From: an uncultured delta proteobacterium
GTDB lineage: Bacteria; Desulfobacterota; Desulfomonilia; UBA1062
NCBI GenBank assembly: GCA_963752595.1
Contig: CAVVYZ010000005.1
Span: 160,001 to 224,000 of the forward strand
Length of the DNA: 64,000 nucleotides
Direction: 5' to 3'
The notes below the pieces were generated by a model that saw only the letters and a list, made by a program, of their open reading frames with translations, had not been told where the DNA came from and ran no database searches. How positions within the stretch are numbered: the first letter of the stretch is position 1; every line of letters starts with the position of its first letter. This document shows, in pieces, positions 1 through 64,000 of the stretch. The translations under genes and the position numbers were made by a program.

Positions 1-27
1 ATACACCTTTACCTCTGTAATTTCCAT
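1..27 (-). CDS. spoVG: Septation regulator SpoVG, N-terminal fragment (runs off the left edge)
   Basis: Reverse strand reads ATG GAA ATT ACA GAG GTA AAG GTG TAT = MEITEVKVY, a typical SpoVG N-terminus, with a G-rich RBS just after the ispE stop. Only 9 codons visible. Confidence 0.6.
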
Positions 28-39
28 AGCTTACCCCCG

Positions 40-873
40 TCAAATTGTTGTGGGTATATATCGATACCCCTCATGACGCCTAATTTGGCTCATACCATTG
101 CAAACATGTTCTTCATCCTTAAAAACGCCAAAGACTGATGAACCACTACCAGACATTAAAACCCCCAATGCCCCGGCATCAAGCAGCTCCGCCTTGATAC
201 ACTTGATCTCAGGACAAATGCCGAAAGCAGGGATCTCTAGATCATTTTCCAGCAACTGCTCCGGCGCATTTCCTTTTTCCACAGTTATATCACTCATTGT
301 AAACGGTTTATGCCCAAGAGTCAATGGGCACTTGAGATGAGAATACACAAGGGCTGTTGAAATCTCAAGAGGCGGTACCACGATGAGATAAAATCTTTTT
401 TCAAGGGAAACCTTCCCCAAGGGGATTTCCCCTCGGCCTCCCATGAGGAACGGTTCCTTCAGGATGAAGAACGGGCAGTCCGACCCTATTTTTACGGCCA
501 GCTCCATGAGATCTTTGACAGAAAGACCGGATTGGAAGAGGTCATTCATGGCCATGAGAACAGCCGCGGCATCACTGCTGCCCCCTCCCAGACCAGCCCC
601 AACGGGTATCCGCTTGTCAATCCGGATGGAAACGCCCCCGTGGATGCCCGTCTCTTTCAGAAACAGCGCGGCGGCTCGAAAGGCAAGGTTTTTTTCATCA
701 GCGCAGTTGCTTCCCGGTGCCGAGACCTTGATCCCGTTCTCTAAAGGATCCAGAACGATCTCGTCAAAGAGAGAGACCGGCGCCATGATAGTGAGCAGCT
801 CATGATACCCGTCAGGCCTCTTACCGAGGACTTTGAGGTAGATATTGATCTTTGCAGAGGCCAGTATCTTCAC
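40..873 (-). CDS. ispE: 4-(cytidine 5'-diphospho)-2-C-methyl-D-erythritol kinase
   Basis: AKIN..L.V.GKRPDGYHEL start, GHMP motif IPVGAGLGGGSSDAA, C-terminal MSGSGS. Confidence 0.97.
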   Translation of the reverse strand: MKILASAKINIYLKVLGKRPDGYHELLTIMAPVSLFDEIVLDPLENGIKVSAPGSNCADEKNLAFRAAALFLKETGIHGGVSIRIDKRIPVGAGLGGGSSDAAAVLMAMNDLFQSGLSVKDLMELAVKIGSDCPFFILKEPFLMGGRGEIPLGKVSLEKRFYLIVVPPLEISTALVYSHLKCPLTLGHKPFTMSDITVEKGNAPEQLLENDLEIPAFGICPEIKCIKAELLDAGALGVLMSGSGSSVFGVFKDEEHVCNGMSQIRRHEGYRYIPTTI

Positions 874-2367
874 TTCATATCAACGGCAATGTATAACGGC
901 CGGGAACTCCGTATCACGAGCATGAGCACCGTCTGACCTTTTTTCAGTCCTTGCATGGCGGCAAGATATTCCTTGGTGTTCATCACCTTGACTCCCCGTA
1001 CCTCTGTAATGACGTCCATTTTCTGGATCTTGCTTCCTGCTGCAATCCCGTTGGGGTCGATATCGACCACGATGACCCCGGAGTCTTCTTGGAGATTCAG
1101 CTGCCTCTGGATTTCCGGTGTGATATTCTGGAGCATCAAACCGAGCCTGTCCTTGGTCTTGCCCGTGGAATCCTCCGGGGGAGTCTTCCTCATGCTCGAT
1201 ATATGCTCGTCGCTGCGCTTTCTCGAGCCTGGTGTTAATGGTGACCTTCCCGGAATCCCTCCAGATTGTCATGCTGACCTTTTCTTCGGGCTTCAGGCTG
1301 CCGATCGTACGCGTCAGCGCCCGAGGATCCTGGATATCCTGATTATTGATCCTGAGAATGACATCACCTTTTTTCAGGCCTGCCCTGTCTGCCGGATCAC
1401 CGGGATAAACGTCGGTAATCAATGCCCCTCCGGATTTATCCAGCCCTAAGGCCCTGGCAATTTCCGGTGTGACCTCCTGGATCGCCACGCCCAGCCAGCC
1501 TCGTGAAACCTCACCCTTATCCTTCAATTCCTGAAGGATCTGCTTGGCCATGTTGATGGGAATGGCAAAGCCCATGCCCTGCCCCGATGAGATGATGGCG
1601 GTATTTATCCCGATTACCTCTCCGTCCATATTGATGAGCGGCCCGCCTGAATTGCCGGGATTGATTGCTGCATCCGTCTGGATAAAGCTGTCATAGGGCC
1701 CTGCACCGATTACCCGCGTCTTGGCAGAGACGATCCCCTGCGTGAGGGTATTTCCGAATCCGAACGGGTTGCCTATGGCGATAACCCAATCCCCTATCTC
1801 CAGGGAGTCGGAATCCCCCAGGACGGCAACAGGGAAGTCATCCCTCCTTGTCTCGATCTTTATGAGGGCAAGATCGGTATTATCGTCCTTTCCTACGACC
1901 TTGGCCTTGTACTCCTCATCTCCATCGGAAAGGGATACATAGACCTCATCCGCTTCCGCAATGACGTGGTTGTTCGTGAGGACATACCCGTCACGGGAAA
2001 TGATAAACCCTGACCCGAGGCTCCTTTGCTTGATATCCTGGTCAGGATTCTGTTCGAAAAACTTCCGGAAGAAATCATCGAACCATTCATTCTGCCCGCC
2101 GGGAGTTTCAAACTTTTTGTACAGATCATCGGAATTGAACTTCCTGGTAGTCCGGATATTGACCACTGTCGGGGTTGCCGTTTTTGCCAGAGTGCGCAAG
2201 GACGGCATGAGCACATGGGAGCTGCTCTCCTGTTTTCCCTCCCGCCAGAAGGGAAGCGCCTTGCCTTCCTGGGGAAGATTGAAGGATGTCGCAACGAACA
2301 TCCCTATGAGGGACGAGCATACGGCTACCAGAACCAAGATGCCTATCGACGGTATGCGTTTCTCCAT
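870..2367 (-). CDS. DegQ/Do (HtrA) family serine protease with two PDZ domains; one apparent frameshift near 1200
   Basis: LGSGFII, TNNHV (His), DLAL (Asp), QTDAAINPGNSGGPL (Ser); PDZ1 RGWLGV; PDZ2 continues in ORF 870..1193 (LGLMLQNIT..GVIVVDID). Confidence 0.92.
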
Positions 2368-2370
2368 AAT

Positions 2371-2754
2371 TCATCCCTTCTGTGCTTCGATATAGGCTAT
2401 GCGCAATTCATAGAGGATATTATCCAAAAGGGTTTCTTCTTCCCTGCTCAGGTTTCCCTTGGTCTTTTCCTTGAGCAAAGAGATGATGCCGATATTCTGC
2501 AACCCGACGGCCTGGTTCCTGACAATCTGGCCGGTAGCCGGATCAGGCACATGGCCCAGGCTTATCATCGCGGCGCTTGCAAAGCTCATGATGAGGGTTG
2601 AAAAATCGATTTCATGCATCTCTTCTCCGGGAAATGACTGACGGTCTTCCTTCAGGCCCGGTTGGTGATTCTCTTCCGTTCCCGCAGCAGGCTTGGCATC
2701 GTCCGTCCTGCCCCGTTTATCGGTAAAGGTATACCGTTTTTTCTCATCTTCCAT
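2371..2754 (-). CDS. DUF1844 family protein
   Basis: DKR N-terminal motif; IDFSTLIMS..AMISLG..PDPATG..LKEKTKGNL..LYELRIAY pattern. Confidence 0.8.
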   Translation of the reverse strand: MEDEKKRYTFTDKRGRTDDAKPAAGTEENHQPGLKEDRQSFPGEEMHEIDFSTLIMSFASAAMISLGHVPDPATGQIVRNQAVGLQNIGIISLLKEKTKGNLSREEETLLDNILYELRIAYIEAQKG

Positions 2755-2831
2755 ATCGCCTCCTAAACCCTCATATCTTTATGCTTCTTCCACCCGGGAG
2801 AACCTAAGGGACCGCATTCCGGTACCATGCT

Positions 2832-3965
2832 CTACCTGATGCCGTGGAGAGGGAATATCTTTTCTTTGATATAGGCAACCTTTCCATTCAGATACGATTG
2901 GACATCACGCCGTATCTTTTCTGCGAGATGGTACGTGGGGTCACGGAGCTCTTCGGAGCCCTGGCCTTGAGGCAGCATAACGCCGCTGACGAGACCCTGG
3001 TAAGGGTCGTACGGCTTGAGATCGTTGAGCACCGCCCAGGCCAGCGTCCATCCCCTGACCACATCGGGTACGCTGTACCCTCCTCCCCCAAGCGCCAGCA
3101 CCTTAGGGCAGCTCTTTCTTATTTCCTCGATCACCTCGACATACCCGTTATTGGTCAGCCGCAAGTTGGTCAGCGGATCCCGTTTGAGGGTATCGAGGCC
3201 GATTTGCGCAACAATGCAGTCGGGCCTGAATGCCTGTGCAAGAGGGGTATATATGGACTTGAAGACCTGTACATAGGATTCATCATCGGTATACTCCGGC
3301 AGAGGCACGTTTACGTTATAGCCGAGCCCTTTGCCTGCCCCTGTCTCGTCCTCGAATCCTCCCCAGGGATACAAGGTCTCACCGTTCTGGTGAAAAGAAA
3401 TGGTCAGAACCTCATCGGTATCGTAGAATGCATCCTGCACGCCATTGCCGTGATGGGCATCGATATCGATATAGAGGATCTTCTTGCAGCTTGACTTGAG
3501 GAGCCTCTTGATGGCGATTACGATATCATTGATATAACAGAAACCCTCGGCATGATCATACCCAGCATGGTGGAGCCCTCCCATCGGACTGAAAACCACA
3601 TCGGCCTTCCCTGAAGAAATGAGCTCTGCACCGAGCAGGGATGCCCCCAAGACCAGCAGGGAGAAGTCATACACGCCCTTGAAAACCGGGTTGTCTCCTG
3701 TCCCGAGCCCGTATTCGAGCATGGTGAAATCAAAAGAACCCGAATTCGAATCTTTCAGAACCTCCATATATTCCTTCGAGTGATATTCAAGCGCTGCCTC
3801 CTCAGGGGCGGGCGCAGGCTCTTCAATGCTGATCCAGGGTTCGTCGAAAAGGCCGTACCGGTAGCACAGCTCATAAACCATGGTGGCCTTGTAAGGTTTG
3901 AAGGGATGGTACTCTCCAAGGCTGTACGTATCGAATTTCGAGGTATAAATGAATGCAGAATTCAC
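2832..3965 (-). CDS. Histone deacetylase family / acetoin utilization protein AcuC-like
   Basis: HPFKP, GGLHHA, GFCYIND, YIDIDAHHGNG, GGGGY motifs; GTG start at 3965 after an AAGGAG RBS (ORF track extends to 4052). Confidence 0.9.
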   Translation of the reverse strand: MNSAFIYTSKFDTYSLGEYHPFKPYKATMVYELCYRYGLFDEPWISIEEPAPAPEEAALEYHSKEYMEVLKDSNSGSFDFTMLEYGLGTGDNPVFKGVYDFSLLVLGASLLGAELISSGKADVVFSPMGGLHHAGYDHAEGFCYINDIVIAIKRLLKSSCKKILYIDIDAHHGNGVQDAFYDTDEVLTISFHQNGETLYPWGGFEDETGAGKGLGYNVNVPLPEYTDDESYVQVFKSIYTPLAQAFRPDCIVAQIGLDTLKRDPLTNLRLTNNGYVEVIEEIRKSCPKVLALGGGGYSVPDVVRGWTLAWAVLNDLKPYDPYQGLVSGVMLPQGQGSEELRDPTYHLAEKIRRDVQSYLNGKVAYIKEKIFPLHGIR

Positions 3966-4290
3966 TCTCTTAAGCTCCTTAACCGCCCCTCCTCCCTTCA
4001 CGGCATAAAAGGGATGCTCTCCATTTGCCTTTCCCAAGAGGGAAAGCATCATGGTATATTATATATATTTTCTGCTTTGCTTTTTAAGCACACCCTTCAA
4101 TATCATAGAATCGCATAACTGCAAACAACTCCCTTCCCCCGGCACGCGAAGGCATGCCTGGTTCATGGTCATGTCCATACTGGTTTATCAGGGTCTTTCA
4201 TCTTAGATATCATTTGTAGACGGGATAAAGGGTGTATGATACACTTTATAAAAGGAGAGCAGATGGAAGACCGGCGAAAGGAGTCTCTCA

Positions 4291-4530
4291 ATGGCTGATG
4301 AATTTGATTTCCTTCAGGGGTTCATCGCCCGGGAGAATGGACAGGTTAAAGTCATGCGGACTATCCGCGACCTCGAGGATGTCCTTGAATGGCTTACGAA
4401 AATTCAGGATACGTTCAGGAATGAGAAAGGCTCCCAAAGAGACAGGGCCAAAGACGAACTCGACCACCTGATCCGCATCCTGATCTCCATGGCCTCGGCT
4501 GTCTATGCAAGAGAGCTGAAAAACATCTAA
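4291..4530 (+). CDS. Small helical hypothetical protein (79 aa)
   Basis: AAGGAG RBS before the ATG, protein-like amphipathic composition, same strand and 32 bp upstream of the RidA gene. Confidence 0.65.
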
Positions 4531-4562
4531 GCGGATTCGGCAGGAAAAGAGAGAGCACAAAA

Positions 4563-4958
4563 ATGACCGGCAAGGCTATTTCAGAAGTATCTACCTCCAA
4601 GGCCCCTCGCGCCATCGGGCCTTACTCCCAGGCAGTCGTTGCAGGCGGATTTGTTTTCGTCTCCGGGCAGATCCCCCTCGATCCGGAAACTGCCGTCGTT
4701 GTTTCCGGAGGAATTCAGAAGCAGACAAGACAGGTCATGAAAAATATCGAGGCTATTCTCAAGAGCATGAATACAGGACTCGAGAGCATCGTCAAGACAG
4801 AGATCTACCTGAAGAGCATGGATGATTTTGCCTCCATGAACGAAGTCTATGCATCCTTCTTCACCGAAGGGGTCAAGCCTGCGCGCGCTACGGTTGAAGT
4901 TTCCAGGCTCCCCAGGGATGTCCTGGTGGAGATATCCTGTACCGCGTATCTGAAATAG
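4563..4958 (+). CDS. ridA: RidA/YjgF family reactive intermediate deaminase
   Basis: [35 protein letters not shown]. Confidence 0.93.
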
Positions 4959-5018
4959 GGGCGCACCGATGGGGTCCACACCCTCTCAAAGGCCATTAAT
5001 TCCGATGCCTTAGACACT

Positions 5019-6383
5019 TTACCGGTAAAATTTCTTTTCTCCTTCCACGACATCGATAATCTCGTTGATGATCCCGGGGAGCTTCCGCATCACCCGTTCC
5101 CAGGAAACGGTCTTGGGGGTCTCGTAGATCTCGGTTCTCAAGCCCGGCGATGTCTTTTCGATCACGGAGAGCAGGCCTGCATCGATATAGGTTTTAAACT
5201 CTTCATATTCGTTTACGTAGGTGCTGAACCTGCGGGCCATGAAGGCAGGCGAAAGCAGAAGATCTCCGGCAAAGAGGATCACGTTTTTAAAGACATTATC
5301 CACCATTGCCTCCTCCTGGTTCGTATCGTACGAGAGACCGCAGTAGGCTGCATTGTCTGCATACATCTTGATAAGATCATCGGTTACGCTTAAGTAGGTC
5401 GTGGTGAGATCCCTGATGAAGTGTTCAGATATTTCGAGTCCCTCTTCCACCACGAGCGCTGCAAGCAAGGTACTTACGATATCGATACCCATCTTGTAGA
5501 GCCCCTTGGTGTGATCAGCCTCGGAAACCGTTTGGTGCTTATGGTCGAATGGTCCATGAGAAATCTCAACCTGTGCACAGGTCGTGGACTTGCGATAGAC
5601 CTCTATCAGGGTGAATATTTCCACTCCCCAATTTGTGGCGAACTGCATACGCTTGAGGAGCTGGCTGTCAAAGACCACTTCTCCCGAAAGCTGATAATTG
5701 AAGTTCAGGAGAAAATCGACCAGCCTTAAGACCCTGTCCTGCTGGGTATCGGTAAACTTCCGTTTCAGCGCGATCAGGAGGGGATCGAGCAGGAGCCTTT
5801 TGACCCTCCCGTAGAACTGCGTTTCCCTTATTCTTGCATAAAAGGCCTTACTGAACTGATACCCCAACACCTGGACCGGATAGAACAGCCTGTCAAGCTG
5901 GCTTCGCGTAAAGGTCCTGATATCCGCATCGATGGTCCCGATGCTCTGGGCTCCCATGGCAAGGGCAATGCCGAAGGACATGAACATATTCCTGCCTTTG
6001 CCGGGTTGGTCCAGCCGGAATCCTGCCTCAGACAATTTTTGGTAGATAGATGAAAACCCCGGCCCATCGTTATGCTGTACCAGGTAATTCTGAACGTTGT
6101 TATTGTTGAGAATAGCGGCAAGCTCTCTTGCATCATCCTCAGTCGCCCGGTCCAGGCCGAAAATTATCTGCGAAAGATAGTTCGCACCGGCCAGCTGTTT
6201 CGCGATATTTTCAAATACCGGCTTGTTCTCGGGAAGGGTAAACTCGGAGGCCAAAAGCGGGATGATGAGGATTGCCTTTCTCCACTTGGAGTAGTGAAGC
6301 AGTTCCAGTTCCATCTTGCTGCTGTCTTCATTGAGCAGGTACAGGGTAGAAGTACCCGTATGTTTTTGGGAAAAATTCGACAT
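5019..6383 (-). CDS. Glucosyl-3-phosphoglycerate synthase-like glycosyltransferase
   Basis: GLDRA, GKGRN, DADI (DxD), KAFYAR, GRVKRLL, LSGE, WGVEI..L.EV, DHKHQ motifs typical of GpgS/MpgS-type enzymes. Confidence 0.75.
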   Translation of the reverse strand: MSNFSQKHTGTSTLYLLNEDSSKMELELLHYSKWRKAILIIPLLASEFTLPENKPVFENIAKQLAGANYLSQIIFGLDRATEDDARELAAILNNNNVQNYLVQHNDGPGFSSIYQKLSEAGFRLDQPGKGRNMFMSFGIALAMGAQSIGTIDADIRTFTRSQLDRLFYPVQVLGYQFSKAFYARIRETQFYGRVKRLLLDPLLIALKRKFTDTQQDRVLRLVDFLLNFNYQLSGEVVFDSQLLKRMQFATNWGVEIFTLIEVYRKSTTCAQVEISHGPFDHKHQTVSEADHTKGLYKMGIDIVSTLLAALVVEEGLEISEHFIRDLTTTYLSVTDDLIKMYADNAAYCGLSYDTNQEEAMVDNVFKNVILFAGDLLLSPAFMARRFSTYVNEYEEFKTYIDAGLLSVIEKTSPGLRTEIYETPKTVSWERVMRKLPGIINEIIDVVEGEKKFYR

Positions 6384-6509
6384 GCCGACCCTCCCTGTCT
6401 ACACGAAAGTCTCTCACGCCCTTGGAAATACCACAGAAAGGATAGGAGCTGACGTTCATGTCCAGCCCGCCTGCTTCGACTGAAGGCAGGGCCGGTAAGG
6501 TAATCTTTG

Positions 6510-6998
6510 TTACCTTTCTCTACTCCAAAACTTCTGCACTGCAGCATCCAGAGAAAAACGGCTGCATTGAGAAAGGGAAAAGACCGTGCATGCCATGCCG
6601 AAGAGCACGATATCCCTGAGAACGTACCGCCAGGTTATGGGATTCCGGCCGGCAGCAGAGCTGAAGCAACCGCAATCGATATCCAGCCCCCGTATCATGC
6701 TGATCCCCAGAGCGCATACGAACACGAACAGAAGGCTCGAGATGATGAGCGCACCCCCGGGAAGGAACATTCCGATCAGCAGGCTCGTTCCGGCCACAAT
6801 CTCTATCCAGGGAAGGATGACGGCAATGGAATTAATCATCCAGCCGGGCAGAATGAGGTAGTTGCCGATGGCCTGTGCAAATCCGGCCGGGTCAATGGCC
6901 TTCTCCACCCCTGCATAGACGAACAGAACGCCCAGGATGATCCTGAAGCCCAAGGTAAGGATCTGCAGAGTATTATCCATGCGGGCACCTGCCATCAC
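6510..6998 (-). CDS. MauE/DoxX family membrane protein
   Basis: RIILG..F..AG..K..DP..F, LPWIE, GLDIDCGCF, RD..L; about four TM segments. Confidence 0.85.
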   Translation of the reverse strand: MMAGARMDNTLQILTLGFRIILGVLFVYAGVEKAIDPAGFAQAIGNYLILPGWMINSIAVILPWIEIVAGTSLLIGMFLPGGALIISSLLFVFVCALGISMIRGLDIDCGCFSSAAGRNPITWRYVLRDIVLFGMACTVFSLSQCSRFSLDAAVQKFWSRER

Positions 6999-7502
6999 TT
7001 CTCTCCTTCAATGGGAAATCCGGCCTCGTACCACCCTGCCCACCCGTCAGGAAGAACCTTGACATTCTTTATTCCATGCCCCGCCAGGGCATCTGCAAGC
7101 TCATTGCTTAAGGGGCAGCCCGGGCCGGAGCAGTAGATCACGAGATCCTTGCCGGAAAAATCCCTGGACATAAACCTGCCCCAGGTTTTTTCCCGCTGTA
7201 CCCGCCGGTATGTTGCATGCACCGGGAAGGTGCGCCGACAGATACTCGGAAGGCTCCCTCGCATCGATGAACCGGACCGATCCATTCCGGTATCCCGCCC
7301 ATGCGTCATCGAGAGAAATCGTCCCGATCTCTTCGGCGGCACTCCCAGATGGCCCGGGACCGACCCATGCAAGCCCGTCGGGACGATATGTATTTATAAT
7401 AACCGCTCCTGCCAGACCTACCAGTAGGAGGACGATCGCCTGCAGAAAAGCTGTGCTAAGCTTTGCAGGTAGTATATGATTTTTTCTTGCAGGGCTATTC
7501 AT
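6995..7502 (-). CDS. Membrane-anchored rhodanese-like domain protein (one apparent frameshift near 7180)
   Basis: N-terminal TM; FIDAR..EY..AHLPGA.NIP in ORF 7101..7502; VIYCSGPGC..GIKNVKVL.DGW.GW..AGFPIE in ORF 6995..7372. Confidence 0.8.
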
Positions 7503-7646
7503 TCCCTCATGTCCCCGGCACCCTTATGCACCATGTTTTTTAAGTGAACATAATCCTGTCATGGGGAGAATACTCGATTTCCATCCCATTTCTCAAGAGG
7601 CAGATACGAACAAAGGCTCCGGAAGGGGTACGCAAGGGAAGAAATA

Positions 7647-8415
7647 TTACGCGAGAATGCCGAAGTACCAGTTTATGACCAGGTCTCCCCAGAGCACATA
7701 GATGAGCGCACCCAGTGCAAGGAACGGCCCGAACGGTATGGCGGCCTGCATATTCTTCTTCTGGGCATAGGCCCAGGGGACGCCCACCAGGGTGCCGATC
7801 AGAGAGCCCATGAAGATAGTGAACAGTACTCCCTGCCACCCGGTAACTACCCCGATCATGCCGAGCAGCTTCACGTCACCGCCGCCCATGCCCTGCTTGC
7901 CCGTGAGAAAATAATACCCGTAGATTATGGAGATCAGCAGCCCTGCACCCACGCAAAGCCCGATCAGTGCATCCTTGTATCTAATGGGCAGCCACCAGAC
8001 AAGCACGAGCCCGACGACAATTCCGCCGATGGACAGGCTGTCCGGGATGATCTGGAAGTCGATATCGATGAAGGTGATGACGAGGAGGGCACAGGCCCAG
8101 AGATAGTAGATGATGAAAACTTCGGCGTGAGGCCGAACCGATAGAGCATGGCGACTGCAAGAAGAGCGCTCAGGAGCTCGACAACAGGATATCTCACAGA
8201 GATCTTCTCACGGCAGCCCCTGCACCTTCCCATCAGGAAGAGATAGCTCAAAACAGGGATGTTCTCCCACGGCTTGATTGCACGGCCGCAGCGGGACATC
8301 TGGAAGCTGGAAATACGATGGACTCGTTGCGGGGGATCCTGTAGATGCAGACATTCAGGAAGCTCCCGATGAAAAGGCCTATGAAAGCGGTGATGAACGG
8401 TGCATGAGGGATCAC
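7647..8415 (-). CDS. pilD: Type IV prepilin peptidase/methyltransferase (A24), frameshifted in this assembly
   Basis: GSFLNVCIYRIP..SRC..C, NIPVLSY..GRC..C..ISVRYP.VE, FIDID..IIPD, GMGGGDVKL, PFGPFL spread over several frames; GTG start overlaps the upstream stop. Confidence 0.9.
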
Positions 8416-8850
8416 CCGATGAGATCCCCTCTCCGGAAACGTAAGACTTCGCCGTACATCGCTGATGCAACCTCGTTCCATGTACCCCTTTCAGAGGATC
8501 GTCATCGGAAAGGAATGACTTCGCATTGAGAAGAGAAGTGCGCATGGCCTCACTGAGTTCATCCACCATGGGTGCAATGTCTTTGAGGGAAAGCTTCGGA
8601 TCGCTCAAGCTTTTCGAGTATGCATCCAGCATGTCGATGGCCTGCTCGCTCAAACTCAGGGCTTCAATCTTCTGGGGATTGGGGCTGATCTGATGGGCAG
8701 CGTCCTCGCGCTCGATCCCTCTTGAGCTGCGTATTCTCGATGCCCTTCAGGACTGTCATCAAACCGTTTCCGCTAATACCGTTCGTCGGCCTGACGCCGG
8801 ATGTCCTGCCCGTCACGGAACCGATTGACCATATTCGGATCAATCTTCAT
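8412..8850 (-). CDS. Hypothetical protein, frameshifted (MKIDPNMV...RFRRGDLIG*)
   Basis: GGAG RBS then ATG at 8850; middle part in ORF 7964..8653 (AIDMLDAYSKSL..SLKDIAPMV); stop overlaps the pilD start (GTGA). Confidence 0.6.
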
Positions 8851-9034
8851 GATAGTCTCCTCCTGCTCTGAAATCAAGCAAGGATGATGCCACTTCTGCC
8901 CAGGCTCATCGGCATCGGTTGCAATCCCATGAAGGGGAAATTTCTTCCCGGCCATGGAGGAAAAATACTCCTGCATGGACCTTCCGGCTCGATCCTCGGC
9001 AAATGGCTATCCACTGCACCGGTCTGCAGAAGGC

Positions 9035-9968
9035 TACTTCGGGAAATGAGCTTCTCGATAATCGCCGCGCGGGCCTTCAAGAGACTCGTCGGTATCAAGC
9101 TCCATGAGCTCCCTGACATATTGCCTGAGGACCTTGCGCAGCCTCTTTGACTACTGCTTTAGAGTCGTTATGGGCGCCTCCCGTGGGTTCTTTGACGAGA
9201 TAGTCCACGATCCCGTCGCCGATAGAGATCCTTGCCCGTCCCTTTGAGTGTATCGGCGGCCCGTTCCTTGTTGGAGGCGTCGCCATAGATGATTGAGGAG
9301 AAGCCTTCCGGGCTGATGGCACTATAAAAGGCGTTCTCGAGCATGATGATTCGGTCTCCGAAGCCGAGTGCCAGAGCCCCTCCCGAGCCTGCTTCGCCGA
9401 TGATGCACACGATCACCGGTGTCTTGAGGCCTGCTATGGCCTGGAGATGCACCTGGCAATGGAAAAGGCCTGTCCCTTGTACTCGGCCTCGGGCACGGGA
9501 TATGCCCCCGGGGTGTCCACAAAGGTGATCAGCGGCCTCCCAAATTTCTCCGCCAGTTCATGAGCCGTATCGCCTTGTAATGCCCGGACGGGCTCGCCAT
9601 GCCGTAGTGGTAACTTCCTGTAGTCTTTTTGCTTTACCGAGTGCTTCTTATGTCCGATGACCACGACGGGTATATCATCCAGAAATGCGATCCCGCCCAT
9701 GACGGCCGGGTCATCCTCATACGTCCGGTCGCCGTGGAGCTCAGATGAAATCGCTTGAAGATGCCGTTTAAATAATCGTCAATAACCGGACGTTCTCCAT
9801 GCCGGGCAAGCTCTACGCTGCTCCACCGGGAGATACCCGCATAGATCTCCTCCCGGAAACACTCCACCTTGCGGGCAAGATCCGATGAATCAACGCCCTC
9901 AAGCCGGGAAATGCTCTCCTGCAGCTCCTTCAAGGCATTGTCGACTTCGTCGAACTGATCTTTTTTCT

Positions 9969-9972
<4 letters not shown>
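9035..9972 (-). CDS. accA: Acetyl-CoA carboxylase carboxyltransferase alpha subunit, frameshifted; 3' end approximate
   Basis: VELARH.ERP, VIGH.K, FVDTPGAYP..AE..GQ, IIGEAGSGGALA, YSAISPEG, EP.GGAH; directly downstream of dnaE. Confidence 0.85.
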
Positions 9973-13416
<3,444 letters not shown>

Positions 13417-13422
13417 GGAACC

Positions 13423-14891
<1,469 letters not shown>

Positions 14892-14905
14892 ATCGTGTTT
14901 ACTCC

Positions 14906-15771
14906 TTATTGAATGCTGTATTCAAGCCGCAAGAACCCACGTCTAATATGCGTGGATCCTTTTCCGAAGGATACCGGGGTATAACTCTCCAGGAAGCGCC
15001 TGATTCCTGCCACACACCTTCTTTCGGCTCCCCCTTATGATCCGGGGCTCCCCCTCGATTCCTCCTCTTTTCCTGGCTTCCTCCACGGCTTTATCCAGGC
15101 CTCCGAGCTTGTCGATCAGACCGACCGACAGGGCCTGCCGGCCGGTGAAGACCCGCCCGTCCGCATATTCCTCCAGCTTTGTCCTCTGGATCTTCCTGCT
15201 CTTGGAGACCTCGTCCTTGAACTGTTCATGGACATCCCGGGCGAGCTCCTGGAAATACGTGCGTTCCTTATCCGTCATGTGTCGGAACGGCGAGCCTGCG
15301 GCTTTGAGCTCGCCGCCGGTGATGTTCTGGGAAGACACCCCCAGTTTCTTCATGCCTTCGGTCACATCGAAGAACTCCAGGATCACCCCGATACTGCCGG
15401 TGATCGTCCCTGGAAGGGCATAGATCGTATCGGCAGCGCATGCAATATAGTACGCACCGGACGCGCTCACCGAGCCCATGGAGGCGACGACGGGCTTCTT
15501 GCTTTTCAGCCTCAGGAACGCCTCATAGATCTCCTGTGACGGGCCCACTTTGCCGCCCGGGCTGTCGAGCCGTATGACGACGGCGTGCATGCGGTCGTCT
15601 TCCTCGAACTGTTTTATGATGTCCAGGTATTCCATGGAGTCGTCGATGGGACCCGTGATCTCGATGATGCCTACGGCAGGGGTCATGGCCGTCCCGAAGG
15701 GCTTTGATGCCCATGGGGAGTGCGATAAAAATGATAATAACGAAGAGAATGAACTTTGTCTTCCTTTTCAT
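14906..15771 (-). CDS. sppA: Signal peptide peptidase SppA (S49), frameshifted; 3' end approximate
   Basis: N-terminal TM, RLDSPGG, SASGAYYIA, TGSIGV, DGRVFTGRQA..GLID.LG. Confidence 0.9.
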
Positions 15772-15873
15772 GTCAGTTGATGATCTCGATTTGTCTCTTA
15801 GTGCCCCAATGATTATACGACACTATGAAGACACGCAAGTACAAAATCACCTGTCTCCTTCCGCCTTAATGGG

Positions 15874-15919
15874 AAAAGAAAAGCGCCCTGATCCTTTTTA
15901 GGATCGGGGCGCTGTTTTT
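15874..15919. terminator. Rho-independent terminator hairpin downstream of rpsA (possibly bidirectional)
   Basis: GCGCCCTGATCCT-TTTT-AGGATCGGGGCGC 13-bp stem with one mismatch, flanked by AAAAGAAAA on the left and TGTTTTT on the right. Confidence 0.75.
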
Positions 15920-15988
15920 ATCTGTATGTCCGGCCATCTCTCCTTCGCTCCCCAAAAAGGGCATGGGAGAAGACCGCATGCGGTCATA

Positions 15989-17778
15989 TCAACCCTTGTT
16001 CTTGCTGTCCTGCAGCTCCTTGAGAAGGTCTCCGAGGTTCGTGCCCACCTTTTCGCTGCCCTTCTCCTGGGTTGCGAGGTCTTCTTTTCCTGGGCCTCTT
16101 CAATGGCCTTGATGGAAAGCCCGATCTTCTTGTTTTCCGGGTTGAGCCGCAGGACCATGGCCTCTACTTCCTGGCCCACTGTGAGAACACTGGCGAGGTT
16201 CTCGATCTTGTTGCTGCTCACCTCGGATATGTGGATCATCCCTTCGACACCTTCCCGGATCTCCACAAAGGCGCCGAAATCCGTCAGAGAGGTGATCTTC
16301 CCCTTCACGATCGAGCCCACCGGGTGTTCGTTGGCAACCTGGGTGCCATGGATCGGGACTCAACTGTTTGAGGCCCAGCGAGAACTTCTCACTCTCGGGA
16401 TCAACGGTCAGCACCTTGGCCTGGATGACGTCACCCTTCTTGTAAAGCTCCCGGGGATTCTTTACCTTGGGATCCCAGGTGAGGTCGGACACATGGATAA
16501 GCCCGTCGATGTCGATGCTCTCATCCACGCTCACAAACAGGCCGAAATCCGTTACGTTCTTCACGGTTGCATTGATTACGGTTCCCGGAGGATAGTAATC
16601 ATACAGGAGATCCCAGGGGTTCGGAGATGCCTGCTTGAGACCCAGCGATATCCTCCTGTTATCCTGATCCACTCCTAAGACCACGACATTCACTTCCTGC
16701 CCCTCTTCGAGGACAGTGGAAGGATGGCGCATTCTCTTTGTCCAGAACATCTCTGAGATATGGACAAGGCCCTCTACCCCTTCTTCGACCTCGACGAATG
16801 CGCCGTAGTTCGTGATGGATGTGACCTTGCCGGAGATCTTCTTCCCGATGGGGTAGCGGTATTCGAGGCCCTCCCACGGGTCAGGCGTAAGCTGTTTCAA
16901 ACCGAGTGATATCTTCTCGGTCTCCGGGTCGAACTCGATGACCTTTACCTGAATCTGGTCGCCGGGTGATACCTTTTCCTTGGGTCCTTCAGCTTGCCCC
17001 AGGACATGTCGGTGATGTGCAGCAGACCGTCGATGCCGCCGATATCCACAAAGGCACCATAGGCCATGATGTTCTTTACCGTTCCCTTTACCACATCTCC
17101 CTTGGACAGTGTTGCGATGAGCTTTTTCTTACTCTCTTCCCTGTTCTTCTCGAGGAAGTCTCTGTGGCTTACCACCACGTTGTTCTTCTTCCTGTTGAAT
17201 TTGATGATCGCAACCTCGATTACCTGCCCGACCATCTTTTCCAGCTCTGTCTCAGAAACCGGATTGAGCGTGGCCTGGGAGGTGGGGAGGAAAGAAGGCA
17301 TACCGATGTCCACGGTGAGTCCGCCCTTGATCCGCTCGATAACCCTTCCTTTGAGGAAGGTATGTTCCTGGTAGGCCTGGATGATGTCATCCCATATCTT
17401 GATGCGCTTGGCCTTTTCTTTACTGAGCCTGATTACGCCTCTCGATGGATTGATGCTTTCGACAAGCACTTCGACTTCGTCCCCGACCGATACGGTAATT
17501 ACTCCGTTATCGTCGATGAATTCTCTGATCGAAGCCTGCCCGTCCATCTTCCTGCCGATATCGATCATGATATGTTCAGTTCCCACTTGCACGACCGTGC
17601 CTTTTACCACGGACCCCGTGGAAACGCGCTTATCAATTGTTTCTTCATAGAGAGCTTCCAGCTCGAAGTTCTTTGCGAATTCTGCCGAATCATCTGAAGT
17701 ACTACTGCTCTCCGTCATTTCCTCCTTGACCTTAGGCTCGTCTTTTTGATTTGTTTTAATTTCTTCTAGGTTATACAT
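15989..17778 (-). CDS. rpsA: 30S ribosomal protein S1, frameshifted
   Basis: Repeated S1 domains (YGAFVDIGGIDGLLHITDMSW; YGAFVEVEEGVEGLVHISEM; FGLFV..DGLIHVSDL; FGAFVEI..GVEGMIHISE). Confidence 0.96.
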
Positions 17779-18009
17779 AGTTCCAAATCCCCCTATCCGT
17801 CGTTCCTTATTCCTCGTTTTTCATAAGTTGGCATCCTATACAATATAGATATACAAAACACAAGCCTTTAATGGGGCGTTTCCTGGGCGCAAATGTCCTT
17901 GGGAAATAACTTTCTTAAGGCATATGGAACCGGCTTTCCCTGATATGCTATGGTATCCCTTGAATAATCGGCAGAATCTCTTTTCTTTGCTGCCTGATAC
18001 AAGAAGAAA

Positions 18010-18453
18010 TCAGTCGAGAGGATTCTTTTTCTTCTGCAGACTGGAAGGGTCCTTGAGCGCCTTGTCCAGATCGCTGAACACACGCTGCTTGTCACGGTTC
18101 TCACCCAGGGTCTTTTCGAGCTCCTTGAGCTTCGACTGCTGTTTGTTCTGGAACTGGGAAATCTCATCGGCCATGCGGGGGGCCTCACCTTCCCGCGGCA
18201 GTGCTTCGATCCGGGAGTAATCAGCGATGCCGTACCTGCATTCCGCCCCTGACACGATCATGGAGATGATTTTCTCGTCGACTAGTTTTCTCGCCATGAG
18301 CGACAGCTCTTCCTCTGAAATTTTCAACATGTCGGAAAGGTCCTTCAACGTCGGCGGCCTCTTATTGACATGTTCGAAAACCCGTATCCCTGCGACAAAA
18401 ACATGGGCTGTTTCATAGAGGTTTTTCGCAATCATAATCATTATGTATAGCAA
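18010..18453 (-). CDS. Hypothetical protein, winged-helix-like N-terminus with coiled-coil tail
   Basis: HVFVAGIRVFEH..PPT..L..L..II pattern, charged helical C-terminus ending KNPLD. Confidence 0.65.
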   Translation of the reverse strand: MLYIMIMIAKNLYETAHVFVAGIRVFEHVNKRPPTLKDLSDMLKISEEELSLMARKLVDEKIISMIVSGAECRYGIADYSRIEALPREGEAPRMADEISQFQNKQQSKLKELEKTLGENRDKQRVFSDLDKALKDPSSLQKKKNPLD

Positions 18454-18541
18454 AGACCCTCATGATGCAACTACCATTCAAGATTACCCTTGACCACGCC
18501 GATATATCATTTAAATAATGCCGCTTTAAGGAGGACAGGAA

Positions 18542-19528
18542 TTGAAAAAAACAGCCTCTCTCATCATCGGCCTTCTCTTCATCATGTGCGCCATGACGCC
18601 TGTTTGGGCAGAAGATACCGTCCATCTGGTCAAGAAAGGAGACACACTCTGGGCAATCACGAATCATTATCTGTCGAGCCCATGGAAATGGCCCATCGTG
18701 TGGTCGAATAACCAGGACATCACAAACCCCCATCTCATCTTTCCCGGAGACAACGTGATAATCTCCCGCAAAGGCGGGAAAACTACGATTACGATCGTCC
18801 CTGTCAAGCAGGCGGGAGCCTCAGCAGAACCCGCGATCTATACTCCGAATGAAGCAGCGAGCGTGAAAGAGAAAAATTTCGTGATCTCCCCACAATTTTC
18901 CACATACATCTACAGCCCGAATATACTTACAGGCTCGGGCACCATTCTGAAAAAGCAGGGGATAGGCGACCTCGCATCGAAGAACGAGACGGTCCTCATC
19001 AAGTCCTCCTCGGGTCTTACCCTGAGCAAGGGCATCACCATCGTAACAAAGGTCGCAGATGTTAAGGACAAAGACGAAGTCGTAGGGTACCTCTACAAGG
19101 CCGTCGCAGTGGCGCTGGTGGAAGAAGCTCAAGGAGACGTGTACAAAGCGACCGTTGCTTACTCCAACCAGGAAATCCGCTCAGGAGACCTCATATTTGA
19201 CGACCTTAAACCCCTCCAGCCGCTGAAGGTAAAGCTCTTCGAACCGACCCTGAAAGAGAGTGCCCGGGTGATAGACCTCTTTGGCGGGGTGAGCGGAAGC
19301 AGCTATCTCGACCTCACTTTTATCAACGTCGGCAAGGCAGATGGCGTAGACCAGGGAGCTCTCCTGAGTTTCTATAAGGAACTCGACCTGGATGAGGAAA
19401 AAACCTCGATGAGGGAGTATGAAGGGATGGCCGTTGTCCTCCAGTCTCTGGATAACAGCTGCCTGGCCCTTGTCATAGAATCCAAAGGACCCATTCAGAG
19501 AGACTTCATTGCGGTAGGGGTCCAATAA
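18542..19528 (+). CDS. Exported LysM peptidoglycan-binding protein
   Basis: Signal peptide, HLVKKGDTLWAI..YL..PWKWP.VW..N..I.NPHLIFPGD. Confidence 0.9.
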   Translation: MKKTASLIIGLLFIMCAMTPVWAEDTVHLVKKGDTLWAITNHYLSSPWKWPIVWSNNQDITNPHLIFPGDNVIISRKGGKTTITIVPVKQAGASAEPAIYTPNEAASVKEKNFVISPQFSTYIYSPNILTGSGTILKKQGIGDLASKNETVLIKSSSGLTLSKGITIVTKVADVKDKDEVVGYLYKAVAVALVEEAQGDVYKATVAYSNQEIRSGDLIFDDLKPLQPLKVKLFEPTLKESARVIDLFGGVSGSSYLDLTFINVGKADGVDQGALLSFYKELDLDEEKTSMREYEGMAVVLQSLDNSCLALVIESKGPIQRDFIAVGVQ

Positions 19529-19547
19529 AAAAGTCATCCGTTCATCC

Positions 19548-19572
19548 AAGGCCCCTCACGAGGGGTCTTGGA
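19548..19572. terminator. Possible hairpin terminator between the convergent LysM and PilZ genes
   Basis: CAAGGCCCCTC-AC-GAGGGGTCTTG inverted repeat; no clear U-tract. Confidence 0.4.
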
Positions 19573-19588
19573 TGCATGTCCGAACATT

Positions 19589-19900
19589 TCAGTAAGGAAT
19601 GCCCTGATACGAGAGGAGAAGGTCAAGCCCTTTGTCGTCTGTCCGGGTAAAAGCGACAGCCATACCCGAATCCGTCTTCCGTATGATGCGCCCCTGGGTC
19701 CATATGATCTTGCCGAATTCCGCTGCATCCAGGCTTGCAATAACGTACCCGTCTACATTATCAGGAGGGTTCTCGGTGAAAACGAACATGCCTCCTCTGC
19801 TGATGTTTCTCACCGTGCCGACCTTATAAGCATATCCGTTATCGCGGTATGCCACCTTCAAATCTACCCTGGCCCTCTTGTGCGCCCTCAGCTCTTCCAT
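19589..19900 (-). CDS. Single-domain PilZ protein (c-di-GMP receptor)
   Basis: RxxxR (RAHKR) and NISRGG motifs, C-terminal GMAVAF; GGAG RBS before the ATG at 19900. Confidence 0.85.
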   Translation of the reverse strand: MEELRAHKRARVDLKVAYRDNGYAYKVGTVRNISRGGMFVFTENPPDNVDGYVIASLDAAEFGKIIWTQGRIIRKTDSGMAVAFTRTDDKGLDLLLSYQGIPY

Positions 19901-20136
19901 GTACTTTAAGAATTCTCCTATCAAGGATAAAGGGAAACAAAGCCGGTATCCCTGCATAGGATAAACGGCGGATTTCCCTGCCACAGCATCTTATAATAAA
20001 AGCATATTTTCATCCGATGAGTCAAGACACGTTCAGCCCGGCCTCCCGGCAAGAAAGGATGAGAGCGTTTATTGACTAAGAAATGAATACTGCTAATATC
20101 TTGATAATTTAGTCACTTAAAACATCATACACTGCG

Positions 20137-20165
20137 TTGACACCCTCTGTCCAATAGGATATAGA
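20137..20165 (+). promoter_or_regulatory. Putative sigma70 promoter for hpt
   Basis: TTGACA-17 nt-TATAGA, ending 7 nt before the hpt ATG. Confidence 0.5.
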
Positions 20166-20172
20166 CGATTCT

Positions 20173-20685
20173 ATGAAGGTTTTATATCCTGCCAGCGAAA
20201 TCACAGGAAGGGTCCGGGAACTGGGAGAAAAGATAACAGCCGAATATCAGGGGAAGGAGCTTTTCATTGTCGGTATACTCAAAGGCGGATTCATATTCGT
20301 ATCCGATCTTGTCAGGCACGTGAATCTTCCCCTCAAGATCGAATTTGTCCGGCTCTCCAGTTACGGCTGTTCGGACAGCCCCCAGGCAGAAGTGAAAATC
20401 ATTGACGATGTAAGCGACGCTGTGAAAGGCAAGCACGTCCTGATCGTTGACGATATCATGGATACCGGGAACAGCCTCTTCTGCTTTAAACAACACCTGG
20501 AAAGCAAAGGCCCGGCTTCGGTAAAGATCTGCACCATGATAAACAAGACATCCCGCAGGAAGACCGCTGTCGAACCTGATTATTACGGTTTCAGGGTAAC
20601 GGACGGATTCATTGTGGGATATGGGTTGGACTATGCCGAAGATTTCCGCGGACTGCCGGATATATGCGTGCTGGAAGGCAAGTGA
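20173..20685 (+). CDS. hpt: Hypoxanthine phosphoribosyltransferase
   Basis: GILKGG..F.SDL, SSYG, VLIVDDIMDTG PRPP motif, FIVGYGLDY. Confidence 0.95.
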   Translation: MKVLYPASEITGRVRELGEKITAEYQGKELFIVGILKGGFIFVSDLVRHVNLPLKIEFVRLSSYGCSDSPQAEVKIIDDVSDAVKGKHVLIVDDIMDTGNSLFCFKQHLESKGPASVKICTMINKTSRRKTAVEPDYYGFRVTDGFIVGYGLDYAEDFRGLPDICVLEGK

Positions 20686-20699
20686 CAGGAGGTATCCCC

Positions 20700-21651
20700 T
20701 TGACAGTGGTTGAATGCCCGGAATGCAGAAGCAAATTTAAAATCAATAAAGATCTCAAGCCAAAAGAGAAAGTGAAGATGCGCTGCAGCGTATGCTCCCA
20801 TGTCTTTTCCTTCTCCCCGGCTGAGGAAGATATCACCGATAAAGATTTTGACCTCCTCATCGGCACGAATGATGGAGAATTGGAAGAAAAGCCTCGCCAA
20901 GAACCACCCCAGGCACAGCCTCAGGAGTCCCTCTCTCAGGATATGAACGAGGAAATTACCGAGACTGCTGAAGAAGAGACCCCTGAAGAGGCTGATGGGA
21001 AGGCGAAGACTGATGAAGCCGAGATCGAGCCTGAATCCGTTATACGGGAAATCGACTCCATTCTCGGGTGCAGGAGATGAAGTCCCATCCAAGGATGAAG
21101 CAGCGGGTCCGGAGATAGGTTCCGAGGAGAGGATGCCTCTCAAGTTCAAGATTTCCCTGGTACTTGTCATCCTCCTTTTTATAGGGATCGGCCTCTGGGT
21201 CATGAGGGATTCTCTCCCGTTCTTCCGGAACTCTCAAGGAGATCTGAGCAGCCCCGTCCTCGAGAGAGGCCCCTTCTTTTCCATCCCGGATGAAGGGGTT
21301 ACGTATGAAATCCTTGCCAATAACAGCGAAGGATCTGTCCTGGTCGTGAAAGGTGTAATCAAGAAACTCAGTCCCAAGCCGTTGAAATCGGTCTTGATCG
21401 AAGCGCGGGTATATGATCAGAACAACAATCTCATCGAGAGCCGGAGTGCCTATGCCGGTATCGTACCCGAGTCGGCCGAGCTGATGCGGCAAAAGAGCTC
21501 GGATATCGATACCCTGCTCACTGCCGAGCCGAGGACACTGGGCGTCTTGGAAACGTCTCCTGACATCCCCTTTGCCGTTGCGTTCTTCGGCAGGCCGGCA
21601 CGGGAGGGATCTTCTTTCCAGGTAGAAGTGAAGGAATTTCACTGGAAATAA
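20700..21651 (+). CDS. Zinc-ribbon (MJ0042-type) / DUF3426-like membrane protein, one frameshift near 21065
   Basis: AGGAGG RBS and TTG start; CPEC..F.I..K..K..CSVC..F zinc ribbon, acidic linker, TM helix, periplasmic domain in ORF 20995..21651. Confidence 0.8.
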
Positions 21652-21793
21652 AAAGGGGCAGACAGCATCCGTGATTATGTCTCCCGAATTGCAAAGCTTC
21701 CCGATGCCCCTATCTATATACCTAGGTGCTCGATCGGTCATGGCACATGATATTTGTCCGTCCATCATAATCTCATCAACCGGTTGAAATTCC

Positions 21794-22207
21794 ATGAGGA
21801 TAATGGGTATCGATTATGGAACAAAACGGATCGGGGTGGCGATCAGTGATCCGTCGTGTACTATGGCCCACCCCCTTGATACGATTCTCGTGCGGGAGGA
21901 TGGTTCCCATATGGAGCTGCTGAAAGGGATCGTCCGTGATTATGATGTGCAGAAGATCGTGGTGGGCCTTCCCTACAACATGGACGGCAGCGAGGGCGAG
22001 AGCGCGAACAAGGTGATGCAGTGGTCCGGTGAACTTGGGATCTCGCTTGGTCTGCCTGTGGAACTCTGGGATGAGAGGCTTACCACATCCGAAGCCCATG
22101 AATTCCTCATGCACTTCAAGGTCAAAGGCCCCAAGAGAAGGCAGATCGTAGATAAGATCGCTGCGAGCATCATCCTAAAAAGTTATCTGGATGCGACACA
22201 CTCATGA
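21794..22207 (+). CDS. ruvX: Holliday junction resolvase RuvX/YqgF
   Basis: MGIDYGTKRIGVAISD, VVGLP..MDG, WDERLTT, VDKIAA.IIL. Confidence 0.93.
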   Translation: MRIMGIDYGTKRIGVAISDPSCTMAHPLDTILVREDGSHMELLKGIVRDYDVQKIVVGLPYNMDGSEGESANKVMQWSGELGISLGLPVELWDERLTTSEAHEFLMHFKVKGPKRRQIVDKIAASIILKSYLDATHS

Positions 22208-23199
22208 AGACTGCCTGGCACGGGATCATCATCCTCATCGCTTCTGTTCTGGTTGTCATCACAACCCATACGTACATGTTCATGATCACCCCGAAAATCC
22301 CGCCGAGGCCCCTGATGATAGACATCAAACCGGGCACGAGTGCATGGAAGATCTCCCGCGAACTGGAGAATCAGGGTATAATTACCAATGACGCCATGTT
22401 CATGACTCTGGCCGTCCTCACGGGCAAAGTTACCCGTCTCCAGGCCGGCACCTATGTCTTTGAAGGGAAGCATTACCCCATGGATATCATCCTCATCCTC
22501 TTCAAGGGCAGGACCATGCGGTACCGGATCACCATCCCGGAAGGGTCGACCGTTTACGATATCGGCGCCATCGTCGCTGAAACAGGGCTCTTAAGCAAAA
22601 CCGACTTCATCAGCAGTGCACAGGACATCAAGACAACGAGATTTTTCGGTATCGATGCACCGTCCATGGAGGGCTTCCTCTATCCCGATACGTATTATCT
22701 GGCCCCCCATATGACGCCGCTGGAGATCATGGCGAAAATGGTAAGCCGTTTTCATGATGTATGTTCCCCGGATATGAGGGAACGGCTCCGGGAGCTGGAC
22801 ATGACCTGGCACCAAGTCCTGACCCTGGCTTCTATTATCCAGAAGGAAGCGGTTTCTCCAAAAGAGAAGCCTGTCATCTCATCGGTATTTCATAATCGTC
22901 TCAGATATAATATGCAGCTCCAATCGGACCCGACTGCGGTATACGGTATTGACGGGTTCCGCCGGAAAATCCTTCCCGAAGATATCAGGCGCGATAATCC
23001 TTACAACACCTACAAATGTAAAGGGCTCCCTCCGGGGCCCATCTGCAACCCGGACCTCGGGTCTATCCGGGCAGCCCTGTGGCCTGCACGAACGAACTAC
23101 CTTTTCTTCGTTTCCAAGGGCAACGGCACGCATTATTTCTCCAGGACATACGAGGAACACAGTCGGGCAATCCAGATGGGGAAGACCGTATTTAAATAG
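22204..23199 (+). CDS. mltG: Endolytic transglycosylase MltG
   Basis: N-terminal TM, TIPEG, EGFLYPDTY, LASIIQKE, LQSDPT, NPYNTY..GLPPGPI.NP. Confidence 0.95.
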   Translation: MKTAWHGIIILIASVLVVITTHTYMFMITPKIPPRPLMIDIKPGTSAWKISRELENQGIITNDAMFMTLAVLTGKVTRLQAGTYVFEGKHYPMDIILILFKGRTMRYRITIPEGSTVYDIGAIVAETGLLSKTDFISSAQDIKTTRFFGIDAPSMEGFLYPDTYYLAPHMTPLEIMAKMVSRFHDVCSPDMRERLRELDMTWHQVLTLASIIQKEAVSPKEKPVISSVFHNRLRYNMQLQSDPTAVYGIDGFRRKILPEDIRRDNPYNTYKCKGLPPGPICNPDLGSIRAALWPARTNYLFFVSKGNGTHYFSRTYEEHSRAIQMGKTVFK

Positions 23200-23326
23200 C
23201 ACGTGATCCTTCGTTTCTGAAAGGTTAAGCGGAAGCGGTTATAAATATCGGACGGAAATTCAGAAGCCTAAAAACAATACGTTTTATCCCTAAAGTAAAA
23301 TCTCCCCAAGTACGATAGAAACGTTC

Positions 23327-23940
23327 ATGAATCGCTTGCGTGCAGCCATCATCGACGATGATGCAGGGATACTGGACCTTATTGAGCAGATACTCAAGGA
23401 AGAAGGTATAGATGTCAGACGTTATTCCCAGGCAGAGGAATTCCTGACTCATCTTGAGGCATACGATCTGGACATCATTATCTCAGACCTCATGCTTCCC
23501 GGAATGTCCGGGCTCGACCTGCTCGACGATCTCAATTCCCGGGGCAAGGAAATCCCGGTAGTGATCATAACCGGTTACGCGTCACTTGATTCGGCTATCG
23601 AGGCAGTGAACAGAGGCGCATTTCAATATATAAAAAAGCCGTTCAATATCGAAGAAATACGGTTCGTGATCAACCGCCTCAGGCAGCGCAGGGATACCAT
23701 GAAGGAGATGGAGAGGCTTAAGAGTCAGGTAAAATCATTGCAGGAAAGGATCGGGGAAGAAGGCAAAGAAGACCCCGGAATATCCTTCCGCTCTCGCCCT
23801 TGAGCCTTATCCAGGAGACTACGGATGTAAGCAAAGCCCTTTCCGCCATCGAATTCCTCGGGCGGCTGAAATCAGACGGGTTCATTTCCGAAAAGGAATT
23901 CGGCGATTATAAGGGAAAGATTCTCAAAAGGATCATATAA
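23327..23940 (+). CDS. Response regulator receiver protein with coiled coil and C-terminal SHOCT-like domain (frameshift near 23800)
   Basis: IDDD/ISDL.LP..SG/ITGY/KPF receiver; shifted frame continues ..IEFLGRLKSDGFISEKEFGDYKGKILKRII*, stop overlapping the next ATG (TAATG). Confidence 0.75.
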
Positions 23941-25364
23941 TGCATGATAAAGTGTTGATCGTCGATGATGATCCGGGAATCCGCAGCACAATTTCAGAGT
24001 TGATCCAGGAACTCGGGTACGAGTCCGAGACTGCATCGGACGGTGTGGATGCTGTGGGCCTCCTTGATTCCGGGCCCTACCTGTGCGTGTTTACGGATAT
24101 CATGATGCCCAACATGAGCGGGCTGGAGCTCATACGGAAGATCAAGGCGCGGGATGTCTCGCTGCCCATTATCGTCATCACGGGATACGCATCGCTGGAA
24201 ATCGCCATAGAGGCCATGAAATACGGCGCTTCAGATTTTATCTCAAAGCCGTTCAAGGTCAAACAGATCGAGCTCCTGCTCAATAAGGTGAAGCGAGAAA
24301 AGCTGCTTCTTGAAGAGAACAGGCGATTCTCCGATACCCTGCACCTTCACCGGCTCATCGACAACCTCGTGGGACAGCTCGAAGACAAAAACGAGGAGAT
24401 TCTTTCCCTGCAGGAGATATCGGAGAAGATCATCAGCCTGAAAGGGATCCGGGATCTTGTCGGTGCGATCATCGATGTTTCCAAACAGCTCCTTGACGAA
24501 GCAGATGTGCGGTTCTTCCCGCTGAGCAGAAAGGAAAACAAGCTCATCGACACAGAGAGCGGGAAAGAACTGCCGGTTGATCCCGTCCTTCTTCAGGGGA
24601 ATATAGTGAGGAAGAACAGCTCGGGAACGCAGCTCGTGGATAAATTCGAAACCATCTTCCCGCTCATGATCGAGGGGCAGGTCTTCGGAGCCCTTTTCAT
24701 AATTTCATCCACCATCCTGGGTGAAGATAAGGAAGGGAAAATCCAGTATCTCCTCAACCGCTCCGCTGAGAGGCTGGAGAATGTGGCGCTCTACGAAGGC
24801 CTCTATGAGAACATGCTTTCCACCTTGAACAGCATGGCCAAGATACTCGATGCACGGGATCCCCATACATCCCAGCATTCCACCCGTGTCACCACCCTGT
24901 CCATGTCCATGGCGGAAGCGCTCGAACTTACGGAGGAAGAACGCGATACCCTTTTCATAGCGGCTTCACTGCATGACATCGGGAAAGTGGGTATCCCCGA
25001 CAACATCCTGCTGAAACGCGGCAAGCTCACCGACGAAGAATTCGATTTCATCAAGAGACACCCGGATATCGGGGCCGATATCCTCAAACCCCTGCCCCCA
25101 ATGGCTAAAGAGACAGAGATCATCCGGCACCACCATGAGCGGTTTGACGGAAGAGGATACCCTTCGGGATTGAAGGAAATAGAAATTCCCTACCTGTCAC
25201 GGATCATTTCCCTGGCCGATTCATTCGATGCCATGACCTCGGACCGGCCGTACAGGAAAGGCATGTCCGTAGCAGAGGCGGTTGCAGAAATCAATCAGTG
25301 CAAGGGAAAACAGTTCGACCCTGTCCTTGCAGATATTTTCATAGAAAAGGTTGCAGGCAGCTGA
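23940..25364 (+). CDS. Response regulator with HD-GYP cyclic-di-GMP phosphodiesterase domain
   Basis: REC (VDDD, TDIMMP, KPF); HD-GYP (HS.RV, LHDIGK, HHERFDGRGYP, DSFDAMTSDRPYRK). Confidence 0.93.
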   Translation: MHDKVLIVDDDPGIRSTISELIQELGYESETASDGVDAVGLLDSGPYLCVFTDIMMPNMSGLELIRKIKARDVSLPIIVITGYASLEIAIEAMKYGASDFISKPFKVKQIELLLNKVKREKLLLEENRRFSDTLHLHRLIDNLVGQLEDKNEEILSLQEISEKIISLKGIRDLVGAIIDVSKQLLDEADVRFFPLSRKENKLIDTESGKELPVDPVLLQGNIVRKNSSGTQLVDKFETIFPLMIEGQVFGALFIISSTILGEDKEGKIQYLLNRSAERLENVALYEGLYENMLSTLNSMAKILDARDPHTSQHSTRVTTLSMSMAEALELTEEERDTLFIAASLHDIGKVGIPDNILLKRGKLTDEEFDFIKRHPDIGADILKPLPPMAKETEIIRHHHERFDGRGYPSGLKEIEIPYLSRIISLADSFDAMTSDRPYRKGMSVAEAVAEINQCKGKQFDPVLADIFIEKVAGS

Positions 25365-25387
25365 TACATTCAAACGAAGGGCAGATG

Positions 25388-25765
25388 CTAGGGCACCCGG
25401 CCGGTGGTGTTCGTTACCTGGGTGAGGTTGCGGACCTGCTGCCTCAGGCGCTGGTTTTCAGCTTCAAGATTTCGCACCCTCTGTGACAGCGTCGAGACCA
25501 TCCCGGAATTATCATCAGCGGGTTGCTGGTTCTTCTGCCTGAGCATGCCCACTTCCGTCTCCAGGCTGTCCACCTTGGCGCCGAGTTCCTCATTTTTGTT
25601 CTCTATGGTTGCAATATAATTAATCGTGTCCTGGAGGTTCTGCTTGTAGTCCTCTTGCTTGTGCCTGTCCGATCCCCATATCAAATAGCCCAGAATCAAC
25701 CCGACCAGCGTGGGTATCACGACGAGAATCAAAGGCGTGTAGGATCTTTTTTTCTCTTCCGTCAT
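25388..25765 (-). CDS. Single-TM coiled-coil hypothetical protein
   Basis: N-terminal TM, heptad-rich C-terminus, GGAGG RBS. Confidence 0.7.
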   Translation of the reverse strand: MTEEKKRSYTPLILVVIPTLVGLILGYLIWGSDRHKQEDYKQNLQDTINYIATIENKNEELGAKVDSLETEVGMLRQKNQQPADDNSGMVSTLSQRVRNLEAENQRLRQQVRNLTQVTNTTGRVP

Positions 25766-25966
25766 AAACCGCCTCCCCTTTCATACTTCATCTTCAAGAA
25801 TCTCAATATATCATATAACCATTTTACGATTTATTCTCACCATCAGATACAGGACGGCAAGCTTTCTTTGTCTGTATAATGAACCACCTGGGTAGTTCTG
25901 TCCAGGATTTTAAATCCTTTTTAGCTTCTATTTTGACAACAGGGGAATATATGATAATGAAACGCC

Positions 25967-26899
25967 ATGAATATAGCCATAATCGGTGCCCGGAGGTCGA
26001 GAAACGGCATCGGCGAGTACATCGGGAAGTTTTTTCATCGGAATAGCGTAAACATTCTCTGCGTACTCGGGACAACCATGGAGACCGCCGCGGAGGCATC
26101 CGAAGCCCTGAAAAGGCATGGGATTGACGCCAGGCCGTACCGGGACTTTTCCGAGATGACAGCGACAGAAGACCTCGACGCCGTTGCCGTAGCTTCACCT
26201 GAACAGACACACCGTTCATATCTGGGTGCCTGCCTCGAGCAGGGCTTGTCGGTGTTCTGTGAAAAGCCGTTCCTCGATCCCGGCCGGAAAGATTCCGCTG
26301 ATATTCTGAAAGCACTTTTCGCGCTTTCCAAAGAAAAAGAGGCGGTCGTAGCCATGAACTCGCAGTGGCCCTTCTGCCTTCCTTCCTACGAGCAGCTGTG
26401 CGGGAGGATCGACCCCGGCCGTGCCGGACGTTTTTTCATGCGTCTGTCTCCGGTCTGCGAAGGCATAGATATGATCCCGGACTCTGTCCCCCATTGCCTG
26501 AGCATCCTCCACACCGCCCTGGGGAAAGGAGAGCTTGCAGACCTTTTCTTCGATGAGGAGCCGGGCCGTATGGATATCCGCTTTGCCTACATATCACCGA
26601 ACGGACCCTGCGAGGTGTCCCTGTCCCTCGTCAGGGAAACGGCCCAGCCGAGGACGATGTCTTTCGGTTTCAATGACAGGATCGTCCGGAGGATCATCGA
26701 CAAAGCGACATACGATATCCGCCTCGCCTTCGAAGGAAATGAGGTGAGTATCCCCGATCCTCTGGAACTCTCCGTGAGAGATTTCATCCACGCATGCGAA
26801 TCAGGCAGGGAGCCCATGATCGGCCAAGACCATATTACTGCTACGACGCTGCTTTTAAAGCAAATATATGATGCATATGTCCGACTGAAAAGAGGTTGA
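25967..26899 (+). CDS. Gfo/Idh/MocA family oxidoreductase (atypical nucleotide-binding loop)
   Basis: IAIIGA..GIG, DLDAVAVASP..H, VFCEKP motif. Confidence 0.8.
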   Translation: MNIAIIGARRSRNGIGEYIGKFFHRNSVNILCVLGTTMETAAEASEALKRHGIDARPYRDFSEMTATEDLDAVAVASPEQTHRSYLGACLEQGLSVFCEKPFLDPGRKDSADILKALFALSKEKEAVVAMNSQWPFCLPSYEQLCGRIDPGRAGRFFMRLSPVCEGIDMIPDSVPHCLSILHTALGKGELADLFFDEEPGRMDIRFAYISPNGPCEVSLSLVRETAQPRTMSFGFNDRIVRRIIDKATYDIRLAFEGNEVSIPDPLELSVRDFIHACESGREPMIGQDHITATTLLLKQIYDAYVRLKRG

Positions 26900-26900
26900 A

Positions 26901-28118
26901 ATGGAAAAATTGACGCAAAGAGAGCATGACTTCAGCGCAAAGCTGCGACAGAGGTCGGTTATCGAAAACTTACGGCAGTACATAACCTGGCAGCGCGAAG
27001 TGAGAAATCAGGGATCTCATAGCTCCCTCCCGCCAAAAGGCCCCGTATCGGTCAATATGGACCTTACCTCGGCGTGTAATTTCCGGTGCCCCCACTGTGT
27101 GGACTCCGGGATCATCAACACAGGCGAGTCCCTCGATCTGGACACCATCAAACAGAGCATCGATACGCTCCAGGAGAAAGGCCTGCTCTCGGTGATCCTC
27201 ATCGGCGGCGGCGAGCCCACGGTTCATAAGGATTTCGAGGAGATCGTCCGGTTCATCCGGGGAAGAAACATCCAGGTGGGAATAGCCACGAACGGCTCCC
27301 GGCTCGAACGCGTCGAGAAAGTAGCCGGGCTGCTCAAGGAGGGTGACTGGCTCCGTCTTTCCCTCGATTCGGCCCGCGAGGAAACATTCAGGAAATCCCA
27401 CCGGCCGGCGGGCAGCATTACGCTCCGGAAGATATTAGAAGATGCCAGCCGGATCAAGGAGTCCAATCCCATGATCTCGCTTGGCTATTCCCATGTCATT
27501 GTCTGGGAGGGCATCCGGTACAACGGCCATGAGCTCACCCCGAATATCGAGGAAGTACCCGAATCGGTGCGCATGGCAAGGGAGTACTCCTTTGATTATG
27601 TCTCCTTCAAGCCATGCCTGCTACGGCTCGAGGGGTCGGGAAAAGAATCCCTGTTCGACCCGCCGGACCCGGAACGTGAAGACAAGATCATCAGCAAGGT
27701 CCGGGAAAAGATTGCAGAGGCGGAACACCTGAGCGGGCAGTCGGTCAATGTGCTCAAGAGCGTCAACCTCCAGGCCATGATGGAGAGAACGCTCCACGAG
27801 CTGAAAAAACAGCCAGTGGTGTGTCATTCGCAATTTTTCAGGACCGTGCTCGCACCTTCGGGGATCTTCCAGTGCCCGGCATTGCGCGGGGTCAGCAACG
27901 GGCGGATCGCCGGAAACGAGGGCTACCGGGGGCAGCAGCGTTTCCTTCAGACGCAACAGAGCCTGGAGAAATCCATCAAGGGGTTCGATGCGGCGCATGA
28001 GTGCAGCGTGGTCGTCTGCTTCTACCATCATGTGAACTGGTGGATCGAACGGTTCATCGAATCGTCCAGGGACGTATCCGAGATCGTCATGGTGGAGGAT
28101 AACAATTTCTTTCTGTAA
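26901..28118 (+). CDS. Radical SAM protein with C-terminal Cys cluster (SPASM/Twitch-like)
   Basis: CNFRCPHC (CxxxCxxC), GGGEP, TNGS, RLSLD; C-terminal C..C..CxxxxC. Confidence 0.9.
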   Translation: MEKLTQREHDFSAKLRQRSVIENLRQYITWQREVRNQGSHSSLPPKGPVSVNMDLTSACNFRCPHCVDSGIINTGESLDLDTIKQSIDTLQEKGLLSVILIGGGEPTVHKDFEEIVRFIRGRNIQVGIATNGSRLERVEKVAGLLKEGDWLRLSLDSAREETFRKSHRPAGSITLRKILEDASRIKESNPMISLGYSHVIVWEGIRYNGHELTPNIEEVPESVRMAREYSFDYVSFKPCLLRLEGSGKESLFDPPDPEREDKIISKVREKIAEAEHLSGQSVNVLKSVNLQAMMERTLHELKKQPVVCHSQFFRTVLAPSGIFQCPALRGVSNGRIAGNEGYRGQQRFLQTQQSLEKSIKGFDAAHECSVVVCFYHHVNWWIERFIESSRDVSEIVMVEDNNFFL

Positions 28119-28133
28119 GGGGATCATTGCACG

Positions 28134-29123
28134 ATGAGGATAGGAGTTATCCACCTCAACCAGATCGGAGACCTGGTGTTTTCCCTGCCCCTGCTCAAGG
28201 GCCTTAAGGATCACTATCCTCATGCTGAAACCCATTCGATCCTGAAACCCCATCTGAAAAGCCTGCTCGACGGATCTGCCTTTGTGGATACGATTATCCC
28301 CAGGAAGGGAGGCATCAAGGAAACGTTTCTGCTCCTGAAAAGCTTGCGGCAGAACCGGTATGACCTCCTCATAAACCTTGCCCGCTCGGAAGAGGCATTC
28401 GTGCTCACCTGCCTCAGCAGTGCCGGGAAAAAGGCAGGATTCGAGCGGTTCCTGTGGGATGCATGCCTCGATGTAAAGGAGATCGTGAAAGGCCACAACA
28501 GCTGGTACAACAACGCAAGGCTCCTGGCAAAGCTCGGCATCAAGCCCTCTGCAGAAACCTATGTAGGCCTGCTGCCGATCCAGCCGGGAGAGTGCAGCGT
28601 GAGCGTGCCCGAGCCTTATGTGGTGATCTCTGCCGGGGCATCTCCCAGGAGGCTCATCAAGGCATGGGATGAGGAAAAGTTTGCGCAGCTGATCGTATCC
28701 CTTCACGAGCGGTATCATCTCCGGCCTGTCCTGGTCGGCGCCGGCGACACCATGGACAGCAATTCCCTGATTATGAAGGAGGTGCATGATCATCCGGGGG
28801 GCAGGGACATCGACGTCCGAAACCTTACGGGCAGCTTAAGCTTACGCTCGCTTGCAGCGCTCCTGACGAAGGCACGGCTGTTCGTGGGAATCGATTCCGG
28901 GGTAATGCATCTGGCGTCAGCCGCAGATATCCCGGTTGTGGCTCTGTTCGGCCCGACCGATCCGGCCTATGTGGGCCCCCAGAACAGAAAGAGCGTCGTT
29001 GTCCGCACCGACATGGACTGCATGCCCTGCTACATGAAAAAGACCTGCACCCATGTGGATTGCATGAGGAAGCTGACGGCAGGACAGGTCATGGATGCAT
29101 GCATCGGGCTCATGGAATCCTAA
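28134..29123 (+). CDS. Glycosyltransferase family 9 (heptosyltransferase-like)
   Basis: IGDLV, K.W..F, FVGIDSG.MHLA.A..PVVALFGPT, C.PC..C..C tail. Confidence 0.9.
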   Translation: MRIGVIHLNQIGDLVFSLPLLKGLKDHYPHAETHSILKPHLKSLLDGSAFVDTIIPRKGGIKETFLLLKSLRQNRYDLLINLARSEEAFVLTCLSSAGKKAGFERFLWDACLDVKEIVKGHNSWYNNARLLAKLGIKPSAETYVGLLPIQPGECSVSVPEPYVVISAGASPRRLIKAWDEEKFAQLIVSLHERYHLRPVLVGAGDTMDSNSLIMKEVHDHPGGRDIDVRNLTGSLSLRSLAALLTKARLFVGIDSGVMHLASAADIPVVALFGPTDPAYVGPQNRKSVVVRTDMDCMPCYMKKTCTHVDCMRKLTAGQVMDACIGLMES

Positions 29124-29220
29124 GGGGCTATGTTACATACAGATTTTTTAAGGATACGAAAGATCCTTCGTCCACAGAAAAGACACCCAGACTCATCGAT
29201 AGGAGAAAAAGAGATCCATT

Positions 29221-30678
29221 ATGGGAAATAAGGCATTACGAATCATGATTGAGAATATCTCGTCCAAGTATCCCGACCACAGGTGGGAACTCGTCAGCGA
29301 GAGGTCTATCAGATGCATTTACCGGCTCTTACGAAAGGATTCGGTAGAGTACTACGTAAAAATCTACAACCCGAATACATGGCTGGAAAAGATCAGAAAT
29401 TTCCTGAGCCCGAGGACGCTTCACGAAGCTGTCCTGCTCAAGCAGCTTCAGTACTCAGGCATTCCTGTGCCCGAGGTACAAGAGCATATCCGCTTGAACC
29501 AGGGGAGCGCACTCATCACGCGGGCGATCTTCCCTGCGAAGGGGCTTCATGAGGTCGAAAGAGACACCCAGATCAGGATCATGCTCGGGATGTGCATAGA
29601 CCTCATCAACCACGGCTATCACTTTACCGATATGCACGCAGGGAACATCATCCTCGATGAAAAGGATAAGCCTTTCCTCGTCGATGCCTATGAGATCATC
29701 CCCTGCAGGAGGATCACCCCGAAAAATGCCGCTTCCCTCATTGCCCAGGCGGCGAACATCTACGACCTCTCGGGCAAGGATCTCGACCCCTACTTAAGGC
29801 GGATCGATGCGATTACGGACCAGGGCAAGCTTAAACGCAAGATCCGCTCTCTGGCCCAGTCATTCCGGAATGCACAGGTGAAAAGGAGAATCAGGAGAAG
29901 CTTCCGTGAAGGAAGTTTCTCCTGCACCTGTGATAACGGGTCGTACCAGGCACTGTTGCGCCGCGGGTTCCCGCTCGATCTCGACAGCATCATCAATGAG
30001 CACTTCGCAAACGTCTCAACGCAAACCAACATCTACAAGTTCCAGGGCAAGACCCAGCTGAGCAGGGTTGGAGATTACTGCATCAAATCGTATAAAAAGC
30101 CGGCTCCTTTCACCATGCCCTATGCAAAGCGCTCATGGAGGGGGGCGTTGACGCTCCTGTTCAACGGCATTCCCGTTGCCGACCCTGTGGCGCTGGTGCT
30201 TTTCCGCGACAAGAAGAGCATGCTCATCACCAAAGCCCTCGACCAGCCTGACCTCGATAAGTTTATCGAGTGCGAATACGACCGCATGTCCTTAGACGAC
30301 AAGCACCGCATCGCGAAATCTTTGGGATCGCTCATAGGAGACCTCCATAAAAAGAAAATCTACCATGCGGACCTCAAGGCTTCCAATATCAAGGCCGACC
30401 TGTCAGGGTCGAAATTTTTTCTCCTGGACACGGACCGCGTGGAGCAGAAACGCATCCTCTCTCTCCGCAAAAGGCTGAAAAACCTCGTGCAGATCAATAC
30501 GAGCATCCCTTTACGGGTGAGCCGTCAGGTAAGGAGGCTCTTCATCGAGGCGTACTGTGCGGTCACCGGTGACGACCCGAAGGACATGTTCAGGAGGGTG
30601 TGGAAACTCTCTTCCGGGCAGGAGGTCGTTTATCGCACCGCCACTGGGGACCGCATCGAAAGATGGCGGAAGCCTTAA
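29221..30678 (+). CDS. Lipopolysaccharide kinase (Kdo/WaaP/InaA-like) with two tandem kinase domains
   Basis: Domain 1 YYVKIY..E..GIPVP..HFTDMHAGNI..FLVD; domain 2 CIKSYK..GIPVADP..YHADLKASNI..FLLDTD..KNLVQIN. Confidence 0.8.
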   Translation: MGNKALRIMIENISSKYPDHRWELVSERSIRCIYRLLRKDSVEYYVKIYNPNTWLEKIRNFLSPRTLHEAVLLKQLQYSGIPVPEVQEHIRLNQGSALITRAIFPAKGLHEVERDTQIRIMLGMCIDLINHGYHFTDMHAGNIILDEKDKPFLVDAYEIIPCRRITPKNAASLIAQAANIYDLSGKDLDPYLRRIDAITDQGKLKRKIRSLAQSFRNAQVKRRIRRSFREGSFSCTCDNGSYQALLRRGFPLDLDSIINEHFANVSTQTNIYKFQGKTQLSRVGDYCIKSYKKPAPFTMPYAKRSWRGALTLLFNGIPVADPVALVLFRDKKSMLITKALDQPDLDKFIECEYDRMSLDDKHRIAKSLGSLIGDLHKKKIYHADLKASNIKADLSGSKFFLLDTDRVEQKRILSLRKRLKNLVQINTSIPLRVSRQVRRLFIEAYCAVTGDDPKDMFRRVWKLSSGQEVVYRTATGDRIERWRKP

Positions 30679-30685
30679 CAGGAAT

Positions 30686-31669
30686 CTAGGACGAATTTCT
30701 GACTGTCCCTTCCAGGATGGGCTTGAACTCCTCCATTATATCCTCCGGCCGGATCGAGGTCAGGCATACCGGATTGTTGCAGCTCCGCTTGTTGCAGGGA
30801 ATGCAGGAGAAATTTTTTCGAATCACCCGTCCACGGTACGGGCCGGTTCTCCGGGGATCTGCGGGGCCGAACAGGGCAATGACATCCTTTCCCAGGGCAA
30901 CCGCGAGGTGCATGGGCCCGGTGTCGCAGCTCACGACAACACCGGCACCGGAGAGGACCGTGACCAGTTCCATGATCGTAGTCTTCCCTACGAGGTCGAT
31001 AACCTGCGATGTTGCCTCTTTCATGACGGCATCAGCCATCTCGTGGTCGCCGCTTCCTCCGGTGAGCACGCACGGGATGCGGTAGCGGTCCGTGACAAGG
31101 CTCGCAAGGGAGGAAAAGCCTTCGGCTGTCCACCTGTTGGCGGACTTCGTGGCGCCGATATTGAGAACGACATAGGTCTCGGGCAGGAGGACAGGTGGCG
31201 CATCTCCCTCAGGGATGGCCCATTCCGGCTGTATCCTGGGAACTCCGAGATAATCGGCGAATTCAAGATACTGGTTGACCATATGGCTCGTGGGGTCGTA
31301 CGGGGTGATGCGCTCATAAGGCATGATCCAGGTCATCTCTTTGCACCGCGCCCTGTCGAACCCGATGCGCCTGCCCGAGGAGGAAGCCATGCACAGCAGT
31401 GCGGATTTTGCAATCCGCTGGAGGTCGAGCGCCACATCGAAACGCCTGCTTCTTACCTCACGAAGGACCTCGGGCAGTGATTTCTTCCATCTCGACCTGT
31501 CGAAGAGGATTACATGATCCACAAAGGGGTGCCTGGAGAGGATAGGGAAACTCAAAGGCTCGGTTACCCAGTGGATGCGGGCGCCGAGGTGCTGCTTCAG
31601 CCTGATCGCGAGCGGCAGCGTATTCACCACATCGCCCAGCGCGCCTAGTTTGATGATCAGGATATCCAT
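30686..31669 (-). CDS. Glycosyltransferase family 9 (heptosyltransferase-like)
   Basis: IKLGALGDV, FDVALDLQ..KS, RW..F, CDTGPMHLA.A..ALFGP. Confidence 0.92.
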   Translation of the reverse strand: MDILIIKLGALGDVVNTLPLAIRLKQHLGARIHWVTEPLSFPILSRHPFVDHVILFDRSRWKKSLPEVLREVRSRRFDVALDLQRIAKSALLCMASSSGRRIGFDRARCKEMTWIMPYERITPYDPTSHMVNQYLEFADYLGVPRIQPEWAIPEGDAPPVLLPETYVVLNIGATKSANRWTAEGFSSLASLVTDRYRIPCVLTGGSGDHEMADAVMKEATSQVIDLVGKTTIMELVTVLSGAGVVVSCDTGPMHLAVALGKDVIALFGPADPRRTGPYRGRVIRKNFSCIPCNKRSCNNPVCLTSIRPEDIMEEFKPILEGTVRNSS

Positions 31670-31797
31670 TTTATCTCTGTTATTTCATAATTCATTTTTT
31701 CGCAAGTCCGGGGCATTATCCCAATGATTTACATAAAGGAAAACCTGAGGTATGTACGAGTCCGGACAGATCATCTTCGGATAAAAGGGTTTTTTCT

Positions 31798-33471
31798 ATG
31801 GTGAGCATAATCATCGTCACCCTCGGGGACAGCGAGATGCTTCGCGGGTGCATTTCTTCAGTGAAGGAGCACGTCCGCGTGCCCCATGAGATCATCCTGG
31901 TGAACAATTCCCCTGCCCTGCTTCCTTATTCCGGAGACGATACGATCCGGTGCTTTGAGAACGGGCATAACATGGGATTTGCCCGTGCCGTGAACAAAGG
32001 TATCAGGGCTGCACGGGAGGAAATGATCCTCCTGCTCAATCCCGATGCATACTTTACCTCGGATATCATATCCGAGATGGTATCTTTCCTGAACTCCCAT
32101 GAGCGGGCCGGTATCGCAGGCCCCCAGCTCGTTTTCCCGGACGGTTCTCCTCAGAATTCCATCGACATCATCCCCAACCTCGCAACAGAGTTCCTCAACA
32201 AGTCGCTCCTGAAAATCCTCTTCCCCAAGGTCTACCCGAGCAAGCGCTCCGGGTTCACGGAGCCCGTGCAGGTTCCTTCGATCATCGGCGCGTGCATGTT
32301 GATCAAGAAGAGGGTGATCGATGTGATCGGCCCTCTGGACGAGGGGTATTTCCTCTACCTCGAAGAAACAGACTTCTGCAAAAGGACAAGAGATGCCGGC
32401 TTCGAGATCTGGCACCTCCCTCACCTGAAGATCGTCCATTACCAGGGGGAATCAGCCCGGCAGTCCGACACCAGGAGAAAGATCGAATACCGGAGGTCCA
32501 TGTACCGGTTCTTCCTCAAGAACAAAGGGCCTTTGCAGGAGATGGCGCTCTCCCTCATCAGCCTTATCAAGCTCATCATCGAGACCTCAGGGTACATCCC
32601 TTCTTCGGTAAGCAGGACAGGCAGGCATCGCCTGAAAAGGACTTTCTCGCTCCTGCTCTGGCATCTCACGGGAATGTCGCCCGGCTGGGGGCTCGAAAAG
32701 ATCCTTCCCCCCTACCGGAAGATCAAAAGGAACGGGTACACCTGGTTCATCCCACAAAACGGCACTATCCCCGACCAGGCAGACGACCCCGAGCGCTTCA
32801 TGGAATCTTTCGGCGATACGGTGCTGAACCGGTCGAGGACGACCTTTGTCAAATCAGGGGCCTTGGATGGCAAGCCTCTCTTCCTCAAACGATATAACTA
32901 CAAAGGCCTCAAAGACACAGCCAAGAACCTTTTCCGGAAGAGCAGGGCCCAAAAGGCCTTCGAGGGAGCACTCATGCTCCGGCAGTGCGGGATACCTACC
33001 CCGCCGGTTGTTTTCGCCTGCGAGAGAAGGGTGTTCGGGGTTCTTCTGAAGTCCTACATCGCCACATGGGGTGTGGATGCCCGGGATCTTGTCAAGCATG
33101 TAAGCACCCATGGATACGACGAACAGCTGCTCGTTTCGGTAAGTTCTTTCATCCGCAGGCTCCATGAGATGGGTTTCATCCCCGTAGACCTCAAAGGAGA
33201 AAATCTGCTGAAAAGTCGTGAAAGCTTCTATCTCATAGACCTCGACAGGCTCAAGCACACCTCTTCGCCCGGCCTGAATGCCATCGCCAGGAATTTAAGC
33301 TACCTCAATGCATCCTTCTGCAGGAGCATCCCCCACGAAATGAGGCAGCTCTTCCTGGATGAATACCTTAAGGGAAATCCCCGGCTCATGGGAAGGAAGC
33401 AAGAACTGGAGCTGCGGATCAAAGAGCTTACCGGAAAGCGCCTCAAAAAGCGGTATCCGGGAAACGGATAG
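31798..33471 (+). CDS. GT2 glycosyltransferase fused to a C-terminal LPS-kinase-like domain
   Basis: SIIIV..N.GFARAVN..LLNPD..GACML..DE.YFLY.EETD..R; C-terminal FLKRY..GIPTP..LHEMG..DLKGENLL..LIDLD. Confidence 0.85.
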   Translation: MVSIIIVTLGDSEMLRGCISSVKEHVRVPHEIILVNNSPALLPYSGDDTIRCFENGHNMGFARAVNKGIRAAREEMILLLNPDAYFTSDIISEMVSFLNSHERAGIAGPQLVFPDGSPQNSIDIIPNLATEFLNKSLLKILFPKVYPSKRSGFTEPVQVPSIIGACMLIKKRVIDVIGPLDEGYFLYLEETDFCKRTRDAGFEIWHLPHLKIVHYQGESARQSDTRRKIEYRRSMYRFFLKNKGPLQEMALSLISLIKLIIETSGYIPSSVSRTGRHRLKRTFSLLLWHLTGMSPGWGLEKILPPYRKIKRNGYTWFIPQNGTIPDQADDPERFMESFGDTVLNRSRTTFVKSGALDGKPLFLKRYNYKGLKDTAKNLFRKSRAQKAFEGALMLRQCGIPTPPVVFACERRVFGVLLKSYIATWGVDARDLVKHVSTHGYDEQLLVSVSSFIRRLHEMGFIPVDLKGENLLKSRESFYLIDLDRLKHTSSPGLNAIARNLSYLNASFCRSIPHEMRQLFLDEYLKGNPRLMGRKQELELRIKELTGKRLKKRYPGNG

Positions 33472-33484
33472 TAATCATCAAACT

Positions 33485-33802
33485 TTATTTACAGACGGGC
33501 TGAGATCCCGGTTTCAGATCTGCCAGGTATTCGACCACTGCAGGGATGTCTTCCGATGCCACAGAGGCTCCTTTGTCTACCATCCTGGTAACGGTCTTAT
33601 TCCATGCATCCCTGTCCTTCTTTCCAAGTCCGTCACATATTCTCGGGGTTTCATGACAGGCTGTGCATGCAGTCATTACAAGGTTTGCAGGATCCCCCGC
33701 CTGCTGAGACCTGGCTTGCGATTTTTCACAAGACACCGCTGCGGCAAGCAAAACAAAAAAAGCAACCGTAAGCCCGAGCATTACCCGAACACTGTTTTTC
33801 AT
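33485..33802 (-). CDS. Small monoheme c-type cytochrome, probable lipoprotein
   Basis: Signal peptide with lipobox-like AVSC, CTACH heme motif, W..TV.RM..GA with candidate Met ligand. Confidence 0.8.
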   Translation of the reverse strand: MKNSVRVMLGLTVAFFVLLAAAVSCEKSQARSQQAGDPANLVMTACTACHETPRICDGLGKKDRDAWNKTVTRMVDKGASVASEDIPAVVEYLADLKPGSQPVCK

Positions 33803-33847
33803 AAGACCCCCTTTTAACCTCGGAACACAATATTTTCATAATATGAG

Positions 33848-35264
33848 GAGCCGATTGCAAAACTCACAATGAGGGATAATATTGCGAATCAGCATATAAG
33901 TAATGAAATAGTGAAGAGAAAGCTCTATTCTTTTTGTGCTGAGCAAAAAGAAAGGAGAAGCGATGAGCAATCTCTTCGAGATATAGAATACCACACAGGC
34001 GAGACTTTTTCCACGGTTGGAAGAGAGACTCGATCCGTTGAGTGATAAGGAGCAGCAATTTGTGAGAGTTGTCTGTCTGATGGACCTGCCGAAGCACATG
34101 CAGGGGTATCGCTGGATCGGGATAGGGAGGAAGCGAGAGGACAGGGTCTCAATCGCCAAGGCGTTTGTGGCGAAGGCGGTATACAGTTTTGAGACGACGA
34201 AGGTGCTCATAGAGTGTGTGAGGGGGTGCAAGAATCCGAGGCGGTTATGCGGATGGGAGGCGAGAGGAGATATTCCCTCTGAGTCGACCTTTTGCCGGGC
34301 GTTTGGGGAGTACTCCCATGGATGCCTGCCACAGAAGATCCACGAGGCCATGGTGGAGGAGCATTGTGGGGACAAGCTTGTGGGTCATGTGAGCCGGGAT
34401 GCGACGGCCATAGAGGCACGAGAGACGAGAGAAGACGATAAAGAAAGAAGCGGGTGAAACTGCGTCGGTGCCGAAGAGGAAACGGGGTCGCCCCAGGCAG
34501 GGAGAAGAAGTTGTTCCCAAGCCTCCGAAGAGGCTGGATCTTCAGGTTGGCCGGAGCCTGGAGGAGAATCTAAAGGATCTGCCGTATCACTGTGCTGTAG
34601 GGACCAAGGTAGACAGCAAGGGATACAAGATGACCCGGAGGGGATACAAGCTGCATATCGACTGTATTGATGGGGATATTCCGGTGAGTGCAATATTAAC
34701 CTCTGCGTCATTGCATGATTCCCAGGCAGCGATACCGCTTATGCAGATGACGTCGAAGCGGGTGGTGAGTCTGTATGATCTTATGGATTCCGCCTATGAT
34801 GCGCCGCAGATCAAGGAATTCAGTGAGGCACTCTCGCATGTTCCGATCATTGATCCCAACCAGAGGCGAGGAGAGAAGATCCCGCTTGATCCGGCCAGGA
34901 AAGCTCGTTTTGCGCAAAGGAGCAGTAGTGAGAGAGTAAACTCGTATCTGAAAGACAACCACGGAGGAAATCATATCCGGGTAAGGGGGGCATCCAAGAT
35001 CATGGCACATCTCATGTTCGGGCTCATTGTCATAACCGCGAATCAGCTTTTTCAGATGCTTTGTTGAAAGGTGTACATGCAAACTAGGACATATTCTCGG
35101 TACTTCCCGTGCAGTATGGCGGACAGCTACGCCCGAAAATCCGCATTTGGGCAATTTTTAGAATGGTAACATCAGGTAAACAGCTCTCATGACCTTGAAC
35201 ATAGAAAGTAACAGCGGCTTTGGGCTTCAAAATCTAAACCGGCTGAGAGTTTTGCAATCGGCTC
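33848..35264 (+). mobile_element. IS5/IS1182-like insertion sequence (about 1.42 kb)
   Basis: Perfect 18-bp terminal inverted repeats GAGCCGATTGCAAAACTC (33848-33865) and GAGTTTTGCAATCGGCTC (35247-35264); TATGA on both flanks (33842-33846, 35265-35269) as a likely target duplication; internal DDE transposase. Confidence 0.92.
33963..35067 (+). pseudogene. Transposase pseudogene (DDE)
   Basis: ATG 33963, in-frame TAG at 33984, 7-bp duplication frameshift at 34418-34431; motifs PSESTF.R, SRDATAI, KRKRGRP, GYKLH, MDSAYD, ERVNS. Confidence 0.88.
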
Positions 35265-35303
35265 TATGAAGCTTCTTTTATACGACAAGATATTCAAACC
35301 TCA

Positions 35304-35681
35304 TTAATAGGTAACCGTATCAGTATCCGTATGGAATGAGCGTATCGTGACGGAGACCTTGTTGGGGATGCAGAGAATGCTTTCCGCCGAACGGCTGATC
35401 CTGCCCATGTGGATGCAGACCTTGTTCATGCAGGGAGATGACTCCATGAAAACCTTTCCTGAGCGTATCTCCACGATGCTCATGCCCAGGGGGCCGGGCA
35501 CCTGGACTTCTGCATCTTCGGCAAGAGGGATCTCCCTGAATAGCCCTTGGCCGGAATAAATCCGCACCAGTGACGCTTCCCGGGAACCGGACAAATCATG
35601 GACCCACCATAATACGGCAATCACGAGAATAGAGGCTATCAGGATCAGATCCGGCCATGTCATCCCCATAGCTTTTTTCAT
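35304..35681 (-). CDS. NusG domain II-containing protein
   Basis: D..LI TM, GPLG..VEI..G.V....SPC.NKVC...G.I....I.C.PN.V. Confidence 0.85.
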   Translation of the reverse strand: MKKAMGMTWPDLILIASILVIAVLWWVHDLSGSREASLVRIYSGQGLFREIPLAEDAEVQVPGPLGMSIVEIRSGKVFMESSPCMNKVCIHMGRISRSAESILCIPNKVSVTIRSFHTDTDTVTY

Positions 35682-35810
35682 GGCATGCTTATATCCTTTT
35701 CTCCTTGCATTTCAAATACCCTTCCGAAGAAGCATAACCCAGCACGTTATTAAATACATCGGGTGAATATTGACCGGGACCCGGGTATGTGCATATAGTC
35801 CCTTTCTCAT

Positions 35811-36752
35811 ATGGACAAAGACATACTCCTCACACTGGGTTTCAAGGTGACCGAAATAACCGGGACGATATTCATAGTCCACGGCAACAATCGCGGCCGC
35901 TCTCCCTTCTCCAATGCCGTCCTTGTCCTCGACAGACACAGCGCGCTCATGGATGCGGGCTGCGGCCTTGATATATTGAGGCGTCTGAGCGATGCGCTCC
36001 GGATCGATCTCGTGGTCCTCTCCCACTCGCACCCTGATCATACCGGAGGTACCTGGCTCCTTAAGGATGCCGCAAAGTCCGATATCATCGTTCCCACCCA
36101 GGGGGCTGAGAGCATCGGCGTTGCCGATAAACTCGCAAGGAGGTTTGTAAGTGAAGACCTTGCCCAGCTTTGGGAAGACACCTATCTTCCGGTAACGGGG
36201 TTCAGAGACTTCACCTACACCTCGGAATACGACGGATCATCGGAGTTTTCGACCGGCGAAAACCGTTTCGTGGCCATGCATACCCCCGGCCACCTTCAGG
36301 ATCACTATTGCCTGTGGGAGCCTGATAGAAAGATCCTCATAGGCTTTGATATCGACATGAGCCCGTTCGGACCCTGGTACGGAAATCCCGAATCCGATAT
36401 CAGGAGCTTCAAAGAGTCGGTCGAGAAGGTCAAGGATCTGCCTGCCGAGATCTATATCTCCTCCCACGCAAGGCCCATGAAATCCCCCCATCTCATAAAA
36501 CGTCTGGCTTCCTATGAGTCCGTCTTTGCCGAAAGAGACCGCTTGATCCTTGCCGCCATGCCGCCACAAGGATGGATCGGCATCGAAGAGATCGTCGGGC
36601 GGTCGCTCATCTACCAGATAGACTACACGCTCCATCCCGACCGCATCCTGAAGTTCGGCGAAACCCAGATGGTGAGGAAGCACCTCCTGCACCTCGCTGC
36701 TTCCGGTTTGGTTGCAGCCGATGAACAGGACAGGTATCGGAAACTCCCATAA
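35811..36752 (+). CDS. MBL-fold metallo-hydrolase
   Basis: DAG, SHSHPDH, HTPGH, D and SSH metal-binding motifs. Confidence 0.88.
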   Translation: MDKDILLTLGFKVTEITGTIFIVHGNNRGRSPFSNAVLVLDRHSALMDAGCGLDILRRLSDALRIDLVVLSHSHPDHTGGTWLLKDAAKSDIIVPTQGAESIGVADKLARRFVSEDLAQLWEDTYLPVTGFRDFTYTSEYDGSSEFSTGENRFVAMHTPGHLQDHYCLWEPDRKILIGFDIDMSPFGPWYGNPESDIRSFKESVEKVKDLPAEIYISSHARPMKSPHLIKRLASYESVFAERDRLILAAMPPQGWIGIEEIVGRSLIYQIDYTLHPDRILKFGETQMVRKHLLHLAASGLVAADEQDRYRKLP

Positions 36753-36996
36753 CGTATAGAAGACGCATTTCACCGTTAATCGAAAGTAATACGCAGCTTT
36801 CCGCACTATCAAACCAGGCTGTCTGTGCCCTGAAAACATATGGACAGAAATATTCAAGATTTATCATCTATTTTCCGATTCACCCATTACTGTGGAGATA
36901 AAAAATATCCTGCAGAATAGACCTTCACCTGCGACGCACGGAGTCTGTCCGGTTCATTTGTTTATGTTGGACAATATGAAAAAGATGAGATAGCTA

Positions 36997-38676
36997 ATGG
37001 ATATGTCGAATCCGACAAAGAATTATCAGAAAGATGCAGCCGAAGACCTCCCGAATGATGACAAAATACCCTCGAAGATCCTCGTCGTAGACGACAGCCG
37101 GGTTGTCCGCACCTACCTGCAGTCGCACCTGCAGAAAGAGGGGTATGAGGTTATCGCTGCAAAGGATGGGAAAGAAGCCCTTTCCTTACTTTCCGACAAT
37201 ATCGGCATCGTACTGCTCGACCTGTGGATGCCCGAAATGGACGGCATGGCATGCCTACGCCATATCCGGGAAAACTTCCCCGATATCCCCACCATCATGA
37301 TCACGGTGAGTCATGAGATCTCGAACGCCGTAGAAGCAATGAAGTACGGGGCATTCGATTACGTCACGAAGCCTTTCAACCCCAACGAACTCCTCGCCCT
37401 CGTCCAGCAGGCCCTGAAAACCAGAATCCAGGCGCAGCGTTTGCGCAAGGTCGAGGCTGAGCTTGCCAAGGCCCGCGAGCATGAGATCTCGATTGCTTCG
37501 CGCATCCAGCAGACGCTGCTCCTCGGAGGTGCTCCCAAAAGCCTCAAGGGGGTGCGCATAGGCGATCTCACCATTGCATCCAAAAGGATCGACGGCGACT
37601 TTTATGACTTCTATATGGTCGGGGATACATGCTTCGATGTCATCGTGGGTGACGTCATGGGCAAGGGTATTCCGGCGGCTCTCCTGGGAGCTGCCGCAAA
37701 GCAGCATTTCATGGGTGTGCTCTACCGCCTTACCCGCATCCCGGAAGGGGCCGGCATGCCCACTCCTGAAGAGATCGTACAGTCGGTCCATGCGGAGATG
37801 ATCGGGCAGATGAAGGACCTGGAGACCTTCTTCACCCTCTGCTATGCCCGCTTCGACTTGGTCAAAAATCTGATCAGTTATGTAGACTGCGGGCACATGA
37901 GGACCATCCACTACCACTTCGAGACAAATTCCTGCACCCTGCTCCAGGGTGTAAACATGCCGCTCGGTTTCCCCGGGCAGGATCATTTCAAACAGATCCT
38001 GATCCCTTTTTCCAACGGCGACCTCTTTTTCTTCTATTCCGATGGATTGACCGAGGCAAAAAATCCTAAACACGAATTCTACGGCGAGCAGCGCCTCGTG
38101 GACCTTGTCAGACGGCACTCATTCCTTGAGCCGCAGGAACTCTGCAAGACCGCCTGGAAGGAAATCACCGCATTTTCCCAGTGCGATACCTTTTCCGATG
38201 ATTTCACCTGCGTTGCCGTCAAGATCGAGGTCCCTGAGCCGACGGAACGCTATGATCAGGAATGGAAGCTGGAAGTTCCCAGCGAGCTGGGAGAGCTCGG
38301 AAGGATCAGGGCCTTTATTCAGGATATGTGCAAGAGCATGGGAACGAACGTGGTGGACGATGAAAGGATAAAGATGATCCAGATCGTCGCCACCGAGATC
38401 ATGACGAATATTATCAAGCACGCCTATCAGGGAAGACAGGGTGAAAGCGCCCTCATAGAGGCAAAGACCTCACGCGACGAGATCGTGCTGTATTTCTACG
38501 ACCACGGGATCGAGTTCGATTTCTCGTCAGCGCCCAAGCCTGTATTCGACGGATCAAAGGATGACGGATTCGGTCTCCACATCATTACACACACAGCCGA
38601 CTATGTGCGATACTCCCGTGATGAAACCGGGAGGAATTGCGCCTGCGTGACATTCTTCCTTCAAAGGAGGGGATAA
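36997..38676 (+). CDS. REC-PP2C (SpoIIE) phosphatase-RsbW-like Ser kinase fusion
   Basis: REC (VDDS, LLDLWMPEMDG, KPF); PP2C (GDFYD, GDVMGKG, SDGL.E, DDFT); HATPase (EIMTNIIKHAY, DHG..FD, GFGL). Confidence 0.92.
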   Translation: MDMSNPTKNYQKDAAEDLPNDDKIPSKILVVDDSRVVRTYLQSHLQKEGYEVIAAKDGKEALSLLSDNIGIVLLDLWMPEMDGMACLRHIRENFPDIPTIMITVSHEISNAVEAMKYGAFDYVTKPFNPNELLALVQQALKTRIQAQRLRKVEAELAKAREHEISIASRIQQTLLLGGAPKSLKGVRIGDLTIASKRIDGDFYDFYMVGDTCFDVIVGDVMGKGIPAALLGAAAKQHFMGVLYRLTRIPEGAGMPTPEEIVQSVHAEMIGQMKDLETFFTLCYARFDLVKNLISYVDCGHMRTIHYHFETNSCTLLQGVNMPLGFPGQDHFKQILIPFSNGDLFFFYSDGLTEAKNPKHEFYGEQRLVDLVRRHSFLEPQELCKTAWKEITAFSQCDTFSDDFTCVAVKIEVPEPTERYDQEWKLEVPSELGELGRIRAFIQDMCKSMGTNVVDDERIKMIQIVATEIMTNIIKHAYQGRQGESALIEAKTSRDEIVLYFYDHGIEFDFSSAPKPVFDGSKDDGFGLHIITHTADYVRYSRDETGRNCACVTFFLQRRG

Positions 38677-38678
38677 GT

Positions 38679-39023
38679 ATGAAATTCACCGTAGAAAACC
38701 TTGACGGAATCACGATCATCTCATCCCTGCCCAAGGCTCTCGATGCAAGCAATGCCATGGATTTCAAGGCAGATATAGGCCGCATCCTCGAGGAAAGCTC
38801 GCGGGTGATATTCGACATGAGCGATTTGAAATTCATCGACTCGGCCGGGTGCGGCGCGCTCATAACCTCACTGAGGCGTGTCAAAGGCTCAGGCGGCATC
38901 CTGAAGCTCTATGACGTTCAGAAGCAGGTACGTTCCGTATTCGAGCTGGTGAGAATGCATAAGGTCATTGATATCTTCAATACGCGGCAGGAGGCCCTGA
39001 ATTCTTTTTCACAGGACCGGTGA
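38679..39023 (+). CDS. STAS-domain anti-sigma factor antagonist
   Basis: LDASNA, FDMSDLKFIDSAG with phosphorylatable Ser, VRSVFEL; GGAGG RBS. Confidence 0.92.
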   Translation: MKFTVENLDGITIISSLPKALDASNAMDFKADIGRILEESSRVIFDMSDLKFIDSAGCGALITSLRRVKGSGGILKLYDVQKQVRSVFELVRMHKVIDIFNTRQEALNSFSQDR

Positions 39024-39131
39024 GGATCTTTTTATCCGGAAACCACTGACCTGCGGGCCTGTACCTGATTCCTCCAATTGGAAGTCTTTTAAGATACCCA
39101 TCGTAGAAATGCTTCGGAAAAACCATACGCC

Positions 39132-39881
39132 ATGAACCCGAACTCCAAGGATTCAGAACGCCCCCTCGATCTACTCGAAGAGCTCTACGAGCGGTACGGC
39201 AAAGACCAGGCGCTGAGTTCCTTCCCGCAGCGGTTCCGTCTCTGGCGGAAAAAGACCGCCTGGATAGCTGCAACCGGCGGGGCCAAACTCCTGAAACGCA
39301 GCGCCGATATAACAGCCTCGGTCTGGCTCTTTGTCATGCTTTCTCCACTTTTCGCCATCGTGTCGGCCGCCATCAAACTCACCGATGGCGGGCCGGTTCT
39401 CTATTGGCAGACACGGGTAGGGAAATGGGGGCAGGAATTCAGGTTTCCCAAATTCAGGTCCATGCGGGTAAACGCTGACTCCGAGAGGGAAACCCTCCTG
39501 AAACAAAGCGATCACAAGGAAAGCATCACGTTTAAAATGAAAAACGACCCCCGGATAACGCTCGTGGGCCGGATCATCAGGAGAACCAGTATCGATGAGC
39601 TGCCCCAGCTCTGGAACGTCATAAAGGGCGAGATGTCCCTCGTCGGCCCACGGCCCCCCATTCCGGAAGAAGTCGACAAGTATACGCTGAAAGATCGCAG
39701 AAGGCTGGATATAATCCCAGGGCTCACCTGTATTTGGCAGGTCAGCGGCCGCGGCGATGTCCCGTTCCCCAAGCAGCTGGAATACGATATACAGTACATC
39801 GAGAGCCATAGCCTTATGCTCGACCTCAAGCTTCTGTTAAAAACGATCTCTGCAGTCCTCACCGGCAGAGGAGCTTATTAG
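39132..39881 (+). CDS. Priming polyprenyl-phosphate phosphoglycosyltransferase (bacterial sugar transferase)
   Basis: [48 protein letters not shown]. Confidence 0.95.
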
Positions 39882-39883
39882 AG

Positions 39884-41452
39884 ATGAGCACCATCCTCAT
39901 AGCAACCGGAGAGACAGGCTGTATGAAGGCACTCGGAGAAACGAGACCGGTACCCATGCTGCCCCTGATCGACCGCCCGTTCATTCAGCACGTAGTGGAA
40001 TTCCTGGCAGGACAGGGAAGAAAGGATTTGGATATCATCCTCTCTCATCTTCCCCAGCAGATCGAAACCCTGCTCGGAGACGGCAGCAGGTGGGGCTGCA
40101 CATTCCGGTACCACCTCGTAAGGAACCTTTCGCAAGTCAGCAGGACCGTAAGAACAATCATGGACGAGAAAGATGAGCCCTGCCTCCTGGTCGATGCAAC
40201 GGCCATCCCCCAGATCGAACTCAATCAGACGGACAGGAACGACATCGGCAAAGGACCGGTTTTTTACTGTCTTGAGAGTGAGAAAAGCAGGATCTGCGAC
40301 GCTGCCTGCCCCTGGACAGGATGGGCCTGGTTACCGCAGTATGCGATACGGGTCTTTCCCGTGCTGGACAAATGGGAAGACCTGTACCACTGGGCTCATG
40401 TCCGGTTTCGCAAGAGATGCAGCACTATAAAGACACAGACCGTGCTTCGTATGGACACTTATTCCCATATGCTCGCAGCCCACAGGCAGGTCCTTGATAA
40501 GCAGTTTACCGGCCTGATGGTCACCGGCACCGAGGTGGAGGAAGGCATCTGGCTATCCAGAAATGTAGAGCTCCATCCGTACGCTCGCATCGTCAAGCCT
40601 GTCCACATCGGGCAGGACTGCCATATCGGCAAGGGAGTTCAGATCGGGCCTTATGCCGTCATCGGCAGGAACTGTGTCCTGGACGAACGCTCCACCATAT
40701 CCGATGCGGTGATCTTTCCGAACACGTATGTAGGCGAAGCCCTGGAGCTCAAAGATGTGATCGCGGACAAGAGCCGGCTCATCAATGAGCGCTACTCATC
40801 CGAAGTGACCATCACCGATGAGTTCATCCTCAGCAACATCAGGGAGAATGAGGTGAGGAAATGGCTTTCGGGTTTATTTTCGCGTGCATTCGCGGTCATC
40901 CTCCTGATGCTCACCTTTCCCTTGCTCCTTTCCACTTTCCTGAACCTGAAGAGAAAAAGACAGGGACAGGTCCTGTATAAAAGCCGGGTAGTAAAGCTCC
41001 CTTCCGAATATGACCAGGCCTTATGGAAGACATATTCCCTCCTCAGTTTCACCCCTTTCAGGGAAAAAACCGGTATGGAACCGGAAAGGAGCGACTTCCC
41101 TGCGGACCCTCCGACACGAGGCGATATCCGCAGCCACTTCCTCCTTACGGTACTTCCCGGCCTCATCAACGTGGCGCGGGGAGATCTCCAGGTAATCGGC
41201 GTGAACCCCCGCACAAAAGACGAACTGTCGAGTCTTCACAAAGATTGGGCAATGGCCTACCTCAAGTCCAAGGCAGGGCTGATCACCGAGAGCTTCATCA
41301 ATTTCGGATTCCATGCATCCGCCGATGAGGTTTACTCGGCCGAAATGATCTATTGTGCGTCATTCACGAGAAAGAAAGATCTGGTGATCCTGGGCAGGTA
41401 CTTCGGCCGTCTGCTCCGAGAACTGATCCTGCAGGGTTCGAAAAAGAAATGA
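39884..41452 (+). CDS. Nucleotidyltransferase-like + left-handed beta-helix + degenerate sugar-transferase fusion
   Basis: RP.PMLP..DRPF..H..E.L..G..WG; hexapeptide region PVHIG..C.IG..IGP..VIG; TM then LPGLINV..GDL..IG..P..K.GL. Confidence 0.75.
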   Translation: MSTILIATGETGCMKALGETRPVPMLPLIDRPFIQHVVEFLAGQGRKDLDIILSHLPQQIETLLGDGSRWGCTFRYHLVRNLSQVSRTVRTIMDEKDEPCLLVDATAIPQIELNQTDRNDIGKGPVFYCLESEKSRICDAACPWTGWAWLPQYAIRVFPVLDKWEDLYHWAHVRFRKRCSTIKTQTVLRMDTYSHMLAAHRQVLDKQFTGLMVTGTEVEEGIWLSRNVELHPYARIVKPVHIGQDCHIGKGVQIGPYAVIGRNCVLDERSTISDAVIFPNTYVGEALELKDVIADKSRLINERYSSEVTITDEFILSNIRENEVRKWLSGLFSRAFAVILLMLTFPLLLSTFLNLKRKRQGQVLYKSRVVKLPSEYDQALWKTYSLLSFTPFREKTGMEPERSDFPADPPTRGDIRSHFLLTVLPGLINVARGDLQVIGVNPRTKDELSSLHKDWAMAYLKSKAGLITESFINFGFHASADEVYSAEMIYCASFTRKKDLVILGRYFGRLLRELILQGSKKK

Positions 41453-42441
41453 TCTATTATCTGTGTCCGGACAACAATGAGCCCATCGGGGGCGTGAAAA
41501 AGATATATACCCATGTGGACATCCTGAACAGTAACGGCTTCCCGGCATACGTGCTCCACCGGAAGAAAAACTTCCGCTGTGACTGGTTCCGGAATACTAC
41601 ACAGATTGCCTACCTCAAGAAATCCACAATCTCCGAGGAGGACTTTATCGTTATCCCCGAGTTCTATAATCTGGCATATATGAATCCCAAACGGCGTGAT
41701 GACGCATCAAAAGGCTTTCTTGAGGTATTCGCCTCTGCAGCGCAAAAGGTAATTTTCAACCAGAACACCTACTACACCTTTTATGGGGATTCATTCGACA
41801 CAGATGACTTGAGGAATATCCATATCGACGACCAGACCGTTGCAGCCATGGTCGTATCGGAAGACGGAGCACTGTTTCTCCGCCGTGCATTCCCCGGGTT
41901 AACCGTCATGAGGGTCCATAATTCCATCGATACCTCAATCTTTTCCCATGAGGGAAGGAAGAAGAACCAGATCTGCTTCATGCCGAGGAAAAACAGAGAC
42001 CATGCTATTAATGTTATAAATATACTAAAATACAGAGGGGTGCTTGACGGGTTCCCCCTGGTGCCCATCGAGGGCAAGACAGAGAAACAGACCTCGGAGA
42101 TCATGAAGGAATCCCTCATATTCTTAAGCTTCGGGTACCCTGAAGGATTCTCCCTTCCTCCTGCCGAAGCCATGGCATGTGGATGCATCGTCATCGGATA
42201 CCACGGCATGGGCGGCAAAGAATATTTTAACCCTGACTTCTGTTATCCCATAGAAACAGGCAATATCCTTGATTTTGCCGGAACCGTCGAAGATGTGATT
42301 AAAACATCCTGGACCAGCCCGGCGCTCCTCCAGGAAAAAGCCTTGAAGGGATCGTCTTTTATCCGGGAAAATTACTCCCCAGCCATTGAGCAAAAGGATG
42401 TTCTCTCATGCTGGGAGACGTTACATGCAGGTATGTTCTGA
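41449..42441 (+). CDS. Glycosyltransferase (GT-B, GT4-like)
   Basis: P.GGVK..Y.HV, EGFSLPPAEAMACG..VIG; ATGA overlap with the upstream stop. Confidence 0.85.
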   Translation: MIYYLCPDNNEPIGGVKKIYTHVDILNSNGFPAYVLHRKKNFRCDWFRNTTQIAYLKKSTISEEDFIVIPEFYNLAYMNPKRRDDASKGFLEVFASAAQKVIFNQNTYYTFYGDSFDTDDLRNIHIDDQTVAAMVVSEDGALFLRRAFPGLTVMRVHNSIDTSIFSHEGRKKNQICFMPRKNRDHAINVINILKYRGVLDGFPLVPIEGKTEKQTSEIMKESLIFLSFGYPEGFSLPPAEAMACGCIVIGYHGMGGKEYFNPDFCYPIETGNILDFAGTVEDVIKTSWTSPALLQEKALKGSSFIRENYSPAIEQKDVLSCWETLHAGMF

Positions 42442-42492
42442 GGACCCGCGTCAGTTTCTCTGGGGATAGCGCTTTTTCAAGAAAAAAATCTT

Positions 42493-44772
42493 ATGAAAAA
42501 CAATCTGGAACCATCTGAGAGGAAACCGGGCAAGCCTTTCGATCCCTTCGGGACAGTGCAGAGGCACTGGATGGAGATCGCCGTGTTCGGCAGTATCCTT
42601 CTCATTCTGATGATTCCTTTCGCTTATTTACTCAGCAAGCCGTTCTATACGGTTCAGGGAAGGATCCTCGTTGCACCGGCAGTCAGCACATTCATTGTCC
42701 AGAACGAAGAAACGCCCATTACCGGCTACTACAATGCCTATGTACGGACGCATGTGAGCAGGCTGAAACAGCGGGATGTGTTCGAGAAGGCGCTGTCCAA
42801 GCTCGAGCCCGAGCTGAAGTCTCGGTATATACCCAAGGATACCTCCCTGTCCTTTGCTGCGACCCTGCTGATGAATAAGATGGAGATCGACCACCTCTCC
42901 GGCACCCACCTCATTACGCTCACCATGACCGGGGGCATCCCGGATGGATTGGCAGAGGTCATCAATAACGTTGCCGATGTCTATATGGAAGAGATACAGA
43001 AAGAGATGGAAACAAAGGATTACCGGCGTCTCATGTATCTCCAGCACGAGAAGGAAAAGATCGAGGAAGATATCACTTCCCAGAACCGGCTACTCCAGGA
43101 GATTGCGAAAGAAGCAGGGACGTTCTCGTTCGAGAGCGAGAACAACATTTATAATACCCAGTTCGAGATTCTGCAGGAGGAGTATGTCAGGGCCTACAGC
43201 GACCGGGTGTTGAAAGAAAACGCACTCAGCTCGCTCATGAGCCTGGGGAACTATCGTAAAAAAGCTTCCGTCAAGCCGCTGGTTGAAGAGTTCGTGAACC
43301 AGTCCTCCTCATCTTCCCAGTTAGGCTCTTCCACATATCAGGAGCTGATCAAGCTCAACTCAGCCCGTGCAGAATATCCACCCGCCCATCCCGGCCGCGC
43401 AAAGATAGAATCAAAGATTCATGCGCTTGAAGAAAACCTCAAACAATTTGAGAACGACGAGAGGAAGAAAGCGGAAAATATCGTTGTGGAAAAGCGCAAG
43501 CTGGACCTTGATGAAAGAATCATGAACGCCCGCGCCGACTACGAAGCAGCCAAGAGGGCAGAGGAAGATATCCAGTCAAAGCGCGACGAGATCCTGGCCA
43601 AAAGGTCCGGCATTTCACAGAAGCTTATCAGTGGGAAGCAGATCGGTGAAAAGGTCGAGCACTTAAGGAGCCTCCTGAACCGGATCGAGGATCGGATCAG
43701 CGAGCTGAACCTCGAGTCCAAGGCTCCCGGCAGGCTCCAGATAGAAAGTTATGCCAAGAGGCCCCAGATGCCTTCGGGGAGCAATCTGAAGAAGATCCTG
43801 ATGGTGTTCTTCCTCTTCTCCTACGGCAGCATCCTGATGATCTGTGTGATCTACGACATCTTCGACAAGCGGGTCCGTGACCGAAAGAACGTGTTCCATG
43901 CATTGGGGTCGCACCCCTCGTGGCCCATCTCGAATTACAAGTTCACCGGCACAAACGGCATCCCCTTCTCCCGTGTCACTATGGATGATTCATCCAATGT
44001 GGTTGCAAAAGCGATCCAGAGCCTTGCGGTACGCATCGACAAGGAGAGGAAGGAGCATGATGCACGGTGCGTGGTGTTTACCGGCATCGACAGGAAATGC
44101 GGCACTACGGAGATCCTCGTCAATACGGCATATGCCATTACCAAGCTCTGCAAGAATATCATTGTCATCGATGCCCACTTTGACCAGCCGAATATCACGA
44201 GCCTCCTGAATGCCGCCGCGGATAAGCCGGGCATCATAGACTTCCTCCTAGGGAGGGTATCCATCAAGGAATGCATCGTGCACGATGACGAAAGAGGCCT
44301 CGACTTCATCCTTCCGGGCAGAAAGCCTACCTCCGAAGACCTGGGACTGCTCGATCTTTCCATCATCCCCCACATGATCCGGGAGCTCAAGCAGCGGTAT
44401 GCCCTGATATTGATCGACAGCACCCCGGTATTGACGAGCGATATCACCGAATACTTCATCCTGCAGTCGGATGCCACCATTGCGGTCATCCAGGGAGATA
44501 AAACCAAATATGATCACCTGTACCTGGCTGGGGACATCCTCTTCCGCCTGAAAGTGCCCGCCATCGGCGCCGTTCTGAACTGGGGCGCGCCGAGAAACCT
44601 GAACAAGGGGCAAATCCTGGTGTCGAAGATCCTTTGGCCCTGCGAGAAGCTCCTTGCGAAAATTACCGGGACAGACCTGAAGTATGTTCGATACTTCATC
44701 GAGCCCCCCGAACCCCCGGCGGCCCCAGATGCACCCCCGGAAGAAGAGTCCTCGCTGAACGACACCGGATAG
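42493..44772 (+). CDS. Polysaccharide co-polymerase, Wzc/GumC-like, with degenerate BY-kinase domain
   Basis: Two TMs around a long coiled-coil periplasmic domain; C-terminal P-loop-like domain with IVIDA and LILIDSTP, GAVLN. Confidence 0.85.
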   Translation: MKNNLEPSERKPGKPFDPFGTVQRHWMEIAVFGSILLILMIPFAYLLSKPFYTVQGRILVAPAVSTFIVQNEETPITGYYNAYVRTHVSRLKQRDVFEKALSKLEPELKSRYIPKDTSLSFAATLLMNKMEIDHLSGTHLITLTMTGGIPDGLAEVINNVADVYMEEIQKEMETKDYRRLMYLQHEKEKIEEDITSQNRLLQEIAKEAGTFSFESENNIYNTQFEILQEEYVRAYSDRVLKENALSSLMSLGNYRKKASVKPLVEEFVNQSSSSSQLGSSTYQELIKLNSARAEYPPAHPGRAKIESKIHALEENLKQFENDERKKAENIVVEKRKLDLDERIMNARADYEAAKRAEEDIQSKRDEILAKRSGISQKLISGKQIGEKVEHLRSLLNRIEDRISELNLESKAPGRLQIESYAKRPQMPSGSNLKKILMVFFLFSYGSILMICVIYDIFDKRVRDRKNVFHALGSHPSWPISNYKFTGTNGIPFSRVTMDDSSNVVAKAIQSLAVRIDKERKEHDARCVVFTGIDRKCGTTEILVNTAYAITKLCKNIIVIDAHFDQPNITSLLNAAADKPGIIDFLLGRVSIKECIVHDDERGLDFILPGRKPTSEDLGLLDLSIIPHMIRELKQRYALILIDSTPVLTSDITEYFILQSDATIAVIQGDKTKYDHLYLAGDILFRLKVPAIGAVLNWGAPRNLNKGQILVSKILWPCEKLLAKITGTDLKYVRYFIEPPEPPAAPDAPPEEESSLNDTG

Positions 44773-44835
44773 GCCTTCAACCCGGTACCGGCAATTTATG
44801 AACAGATCCGTACGCTCCTTATGTGACACTTAACG

Positions 44836-46155
44836 ATGAAATGCCTCTTGATTATCAACCAGTGTACCCCCGAATGGGCTTCCGTGCCCCTTGTGGGGTA
44901 TAATTTTTTCCATGGGATCAGCCGGCTGGCCGATGTTACCCTTGCTACGCACATCCGGAACAGAAATGCACTCGAAAAGGTGCGGGCGGGGCGGAAGATC
45001 GTCTATATCCCCGAGAGTACCGCCGTACAGAACTACTACCGGATCGTTTCACGCGTCCTGAACAGGGGCAACACCAACTGGCCCGTTGCCCATGCCCTGA
45101 CCTACCCTGTGTATGCCGAGTTCAATCACAGGGTATACAGAGAATTCAGGACAGAGGTATCGGAAGGCCGGTACGATATTGTTCACGCACTGACGCCGAT
45201 TCTCCCAAGGTACCCGGTAAAACTGATCGATGCCTGCACGAACACGCCTTTCGTCCTGGGCCCGGTGAACGGAGGAGTTCCGTTCCCCAAGGCATTTTCC
45301 CAGGAGGCGAGGCAGGAATTTGCACATTTCAATCCTTTAAGAATTTTCTCCAGGCTCATACCCGGCTATGCAAGGACGTATAAAAACGCAGCTAAAGTGC
45401 TCGCCGGATCGACGTATACCCTCACCATGATCCAGGACATGTTCCATTTGAGCCCCTCCCGGATCGAGCTTTTTTTCGAAAACGGCATACCCGGCGCATT
45501 CTTCTCGCCGGAGAAGCAGCCTCGCCCCGGAGACAGCACATTCAGGCTGCTCTTCGTGGGCAGGCTGGTACCCTACAAGGGCGCAGATATGCTCATCGAG
45601 GCGGTGAGCCTGCTGGATGGGGACATAAAAGGACACATACATCTGACGATCGTCGGCGACGGGCCTGAAAAAGAAAATCTCATCACCCTGTCGGCGGATC
45701 TTGGTATTGCAGACCTGGTCAGGTTCACCGGATGGATTCCCCAGGCCGAGACCGCATCGTATTACCGGACATCGGATCTTTTCTGCTTCCCCTCCATCCG
45801 GGAGTTCGGGGGAGCTGTGGTACTGGAAGCCATGGCCTCAGGGCTGCCTTCGATTGTCGTGAATAATGGAGGGATCGGGGAGTACGTTACGGATGAGACC
45901 GGTTTCAGGATCGATCCGGTATCGAGGAGCGGGCTCATCAGCGAGATGAAAGAGAGGATCGGGCTCCTTTTCCGTGACAGGTCACTTTATGACAGGATGT
46001 CGAAAGCAGCGGCAAAAAGGGCCGGGACGTTTGAATGGGGGGTAAAGTCAAAGCAGATTCTGGATATATATCAGCAGGCGATCCATGAAAATCTCCCGGC
46101 ATCGGCCCCCAGAGATGATCTGCCGCCGGTTCTTTCCCGTACAGGCAAACCATGA
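44836..46155 (+). CDS. Glycosyltransferase family 4
   Basis: LFVGRLVPYKG, FPSIREFGGAVVLEAMA.GLP. Confidence 0.92.
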   Translation: MKCLLIINQCTPEWASVPLVGYNFFHGISRLADVTLATHIRNRNALEKVRAGRKIVYIPESTAVQNYYRIVSRVLNRGNTNWPVAHALTYPVYAEFNHRVYREFRTEVSEGRYDIVHALTPILPRYPVKLIDACTNTPFVLGPVNGGVPFPKAFSQEARQEFAHFNPLRIFSRLIPGYARTYKNAAKVLAGSTYTLTMIQDMFHLSPSRIELFFENGIPGAFFSPEKQPRPGDSTFRLLFVGRLVPYKGADMLIEAVSLLDGDIKGHIHLTIVGDGPEKENLITLSADLGIADLVRFTGWIPQAETASYYRTSDLFCFPSIREFGGAVVLEAMASGLPSIVVNNGGIGEYVTDETGFRIDPVSRSGLISEMKERIGLLFRDRSLYDRMSKAAAKRAGTFEWGVKSKQILDIYQQAIHENLPASAPRDDLPPVLSRTGKP

Positions 46156-47534
46156 GTCCTGTTGTCCATATCGTCATGTTCGGATGGATCCCGGTCGTCA
46201 TCGGGCTCTTCTTCAAACTGAAGCCCAGGCATGCCGTCATTGCATCTTTCCTTATTGCATGGCTCTTCCTGCCGAATGCCGAGTATCCCCTTCCCGGATT
46301 TCCGAACTACACCAAGATGTCTGCTACCTGCTGGGGAGTCCTCATCGCTGCAGCAGTGTTCGATATGGAAAGCCTCGCGCGCTTCAGGCTCCGCACCCTT
46401 GATATCCCCATGATCATCTGGTGCCTGTGCCCCATCGCATCCTCCCTGTCCAACGGCTACGGCATCTACGACGGCATATCCGTCTTTCTCAGACAGACCG
46501 TTACTTGGGGTTTCCCGTATTTCATCGGCAGGGTATATTTCAGCTCACTCGTTGGGCTGAAAGAGCTTGCGATCGGCATCTTCATCGGCGGCATGATCTA
46601 TATCCCCCTATGCTTATACGAAAGCCGGTTCAGCCCGCAGCTGCATTACAAGGTGTACGGATTCTACCAGCACACCTTTAACCAGACATACCGGTGGGGC
46701 GGCTGGCGGCCCATGGTTTTCATGACCCACGGCCTCATGCTGGGCGTCTGGATGATGAGCGCCACATTGGTCGCCTTCTGGCTGTGGAGCACCGGGGTAC
46801 TGAAAAGTTTCAAAGGAATCGCCATGAAATGGCTGGTCCTGCTCATGGTATTCACCACGATCTGGTGCAGGTCTACTGCCGCCATAGCCCATCTTTTCAC
46901 AGGCATGGCGATACTTTACATGTCGCAGAAGTACCGGAAACCCCTGTTCCTGATCCTTCTCGTAGCCATCCCGCTCTTCTATCTTCCCACGCGGTCCACG
47001 GGCATCTGGACAGGGAAAGACCTCGTCTCTTTCATCTCGGAGAATATCAGCGTGGACAGGGCCGAGTCGCTACGGTTCCGGATGGTCAATGAAAACATCC
47101 TGGCGGAAAAGGCCATAAAGAGGCCGCTGTTCGGCTGGGCGACATGGGGAAAGGCGCGTGTCTACGATGATGACGGCAATGACGTCTCCGTAACGGACGG
47201 CCTCTGGATCATCACCTTCGGTAATCATGGGCTGGTGGGTCTCCTGTCCATGACATTGAGCATTCTCATGCCCGTATTTTACCTGCTGCGCCATTACCCG
47301 GCACGCATTTGGGACGATCCCCGGGTGGCGCCTGCAGCGGTATTGTCCGTGCTCCTTGCTCTGTACATGGTGGACAATCTGCTCAACGCCATGATCAACC
47401 CCATCTTTCTGATATTGGCAGGGGGGATCTCCGGGCTGCCCCCGCTGGCGGTCGCGCTCAGAGAGACTTCACCTGAGCTTGAGGAAGAGAATCTCTCATC
47501 TTTAAAGCCTGCTTACGCACCGAGGTTTCTCTAA
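46152..47534 (+). CDS. O-antigen ligase/Wzy-like polysaccharide polymerase
   Basis: About 11-12 TM segments, periplasmic R..WRP..F, S..FR..E.....RP.FGW, D.LW motifs; located in an EPS cluster. Confidence 0.75.
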   Translation: MSPVVHIVMFGWIPVVIGLFFKLKPRHAVIASFLIAWLFLPNAEYPLPGFPNYTKMSATCWGVLIAAAVFDMESLARFRLRTLDIPMIIWCLCPIASSLSNGYGIYDGISVFLRQTVTWGFPYFIGRVYFSSLVGLKELAIGIFIGGMIYIPLCLYESRFSPQLHYKVYGFYQHTFNQTYRWGGWRPMVFMTHGLMLGVWMMSATLVAFWLWSTGVLKSFKGIAMKWLVLLMVFTTIWCRSTAAIAHLFTGMAILYMSQKYRKPLFLILLVAIPLFYLPTRSTGIWTGKDLVSFISENISVDRAESLRFRMVNENILAEKAIKRPLFGWATWGKARVYDDDGNDVSVTDGLWIITFGNHGLVGLLSMTLSILMPVFYLLRHYPARIWDDPRVAPAAVLSVLLALYMVDNLLNAMINPIFLILAGGISGLPPLAVALRETSPELEEENLSSLKPAYAPRFL

Positions 47535-47574
47535 AGAGCCCTTAGGCCCGATGCATGAAAAGATTGAAGGCATA

Positions 47575-49197
47575 TCACTTGAATAAAGGTTCTTTCGTAC
47601 TTCCTGCTTTCGGATATGAGATGCCCAGCTCATCGAGAAACACCCTGAACTTTAACGCCTCGGTGGTGGGCTGGTCCAGGTATTCGAGATGCCCCCAGGA
47701 GCCGGATTTCGTATCCTGTGCCGACACGAATGCAAAGGCCATGAAGAGGGTAAGGTTCATCTCCCTGCAGGAGGCAATGAATTCACGGTATGTCGAGTAC
47801 AATTCCGGCGATTCCTGGGCGTCCCAGAGCGCCTGCAGGTATGGCGGCGAAGAGCCCAACGGGAAAGGACAGATAGATTGGCCGGCCTCATAGGTAACGT
47901 AGCGGATACCATATCCAGACGCGATCTTTGCATGTTTTTCCATTGCGGGGAGTTCGTGAGCCCGCATGTTTTCGTATACGCTCCGCATGACGTCATGTGC
48001 CGTCGCCCGGGGGCCGAGGGTCTGAAGGGCCTTGTACCCTTCCGCGCCCAGGCCGAAATAGCCGCTGGATGCAAGGGCGTCGAGACCTCCCCGACCGAGG
48101 TATTCAATGATGTCTTCAGCAATACCGGGCCTTACCTGCTGACCACTGACGACCCTGATGATGCGGCCCTTTTGGTCGCCGAATTCTTCCTGCCAGATGC
48201 CGAAGGCCTGCCGGGCAAAAGACGCATATTTCCTTGCGTGGGACAGTGCCGGGTCACCGTGGGCTTCCACCCAGCGATACTGGCCGAACATGGCATTCCA
48301 CACCTCGTTGGAATACTCGATATACATCTTCCGTTCATGCCTGAGAGAGCCCTTCACCAGCCCGGCGAATCCGCGGATATAGTCGGGATCGGCCTGATGG
48401 GGGATGCAGAACCAGGGATCGGCATCGATCCGGTTGCAGAGATCTACCAGGTATTCTATTGCAACGCCGGCCCGGTCGGCCTGGGTGTACGAGGAAGGCT
48501 TCGTTCTCTGTGCCCACTGCTGCACGCCCGAATCATTGGTCCGCTGCCAGTCCATGAAACGGATGACCTTAAAAGGCTTCAGTCGTTCGAGGAATATGGG
48601 ATTGAAGGGCTGCAGCTCATAGGAATTCTCGAATCCGGGCATGATCACACGGATATTCCTGATGTGGTCATTCTTTTCGGAGCGCACGATCTTCATGAAG
48701 ATGCCCGCGTGAGAGGGCGTGACATCGAGCTCGATCCTGCCCGGCGAGCTAGTCGCCACTTTTGCATCGAAAAAGAACCTGATATCTCCTTGTCCTTCAT
48801 ACAGGCAGACATATCGCCCTTTCGGATACCGGCCTTCGATGGCCCTGCACATCAGCGTTGCCGTGATCTGGGGGGCTTCCATCCCTGGGATTTCCACCGG
48901 AAGGGAGAGCGGATATCCGTCCGCATCCAGAGGGATTGAATGGATCTTTTCGGTATCCCACGGGTTTCTGCCGCCGGGCACATTCCGATCATTCTGCGTC
49001 ACCCAGGGCATGGAGCTCTTCATTACATCGACAAAGGGCAGTTCCCGGGTATAGTAGGTCACCGATGACAGGTTCATCCCGATCGAAAACGCAGCGGGCT
49101 CAGGGCTTGAGACTTTCTGGGCAGGACTGTCGGAAAAGAACACATATCCCAAGATGAACACTGCACTTACTGCGACAGCGAATATCACTTTCTTCAT
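47575..49197 (-). CDS. Exported putative glycoside hydrolase (often annotated 'cellulose-binding protein')
   Basis: N-terminal signal/TM; GMNL..V.YY, IRFMDW, PWFCIPH, YIEYSNEVWN, YEAGQ, WG.LE motifs; GGAGAG RBS. Confidence 0.65.
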   Translation of the reverse strand: MKKVIFAVAVSAVFILGYVFFSDSPAQKVSSPEPAAFSIGMNLSSVTYYTRELPFVDVMKSSMPWVTQNDRNVPGGRNPWDTEKIHSIPLDADGYPLSLPVEIPGMEAPQITATLMCRAIEGRYPKGRYVCLYEGQGDIRFFFDAKVATSSPGRIELDVTPSHAGIFMKIVRSEKNDHIRNIRVIMPGFENSYELQPFNPIFLERLKPFKVIRFMDWQRTNDSGVQQWAQRTKPSSYTQADRAGVAIEYLVDLCNRIDADPWFCIPHQADPDYIRGFAGLVKGSLRHERKMYIEYSNEVWNAMFGQYRWVEAHGDPALSHARKYASFARQAFGIWQEEFGDQKGRIIRVVSGQQVRPGIAEDIIEYLGRGGLDALASSGYFGLGAEGYKALQTLGPRATAHDVMRSVYENMRAHELPAMEKHAKIASGYGIRYVTYEAGQSICPFPLGSSPPYLQALWDAQESPELYSTYREFIASCREMNLTLFMAFAFVSAQDTKSGSWGHLEYLDQPTTEALKFRVFLDELGISYPKAGSTKEPLFK

Positions 49198-49308
49198 CCG
49201 GCTCTCCATCACCGGCGCTTATCGCCTCTCCATCAGCAGGCGTAAGACCGACCCGGAGAAAGTATACGTGAAAGCATCCTTCCTCACAAGGCATATCATG
49301 AGCGGATC

Positions 49309-50814
49309 ATGGTAAGAAAGGCATCAGTTGTGGAAAAATTATATCGCCTGGCAAGCCTGATACTCAAGCCCCAATCCCATTCGCTGAAGCTCCAGAGTAT
49401 CCGTGCAGCCGTATGGAGCCTCCTGGAGAAAGGGAGCAGCCATGCCTTAAGGATGCTGGGAAGCCTCATCCTCACGAGGATACTCTTCCCCGAGGCGTTC
49501 GGCATCATGGCGGCAGCCCAGACCGTCATACTCATGATCCAGCTCTTTACGGACACCGGGGTTAAAACAGCGATCATTCAGAACCCCAAAGGGGCGGACA
49601 GGGATTTTCTCGATGCGGTATTCCTCATCAGCACCGGCCGCGGATTGCTCTTAAGCCTTATCGTTGCAGGGATCGCCTGGCCCATGGCCCTCTACTACCA
49701 GCAGCCGCAGATCACCGGAATACTCATCATCCTGGCCATCAATCCCTTTATCCTGGGTTTTGAAAACCCTAGCCTTACGCTTCTGATCAAGCAGTTCCGC
49801 GTGGAGAAAAAGGTGGCCCTCGAGATCGGGTCCCAGGCGCTCGGGCTTATGACTTCGATTATCCTCGCATACATCTACCGGTCCGTTTACGCACTGGCAA
49901 TCGGCAGCGTGTTTTCATCCCTCTACCGGGTGGCCGGATCTTTCCTGGTCAGCCCGTACTCGCCCCGTTTCAGATGGAACAGGGAAATCGTGACCGAGAT
50001 ATTCCATTTCGGGAAATTCATCATGCTCAACACCATGATCAGCTTCACTGCCATGAATGCCGACGTTCTCATTACCGGCAAGGTGCTCAACATGGAAAAC
50101 CTCGGGGTATACAATATCGGGCGCACCATGGGCCTGCTCATCTGGATGGTCTGTCTCCAGATCTTCCTCCAGTCGTACCTGCCTGCAGTCAGCAGCGTAT
50201 TGAACGATATCCCCAGGATCGTGAAGATGTACCGGGATACAACCTCGTTCATCCTTGCGCTTACCATCCCGGTTTCCATGATCTTTGCCCTTTTCTCCCA
50301 GGATATCATCCGGCTCCTCTATGACCCGAGATATCTGGAAGCATCCGTATCCATGTTCTGGTTCAGCATCAGCGGCATCCTGCTCGTCCTGAACGCAGTA
50401 AACAGCAGCACCTTTATCGCCCTTGGGAGACTCAAGTATGAAACCATTTCCACGGGAATCTGCCTTGTATGTGTCTTCCTGCTCATTCCATTCGGCGCGA
50501 GAAATTATGGTTTGGCAGGGGCTGCAGTCGGGATGCTCGTCGCTATATCTATCATGGTGGTCGCACAGACGTTCTTCCTTTCATCAGGTGTGGGCTTTCC
50601 GGTTTCGAAGGTCATGCGACCCTGGTATCAGATGATCGCCGTATCCGGGTCGATAAGCTGCATGTATTATGCCTTAAGGCCGTTCCTTTCGAGCGAGGCT
50701 CTCTACAATATCCCCTTCCTCGCAGTCATGAGCACGATAGCCCTGGCTGCCTCGATGTGCCTCTATTTCCTGTGGAATGAAGCCCGGCAAGCCGGAGAGC
50801 AGCCCGTGGGCTGA
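49309..50814 (+). CDS. Wzx-like oligosaccharide flippase
   Basis: ILTRIL.PE.FG, D.G...AIIQ, about 12-14 TMs, LG.Y..G, LY..RY. Confidence 0.9.
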   Translation: MVRKASVVEKLYRLASLILKPQSHSLKLQSIRAAVWSLLEKGSSHALRMLGSLILTRILFPEAFGIMAAAQTVILMIQLFTDTGVKTAIIQNPKGADRDFLDAVFLISTGRGLLLSLIVAGIAWPMALYYQQPQITGILIILAINPFILGFENPSLTLLIKQFRVEKKVALEIGSQALGLMTSIILAYIYRSVYALAIGSVFSSLYRVAGSFLVSPYSPRFRWNREIVTEIFHFGKFIMLNTMISFTAMNADVLITGKVLNMENLGVYNIGRTMGLLIWMVCLQIFLQSYLPAVSSVLNDIPRIVKMYRDTTSFILALTIPVSMIFALFSQDIIRLLYDPRYLEASVSMFWFSISGILLVLNAVNSSTFIALGRLKYETISTGICLVCVFLLIPFGARNYGLAGAAVGMLVAISIMVVAQTFFLSSGVGFPVSKVMRPWYQMIAVSGSISCMYYALRPFLSSEALYNIPFLAVMSTIALAASMCLYFLWNEARQAGEQPVG

Positions 50815-50827
50815 AGGACAATATCGC

Positions 50828-51352
50828 ATGTTCCAGAACTTGAATGACGACTACCGGATGTATCCGAACCTGATGAACCCGGTCCTGTGGGTATTGGCTG
50901 TCTACAGGTACGGAAGATGGGTAGAGACGGTCAAACCCGACAGCGTACGCAAGATTCTCGATAAAACGTACTGGATCCTGCAAAACATGGTTTCCACCAT
51001 CACAACGGTCTATCTCCCGAGAAACGTGACCTTCGGCAAGAACTTCCATATCATACACCCGATCTCGATTGTCATTCACCCCAAGACAATATTCGGCGAC
51101 AACGTGGGCATCATGCACGAAGTGACCCTCGGCTCCCGCGGGACGTATGCAGCGCCGGTCATCGGGAATGACGTCTTCATCGGTGCAGGGGCAAAGATCC
51201 TCGGAGAGATCACCATCGGCGACAATGTCGACATCGGTGCGAATTCGGTAGTTCTGCATGATGTGCCTGCCAATTCCCTTGCCGTGGGCGTTCCGGCGAG
51301 GATCATAAGAAATCATGCAAGAAAAAAATGGGCGTATGAACCCGGGAAGTAA
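50828..51352 (+). CDS. Serine O-acetyltransferase-like hexapeptide acetyltransferase
   Basis: H..IVIH...GDNV.I.HEVTLG..P.IG.DV.IGAGAKILG...IGANSVV..VGVPAR. Confidence 0.85.
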   Translation: MFQNLNDDYRMYPNLMNPVLWVLAVYRYGRWVETVKPDSVRKILDKTYWILQNMVSTITTVYLPRNVTFGKNFHIIHPISIVIHPKTIFGDNVGIMHEVTLGSRGTYAAPVIGNDVFIGAGAKILGEITIGDNVDIGANSVVLHDVPANSLAVGVPARIIRNHARKKWAYEPGK

Positions 51353-51449
51353 TTCCATGCACCGGCTGAACGGGAAAACGGTTCATCTGCCCATGGCAAA
51401 AGAATCGAACCTCAAAGAATAGCACGCTGCCCGATCCAGGACATCTCCC

Positions 51450-52037
51450 ATGAAAAGAGCCGTGATCAGGATAATGATTCTCACAATATCAATCGTGATA
51501 AGAGCCTTTTCCCCCCTCATATCCCTCCTCTTGAACCGCATCTATTATCCGGCATGGCTGAAGGCGGAGATAGGCGTTCTTGACCCTTCCATACAGTGCG
51601 ATGGCCGGGTGCACGTTACCGGGACAAAGAATGTACGGATCGGCCTGGGGTGCAGGATCGGCAGGAACACGGAATTCGAGACCACCGAGGCCGGCAATAT
51701 CCGGCTCGGCAATGATATACGGATAAACAGGGGATGCACGCTCGTATCGTATTCCGGGATAACCATCGATGATCACGCCATCATAGGAGAGTACGTATCC
51801 ATCAGGGATGCAAACCACGGCATGAACCCGGATGAGCCCATGCGCTACCAGAAGCACACCGCCTCCCCCATAACCATCGGCAAAGATGTCTGGATCGGCC
51901 GCGGGAGCTGCATCTTGCCCGGCGTGACCATCGGGGAAGGCTCGGTAATCGGGGCAAACAGCGTGGTGAATATCGATATCCCGCCGTATTCCATCGCGGC
52001 CGGGATACCGGCAAAGGTCATAAGGAAACGGCAGTAG
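51450..52037 (+). CDS. Hexapeptide (LbH) O-acyltransferase
   Basis: I.D.NH, PITIG.DVWIG....ILPGVTIG.GSVIGANSVV..AAGIPAKVI. Confidence 0.9.
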   Translation: MKRAVIRIMILTISIVIRAFSPLISLLLNRIYYPAWLKAEIGVLDPSIQCDGRVHVTGTKNVRIGLGCRIGRNTEFETTEAGNIRLGNDIRINRGCTLVSYSGITIDDHAIIGEYVSIRDANHGMNPDEPMRYQKHTASPITIGKDVWIGRGSCILPGVTIGEGSVIGANSVVNIDIPPYSIAAGIPAKVIRKRQ

Positions 52038-52062
52038 GAATATCCGTTACGGAAATCCCGGT

Positions 52063-53295
52063 ATGAACAATAACATGACCATAGCCTACCTGGCTCCTGA
52101 GATACCTGCCCTATCCGCGACCTTTGTCTATAATGAAATCCTCGAGGTGGAAAAACACGGGATAACGGTCGTCCCCATATCGGTGCATGTCCCCGGCGCA
52201 AAGGCACTTGAAGGTCCGGCTCAGGAGCTCGCAGAAAGGACCTGCTATCTCTACAGGCACTCGCTCCATGACTTCCTCCGGGATGCCCTGATCATGTCTT
52301 TTACCAAACCGCAGAGATTTGTCAAAGCTCTCCTGTACGCAGGAAGAGATGCCCTGCATGTCGGCCCTGTCAGCCGCACCGCAGCAGGCATTCTCTACCG
52401 ATTCTTCGCAGCTTCGACCGTTGCCCGCATCCTCATCAGGCAGAACTGTACACACATCCATGCCCATTTCGCACACATCCCTGCCGATATCGTCATGTAT
52501 GCCTCGCTGATGACGGGCGTGCCCTACAGCTTTACGGCCCATGCAAACGATATCTTCGTGCGGGGATGGCTCCTTGATGAAAAGGTGAGGCGATCGAAGT
52601 TTGCCGTTGCGATCTCTGGATTCAACCGTGATTTTCTCGCCGCGCAGGGCGCACCCCGGGATAAGATCCAGGTGATCCACTGCGGCGTGGACTCCGGGTC
52701 TTTCACCCGCAGGGAAACAACAAGTATCCGCTATCCTGTAAAGCTCGGATCACTGGGAAGGATGGTGGAGAAAAAAGGTTTCAATGTTCTCATCGACGCC
52801 TGCAGGATCCTCAAAAGTTCAGGGGTTTCTTTTGCCGTAGAGATCGCAGGAGACGGACCTTTGAAGCAGGAGCTCCTCATGCAGGCATCTTTATCTGGAT
52901 TGTCCGGCGAGATCAAATTCATAGGTTCGCTAGGGCATGACAAAGTGCCGGGCTGGCTAAAGGAGCTGGACCTCTTCGTGCTTCCTTGCAAAGAAGACCA
53001 TGATGGGGACATGGACGGGATCCCGGTAGTGCTCATGGAGGCTATGCTCTCGGGCGTCCCCGTTGTCTCAACCAGGCTCACGGGGATTCCGGAACTCATC
53101 GAAGACCGCGTGACCGGCTATCTCGCTGACCCCGGAGACCCCCGCAGCCTCGCATCAGCCATAAAAGAAGCCATACGGGACCCTCAGGTTCCCGGAAACA
53201 TTATTCGGGAGGCGATCGATAAGGTGCACGATCATTTCGACCTCTCGAAAAATGCAAGCAATCTTGAGGATCTTTTCAGGAGACCGCTGCCATGA
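52063..53295 (+). CDS. Glycosyltransferase family 4 (WcaL-like)
   Basis: TFV.NEI, HIHAHF, SFTAHA.DI, GRMVEKKG, DGIPVVLMEAM. Confidence 0.92.
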   Translation: MNNNMTIAYLAPEIPALSATFVYNEILEVEKHGITVVPISVHVPGAKALEGPAQELAERTCYLYRHSLHDFLRDALIMSFTKPQRFVKALLYAGRDALHVGPVSRTAAGILYRFFAASTVARILIRQNCTHIHAHFAHIPADIVMYASLMTGVPYSFTAHANDIFVRGWLLDEKVRRSKFAVAISGFNRDFLAAQGAPRDKIQVIHCGVDSGSFTRRETTSIRYPVKLGSLGRMVEKKGFNVLIDACRILKSSGVSFAVEIAGDGPLKQELLMQASLSGLSGEIKFIGSLGHDKVPGWLKELDLFVLPCKEDHDGDMDGIPVVLMEAMLSGVPVVSTRLTGIPELIEDRVTGYLADPGDPRSLASAIKEAIRDPQVPGNIIREAIDKVHDHFDLSKNASNLEDLFRRPLP

Positions 53296-54191
53296 ATTCA
53301 AGGATGCCATGTTACATCATCATCTCTCCGGTCCGGAACGAGGAAAAGTATCTTCCGGACACCATCCGCAGCATCGCGGACCAGACCGTCCAGCCTGCGG
53401 AATATATCCTCGTGGATGACGGCTCCACGGACAGCACACTCGAGATCATCAGGGAAGCAGCCGCAAAATACCCCTGGATTCACTCGATCAGGAGGCAGGA
53501 CCGCGGGGAGAGGAAGGTCGGACCCGGTGTCGTCGAAGCCTTTTACGACGGCTATCACGCCATCGAGACCGGGGAATACGATTTTATCTGCAAGATGGAC
53601 GGCGACCTCACGGTGAGCCCGCGATATTTTGAGACCCTGTTTGAGAAATTCGCTGAAGACCCGTTCCTGGGTGCGGCAAGCGGCAAGCTTTTTCTGGACC
53701 TGAGCGACGGAAAGCTCGTCGAGGAGCGCATCACGGACGAAAGCGTGCTCGGCGGCGTGCTCTGTCTGAAGAAGAAATGCTTCGACGCCATCGGCGGTTT
53801 CGTGTGCCAGGTCATGTGGGACGGCATCACCTTCCACCGGTGCCGCATGGAGGGATTCCGGACGCACAGTTTCCGGGACGGCGATCTGAAGATTTTCGAC
53901 CACCGCATCATGGGCTCTTCGCAGAAGAGCATCTTCCACGGCCGCACCAGATGGGGATGGGGGCAGTACTTCATGGGCACCCACCCCTTGTACATCATGG
54001 CAGTCGGAGCCTACCGGATGATCGAGCGTCCGTTTGTCATCGGAGGCATCCTCATCCTCTGGGGATACCTCAAAGGATGGCTTACGAGAACACCCCGGTA
54101 TGACTTCCCCGGGTTCAGGAAATCGCTCCAGGCATGGCAGATGGAACGGCTTAAGTTGGGAAAGAGGATCGAGGTTATCCCGCCTGCTTGA
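53292..54191 (+). CDS. Glycosyltransferase family 2
   Basis: ISPVRNEE, VDDGSTD, KMDGD (DxD), WD. Confidence 0.92.
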   Translation: MNSRMPCYIIISPVRNEEKYLPDTIRSIADQTVQPAEYILVDDGSTDSTLEIIREAAAKYPWIHSIRRQDRGERKVGPGVVEAFYDGYHAIETGEYDFICKMDGDLTVSPRYFETLFEKFAEDPFLGAASGKLFLDLSDGKLVEERITDESVLGGVLCLKKKCFDAIGGFVCQVMWDGITFHRCRMEGFRTHSFRDGDLKIFDHRIMGSSQKSIFHGRTRWGWGQYFMGTHPLYIMAVGAYRMIERPFVIGGILILWGYLKGWLTRTPRYDFPGFRKSLQAWQMERLKLGKRIEVIPPA

Positions 54192-54229
54192 GAAGGCCCA
54201 AGCGGAATTATATGCAAGCATGCAAGAAA

Positions 54230-55204
54230 ATGACGGATCCCGTTGAATTCTCCATAATCATCGTATCCTTCAATACAAGGGAAACGACAAGGGAGAGCCT
54301 TTCGTATATCGTGCAGTACGCCCCGGATGCGTCCTTTGAGGTCATCCTCGTGGACAATGCATCGACCGACGGATCGGCGGACATGGCGGAGCATGATTTC
54401 CCCTGGGTAAGGCTCATCCGCCTCCAAAAAAACAAGGGATTTGCCGGCGGCAATAACGAGGGGATCAGGAAGGCATCGGGAAGGTATCTCCTGCTCCTGA
54501 ATTCGGACGCGTTCATCGGCGAAGGCGTGCTTTATTCCACCTTCGATTTCATGGAGAAGAATCCCTCCATCGGCGTGCTCGGCTGTTCACTCACCAACCC
54601 TGACGGCTCGCTCCAGGCTTCGGCCAGGATGCTCCCGTGCCTTTTGAACAAGTTCCTCGTCCTCTCGGGGCTCACTTCCCGTTTCCCGAAGTCACGTTTC
54701 TTCGGCCGGGTCGATTTTTCATGGTGGGATCACTCGTGCCCCCGCAAGGTTGGGTGGGTCGTGGGTGCGTATTTCCTGATCCGGAGAAAGGTCGTGGAGG
54801 ACGTGGGCCTGCTCGACGAGAGGTATTTCCTGTATTCCGAGGAGATAGACTTCTGCAGAACCGCTCAAAAGGCCGGCTGGGACGTGGTCTTCTACCCGTA
54901 TGCCCGGGTCGTGCATCTGGGGGGCCTGAGCGCTGCGTGCTCAGGCGAACAGGTATCGCCTCACGGCAGACAACTGACAGCCCAGCGCATCAAGAGCGAG
55001 TTCAGATACTACCGGAAGTGGCATGGCCCGGTCTGGGTCATGGCATCCGCTCTTATGGAGCTTTCCTGGCGGCTGATGATAGTGCTCAAGAACCTGCCTT
55101 CACGCTCGCAGAAGGCGCAATTCAAGAAAAGGGAGTCCCTCATGGTTTCCAGGCTCATCGTTGAAACACTTCTCACAGACAGATTCGGCAAGGGGATCGA
55201 CTGA
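54230..55204 (+). CDS. Glycosyltransferase family 2 (rhamnosyltransferase-like); start uncertain (54188-54230)
   Basis: SIIIVSFN, VDNAS.DGS, GFAGGNN, LLNSD, GAY, DERYFLY.EE.D. Confidence 0.92.
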   Translation: MTDPVEFSIIIVSFNTRETTRESLSYIVQYAPDASFEVILVDNASTDGSADMAEHDFPWVRLIRLQKNKGFAGGNNEGIRKASGRYLLLLNSDAFIGEGVLYSTFDFMEKNPSIGVLGCSLTNPDGSLQASARMLPCLLNKFLVLSGLTSRFPKSRFFGRVDFSWWDHSCPRKVGWVVGAYFLIRRKVVEDVGLLDERYFLYSEEIDFCRTAQKAGWDVVFYPYARVVHLGGLSAACSGEQVSPHGRQLTAQRIKSEFRYYRKWHGPVWVMASALMELSWRLMIVLKNLPSRSQKAQFKKRESLMVSRLIVETLLTDRFGKGID

Positions 55205-55785
55205 TGGGACCCGTAACGAGGCTGCGTCATCTCATCAACAGAGCTCATCTCATGCTCGACAAATCATTTTATGCCGAATACCTGAGGAGGCAGGGTGTAC
55301 AGATCGGTCAAAACTCATCCATCCTCTATCCGTCATACATCGACGGCCGACTGCCGTATCTCGTTGAGATCGGAAACAATGTGATCATATCCCTTAACGT
55401 GACGATCCTCACCCACGATGCAACGACCGCCTATGCCGGAGACCTCATCAAGGTGGGTAAGGTCATCATTCGTGACAGGAGCTTTATCGGTACGAAATCG
55501 ACCATCCTGTGCAATGTGACGATCGGTCCCAACTCGATCGTGGGCGCCGGCTCGGTGGTTACCCATGATGTCCCGCCCGACACCGTCTGTGCGGGAAATC
55601 CGGCCAGGGTCGTGGGCTCCATCGAGGATTTCAAGAAAAACCATGCAGCAAAGGGCACAGAACGGCCCCTCTTCCTTGCAGGGAACTACATGCATCCTTA
55701 TATACCTGGAAAGATGAGGGAAGGACTGCGCCGGGCCCTGGCCGAGGATTTCGGATATTTCTGCTCAAGGTTACCCCGCAAATGA
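55204..55785 (+). CDS. Hexapeptide (LbH) O-acyltransferase
   Basis: IGNNV.I...V.ILTHD, FIG..S.IL..V.IG.NSIVGAGSVV..AGNPARV. Confidence 0.88.
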   Translation: MGPVTRLRHLINRAHLMLDKSFYAEYLRRQGVQIGQNSSILYPSYIDGRLPYLVEIGNNVIISLNVTILTHDATTAYAGDLIKVGKVIIRDRSFIGTKSTILCNVTIGPNSIVGAGSVVTHDVPPDTVCAGNPARVVGSIEDFKKNHAAKGTERPLFLAGNYMHPYIPGKMREGLRRALAEDFGYFCSRLPRK

Positions 55786-55842
55786 CCTTACGTTGTGAGC
55801 CCGGGGCATAACAGGAATATTACTGATGAGGATGCGGTACCC

Positions 55843-56946
55843 ATGGAAAAGGATCTTCAACCCATAAGCGTCGTGATCATCGGGATCAATGTGGAGAAAT
55901 ACATCGGCGGATGTATTTCGTCGGTCCCCACGCCGATTATCCGAAAGCAAGCCTTGAGATCATCTACGTGGATGGCGGCTCGAACGATCGAAGCATTGAG
56001 ATCGCGATGGAATTTCCCGGGGTCCGGATCATCGAACTTCAGGACCCTCATCCCACCCCCGGCAAGGGCCGCAATGCAGGGATTGCCCAGGCAGACCATG
56101 GTATTGTCCAGTTCCTTGATGCCGATACTATCCTCCATCCCGGATGGCTCCGCACGGCACTCCCGTATCTGAACGGTACTGTGGCGGCGGTGGCAGGGCG
56201 GATACAGGAGAAATACCCGGGGAAGAATCTCTACCATGTTGATCGGAAACATGGATTGGGGCATTTCCGCCGGCAAACAGGGCCATATATTTACAGAAGG
56301 CCCGAGCGCCACCTTCGGCGGCATCGTGCTGGCACGAAAAGACGCGATCATAGGTGTGAATGGATATGACGAGAGCCTCATAGCAGGAGAAGACCCTGAT
56401 TTGAGCTACCGGGTAAGGAGGCAGGGGTGGACCATCTACCGGATCACTGCGGACATGGTCGTACATGACCTCAACATGAACTCGTTCCGGCACTACTGCA
56501 GGAGGGCCTTCCGGAGCGGTCACGCCTATGCGGAGATCGGGTTGAGGTACAGGAAGGGAAAAGAGAAGTTTTTTCTGAGGCAGCTCCTGAGGATCTGTCT
56601 CGGCGCTACGATTCCGGCAGCCGTCATATTCTTCGGAATCCTGATGAAACGATTGGGGTTTGCATTATTTCTTGCAACAGCGATTGCCTGCAGGCCTTTC
56701 CGCAAGATCAATCGTTTCATAGCGCCGCCGCTGGGTATGCGGGCTGCCATCCTCTACTGCGCACACTTATCGTTTGTTGTGTATCCTCAGTTTTTCGGCG
56801 CCATGAGGTATCTGGCAACCTGCTTCACCGGCATGCCTTTGCAGAATAAAGGCTATGTCCCGCATACCCATCCGGTTGACCGGGATGATACACAAAAAGC
56901 GGCCGCTGAATGTCCCTTGAGCGGAAGAACGATAAGAACAGCATGA
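55843..56946 (+). CDS. Glycosyltransferase family 2 with C-terminal TM helices (two apparent frameshifts near 55927 and 56235)
   Basis: SVVIIG.N (frame 1), YVDGGS.D..GRNAG..QFLDAD (frame 2), GG..GYDE.LIAGEDPDL..R..R.GHAYAE (frame 3). Confidence 0.85.
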
Positions 56947-58823
56947 GCGGCGCCTATATCGTCCAGAAAGAAAACCGAGCGGACCTGCACGAGCTCGCCC
57001 GCCTGCTCTCTTCAGCCCTTTCCTATGGCGGAGAATATGTAAACCATTACTGTAGCCATGGGCAAACCGTCATGGGGCTTGTGGGCAATGATAAGTTCAG
57101 AAAAGGGGTCATGCCGGTCTATATTCCCTCCGAAAGGCTCTGGGTTGTGCTCATGGGAGAGCTCTACGAAAGTGACGGTTTAACCTCCTTCCGGGAGCAG
57201 AATCCTGACATCAGTGATGATGCCGAGGTATTTGCCCGCCTGTTCCGGAGAGGTGATCTGATAAAGGCACTCCCCGACCTCAATGGTGCCTTCTTTGTAA
57301 TGCTCTTTGATCCCCTCGATGATACCGTTATCGCTGCAAACGACAGATACGGCCTCTATCCCATGTATTGGTCACGGAGTGCAGACGGGTTCTGCCTGGC
57401 GAGCAGGGTCATCTGCCCGGTCATATCAGGTGTTGCGGATGGAGAGTGGGATCTCGCGGGGGTAGCCCAGTTCCTTGCCCTGGATGACTTTCTCGGCGAA
57501 ACGACCCTGGTCTCAGGGGTAAGCACATTCCCCCAGGCATCGGTACTGATAAAAAAGGACGGCTCTCTCTCCTGGCAGAAATACTGGAGTTACCGGTATA
57601 TTCCCGATGATCATCTTTTGCCTGAGAAAGAACTGGCTGAAGAACTGGGACAACGTTTCCTCAAGGCCGTGAAGGCTCAGACCAGAAGCGCCAGGCGCAT
57701 CGGTGTGACTTTGAGCGGAGGCCTCGATTCACGGGTTATCGTCGCTGCAGCTTCACATGCAGGAATACCGGTGCGGACTTTTACCTGGGGCAAACCCGGC
57801 TCGTACGATAGAATATTCGCCGGCCAGGTTTCACGTCTCTACAGGACAGAGCACCACGACTGCGATTATGCATGTCACAACCTCCAGACAAGATTCTTTG
57901 ACGGCATCCGGATAACCGAGGGACTCATCAATTACTTTGACTGCCACATGCTCTTTCACCTCCACATCCTCAAAGAGCATGCCGACCTCATCCTCAACGG
58001 ATATGCCGGAGACCTCGTCCTGGGAGGTTCATATCTGAGAAGCGCCTGGATGTCTCCATACCCGAATGGAGAACTTGCCGGGAAGCTCTTTGCCTGGAGA
58101 AATACCCTTGTCCCGGAAAGTTCCCTAGCGGAGGTGATACCCGATTTTCCCCGACTCGAAAGACAATGCCGTCCGTCAATGCTGTATCAGGAAATGATTT
58201 CCCGGCTGGGGAGCGGTCTCCCCCCGGCAGACGCTGCAGATACGTTCTTCCTTGAAAACCGCGTGCGAAGATCCACAGCCATGGGCACCGTGCTGATGAG
58301 GGAAACAGTCGAATCAGCCTCCTGTTTTTTCGATTATCCACTTCTCGATCTCATAACCGCTATCCCTTATACGCTCCGCCATGAGCACCGGATGTACCGG
58401 GAGATGCTGAAATATTCATTCCCCGAATCCTTGAGGGTGCGATGGCAGCGGACCCTGCTGCCTGCATATACACCTTCTGCGATGGATCTGCCTGTCAAGG
58501 CATTCCTCAAGGGTTGCAGGATCCTTGAAAACAACTTCCACTGGCCTCACATCTCTTCCCGCCAGGCACCGGTTGATTTCTCCATCCTGGTCCGCGGAAT
58601 CTTGAGACCCTGGATGGACAGCATTATCTACGATACCTATCCGTTAAGCGATCAGATCCTGAACCCCGATTTCTGCGAGCAGATATGGAACAGTCACCTC
58701 GCAGGAGAAAATCATATCCGCCTGCTCGGTGTCATCGCAAGCATCCGGGGATTTTCCTCACACTTAAGGCAGGCTCGCTCTAAAACAACATCCTGCAATG
58801 TATTCCCTGTTGAGATAAGATAA
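56943..58823 (+). CDS. Asparagine synthetase-like (AsnB family) ATP-dependent amide ligase
   Basis: GELY, LNGAF, NDRYG.YP, LSGGLDSR PP-loop, GYAGD; starts MSG instead of MCG; ATGA overlap with the upstream stop. Confidence 0.85.
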   Translation: MSGAYIVQKENRADLHELARLLSSALSYGGEYVNHYCSHGQTVMGLVGNDKFRKGVMPVYIPSERLWVVLMGELYESDGLTSFREQNPDISDDAEVFARLFRRGDLIKALPDLNGAFFVMLFDPLDDTVIAANDRYGLYPMYWSRSADGFCLASRVICPVISGVADGEWDLAGVAQFLALDDFLGETTLVSGVSTFPQASVLIKKDGSLSWQKYWSYRYIPDDHLLPEKELAEELGQRFLKAVKAQTRSARRIGVTLSGGLDSRVIVAAASHAGIPVRTFTWGKPGSYDRIFAGQVSRLYRTEHHDCDYACHNLQTRFFDGIRITEGLINYFDCHMLFHLHILKEHADLILNGYAGDLVLGGSYLRSAWMSPYPNGELAGKLFAWRNTLVPESSLAEVIPDFPRLERQCRPSMLYQEMISRLGSGLPPADAADTFFLENRVRRSTAMGTVLMRETVESASCFFDYPLLDLITAIPYTLRHEHRMYREMLKYSFPESLRVRWQRTLLPAYTPSAMDLPVKAFLKGCRILENNFHWPHISSRQAPVDFSILVRGILRPWMDSIIYDTYPLSDQILNPDFCEQIWNSHLAGENHIRLLGVIASIRGFSSHLRQARSKTTSCNVFPVEIR

Positions 58824-58944
58824 TGGGAAACTCAAGCATATCCAAGATACGGCCGATGAAATACAATGGAGTATCAAACCCCATCGAGAGAGTATCCGAA
58901 GGCAGTGACGCTCTTGGCCGGTGAACTGAGGGAGGCCTGAGAAC

Positions 58945-59880
58945 ATGACGATCAGCGATATCCAGAAAAAAAATTGTACGCATTTCATAAGAAAAAATCT
59001 TTGCCCTTACAGCAGACCTATCTCCGGAATGATCCGTTCGGCATCCATAGCAATCCTCACCTTGCTCGTCTCCCTATCATCTGCGGCCGCCGCACAGTAC
59101 TCACCCATCCAGTCCCCTGCACGACCTTTCGGGCTGAATATCGTGGATCAGGTACAGGTGGCAGGCTCGGATCAGCGTTCCGCTGATTTCCAGAGCAATT
59201 ACCTGTCTCTCATGAGCCAGTGGGGAAACATGGATCTCACCTCTCCCTCGTTTACCCAGCACACCTCTACCATCGCCCTGGACCCTTCAAAGATCAGCCT
59301 GGCCACTCAGTACGATTCCCGTGTGTATTTTATTGGCGACAATACCTGGAAGCATAGTGCACTAGGATTCAACACTGCAGGAGGAGGGATCACAGGCGGC
59401 AACCCTTTGCTCATTTTTCCGGATGCATCGGAATCAACCACTACCGCAGCGGTAAGACCATCAAAGGTCAAAGTCCCTGTGCGGACTACAACCGATCCTC
59501 TCCTGCCTGGCGACTTCGTCAGTCTAGGCACCCTTTCCGGCGGGACGCAGCTTGATTTCTTCCTGATCTCCGAGAGAACAAAAAAGATCACCGATGTCTT
59601 CTCTACCGAAGCTTCGATCAATCCCGACGGACTCAGCCATGCTCTGGTCTTTGCAAGGCCTGACAGCCCGTACCTGTTCATCGGGTTTGAAGACCTTTAT
59701 GGGGTAAGCAACGGGGGGAGCAACAGCGTCCTCTTTGCCCTGGATGTCGGTGCTGGGAATATCCATGCTTTGACCAATATGCCCGAACCTTCGACAATGC
59801 TTGTCCTGGGCTCATTCCTAACTCTCGTGATATGCCGTAAACGTACCCTTGATCTTAAACGCAAATCTCAAATGACTTGA
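58945..59880 (+). CDS. PEP-CTERM sorting-signal protein with DUF4114-like domain
   Basis: Signal peptide ending AAAA, RVYFIG..LGF, LDFFLI, NPDG..H, FIGFEDL; C-terminal MPEPSTMLVLGSFLTLVICRKR (PEP + TM + basic cluster). Confidence 0.88.
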   Translation: MTISDIQKKNCTHFIRKNLCPYSRPISGMIRSASIAILTLLVSLSSAAAAQYSPIQSPARPFGLNIVDQVQVAGSDQRSADFQSNYLSLMSQWGNMDLTSPSFTQHTSTIALDPSKISLATQYDSRVYFIGDNTWKHSALGFNTAGGGITGGNPLLIFPDASESTTTAAVRPSKVKVPVRTTTDPLLPGDFVSLGTLSGGTQLDFFLISERTKKITDVFSTEASINPDGLSHALVFARPDSPYLFIGFEDLYGVSNGGSNSVLFALDVGAGNIHALTNMPEPSTMLVLGSFLTLVICRKRTLDLKRKSQMT

Positions 59881-61853
59881 TGCGGTTATCCTCAAAACAG
59901 GCGGTGTTGCTCGGCCTGGGAGTGCTCATCCTGGGCATCGCCATTGTTGCCGGATTTTTCAGCTGGCGCTCCTACGTGATAAGCTCGCAGGAAAAGCGCT
60001 CTCTTGCTGCTGCAGAGCGACTCATAGAGCAGGCCCGGCCGAACGAGGCCCTTGCGATCATCAAAACCATGAAGGCCTCATCTCTGCCCGAGAATTCCGG
60101 AAAGTGGCTCTCTTTAGAGATCCGGACGCTTGAACAATCACGGAATATCCACAGATTGCTCTATCTTTACAGTCAGTATCCGCTGGAAGTCCTTACGCAC
60201 GAGAAGGCTTCCCTCCTCGTTGCCCGGGCCCTGCTCGAAACCAAGAAGATGGATCTCTTTACCCAGTTGAGGGATTCATGGCGCCCGCGTGAAAAGAGCC
60301 CTGAATTTTGGTTTGCCCTGGATGTAGACGCTCTCCTTACCCAGAGAAGGCAGGATGAGGCCCTTGCACTCCTCACCTCCCGATCCTTCAAAGGTGAGGC
60401 GGATTGCGGAAGGCTGGTTCGCCTCGCGCTCTTCAAGGCAGGAAAAAACCTGGACGAAGCATGGAACCTCCTGGATGAAGCCTACCGGGCCGATCCGCGT
60501 AATCCGGATGTCCGGTCATTCCGGGCTCAAGTCTTGGAATATGAGGGCAAAATGCCTCCTGCCCGCTTGGAGTATGTTGCCGCCCTTCTCTGCGATCCCA
60601 AAAATCCCTTGCTCCGGGATCAGCTTGCAGACTTCTACCGCAGACAGGGCAATTATATCCTGGCGTTGCAGACATGGATTGAAAGCTTTCCCTCCCCGGT
60701 CCCTGACTTTTTCTGGGTCAAGGCATTATTCTGGGCCAAGGTAACCCATCCTGTGGAAATAAATTTCGCGAAATCCTACGCCCCTGCCGGCGAAATGGCA
60801 CCCATGATCAAGATAATGCAGAATCTTAAGAAAGAGACCTTCTGGGATGATAACCTTCTGGGAGAGGAAGTCTCTCTTAATAAATTGGTTGAAAGCCGCC
60901 AGGAAATATTCTGGCTTCAGTTGATCCAGGCCCTGCAGGAAGGATCGGAGGCCAGGGCAATGGAACTGCTGAAATCCTCTCACTTTAAAAATTCCTCATT
61001 CCATCCTGAACTGGAGCGCACCCTCCAGATCGTCCTCGTCTACCGCAGGTGGGGCGTATTTGTCGAACCAGAGGAACAGACATTTAAACCGTATACATCA
61101 GGAAGACTTGAACACCAGCTTTTTGAGCAGATACATCTGCTTACTCACAAGAAGGACAGTTCCTATAAGAATGTCACCGTGCCGGACGATCTCGATGCCC
61201 TCCTGAAGAGCAAAGAAGCCTTCAGTTCGATGTTCCTCGCTGCCGGATGGTTAGAAGCTGCGATCGGGCTTCATAAGCTCCCGGTCATTCCCGATGGTTT
61301 CCCGGAATGGGTAGCTTATGGATTTACCCAGGCATTGAGATACAACAGGGGAAACAAAGCTGCCCTCGAATTTGCACGCCATCAGAAAATCACTCCTGCA
61401 CTCGATATGCTAACCTCGGAGATACTGCTCGCTGAAAACCGCGCCGACAAGGCTCTGCCAAGATTGCAATTACTTGCACAGAACGATACCGACATAGGGT
61501 TCCGGGCTGCCTGGCTGATGAGCATGGCATCTTTGAACAAAGGCGATCTCAATGAATCAAGGCGGATCGTACAGGATCACAAATCCCTCTCCGGCAGCAT
61601 CGCAGGCAGGCAGATCCTTGCAAGAATCGCCCTGAACGAAGGCAATGTCCCGGAGGCGGACCATTTATACGGAACGCTTGCCGGTGAGTCCCTTGAGGCC
61701 AGATCATATCTTGCCCGCAGGGCCTTCGAACGCAAGGACTGGAAAACGGCCAAAAGATTCACCCAAGAGCTCCTCAACTATTTCCCTGACATGATGGAAT
61801 TACGGGACAACATGCAAAAGATCGCACGGGAAGAGAAGCATGGCCGCCCGTGA
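59880..61853 (+). CDS. Membrane-anchored TPR-like alpha-helical protein
   Basis: N-terminal TM, TPR-like repeats (EA..LL..AY..DP.N..VR..RA; A...Y..AL..DP.N..LR..LA.FY); TGATG coupling. Confidence 0.75.
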   Translation: MRLSSKQAVLLGLGVLILGIAIVAGFFSWRSYVISSQEKRSLAAAERLIEQARPNEALAIIKTMKASSLPENSGKWLSLEIRTLEQSRNIHRLLYLYSQYPLEVLTHEKASLLVARALLETKKMDLFTQLRDSWRPREKSPEFWFALDVDALLTQRRQDEALALLTSRSFKGEADCGRLVRLALFKAGKNLDEAWNLLDEAYRADPRNPDVRSFRAQVLEYEGKMPPARLEYVAALLCDPKNPLLRDQLADFYRRQGNYILALQTWIESFPSPVPDFFWVKALFWAKVTHPVEINFAKSYAPAGEMAPMIKIMQNLKKETFWDDNLLGEEVSLNKLVESRQEIFWLQLIQALQEGSEARAMELLKSSHFKNSSFHPELERTLQIVLVYRRWGVFVEPEEQTFKPYTSGRLEHQLFEQIHLLTHKKDSSYKNVTVPDDLDALLKSKEAFSSMFLAAGWLEAAIGLHKLPVIPDGFPEWVAYGFTQALRYNRGNKAALEFARHQKITPALDMLTSEILLAENRADKALPRLQLLAQNDTDIGFRAAWLMSMASLNKGDLNESRRIVQDHKSLSGSIAGRQILARIALNEGNVPEADHLYGTLAGESLEARSYLARRAFERKDWKTAKRFTQELLNYFPDMMELRDNMQKIAREEKHGRP

Positions 61854-62661
61854 TATCTCTTTTCTTTCGCTCCTTTTCTTTTTGGCGATCTATATCTGGT
61901 TGAGGGATCTCACAGGGATAACTTCTCTGGAAAACACCCTTCCCATACTCCTGTCCCTGCCCCTGTTCGTCTATATGGGGAGCCCCTGGAAACTGCAGGA
62001 AAACCCTCAGCCGATCTCTTACAGCAACCTCGTCATCGGTACGGCAGGGTTTGTCCTGGGCATCCTGATGGATGTTCCACTCCTTCCGGCTGCAAGCTGG
62101 ACGTATCTTTTATGGACATGGCTCTGCCCACGCGTGAATCCACACGATCTACCCTCCGTACGAAGGCTTATGATCCTACCTCTTTTCGCCTTCCCATGGC
62201 TGAATCTCGAAGGGAATTACATTGGATGGTATTTCAGGCTCTCCGGCGCCTGGGTAACTGCGAAGACCTTCTCAGTCATGGGGTTCAATGTGCTGCACGA
62301 GGGCACACAGCTCATAGTCCAGGGGTTGCCTGTGGGAATCGGCGAGGCCTGTTCGGGTATCAATGTCCTCCAATCCATGCTTATAGCCGGTTCTGCCCTG
62401 GCGTATCTCTATGTCGGCAGGTTGAAGATTTTCTGGTTGAATCTCGTGGCACTGGTAATTATTGCGTGGCTGGCAAATACCTTACGGATCGTTATCCTCT
62501 GCATCACGGCGCTGACCATGGGCCGGGAATTCGCGCTGGGAATATTCCATACCTGGGGCGGGTGTCTGGTTCTCTTCCTGATGCTCTGCCTTACCTGGGC
62601 CATTCTCTCCCTGCAAGTTGCATATATCCGAAAGCCTGCCGCCTCATCAGCCTGTCCATGA
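61840..62661 (+). CDS. Exosortase/archaeosortase family transpeptidase
   Basis: Multi-TM; catalytic Cys in EACSGI, Arg in ANTLRI, His in FHTWGG. Confidence 0.92.
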   Translation: MAARDISFLSLLFFLAIYIWLRDLTGITSLENTLPILLSLPLFVYMGSPWKLQENPQPISYSNLVIGTAGFVLGILMDVPLLPAASWTYLLWTWLCPRVNPHDLPSVRRLMILPLFAFPWLNLEGNYIGWYFRLSGAWVTAKTFSVMGFNVLHEGTQLIVQGLPVGIGEACSGINVLQSMLIAGSALAYLYVGRLKIFWLNLVALVIIAWLANTLRIVILCITALTMGREFALGIFHTWGGCLVLFLMLCLTWAILSLQVAYIRKPAASSACP

Positions 62662-63131
62662 AAAGACCCCAACTCATATCGATTCTTATCTGCATCTATT
62701 GCATCCTGAATTCCTTAAATCTTGCAGAGACATGGATGTCAGCGGCAAGAGAAATTGCCGGTCCCATGGCTCTCGGCTTATGGAGCTCACCGGTGATCTT
62801 TTTCTGGTATATCCAGCAGAAAACACCACGGCCGACCAAAGAGAGGCCTCTCCTCTTAGGCCTTGCCCTGTTTTTCTCTTTTACCGGCATGCTGGGATCC
62901 CTGCGAGTCCTGGGCCATATCGGGCTTGCATGCGCCTTTGGCGCACTGCTCCCCAATTTGCCCGTGCATCTTTTCTGGCTTGCTGCTTCTATCTCCTGGA
63001 TGCCTGCACTTGACTGGTTTGGCGGAAGATTCTTCCCCGAGTATGTAACCGTTGCCCGTATTCTCCTGGCAACCATCCCATCCTGGTATTTTGTCCGATC
63101 GGTCCAACGCGTATCCAGGAATCAATCATGA
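62658..63131 (+). CDS. Small multi-TM hypothetical protein (157 aa) in the exosortase cassette
   Basis: ATGA overlaps at both ends; MKRPQLISILICIYC.. with 4-5 hydrophobic segments (C-terminal part of ORF 62112..63131). Confidence 0.7.
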   Translation: MKRPQLISILICIYCILNSLNLAETWMSAAREIAGPMALGLWSSPVIFFWYIQQKTPRPTKERPLLLGLALFFSFTGMLGSLRVLGHIGLACAFGALLPNLPVHLFWLAASISWMPALDWFGGRFFPEYVTVARILLATIPSWYFVRSVQRVSRNQS

Positions 63132-63715
63132 CTCCGCTCGCCGATAAACTTCTCTGGACAGCGCTTATCATGGCGCTCGCTCTCGGAATCCTCTTTGACG
63201 CAAGCTCTCTTCCCGAAGACATGAGCAGGGTAAACCACATCCCCGCCCAAGGCCTCGGGTTTACCAGTGTTGACATACCCTTGAGCTCAAGCGAGCTTTC
63301 CCTGTACTCAAAGGCAGAGGTAGTCAAAAGGTATTATCAGCTGGGCAAGGACCGGTTCATGCTTATCGCCATAGACGGCGCGAAGAACAGGCATGCAGTG
63401 CATGATCCGATATATTGCTTCCAAGGCGCCGGATGGCAGATCGCTGAGAAAATTGCAGTGCCGGTCGAAAGTGGAGAAGCCCTCCTGCTTCTTCTTGAAA
63501 AGAACGGTTCGTATCGCGAGGTGGCGTACTGGTTTACGGACGGTAAAAACCGCCACACCTCTGTGGTGCGATACTGGATTCAAGCAACCTTGCGGAGGAT
63601 AACCATGGGCCGTTCCGGCAAAGAGCCCATCCTGATCATGCTCCAATCCGTTGATGAACACCCGGCGAATTTCAGGAAGATATTCGATCAGTTCGGAGTA
63701 TTATTTGTACTATAA
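63128..63715 (+). CDS. Exosortase-associated EpsI-like protein
   Basis: N-terminal TM, R.Y, NRHAVHDP.YCF.G.GW, V.YWF motifs. Confidence 0.85.
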   Translation: MTPLADKLLWTALIMALALGILFDASSLPEDMSRVNHIPAQGLGFTSVDIPLSSSELSLYSKAEVVKRYYQLGKDRFMLIAIDGAKNRHAVHDPIYCFQGAGWQIAEKIAVPVESGEALLLLLEKNGSYREVAYWFTDGKNRHTSVVRYWIQATLRRITMGRSGKEPILIMLQSVDEHPANFRKIFDQFGVLFVL

Positions 63716-63784
63716 CGTACTCATGTGCTTGATCACACATCCGAATCACCACCAAGACACTCTTTCACCCAAGGAGCCTTACCC

Positions 63785-64000
63785 ATGAGACGCAACCCTG
63801 TGGCCATCCTCGGTATACCCATCGACTGTTTTACCATGGATGAGACCATTCAGTACATCTTCCACCTTATGGAATGCTATGCCTCCGACAAAAAGTCCCG
63901 GCTTGTCTGTACGGCAAATACCGATTTCATCGTGAACACGTTGAGCTGGGATCTCAAGAAAACAAGCCACCCCGAACTCCTTGACATCCTCAGGAAAGCT
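63785..64000 (+). CDS. WecB/TagA/CpsF family glycosyltransferase, partial (runs off the right edge)
   Basis: AAGGAG RBS; MRRNPVAILGIPIDCFTMDET..LVCTANTDF..ELLDILRKA. Confidence 0.8.
   Translation, partial: MRRNPVAILGIPIDCFTMDETIQYIFHLMECYASDKKSRLVCTANTDFIVNTLSWDLKKTSHPELLDILRKA

Follow-up and report, generated by a model that had tools for sequence, protein, structure and literature searches.

The syp polysaccharide locus of Vibrio fischeri pairs SypE, a response regulator acting as both Ser kinase and phosphatase, with the STAS protein SypA, in which a Ser is conserved and whose target is given as unknown in the available text of both reports (PMC4517449, PMC8256260). In Anabaena, the STAS-PGT protein All4160 is under HenR/Alr3423 control; according to the parts of that report at hand, such fusions are phospho-regulated and HenR does not act at the transcript level (10.64898/2026.04.08.717354). 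Excerpts of the Myxococcus xanthus literature describe regulation at the priming PGT, where EpsW acts on EpsZ (PMC12802240), a BY pseudokinase, EcpK (PMC12004946), and a short OPX with a beta-barrel, EpsX/EpsY (PMC9601211). XrtA/PEP-CTERM systems and the cyanoexosortase CrtB serve, according to the available portion of PMC12188702, to keep polysaccharide attached to the cell.

We describe here an EPS locus from an uncultured delta proteobacterium, contained largely in a stretch of 64,000 nucleotides (GCA_963752595.1, CAVVYZ010000005.1:160001-224000) referred to as the window. As in syp, a kinase/phosphatase with a receiver domain and a STAS Ser lie inside a polysaccharide locus. SypE has the domain order kinase-REC-PP2C, whereas the order here is REC-PP2C-kinase; SypG/SypF-type regulators and Wza are missing, and relative to the published description of syp the locus adds a pseudo-enzyme (psNT), a WecG-STAS-STAS protein and an exosortase cassette. 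The Anabaena HenR/Alr3423/All4160 and Synechocystis XssP systems, as far as the available text describes them, direct a partner switch to an enzyme that initiates polysaccharide synthesis, with no sigma factor involved, as is proposed for this locus, but here one STAS protein is free and two STAS domains are fused to WecG, the PGT is separate, kinase and phosphatase form one protein, and the pseudo-enzyme adjoins the PGT. Five genes are best or near-best matched by the NCBIfam EPS_Eps models of Myxococcus eps, yet as equivalogs all fall below cut-off (EpsZ 248/800, EpsH 250/800, EpsE 198/400, EpsA 183/500 and EpsC 122/150 bits); also unlike eps, the pseudokinase is fused to the co-polymerase, the PGT is of the small type, and the regulator is a STAS protein, not a single-domain response regulator. 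A Cys-Arg-His exosortase, an EpsI-like protein, a TPR protein and a putative PEP-CTERM substrate within a polysaccharide locus recall XrtA/PEP-CTERM/PrsKRT and CrtB; compared with XrtA/PrsKRT, the substrate gene is adjacent and a half-exosortase-like membrane protein is extra. The scores lie far below the XrtA and PrsT cut-offs (48/208 and 29/312 bits), and neither PrsK nor PrsR is in the locus.

Extent and distribution of the locus

The locus consists of 24 genes in about 28 kb (36997-65284; Table 1) and ends 1.3 kb beyond the window, with the WecG-STAS-STAS fusion gene. A first-pass annotation, made from the window alone, had proposed at least 27 kb, and the genes that it named were seen in its order: REC-PP2C-Ser kinase, STAS, priming transferase, six further glycosyltransferases, Wzc-like and Wzx genes, followed by three LbH acyltransferases, an AsnB-like gene, the PEP-CTERM/TPR/exosortase/EpsI-like genes and a WecB/TagA gene. 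The nearly continuous + strand run that it described is interrupted by a minus-strand hydrolase-like gene. Past position 64000, where it suggested looking for STAS domains fused to the WecB/TagA protein, 2 such domains are present; wza, wzb and prsKR are absent directly downstream, and a terminator-like hairpin, not above chance, is followed by convergent rodA-mrdA-mreD-mreC-mreB genes, read from translations.

Table 1. Features of the locus (positions in the window's numbering)
Feature	Position	Strand	Basis or remark
REC-PP2C-Ser kinase	36997..38676	+	Pfam Response_reg, SpoIIE, HATPase_c_2
Free STAS protein, phospho-acceptor motif DSAG	38679..39023	+	Pfam STAS
Small monotopic priming PGT, conserved N-terminal extension	39132..39881	+	Bac_transf; catalytic residues intact
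psNT: pseudo-nucleotidyltransferase + LbH + pseudo-PGT	39884..41452	+	Domain matches, fold match, motif loss
GT4 glycosyltransferase, accessory	41449..42441	+	Absent from several relatives
Polysaccharide co-polymerase + fused BY pseudokinase (Wzc-like)	42493..44772	+	Walker A Lys, Tyr cluster absent
GT4, best match Myxococcus-type EpsH	44836..46155	+	250 bits, cut-off 800
Wzy-like polymerase (putative)	46152..47534	+	8 hydrophobic segments
Glycoside-hydrolase-like, membrane-anchored or secreted, 545 aa	47575..49212	-	Same place in relatives
Wzx flippase	49309..50814	+	Polysacc_synt_3, 199 bits
LbH acyltransferase 1, EpsC/CysE-like	50777..51352	+	Profile matches
LbH acyltransferase 2	51450..52037	+	Profile matches
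GT4, best match EpsE	52063..53295	+	198 bits, cut-off 400
GT2	53292..54191	+	Profile match
GT2	54188..55204	+	Profile match
LbH acyltransferase 3	55204..55785	+	Profile matches
GT2 broken by two compensating indels	55795..56946	+	Intact in closest relative
AsnB-like, without N-terminal Cys, accessory	56910..58823	+	In 3/80 related loci
Secreted protein, variant PEP-CTERM tail	58945..59880	+	MPEPST, membrane helix, basic cluster
Membrane-anchored TPR protein, system marker	59877..61853	+	Present in 80 loci
Exosortase, unnamed subfamily	61840..62661	+	Exosortase_EpsH 82 bits
157-aa membrane protein	62658..63131	+	Resembles N-terminal non-catalytic half of exosortase
EpsI-like (DUF3485) exosortase accessory	63128..63715	+	Profile match
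WecG/TagA-STAS-STAS	63785..64000, on to 65284	+	Both STAS Ser motifs present

The composition of the locus is ordinary for its source genome (84% complete, 6.8% contamination): GC content is 53.5% against 53.0%, and in the tetranucleotide comparison that had been suggested, 66% of 131 equal-sized windows lay farther from the genome mean. The modules also co-occur in other genomes, as a search for the same gene set established; it turned up again in several bacterial phyla, among which the TPR marker was found in 80 loci, and psNT is present in 43 of 50 genomes with that marker.

At 47575-49212 the minus-strand gene, conserved in relatives and overlooked in the first-pass annotation, is the real one; a + strand ORF beneath it (47689-48939) is without family match and was rejected. 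The Atlas neighbours of its product bear the name cellulose-binding protein (0.97), and it would belong to clan GH-A, the weak top matches of a low-confidence model (pLDDT 39) being GH51/GH79. The indels in the GT2 gene at 55795-56946 lie near 55925 and 56240. The base missing at the first is present on one near-identical contig, and the match to another such contig breaks off at the second (single contigs, depth about 3); the indels are therefore likely assembly errors.

Motifs of the partner switch and of psNT

The REC-PP2C-kinase translation contains the receiver Asp and the PP2C and HATPase motifs. Residues D54, S55, G57 and G59 of the STAS protein were invariant in 18 of 18 aligned sequences, as were D59..P72 (DX12P), R150, D155-E156, R174 and D231 of the PGT (18/18). 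A survey of 73 WecG ORFs (loci L023-L233) found two STAS domains in 25, a PGT-like domain without DE.PQ in 35, neither in 13 and both in none. We also sampled metagenome loci chosen by psNT alone, of which 44 of the 80 fetched had at least 6 kb of flank. In these 44, PGT genes were present in 38, WecG in 28, and STAS/PP2C/Ser kinase genes in 25 (the other 19 having no switch gene within the flank); Wzc occurred in 8, Wza in 3, and TPR and exosortase in none. Among ORFs neighbouring psNT, DE.PQ was kept in 55 of 60 PGTs and [DN]S.G in 30 of 30 STAS proteins. At the level of motifs, these observations support an intact partner switch tied to polysaccharide synthesis.

The psNT model (pLDDT 81) gave 8x7s tlr0611 as its best fold match (E 1.9e-14), with GMPPA/GMPPB also among the matches. 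Neither the Asp-Glu dyad nor the GxG[TSE]R motif was found in any of 266 psNT homologs scanned (0/266 for each), at least 9 of which lack the N-terminus, and psNT as an active nucleotidyltransferase or an active PGT was rejected. To judge from these motifs, psNT represents a large unnamed family in which a nucleotidyltransferase-LbH fold and a PGT domain are joined, both catalytically dead; we propose it as a new element of the locus and a regulatory hub. GMPPA and GlgD are non-catalytic regulatory subunits. psNT shares the fold of these and of CugP-like proteins, but has an extra membrane-associated pseudo-PGT domain and accompanies PGT and WecG. It is also found fused to PP2C-kinase (P0274, a single sequence), to kinase (P0264, 3 members, with Met at the junction), to PilZ (P0279, a single sequence) and in the order pseudoPGT-WecG-psNT (P0376). 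Three of these 4 fusions are single metagenomic sequences or of unchecked cluster size, and because of the single sequences and the Met at the P0264 junction, some may be mis-called read-throughs.

Target of the switch

In a predicted complex of PGT, psNT and STAS, the STAS chain scored 0.50 (runs 0.50, 0.55 and 0.47), compared with 0.16 for the best control, in which psNT was replaced, and 0.01 and 0.00 for unrelated partners; at least 88% of contacts agreed between runs, and partner pLDDT was 79. Of 157 solved pairs, 116 attain the mark applied, as do 2 of 215 mismatched ones; only 18 of these solved pairs but both mismatches lie at or below 0.60, and the three-chain job with custom alignments differs from the calibration set-up. 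A pass this weak would be wrong more often than right unless the pairing were likely a priori. The prediction thus lends weak support to docking of STAS on psNT, and we put forward psNT as the direct STAS receptor only tentatively, as somewhat less likely than not.

The direct target of STAS could instead be the active PGT, the two proteins corresponding to the halves of All4160/XssP, and psNT would then serve only as metabolite sensor or scaffold. STAS lies directly upstream of the PGT at the locus and in Desulfoluna and adjoins it in Chlorobi, the conserved N-terminal extension of the PGT could dock a regulator, and the Anabaena STAS-PGT fusions are phospho-regulated, by the accessible account (10.64898/2026.04.08.717354). 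Yet STAS and PGT are separate genes at the locus, with no fusion there; no ORF in the 80 psNT loci scored as both, the switch enzymes and WecG being fused to psNT instead; and two Verrucomicrobia loci have STAS after psNT, not after the PGT. We consider direct action on the PGT unlikely.

Control of transcription by an anti-sigma factor and its antagonist is the textbook role of partner switches, and the STAS protein passes the anti-sigma antagonist model TIGR00377 (58 bits, cut-off 53). The kinase would then be the anti-sigma factor, and as output a sigma factor whose gene lies outside the locus would transcribe it; in the available text of one review, such systems affect gene expression and their targets are given as unknown (PMC8256260). 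However, a transcriptional output does not readily account for STAS-glycosyltransferase fusions (25/73 WecG ORFs) or for fusions of switch enzymes to psNT, a scan of 70 neighbour ORFs chosen out of 119 unassigned ones found no sigma factor, and the action of HenR in Anabaena is, in the portion available, not at the transcript level (10.64898/2026.04.08.717354). Sigma-54 activators adjoin three Chlorobi loci, and transcriptional input therefore exists there. As an account of the switch itself we find this classical scheme quite improbable, and lean slightly towards a switch that acts on initiation.

The co-polymerase

The Wzc-like protein has two membrane helices (29-47 and 435-453) and a long periplasmic part. 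Its Walker A sequence, GIDRKCGTT, is without Lys-Ser/Thr; Walker A' is DAHFD, not DxDxR; Walker B is kept; and the C-terminus, with 2 Tyr in its last 30 residues, is without a Tyr cluster. Among the Wzc sequences compared, all 10 from deltaproteobacteria and Chlorobi have lost Walker A, and 2 chlamydial ones have kept it. Assignment as a Wzc-type BY kinase (PCP-2a) was rejected on these grounds; by its motifs the co-polymerase is a pseudokinase and cannot be a Tyr kinase. The first-pass suggestion of pseudo-enzymes and lost Tyr control agrees with this, but its further suggestion, that Ser partner switching replaces Tyr phosphorylation in chain-length control, is not supported: because the switch coexists in two genomes (G016, G044) with a neighbouring Wzc of intact Walker A, it would not be a replacement, and its neighbours are the initiation enzymes, active PGT and WecG, far more often than Wzc (38, 28 and 8 of 44 loci).

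Polymerization, export and the exosortase cassette

Pfam and NCBIfam searches gave no match for the gene annotated as Wzy-like, and the assignment leans on its hydrophobic segments and on weak similarity to a syntenic protein of the Desulfoluna family that carries Wzy_C (424 aa aligned at 20% identity, E 8e-5); Chlorobi loci hold Wzy-like genes 41-46% identical. A PGT with DX12P and the Asp-Glu dyad, Wzx, several glycosyltransferases and a two-helix co-polymerase are features of the Wzx/Wzy pathway, and we take the locus to encode a surface polysaccharide pathway of this type, with a putative Wzy.

The locus contains no wza, wzb, prsK or prsR, as had been noted for the window. Elsewhere in the source genome there are two Wza genes, three other exosortase loci, one LMW phosphatase, and a fragmented prsK-like gene beside a prsR-like gene. 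In 7 of 7 readable loci of the source family wza is absent, between psNT and wzc and elsewhere in the locus, and this local absence is real and family-wide. At least 25 of 50 genomes, some with Chlorobi loci among them, have Wza within 30 kb of system markers, so the absence is specific to the source family. Across 122 genomes, an orphan wza on C26 shows no correspondence with the locus: 12 genomes carry it, and these include just 4 of the 8 that have the locus. A single Wza is present in G131 and in G132, G149 has only a Wza of 737 aa, and no dedicated exporter was found for the family. A short OPX gene has barrel-like, PCP and Tyr-kinase neighbours in G000, G131 and G159, and in G132 up to the contig end, "barrel" being a reading of sequence and position (no NCBIfam match at 1e-25). 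The polymer probably leaves via an exporter whose genes lie elsewhere, the simplest candidate being the short OPX and predicted beta-barrel of this XrtA-type locus.

The exosortase residues C171, R216 and H237 were invariant in 52 of 52 aligned sequences, although the protein falls below every named NCBIfam exosortase cut-off. The 157-aa protein aligned with the exosortase (hhalign probability 76%, E 2.3e-5; Atlas lead 0.82), and its gene is present in 57 of 70 loci with room for it. In the putative substrate, E254-P255 was invariant (35/35); its PEP-CTERM score (13.7 bits, cut-off 20.7) and a weak DUF4114 match are both below the Pfam cut-offs, and it is not among the 7 TIGR02595 matches of the genome. 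PEP-CTERM matches numbered 2-15 in six genomes with exosortase, and none were found in six TPR-bearing genomes without it.

The first-pass annotation had suggested that the polymer may be attached to or organized by the PEP-CTERM protein and not pass through Wza. On such a reading for the source family, the Wzy-like protein, as a ligase or oligosaccharyltransferase, would place the glycan on the PEP-CTERM protein, and the exosortase cassette would bring it to the surface. The PEP-CTERM protein is 20% Ser+Thr, no wza was found in the 7 readable family loci and no exporter tracks the locus, and among classified proteins the closest to the Wzy-like one has Wzy_C, which is common to polymerases and ligases. 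On the other side, genomes with the system commonly have wza nearby, including those Chlorobi with Wzy-like genes 41-46% identical, which makes a Wza-free route weak at best; the Wzc periplasmic span is full, at 387-388 aa between the helices with or without a neighbouring wza, and a ligase would deprive the co-polymerase of its polymerase; and 14 of 51 TPR-bearing genomes lack the PEP family, while six that keep TPR lack the exosortase cassette. Covalent PEP-CTERM-polysaccharide linkage is raised as a possibility in the available text of PMC12188702. Overall, we regard Wza-free glycosylation as improbable.

Proposed mechanism

We give about even chances to a Wzx/Wzy-type pathway whose two initiating enzymes are switched post-translationally by a STAS relay predicted to dock on the dead psNT. 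The small PGT, with its catalytic residues in place, would load the first sugar onto the lipid carrier, and WecG would likely add the second. psNT, held at the membrane by its pseudo-PGT domain, may gather both into one initiation complex, to which WecG would be tethered either through its own pseudo-PGT domain or, at this locus, through its two STAS domains. The REC-PP2C-kinase would set the phosphorylation of the free and the WecG-fused STAS domains, the unphosphorylated form being presumably active by analogy with SypA and All4160. Six glycosyltransferases and three acyltransferases would finish the unit, Wzx flip it and the Wzy-like protein polymerize it, with the co-polymerase serving, independently of the switch, as a scaffold similar to EcpK. 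The source family would have lost its local wza, the polymer leaving by an exporter whose genes lie outside the locus. The likely substrate of the exosortase is the adjacent PEP-CTERM protein; once cleaved, this protein would hold the polymer at the cell surface and not carry it out. If true, this would be a testable answer to the question of how phosphorylation relays control bacterial slime without acting on transcription.

Organization of the locus

The EPS locus contains 24 genes separated by gaps of at most 121 bases, and the family assignments that we obtained match those of the first-pass annotation. The nearly continuous plus-strand run described there holds for most of the genes and is interrupted by a minus-strand hydrolase-like gene, which relatives keep at the same position. 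A PDB sequence search with the hydrolase-like protein gave no match, and its structure model was too poor in quality to be relied upon. It had been suggested that sequence beyond 64000 be examined for STAS domains fused to the WecB/TagA protein; the last gene of the locus indeed encodes a WecG-STAS-STAS fusion, after which rodA, mrdA, mreD, mreC and mreB lie on the opposite strand (identified by translation).

One GT2 gene of the locus carries two compensating indels, which are likely assembly errors; together with prsK-like and exosortase genes that are fragmented on other contigs, they point to indel errors in this assembly. Outside the locus, the genome encodes two wza, a single LMW phosphatase, further exosortases, and prsK- and prsR-like genes in fragmented form. 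The composition of the locus is typical of its genome, and its closest named relatives are deltaproteobacterial records. Recent horizontal arrival thus finds no support in composition, although the distribution of the system in the class is patchy (8 of 122 genomes, 3 genera). The sigma-54 promoter motif had 2 matches in the window, none of them in the locus, with 3.5 expected by chance. Coordinates of these and other features are collected in the table.

Locations of the locus, its neighbors and related features (G, genomes, G000 carrying the window; C, contigs of G000; L, fetched loci)
Feature	Location	Remarks
EPS locus	window 36997-65284	last gene ends past the window
REC-PP2C-Ser kinase of the switch	window 36997-38676	
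Free STAS of the switch	window 38679-39023	
PGT	window 39132-39881	active small priming phosphoglycosyl transferase
psNT	window 39884-41452	pseudo-nucleotidyltransferase, LbH, pseudo-PGT
Hydrolase-like gene	window 47575-49212 (-)	
TPR marker gene	window 59877-61853	
GT2 + Kdo/WaaP-type sugar kinase domain fusion	window 31798-33471	upstream in G001-G003 too (by position and size)
IS5-like transposase remnants	window 34017-35067	split; upstream of locus
Metallo-beta-lactamase-fold gene	window 35811-36752	directly upstream of locus; upstream also in G001, G002, G003, G131, not G149/G159
Fragmented prsK-like and exosortase genes	G000:C9:78399-79648; G000:C6:5748-6455	
ORF near orphan wza	L016:6142-7308 (G000:C26)	partial match to TIR-domain anti-phage reverse transcriptase model (102 bits, cut-off 600)
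Co-polymerase/BY-kinase/OPX fusion	L055:2507-5587; L093:4752-7811; L063:2993-6196	Verrucomicrobia, at least 8 loci; ~1,020-1,070 aa; Walker A present; C-terminal OPX (Poly_export + SLBB)
Dead PGT-like domain + WecG fusion	L114:8516-9931	common, with 33 more loci among L154-L233; encoded between PGT and psNT
H-NOX gene + hybrid histidine kinase	L117:13828-17268 (G044)	directly upstream of PGT-psNT-STAS
Uridine-kinase/PRK-family gene	L114:7120-7758; L115:12682-13314; L116:628-1251	directly upstream of PGT; three loci, lineages differ

Co-occurrence of the modules

We used the TPR protein as a marker in the species collection, where 91 stretches were confirmed and the best 80 retained. By record title, these loci belong to deltaproteobacteria (including Desulfoluna), Chlorobi, Verrucomicrobia, environmental Chlamydiae, Lentisphaerae, Armatimonadota and Nitrospirales. 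Where the contig left room, the exosortase (62/74), the 157-aa membrane protein (57/70) and an EpsI-like gene (57/69) were found downstream of TPR, and the PEP family upstream (43/72).

Fifty of the 80 genomes, those with longer contigs, were analyzed further. With a broader profile, psNT was present in 43 of these TPR-bearing genomes, in 5 of them by its LbH part only; a strict profile detected it in 18 of the 50. In 22 of the 43, psNT and TPR were no more than 30 kb apart; 3 others had the two widely separated on one contig, and 18 had them on different contigs. The presence of psNT in so many TPR-bearing genomes argues that the left and right modules form one system, and the co-occurrence in other genomes on which the first-pass proposal had been staked beforehand was thereby observed. 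A plasmid search with psNT returned partial nucleotidyltransferase matches only. In environmental Chlamydiae and untitled genomes (L040, L052, L076, L039, L072, L079), switch, PGT, psNT, TPR and exosortase genes form one compact cassette in which TPR is often present twice; these genomes have up to 15 PEP-CTERM hits.

psNT and the initiation module

The psNT protein has a nucleotidyltransferase-LbH fold (model pLDDT 81; best match 8x7s, E 1.9e-14), followed by a C-terminal PGT-like domain that retains the re-entrant Pro. Neither the Asp-Glu dyad nor GxG[TSE]R occurred in any psNT homolog scanned (0/266; 120 plus 146 from a second search). Source names for these homologs are "sugar transferase" or "NDP-sugar synthase", so that, with both active sites missing, a large psNT family is probably mis-annotated. 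At E 1e-30 there were 1,889 psNT-matching clusters, membership being checked for part of them; the best 150 clusters (50% identity) were nearly all full-length matches.

Eighty metagenome loci were picked by psNT alone, and their common gene orders were PGT-WecG-psNT or switch-STAS-PGT-psNT. Among the 44 with at least 6 kb of flank, we observed PGT in 38, WecG in 28, a switch component in 25, Wzc in 8 and Wza in 3, and TPR and exosortase in none. These counts indicate that the core is an initiation module, with the exosortase cassette an add-on or located farther off.

Of the WecG ORFs in loci L023-L233, 25 carried two STAS domains and 35 a dead PGT-like domain; 13 had neither, and no ORF combined the two. 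In two chlamydial loci, REC-PP2C-kinase and STAS are one protein, encoded directly before PGT. The H-NOX and hybrid kinase genes in G044 suggest that NO or oxygen feeds into the switch. The chlamydial genome G020 lacks the exosortase; in its locus L047, TPR is flanked by WecG-STAS-STAS on one side and, on the other, by a gene homologous to the hydrolase-like one (774 aa).

Some psNT proteins are joined to further domains, namely PP2C plus a kinase, a kinase alone, PilZ, or pseudoPGT-WecG; all of these fusions are rare sequences. The complex prediction with STAS scored 0.50, which is weak support for its binding, against 0.16 for the best control (psNT replaced) and 0.01 and 0.00 for unrelated partners; contact agreement was at least 88% and partner pLDDT 79. 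In calibration, 116 of the 157 solved pairs reached the mark, as did 2 of the 215 mismatched ones; at or below 0.60 these passes comprised only 18 solved pairs and both mismatches, and the STAS job differs in kind from the calibration pairs. We take the prediction as a lead in agreement with the psNT fusions.

Gene content, residues lost or kept, co-occurrence and fusions are direct observations; complex formation and the sign of regulation we infer. Tentatively, psNT could be the first representative of a STAS receptor class of wide occurrence. Dead in both of its enzyme domains, it would build a PGT-psNT-WecG initiation complex, read STAS phosphorylation (or, where PilZ or kinase domains are fused to it, other signals) and so gate polysaccharide synthesis at the lipid-carrier step. 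WecG would be recruited through its STAS pair, and recruitment would therefore be phosphorylation-dependent; the loci closest to that of the window (window-type family) may besides run without a Wza of their own. We judge this doubtful as a whole, and a pseudo-enzyme hub is more surprising than the first-pass annotation allowed.

Wzc and the export route

All 10 Wzc-like sequences from deltaproteobacteria and Chlorobi had degenerate Walker A and A' motifs; two chlamydial Wzc proteins and the Verrucomicrobia fusions retain GEGK[ST] or GEGRS. The Desulfoluna copies have lost Walker A, yet have 4 Tyr near the C-terminal end. It had been proposed that Ser partner switching replaces Tyr phosphorylation, but an intact Wzc lies near the STAS switch in two genomes (G016 and G044), and the switch is thus no substitute. 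Co-polymerase partners with a dead kinase are known (described in part of PMC12004946), and the dead Wzc is less surprising than was first thought. The Verrucomicrobia fusion is followed by a second Wza gene.

Handling of the polymer without Wza, also proposed earlier, stands for the window-type family as something that may occur: wza was absent from the psNT-wzc junction in 7 of 7 readable loci (the G159 contig breaks there). Against it, at least 25 of the 50 genomes have a Wza no farther than 30 kb from TPR or psNT (at least 28 with the limit at 40 kb), and the stretch of Wzc from one membrane helix to the other measures 387-388 aa irrespective of local wza. Desulfoluna and Chlorobi have wza directly before wzc. 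We mapped a short OPX together with a barrel-like neighbor, co-polymerase and Tyr kinase in three genomes (G000, G131, G159) and, as far as the contig reaches, in a fourth (G132). A similar short-OPX set is present in G002, G001 and G003 have short Wza hits, and G149 has a 737-aa Wza only. Short OPX plus barrel is an exporter type described in part of PMC9601211. Borrowed export would be the simplest reading for this family, and the missing Wza is likewise less surprising than supposed. The orphan wza on C26 was rejected as a relocated exporter; it has 27-29% identity to in-locus Wza and does not track the locus.

The exosortase cassette

The triad C171, R216, H237 was invariant in 52 of 52 exosortases, and the exosortase of the locus scores under every named exosortase cut-off; the 157-aa neighbor resembles the N-terminal half of the exosortase. 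The exosortase is present without the window PEP family in six genomes (five Chlamydiae, one untitled), which have 2-15 other PEP-CTERM hits; TPR is present without exosortase or any PEP-CTERM hit in six more (five Chlamydiae, one Nitrospirales). Because PEP-CTERM hits track the exosortase, it likely processes PEP-CTERM proteins, and because TPR persists where it is absent, the role of TPR is separate. A PDB search with the PEP family profile gave no significant match. PEP-CTERM proteins that hold polysaccharide to cells are described in part of PMC12188702; the role of the locus protein remains putative. A lone TPR-exosortase fusion (P0219) has 918 aa. The exosortase of the cassette represents an unnamed subfamily, one that has TPR and half-exosortase partners of its own.

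Relation to known systems

Precedents for parts of the locus are found in SypE/SypA (PMC4517449, in part), All4160 (bioRxiv 10.64898/2026.04.08.717354, in part) and EpsW-EpsZ (PMC12802240, in part), and further in EcpK and exosortase-linked polysaccharide loci, although the locus falls outside the membership cut-offs of all of these. In its mode of working the locus is like a syp- or eps-type pathway; it is real, conserved and partly new: the literature searched, mainly open-access, held no description of the gene set, psNT, WecG-STAS fusions or exosortase subfamily. PMC4517449 and PMC8256260 describe it as an open question how free STAS proteins (SypA, HmpV) turn on polysaccharide. Homologous loci occur in bacteria that are harmless and in culture, namely Chlorobium phaeovibrioides, Prosthecochloris vibrioformis and Desulfoluna. 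The psNT system offers a concrete candidate receptor type for free STAS together with an assay, the components of which (small soluble STAS, pseudo-enzyme and priming transferase) are encoded side by side.

Follow-up and report, generated by a model that had tools for sequence, protein, structure and literature searches.

A five-gene cassette at positions 58945-63715 of the window, the 64,000-nucleotide stretch of delta proteobacterial DNA analysed here, encoded an exosortase that by its sequence belongs to a subfamily unnamed in NCBIfam. On balance we favour a reading of the cassette, drawn from sequence comparison, in which this enzyme would act together with a 157-aa protein resembling half of an exosortase, an EpsI-like protein and an anchored TPR protein. 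It would cleave the adjacent cargo protein, which carries a variant sorting tag, and so bring to the surface a protein that helps to hold the polysaccharide of the locus.

Cassette architecture, synteny and genomic setting

The cassette consisted of five ORFs, all on the forward strand, with positions confirmed by ORF calls. Gene 1 (58945-59880) encoded the cargo (311 aa), with a hydrophobic N-terminus, a DUF4114-type domain and a variant PEP-CTERM tail. It was followed by the TPR protein (gene 2, 59880-61853, 657 aa), the exosortase (gene 3, 61840-62661, 273 aa), a membrane protein (gene 4, 62658-63131, 157 aa) and the EpsI-like protein (gene 5, 63128-63715, 195 aa), the last possessing an N-terminal membrane anchor. 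The gene junctions were, in order, TGATG, a 14-bp overlap, ATGA and ATGA, and the coordinates and a junction check both bore out the coupled same-strand arrangement described in the earlier note. The length given there for the TPR protein, 658 aa, requires a TTG start at 59877; started at the ATG within the TGATG junction, the protein has 657 aa.

The cassette was conserved in Deltaproteobacteria, Verrucomicrobia, Lentisphaerae, Chlorobiaceae and environmental chlamydiae, and was carried by two cultured Desulfoluna strains (L037, L039). Counting related genomes, so that the loci are not independent samples, the TPR gene was found upstream of the exosortase in 75 of 80 genome loci and 69 of 69 metagenome loci, the 157-aa gene downstream of it in 67 of 74 and 58 of 60, and EpsI within the cassette in 63 of 70 and 39 of 42. 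For a tagged cargo next to the enzyme, the corresponding counts were 40 of 67 and 31 of 37. Since the arrangement recurred in most of 160 related loci, it is not a product of chance, and the partners suggested from the window alone proved to be conserved in synteny across genomes. The description of the cassette as self-contained held in the window, where it was intact, but in some genomes the TPR-exosortase and small-subunit-EpsI pairs were unlinked. Where the small subunit (the 157-aa protein) was not beside the matched enzyme, it was found elsewhere in all five genomes tested. In a sample of the Pedosphaera phylum, enzyme and small subunit were present in the same 2 of 251 genomes.

A Wzy-type EPS locus preceded the cassette on the same strand (36997-58823). 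It encoded a receiver-SpoIIE-HATPase regulator, a STAS ORF, a priming sugar transferase, a Wzc-like protein, a flippase, glycosyltransferases and an AsnB-like amidotransferase. The ORF at 46152-47534, which had no family match, is a putative Wzy on the basis of its sequence and context. Downstream, also on the forward strand, the window contained the start (63725-64000) of a 519-aa WecB/TagA/CpsF glycosyltransferase fused to STAS domains, which extends beyond it; a relative occurred in 20 of 80 genome loci. EPS genes were found near the cassette in 35 of 47 genome loci of at least 15 kb, and the proposed EPS-operon setting is thus the usual state. The other 12 long loci had no match to the EPS genes of the window.

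The exosortase and its proposed accessory proteins

The gene 3 product scored above cut-off on PF09721 (81.7 bits, cut-off 25.7) and TIGR04178 (46.1 bits, cut-off 23), and its predicted structure was helical (pLDDT 92.5). The Cys/Arg/His triad, previously read as intact, was confirmed as C171, R216 and H237, invariant in 70 of 70 aligned homologues and aligning with the triad positions of other exosortases (37/37, 37/37 and 36/37). No exosortase relative was found in the PDB by profile search, and a PDB fold search with the model returned only generic helical bundles (Z ≤8.8).

The enzyme scored 62.5 bits on 8TM_EpsH (TIGR02602, cut-off 105.55), 48.4 bits on XrtA (TIGR03109, cut-off 208) and at most 41.4 bits on the XrtB, C, D, E, N, O, Q, T, V, W, Z, cyanoexosortase and archaeosortase models, which have cut-offs of 95-475. 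On TIGR02602 the E-value was 4.2e-17, and 1.7e-20 for the best of the 70 homologues. In the tree, 42 sampled relatives of gene 3 formed a single long-branched clade (support 0.916, branch 2.06), which together with the subfamily scores upheld the earlier proposal of a subtype without a name. A divergent member of some subfamily already in print would be a very improbable identity for the enzyme. Sorting systems dedicated in this way have precedent, but the window exosortase remained far under every named NCBIfam cut-off (June 2026 models), and the best E-values among its 70 homologues were similarly weak. Neither a named subfamily over its cut-off nor partners lacking conserved synteny was found, the two outcomes that the earlier note had set against its own proposal. 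XrtF, another variant exosortase, likewise has a partner gene beside it and is linked to biofilm formation; it is set apart from the cassette enzyme by model scores, none of the XrtF models having given a match at the thresholds applied.

The closest framework is the XrtA/EpsH PEP-CTERM system with EpsI and PrsK/PrsR/PrsT (TIGR03109, TIGR02602, TIGR02914, TIGR02917; Haft et al. 2006, PMC1569441). Both systems have a Cys/Arg/His exosortase next to or fused with an EpsI-like protein, together with a TPR protein, a PEP-TM-basic tag and a setting in an EPS locus. Unlike XrtA/EpsH, the cassette has the extra 157-aa subunit, and an N-terminal Y-x-H-G-type motif was present in only 1 of 42 cassette enzymes, as against 20 of 37 other exosortases. 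The cassette TPR protein is helix-anchored (residues 9-27 in the window copy), whereas PrsT is a lipoprotein. The window TPR protein lacked a lipobox and scored 29 bits on the PrsT model (cut-off 312.2), and a lipobox-like motif was detected in 3 of 125 full-length relatives. The regulator at the window locus also differed, being the receiver-SpoIIE-HATPase/STAS module. In the 84%-complete window genome no protein exceeded the cut-off for PrsT or for PrsR (best 428.7, cut-off 502.6).

The earlier note had labelled the 157-aa protein an orphan, which is probably wrong. Sequence comparison suggests that it is a remote homologue of the N-terminal, non-catalytic half of exosortases, with no counterpart to the catalytic C-terminal half. 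Aligned to exosortase N-halves with hhalign, it scored 34.7 (probability 59%), compared with 18.2 for the reversed control and at most 19.4 for 25 block shuffles; the aligned segment covered the N-terminal Trp motif without a shift in register, and the predicted helices of the two proteins also kept register. The match to the enzyme of its own cassette was lower (22%). PF09721 was matched at E≤0.1 by 6 of 112 small-subunit members, the window copy not among them; it was nonetheless the commonest Pfam match of the family, and exosortase models were the commonest NCBIfam matches. Atlas gave an exosortase lead with low recognition, and a fold search with the 157-aa model yielded no clear match (none at E≤0.001).

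Weak profile scores, the low Atlas recognition and the behaviour of split cassettes, in which the small subunit mostly accompanies EpsI and not the enzyme (G152, G153, G575 and the second pair in G122), could instead point to an unrelated EpsI membrane partner whose exosortase likeness stems from hydrophobic composition. We consider this quite unlikely, given an in-register alignment far above its reversed and shuffled controls, the predominance of PF09721 and exosortase models among the matches, and the occurrence of enzyme-subunit fusions. Such fusions, to the enzyme and/or EpsI, were found in 10 of 149 relatives, and three triple fusions of enzyme, small subunit and EpsI formed one clade in the tree. 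The fused form (~660 aa) differs from the named NCBIfam exosortases by one more membrane domain, placed between the enzyme and EpsI parts. The separate-gene form was the majority (139 of 149), which rules out misassembly, or a single gene broken by a frameshift, as the explanation.

Small-subunit counts were based on a model built from domain envelopes (141 matches). An iterative model giving 215-225 matches had drifted onto overlapping reading frames and was dropped. A candidate second active site, Cys15/His87/Arg134, was set aside, the Cys being present in 77 and the His in 64 of 112 members.

The gene 5 product, previously called EpsI, passed PF11984/DUF3485 (36.1 bits, cut-off 26.1) but fell below cut-off on TIGR02914 EpsI (20.5 against 42.8). 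It was also below the B-type (17.2 against 220) and V-type (23.3 against 228) EpsI models. The named NCBIfam exosortases, XrtC, D and E as well as XrtN, O, Q, T, U, V, W and Z, resemble the cassette in having a fused or adjacent EpsI-like partner. The XrtU C-terminal domain (NF033780) gave no match to gene 5 at E≤1. The same model did match another Verrucomicrobia exosortase.

The cargo, its tag and a proposed mechanism

Cargo residues 32-50 were hydrophobic and, by hydropathy only, are a probable signal peptide. The C-terminus had the PEP-CTERM pattern of PEP motif, hydrophobic helix and basic cluster, and the MPEPST, hydrophobic run and RKR of the earlier description were seen in the sequence. 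The variant signal (59782-59844, forward strand; family consensus xPEPATxLxLGSFL...RR) had Phe where classical signals of the window genome have Gly, and scored below cut-off on PF07589 (13.7 bits, cut-off 20.7). With a left-out tag model the cognate tag scored 28.4 bits and seven classical tags 15.4-22.1, a modest gap. Like the tag-specific enzymes XrtC (VPDSG), XrtD (VPLPA) and XrtE (VPEID), the cassette enzyme is paired with a variant tag of its own.

The usual cassette cargo was a DUF4114 protein; an acidic LecB-like Ca2+/sugar motif was retained across phyla, in 54 of the 72 cargos compared. DUF4114 sugar-binding has been described in Myxococcus PilY1.1 (PMC9109919) and Acanthamoeba MBP (PMC11934332). 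Two of three scanned relatives passed DUF4114 (PF13448; 55.2 and 48.0 bits, cut-off 27), and relatives aligned to the acidic LecB motif, a weak match (E 0.7-1). The nearest known domains are lectins of the DUF4114, LecB (PA-IIL) and BclA types. On these sequence features, the cargo of most relatives is likely a Ca2+-dependent lectin binding EPS, displayed by an exosortase tag and not, as in PilY1.1, at a pilus tip. For the envelope tethering of a glycosylated protein or the polysaccharide that the earlier note thought possible, this cargo family would point to EPS binding of the lectin type. Unlike lectins of these types, the window cargo lacked most acidic ligands. It scored 16.3 bits on DUF4114, and its motif (59686-59736, forward strand) was degenerate, retaining the Glu-Asp pair and missing the D-x-D-x-N-D Ca2+ ligands of most relatives. 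This copy may therefore bind otherwise or be held via its own glycans. The full cargo profile matched nothing informative in the PDB or in NCBIfam (0 of 34 members).

Ser and Thr made up 20% of the mature window cargo and 13-30% of 32 tagged proteins. Along with the loss of the lectin-like motif in the window lineage, the exchangeable cargo domain and literature suggesting glycosylation of PEP-CTERM proteins, this composition would fit a cargo that is mainly a glycoprotein acceptor, with the locus glycan covalently attached and the motif incidental. That reading seems to us rather doubtful, as the acidic motif was retained in 54 of the 72 sequences and no linking enzyme was identified at the window locus.

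In the lectin-display reading that we prefer, Sec would export the cargo, and by analogy with PEP-CTERM biology the C-terminal helix would retain it. Cys171, with Arg216 and His237, would then cut near the PEP motif. The 157-aa protein and EpsI, the function of which was unknown when first described (PMC1569441), may form an accessory unit of the enzyme; their co-inheritance and fusions were observed, and contact between them is presumed. The subunit likely arose by duplication of an exosortase-EpsI gene, with the catalytic half lost from one copy. The TPR protein may escort the cargo through the periplasm. At the surface, the cargo of most relatives would grip EPS as a likely Ca2+-dependent lectin, the window copy binding differently or via its own glycans. 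A lectin-type cargo would provide a concrete means for PEP-CTERM proteins to hold EPS, and a non-catalytic half-enzyme subunit, if real, would reveal the role of the exosortase N-terminal half. The cassette family is a small, self-labelled system for such questions, having a single enzyme, a single cargo and natural fusions that point to the subunits.

Substrate range of the enzyme

The earlier note had proposed a dedicated enzyme with one substrate. This agrees with the window genome, which encoded two other intact exosortases, both XrtA (217.2 and 214.3 bits, cut-off 208), and eight classical PEP-CTERM proteins elsewhere that passed PF07589; here the cassette enzyme likely serves its single cargo only. 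It does not extend to the whole family. In chlamydiae the cassette enzyme was the only exosortase found and co-occurred with 1-16 dispersed, unrelated tagged proteins, tags being counted by HMMs, and it is likely a general sorter there. Named NCBIfam exosortases differ in this respect, the cassette enzyme being paired with one cargo in some lineages and with many in others.

The enzyme might have no tag specificity and overlap with XrtA, either one processing any PEP-CTERM protein, and the variant tag would then reflect shared cassette ancestry only. Two observations speak for such a relaxed enzyme: 17 small genomes, 13 of them titled chlamydiae, had no other exosortase family over cut-off and carried varied tags, and in the window genome the variant and classical tags scored about 6 bits apart. 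We nevertheless judge it unlikely. The variant tag persisted on unrelated cargo domains beside the cassette (L014, L026, L027, L040, L104, L112), and the Pfam model ordered the tags inversely (cognate 17, classical 25-37.6 bits).

We tentatively suggest, as a possibility somewhat short of probable, an exosortase built of several subunits, one of them a half-copy of the enzyme that has lost catalysis and is required to couple the enzyme to EpsI. The system would move between phyla with its EPS locus and display a Ca2+-dependent, EPS-gripping lectin, and in environmental chlamydiae it would have become the only protease that sorts surface proteins, with up to 16 unrelated cargos. No description of such a sorting system in chlamydiae was found in the literature searched. 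For these host-dependent bacteria the cassette family supplies a set of predicted surface proteins. Enzyme, small subunit and tag were present in the same 8 of 200 genomes of the chlamydial phylum.

A conserved exosortase module outside the named subfamilies

The five plus-strand genes at 58945-63715 encode a tagged cargo protein (311 aa), a TPR protein, an exosortase (273 aa), a 157-aa membrane protein (the small subunit) and an EpsI-like protein (195 aa). Their reading as five ORFs joined by TGATG, a 14-bp overlap, ATGA and ATGA, made in the earlier note, was borne out by the sequence, as were the MPEPST-helix-RKR tail of the first product and the exosortase triad. The TPR protein, previously given as 658 aa, measured 657 aa when counted from the junction ATG.

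The exosortase exceeded the superfamily cut-offs (score/cut-off: PF09721 81.7/25.7, TIGR04178 46.1/23). It fell below those of TIGR02602 (62.5/105.55) and XrtA (48.4/208) and reached at most 41.4 bits against all other named subfamily models (cut-offs 95-475); the proposal of an unnamed subtype thus stood. A database search returned 95 relatives, and the 70 that were aligned matched any named model with best E-values of 1.7e-20 or weaker. In a FastTree tree of the window's enzyme, 41 hand-picked enzymes from the 80 genome loci and 37 other exosortases, the 42 cassette-family enzymes formed one clade (support 0.916, branch 2.06), the outgroup being a subset of the named subfamilies (XrtA-type, XrtC-, XrtD- and XrtU-like and cyanoexosortase A sequences). 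The window's enzyme grouped with other Deltaproteobacteria records (support 0.996), its closest relative being titled Syntrophaceae bacterium UBA6087 (80% identity), whereas Desulfoluna enzymes grouped with a Lentisphaeria enzyme (support 0.956). These groupings may reflect transfer. The window's genome held two further intact exosortases over the XrtA cut-off (217.2 and 214.3). A broken-looking further exosortase-like gene, with stop codons inside the match, was present at G000:C6:5748-6455 of the same genome.

The anatomy, triad, clade, synteny, fusions and co-occurrence were all observed and mark a genuine exosortase module, conserved across genomes, within the superfamily and outside every named subfamily. 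By analogy it would work like a PEP-CTERM/exosortase system, with cleavage and complex formation presumed. The module has no subfamily name, and no earlier description was found among the literature matches listed. The exosortase/PEP-CTERM/EpsI matches did not describe the cassette; Haft et al. 2012 might mention it. It was likewise not found in the available parts of PMC1569441, PMC12188702, PMC3531188, 10.1101/2023.06.07.544157 and 10.64898/2025.12.21.693542 (bioRxiv), or of the DUF4114 literature, PMC13190605 included. Among the matches listed, as far as their text was available, literature pairing PEP-CTERM or exosortase with Chlamydiae gave no chlamydial exosortase system, and none of the further chlamydial papers listed contained the word "exosortase".

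Synteny, distribution and the EPS setting

We scanned the best 80 of 132 genome matches and the best 80 of 149 metagenome matches, counting synteny only at loci with enough flank. Record titles included Deltaproteobacteria, Desulfoluna, Verrucomicrobia, Lentisphaeria, Chlorobiaceae, Parachlamydiaceae and Waddliaceae. The TPR gene lay directly upstream of the enzyme in 75/80 genome and 69/69 metagenome loci, the 157-aa gene immediately followed the enzyme gene in 67/74 and 58/60, and an EpsI gene was present in 63/70 and 39/42. Conservation of the partners in synteny, on which the earlier note had staked its reading, was therefore confirmed. A tagged protein occurred at most 6 kb upstream in 40/67 genome and 31/37 metagenome loci. 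Seven genome loci lacked the adjacent 157-aa gene; in all five of these genomes that were searched it was found elsewhere: twice within a further complete cassette, twice alongside EpsI as a detached pair, and once by itself. Paired TPR paralogues preceded the enzyme in L016, L022, L028, L034, L036, L044, L053, L054, L066, L067 and L256, mostly chlamydial loci.

In unbiased phylum samples the system was rare and all-or-none. Within the phylum of the Pedosphaera record, 2/251 genomes (one the centre genome) had the enzyme, and the same two had the subunit. In the chlamydial record's phylum, enzyme, subunit and tag occurred in the same 8/200 genomes, with one genome unscored, the centre genome counted and related genomes not independent. 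Pedosphaera genomes also carried a second member of this exosortase family without the small subunit (L069:5355-6191 and L077:2061-2903); the next protein bore another tag flavour, and a complete enzyme-subunit-EpsI set lay elsewhere.

A Wzy-type EPS locus (36997-58823) ends with the cassette, which is directly followed by a WecB-STAS gene (63725 onward) and matches the window in GC (52% and 53%). Genes for a receiver-SpoIIE-HATPase regulator, a priming sugar transferase and a nucleotidyl-transferase/hexapeptide protein open the locus (36997-41452), and a short ORF between 38676 and 39132 presumably encodes a STAS anti-anti-sigma factor. Among genome loci of at least 15 kb, 35/47 had a match to the window's EPS genes and 12/47 had none. 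The opening genes recur beside the cassette in the chlamydial loci L015, L016, L018, L019, L028, L038 and L041, most of which have WecB-STAS there too. These common flanking genes suggest that EPS locus and cassette travel together, controlled by partner-switching instead of PrsKR. A membrane-anchored 545-aa protein encoded on the opposite strand within the locus (47575-49212, minus) had no Pfam match and no meaningful NCBIfam match. Upstream lies an LPS-core-type cluster with GT9 heptosyltransferase and Kdo/WaaP kinase genes (28134-33471), separated from the EPS locus by what we take to be fragmented transposase-like reading frames (about 33400-35800).

Tag, cargo and TPR protein

The 71 aligned tags gave the consensus xPEPATxLxLGSFLxLxxxxxRR. 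Phe occupied position +11 in 50/68, whereas the window genome's classical PEP-CTERM tags have Gly there; eight classical proteins exceeded the Pfam cut-off in that genome. A left-out tag model, built after removal of the 14 rows belonging to the window, Deltaproteobacteria and their near relatives, scored the cognate tag at 28.4 and seven classical tags at 15.4-22.1; the Pfam model ranked them in the opposite order. The same flavour occurred on unrelated cargo domains adjoining the cassette. The enzyme may be tag-specific.

The claim of a dedicated system held in part. In the window's genome two XrtA enzymes coexist with it. Across 29 hand-chosen genomes searched for tags and exosortases, however, the cassette family was the only exosortase over cut-off in 17 small genomes, of which 13 carry chlamydial titles, one was assigned to the same phylum, and three are unassigned or have other titles. 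Tags numbered 1-18 at E<=0.05 in these genomes; the chlamydial phylum sample gave 1-16 at E<=1e-4. The 32 best-scoring tagged proteins fell into 8 unrelated groups. The system therefore looks dedicated alongside XrtA-type enzymes and general in chlamydiae, where a sole exosortase meets up to 16 varied tagged proteins.

Cargo relatives exceeded the DUF4114 cut-off, and DUF4114 was the top ESM Atlas cluster for the window's cargo (0.93). A profile of the cargo C-terminal domain matched only LecB/PA-IIL chains in PDB (6/6 matches, E 0.7-1), with alignments centred on an acidic motif that we take to bind Ca2+ and sugar in LecB. Of 72 cargo sequences, 54 kept this motif intact; the window's lineage has a changed form, and the window's copy and L007 depart from it furthest. 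The cargo may bind EPS. For the DUF4114 of PilY1.1, PMC9109919 proposes Ca2+-dependent EPS binding, consistent with the assumed role of the motif, and PMC11934332 shows that an amoebal protein binds mannose resin through its DUF4114-containing domain.

The TPR protein has a single N-terminal helix and scored below the PrsT cut-off (29/312); a lipobox-like motif occurred in only 3/125 relatives. It could act as a periplasmic escort.

The small subunit

The 157-aa protein had 207 relatives at E<=0.001 (cluster representatives). Of 149 checked, 139 stood alone, five were fused to EpsI, three to the enzyme and two to both. Triple fusions also occurred in L074, L080, L083 and L154, the first three forming one clade in the exosortase tree.

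A profile of the window's copy and 111 of 133 locus domains matched 67 non-cassette exosortase rows over their N-terminal region (probability 59%, score 34.7), and the first Trp motif lined up in register; the reversed control scored 18.2 and 25 block shuffles at most 19.4. PF09721 was the most frequent Pfam match of the relatives (6/112, best E 1.6e-5), and the Desulfoluna copy covered its model positions 10-141 (E 2.2e-4). Speaking against homology, the window's own copy matched no exosortase model, and its own cassette enzyme matched the 157-aa protein more weakly (22%). As a lead only, an exosortase-domain cluster ranked third in the ESM Atlas (0.82). AlphaFold models (pLDDT 89.7 for the subunit, 92.5 for the exosortase) placed helices at 3-29, 34-55, 64-80, 83-97, 103-125 and 127-156 in the former and at 3-28, 30-47, 61-77, 81-95, 101-124 and 126-146 in the latter, the subunit ending where the strands before exosortase Cys171 begin. 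Profiles and models together indicate that the subunit is likely homologous to the exosortase N-terminal half. Among the exosortase/EpsI matches listed, none described a half-exosortase subunit; Haft et al. 2012 might mention one. Short exosortase-like proteins may also occur outside the cassette system: an Atlas cluster with 61 members, each around 149 aa long and mostly from Pseudomonadota, carries PF09721 in two thirds of them.
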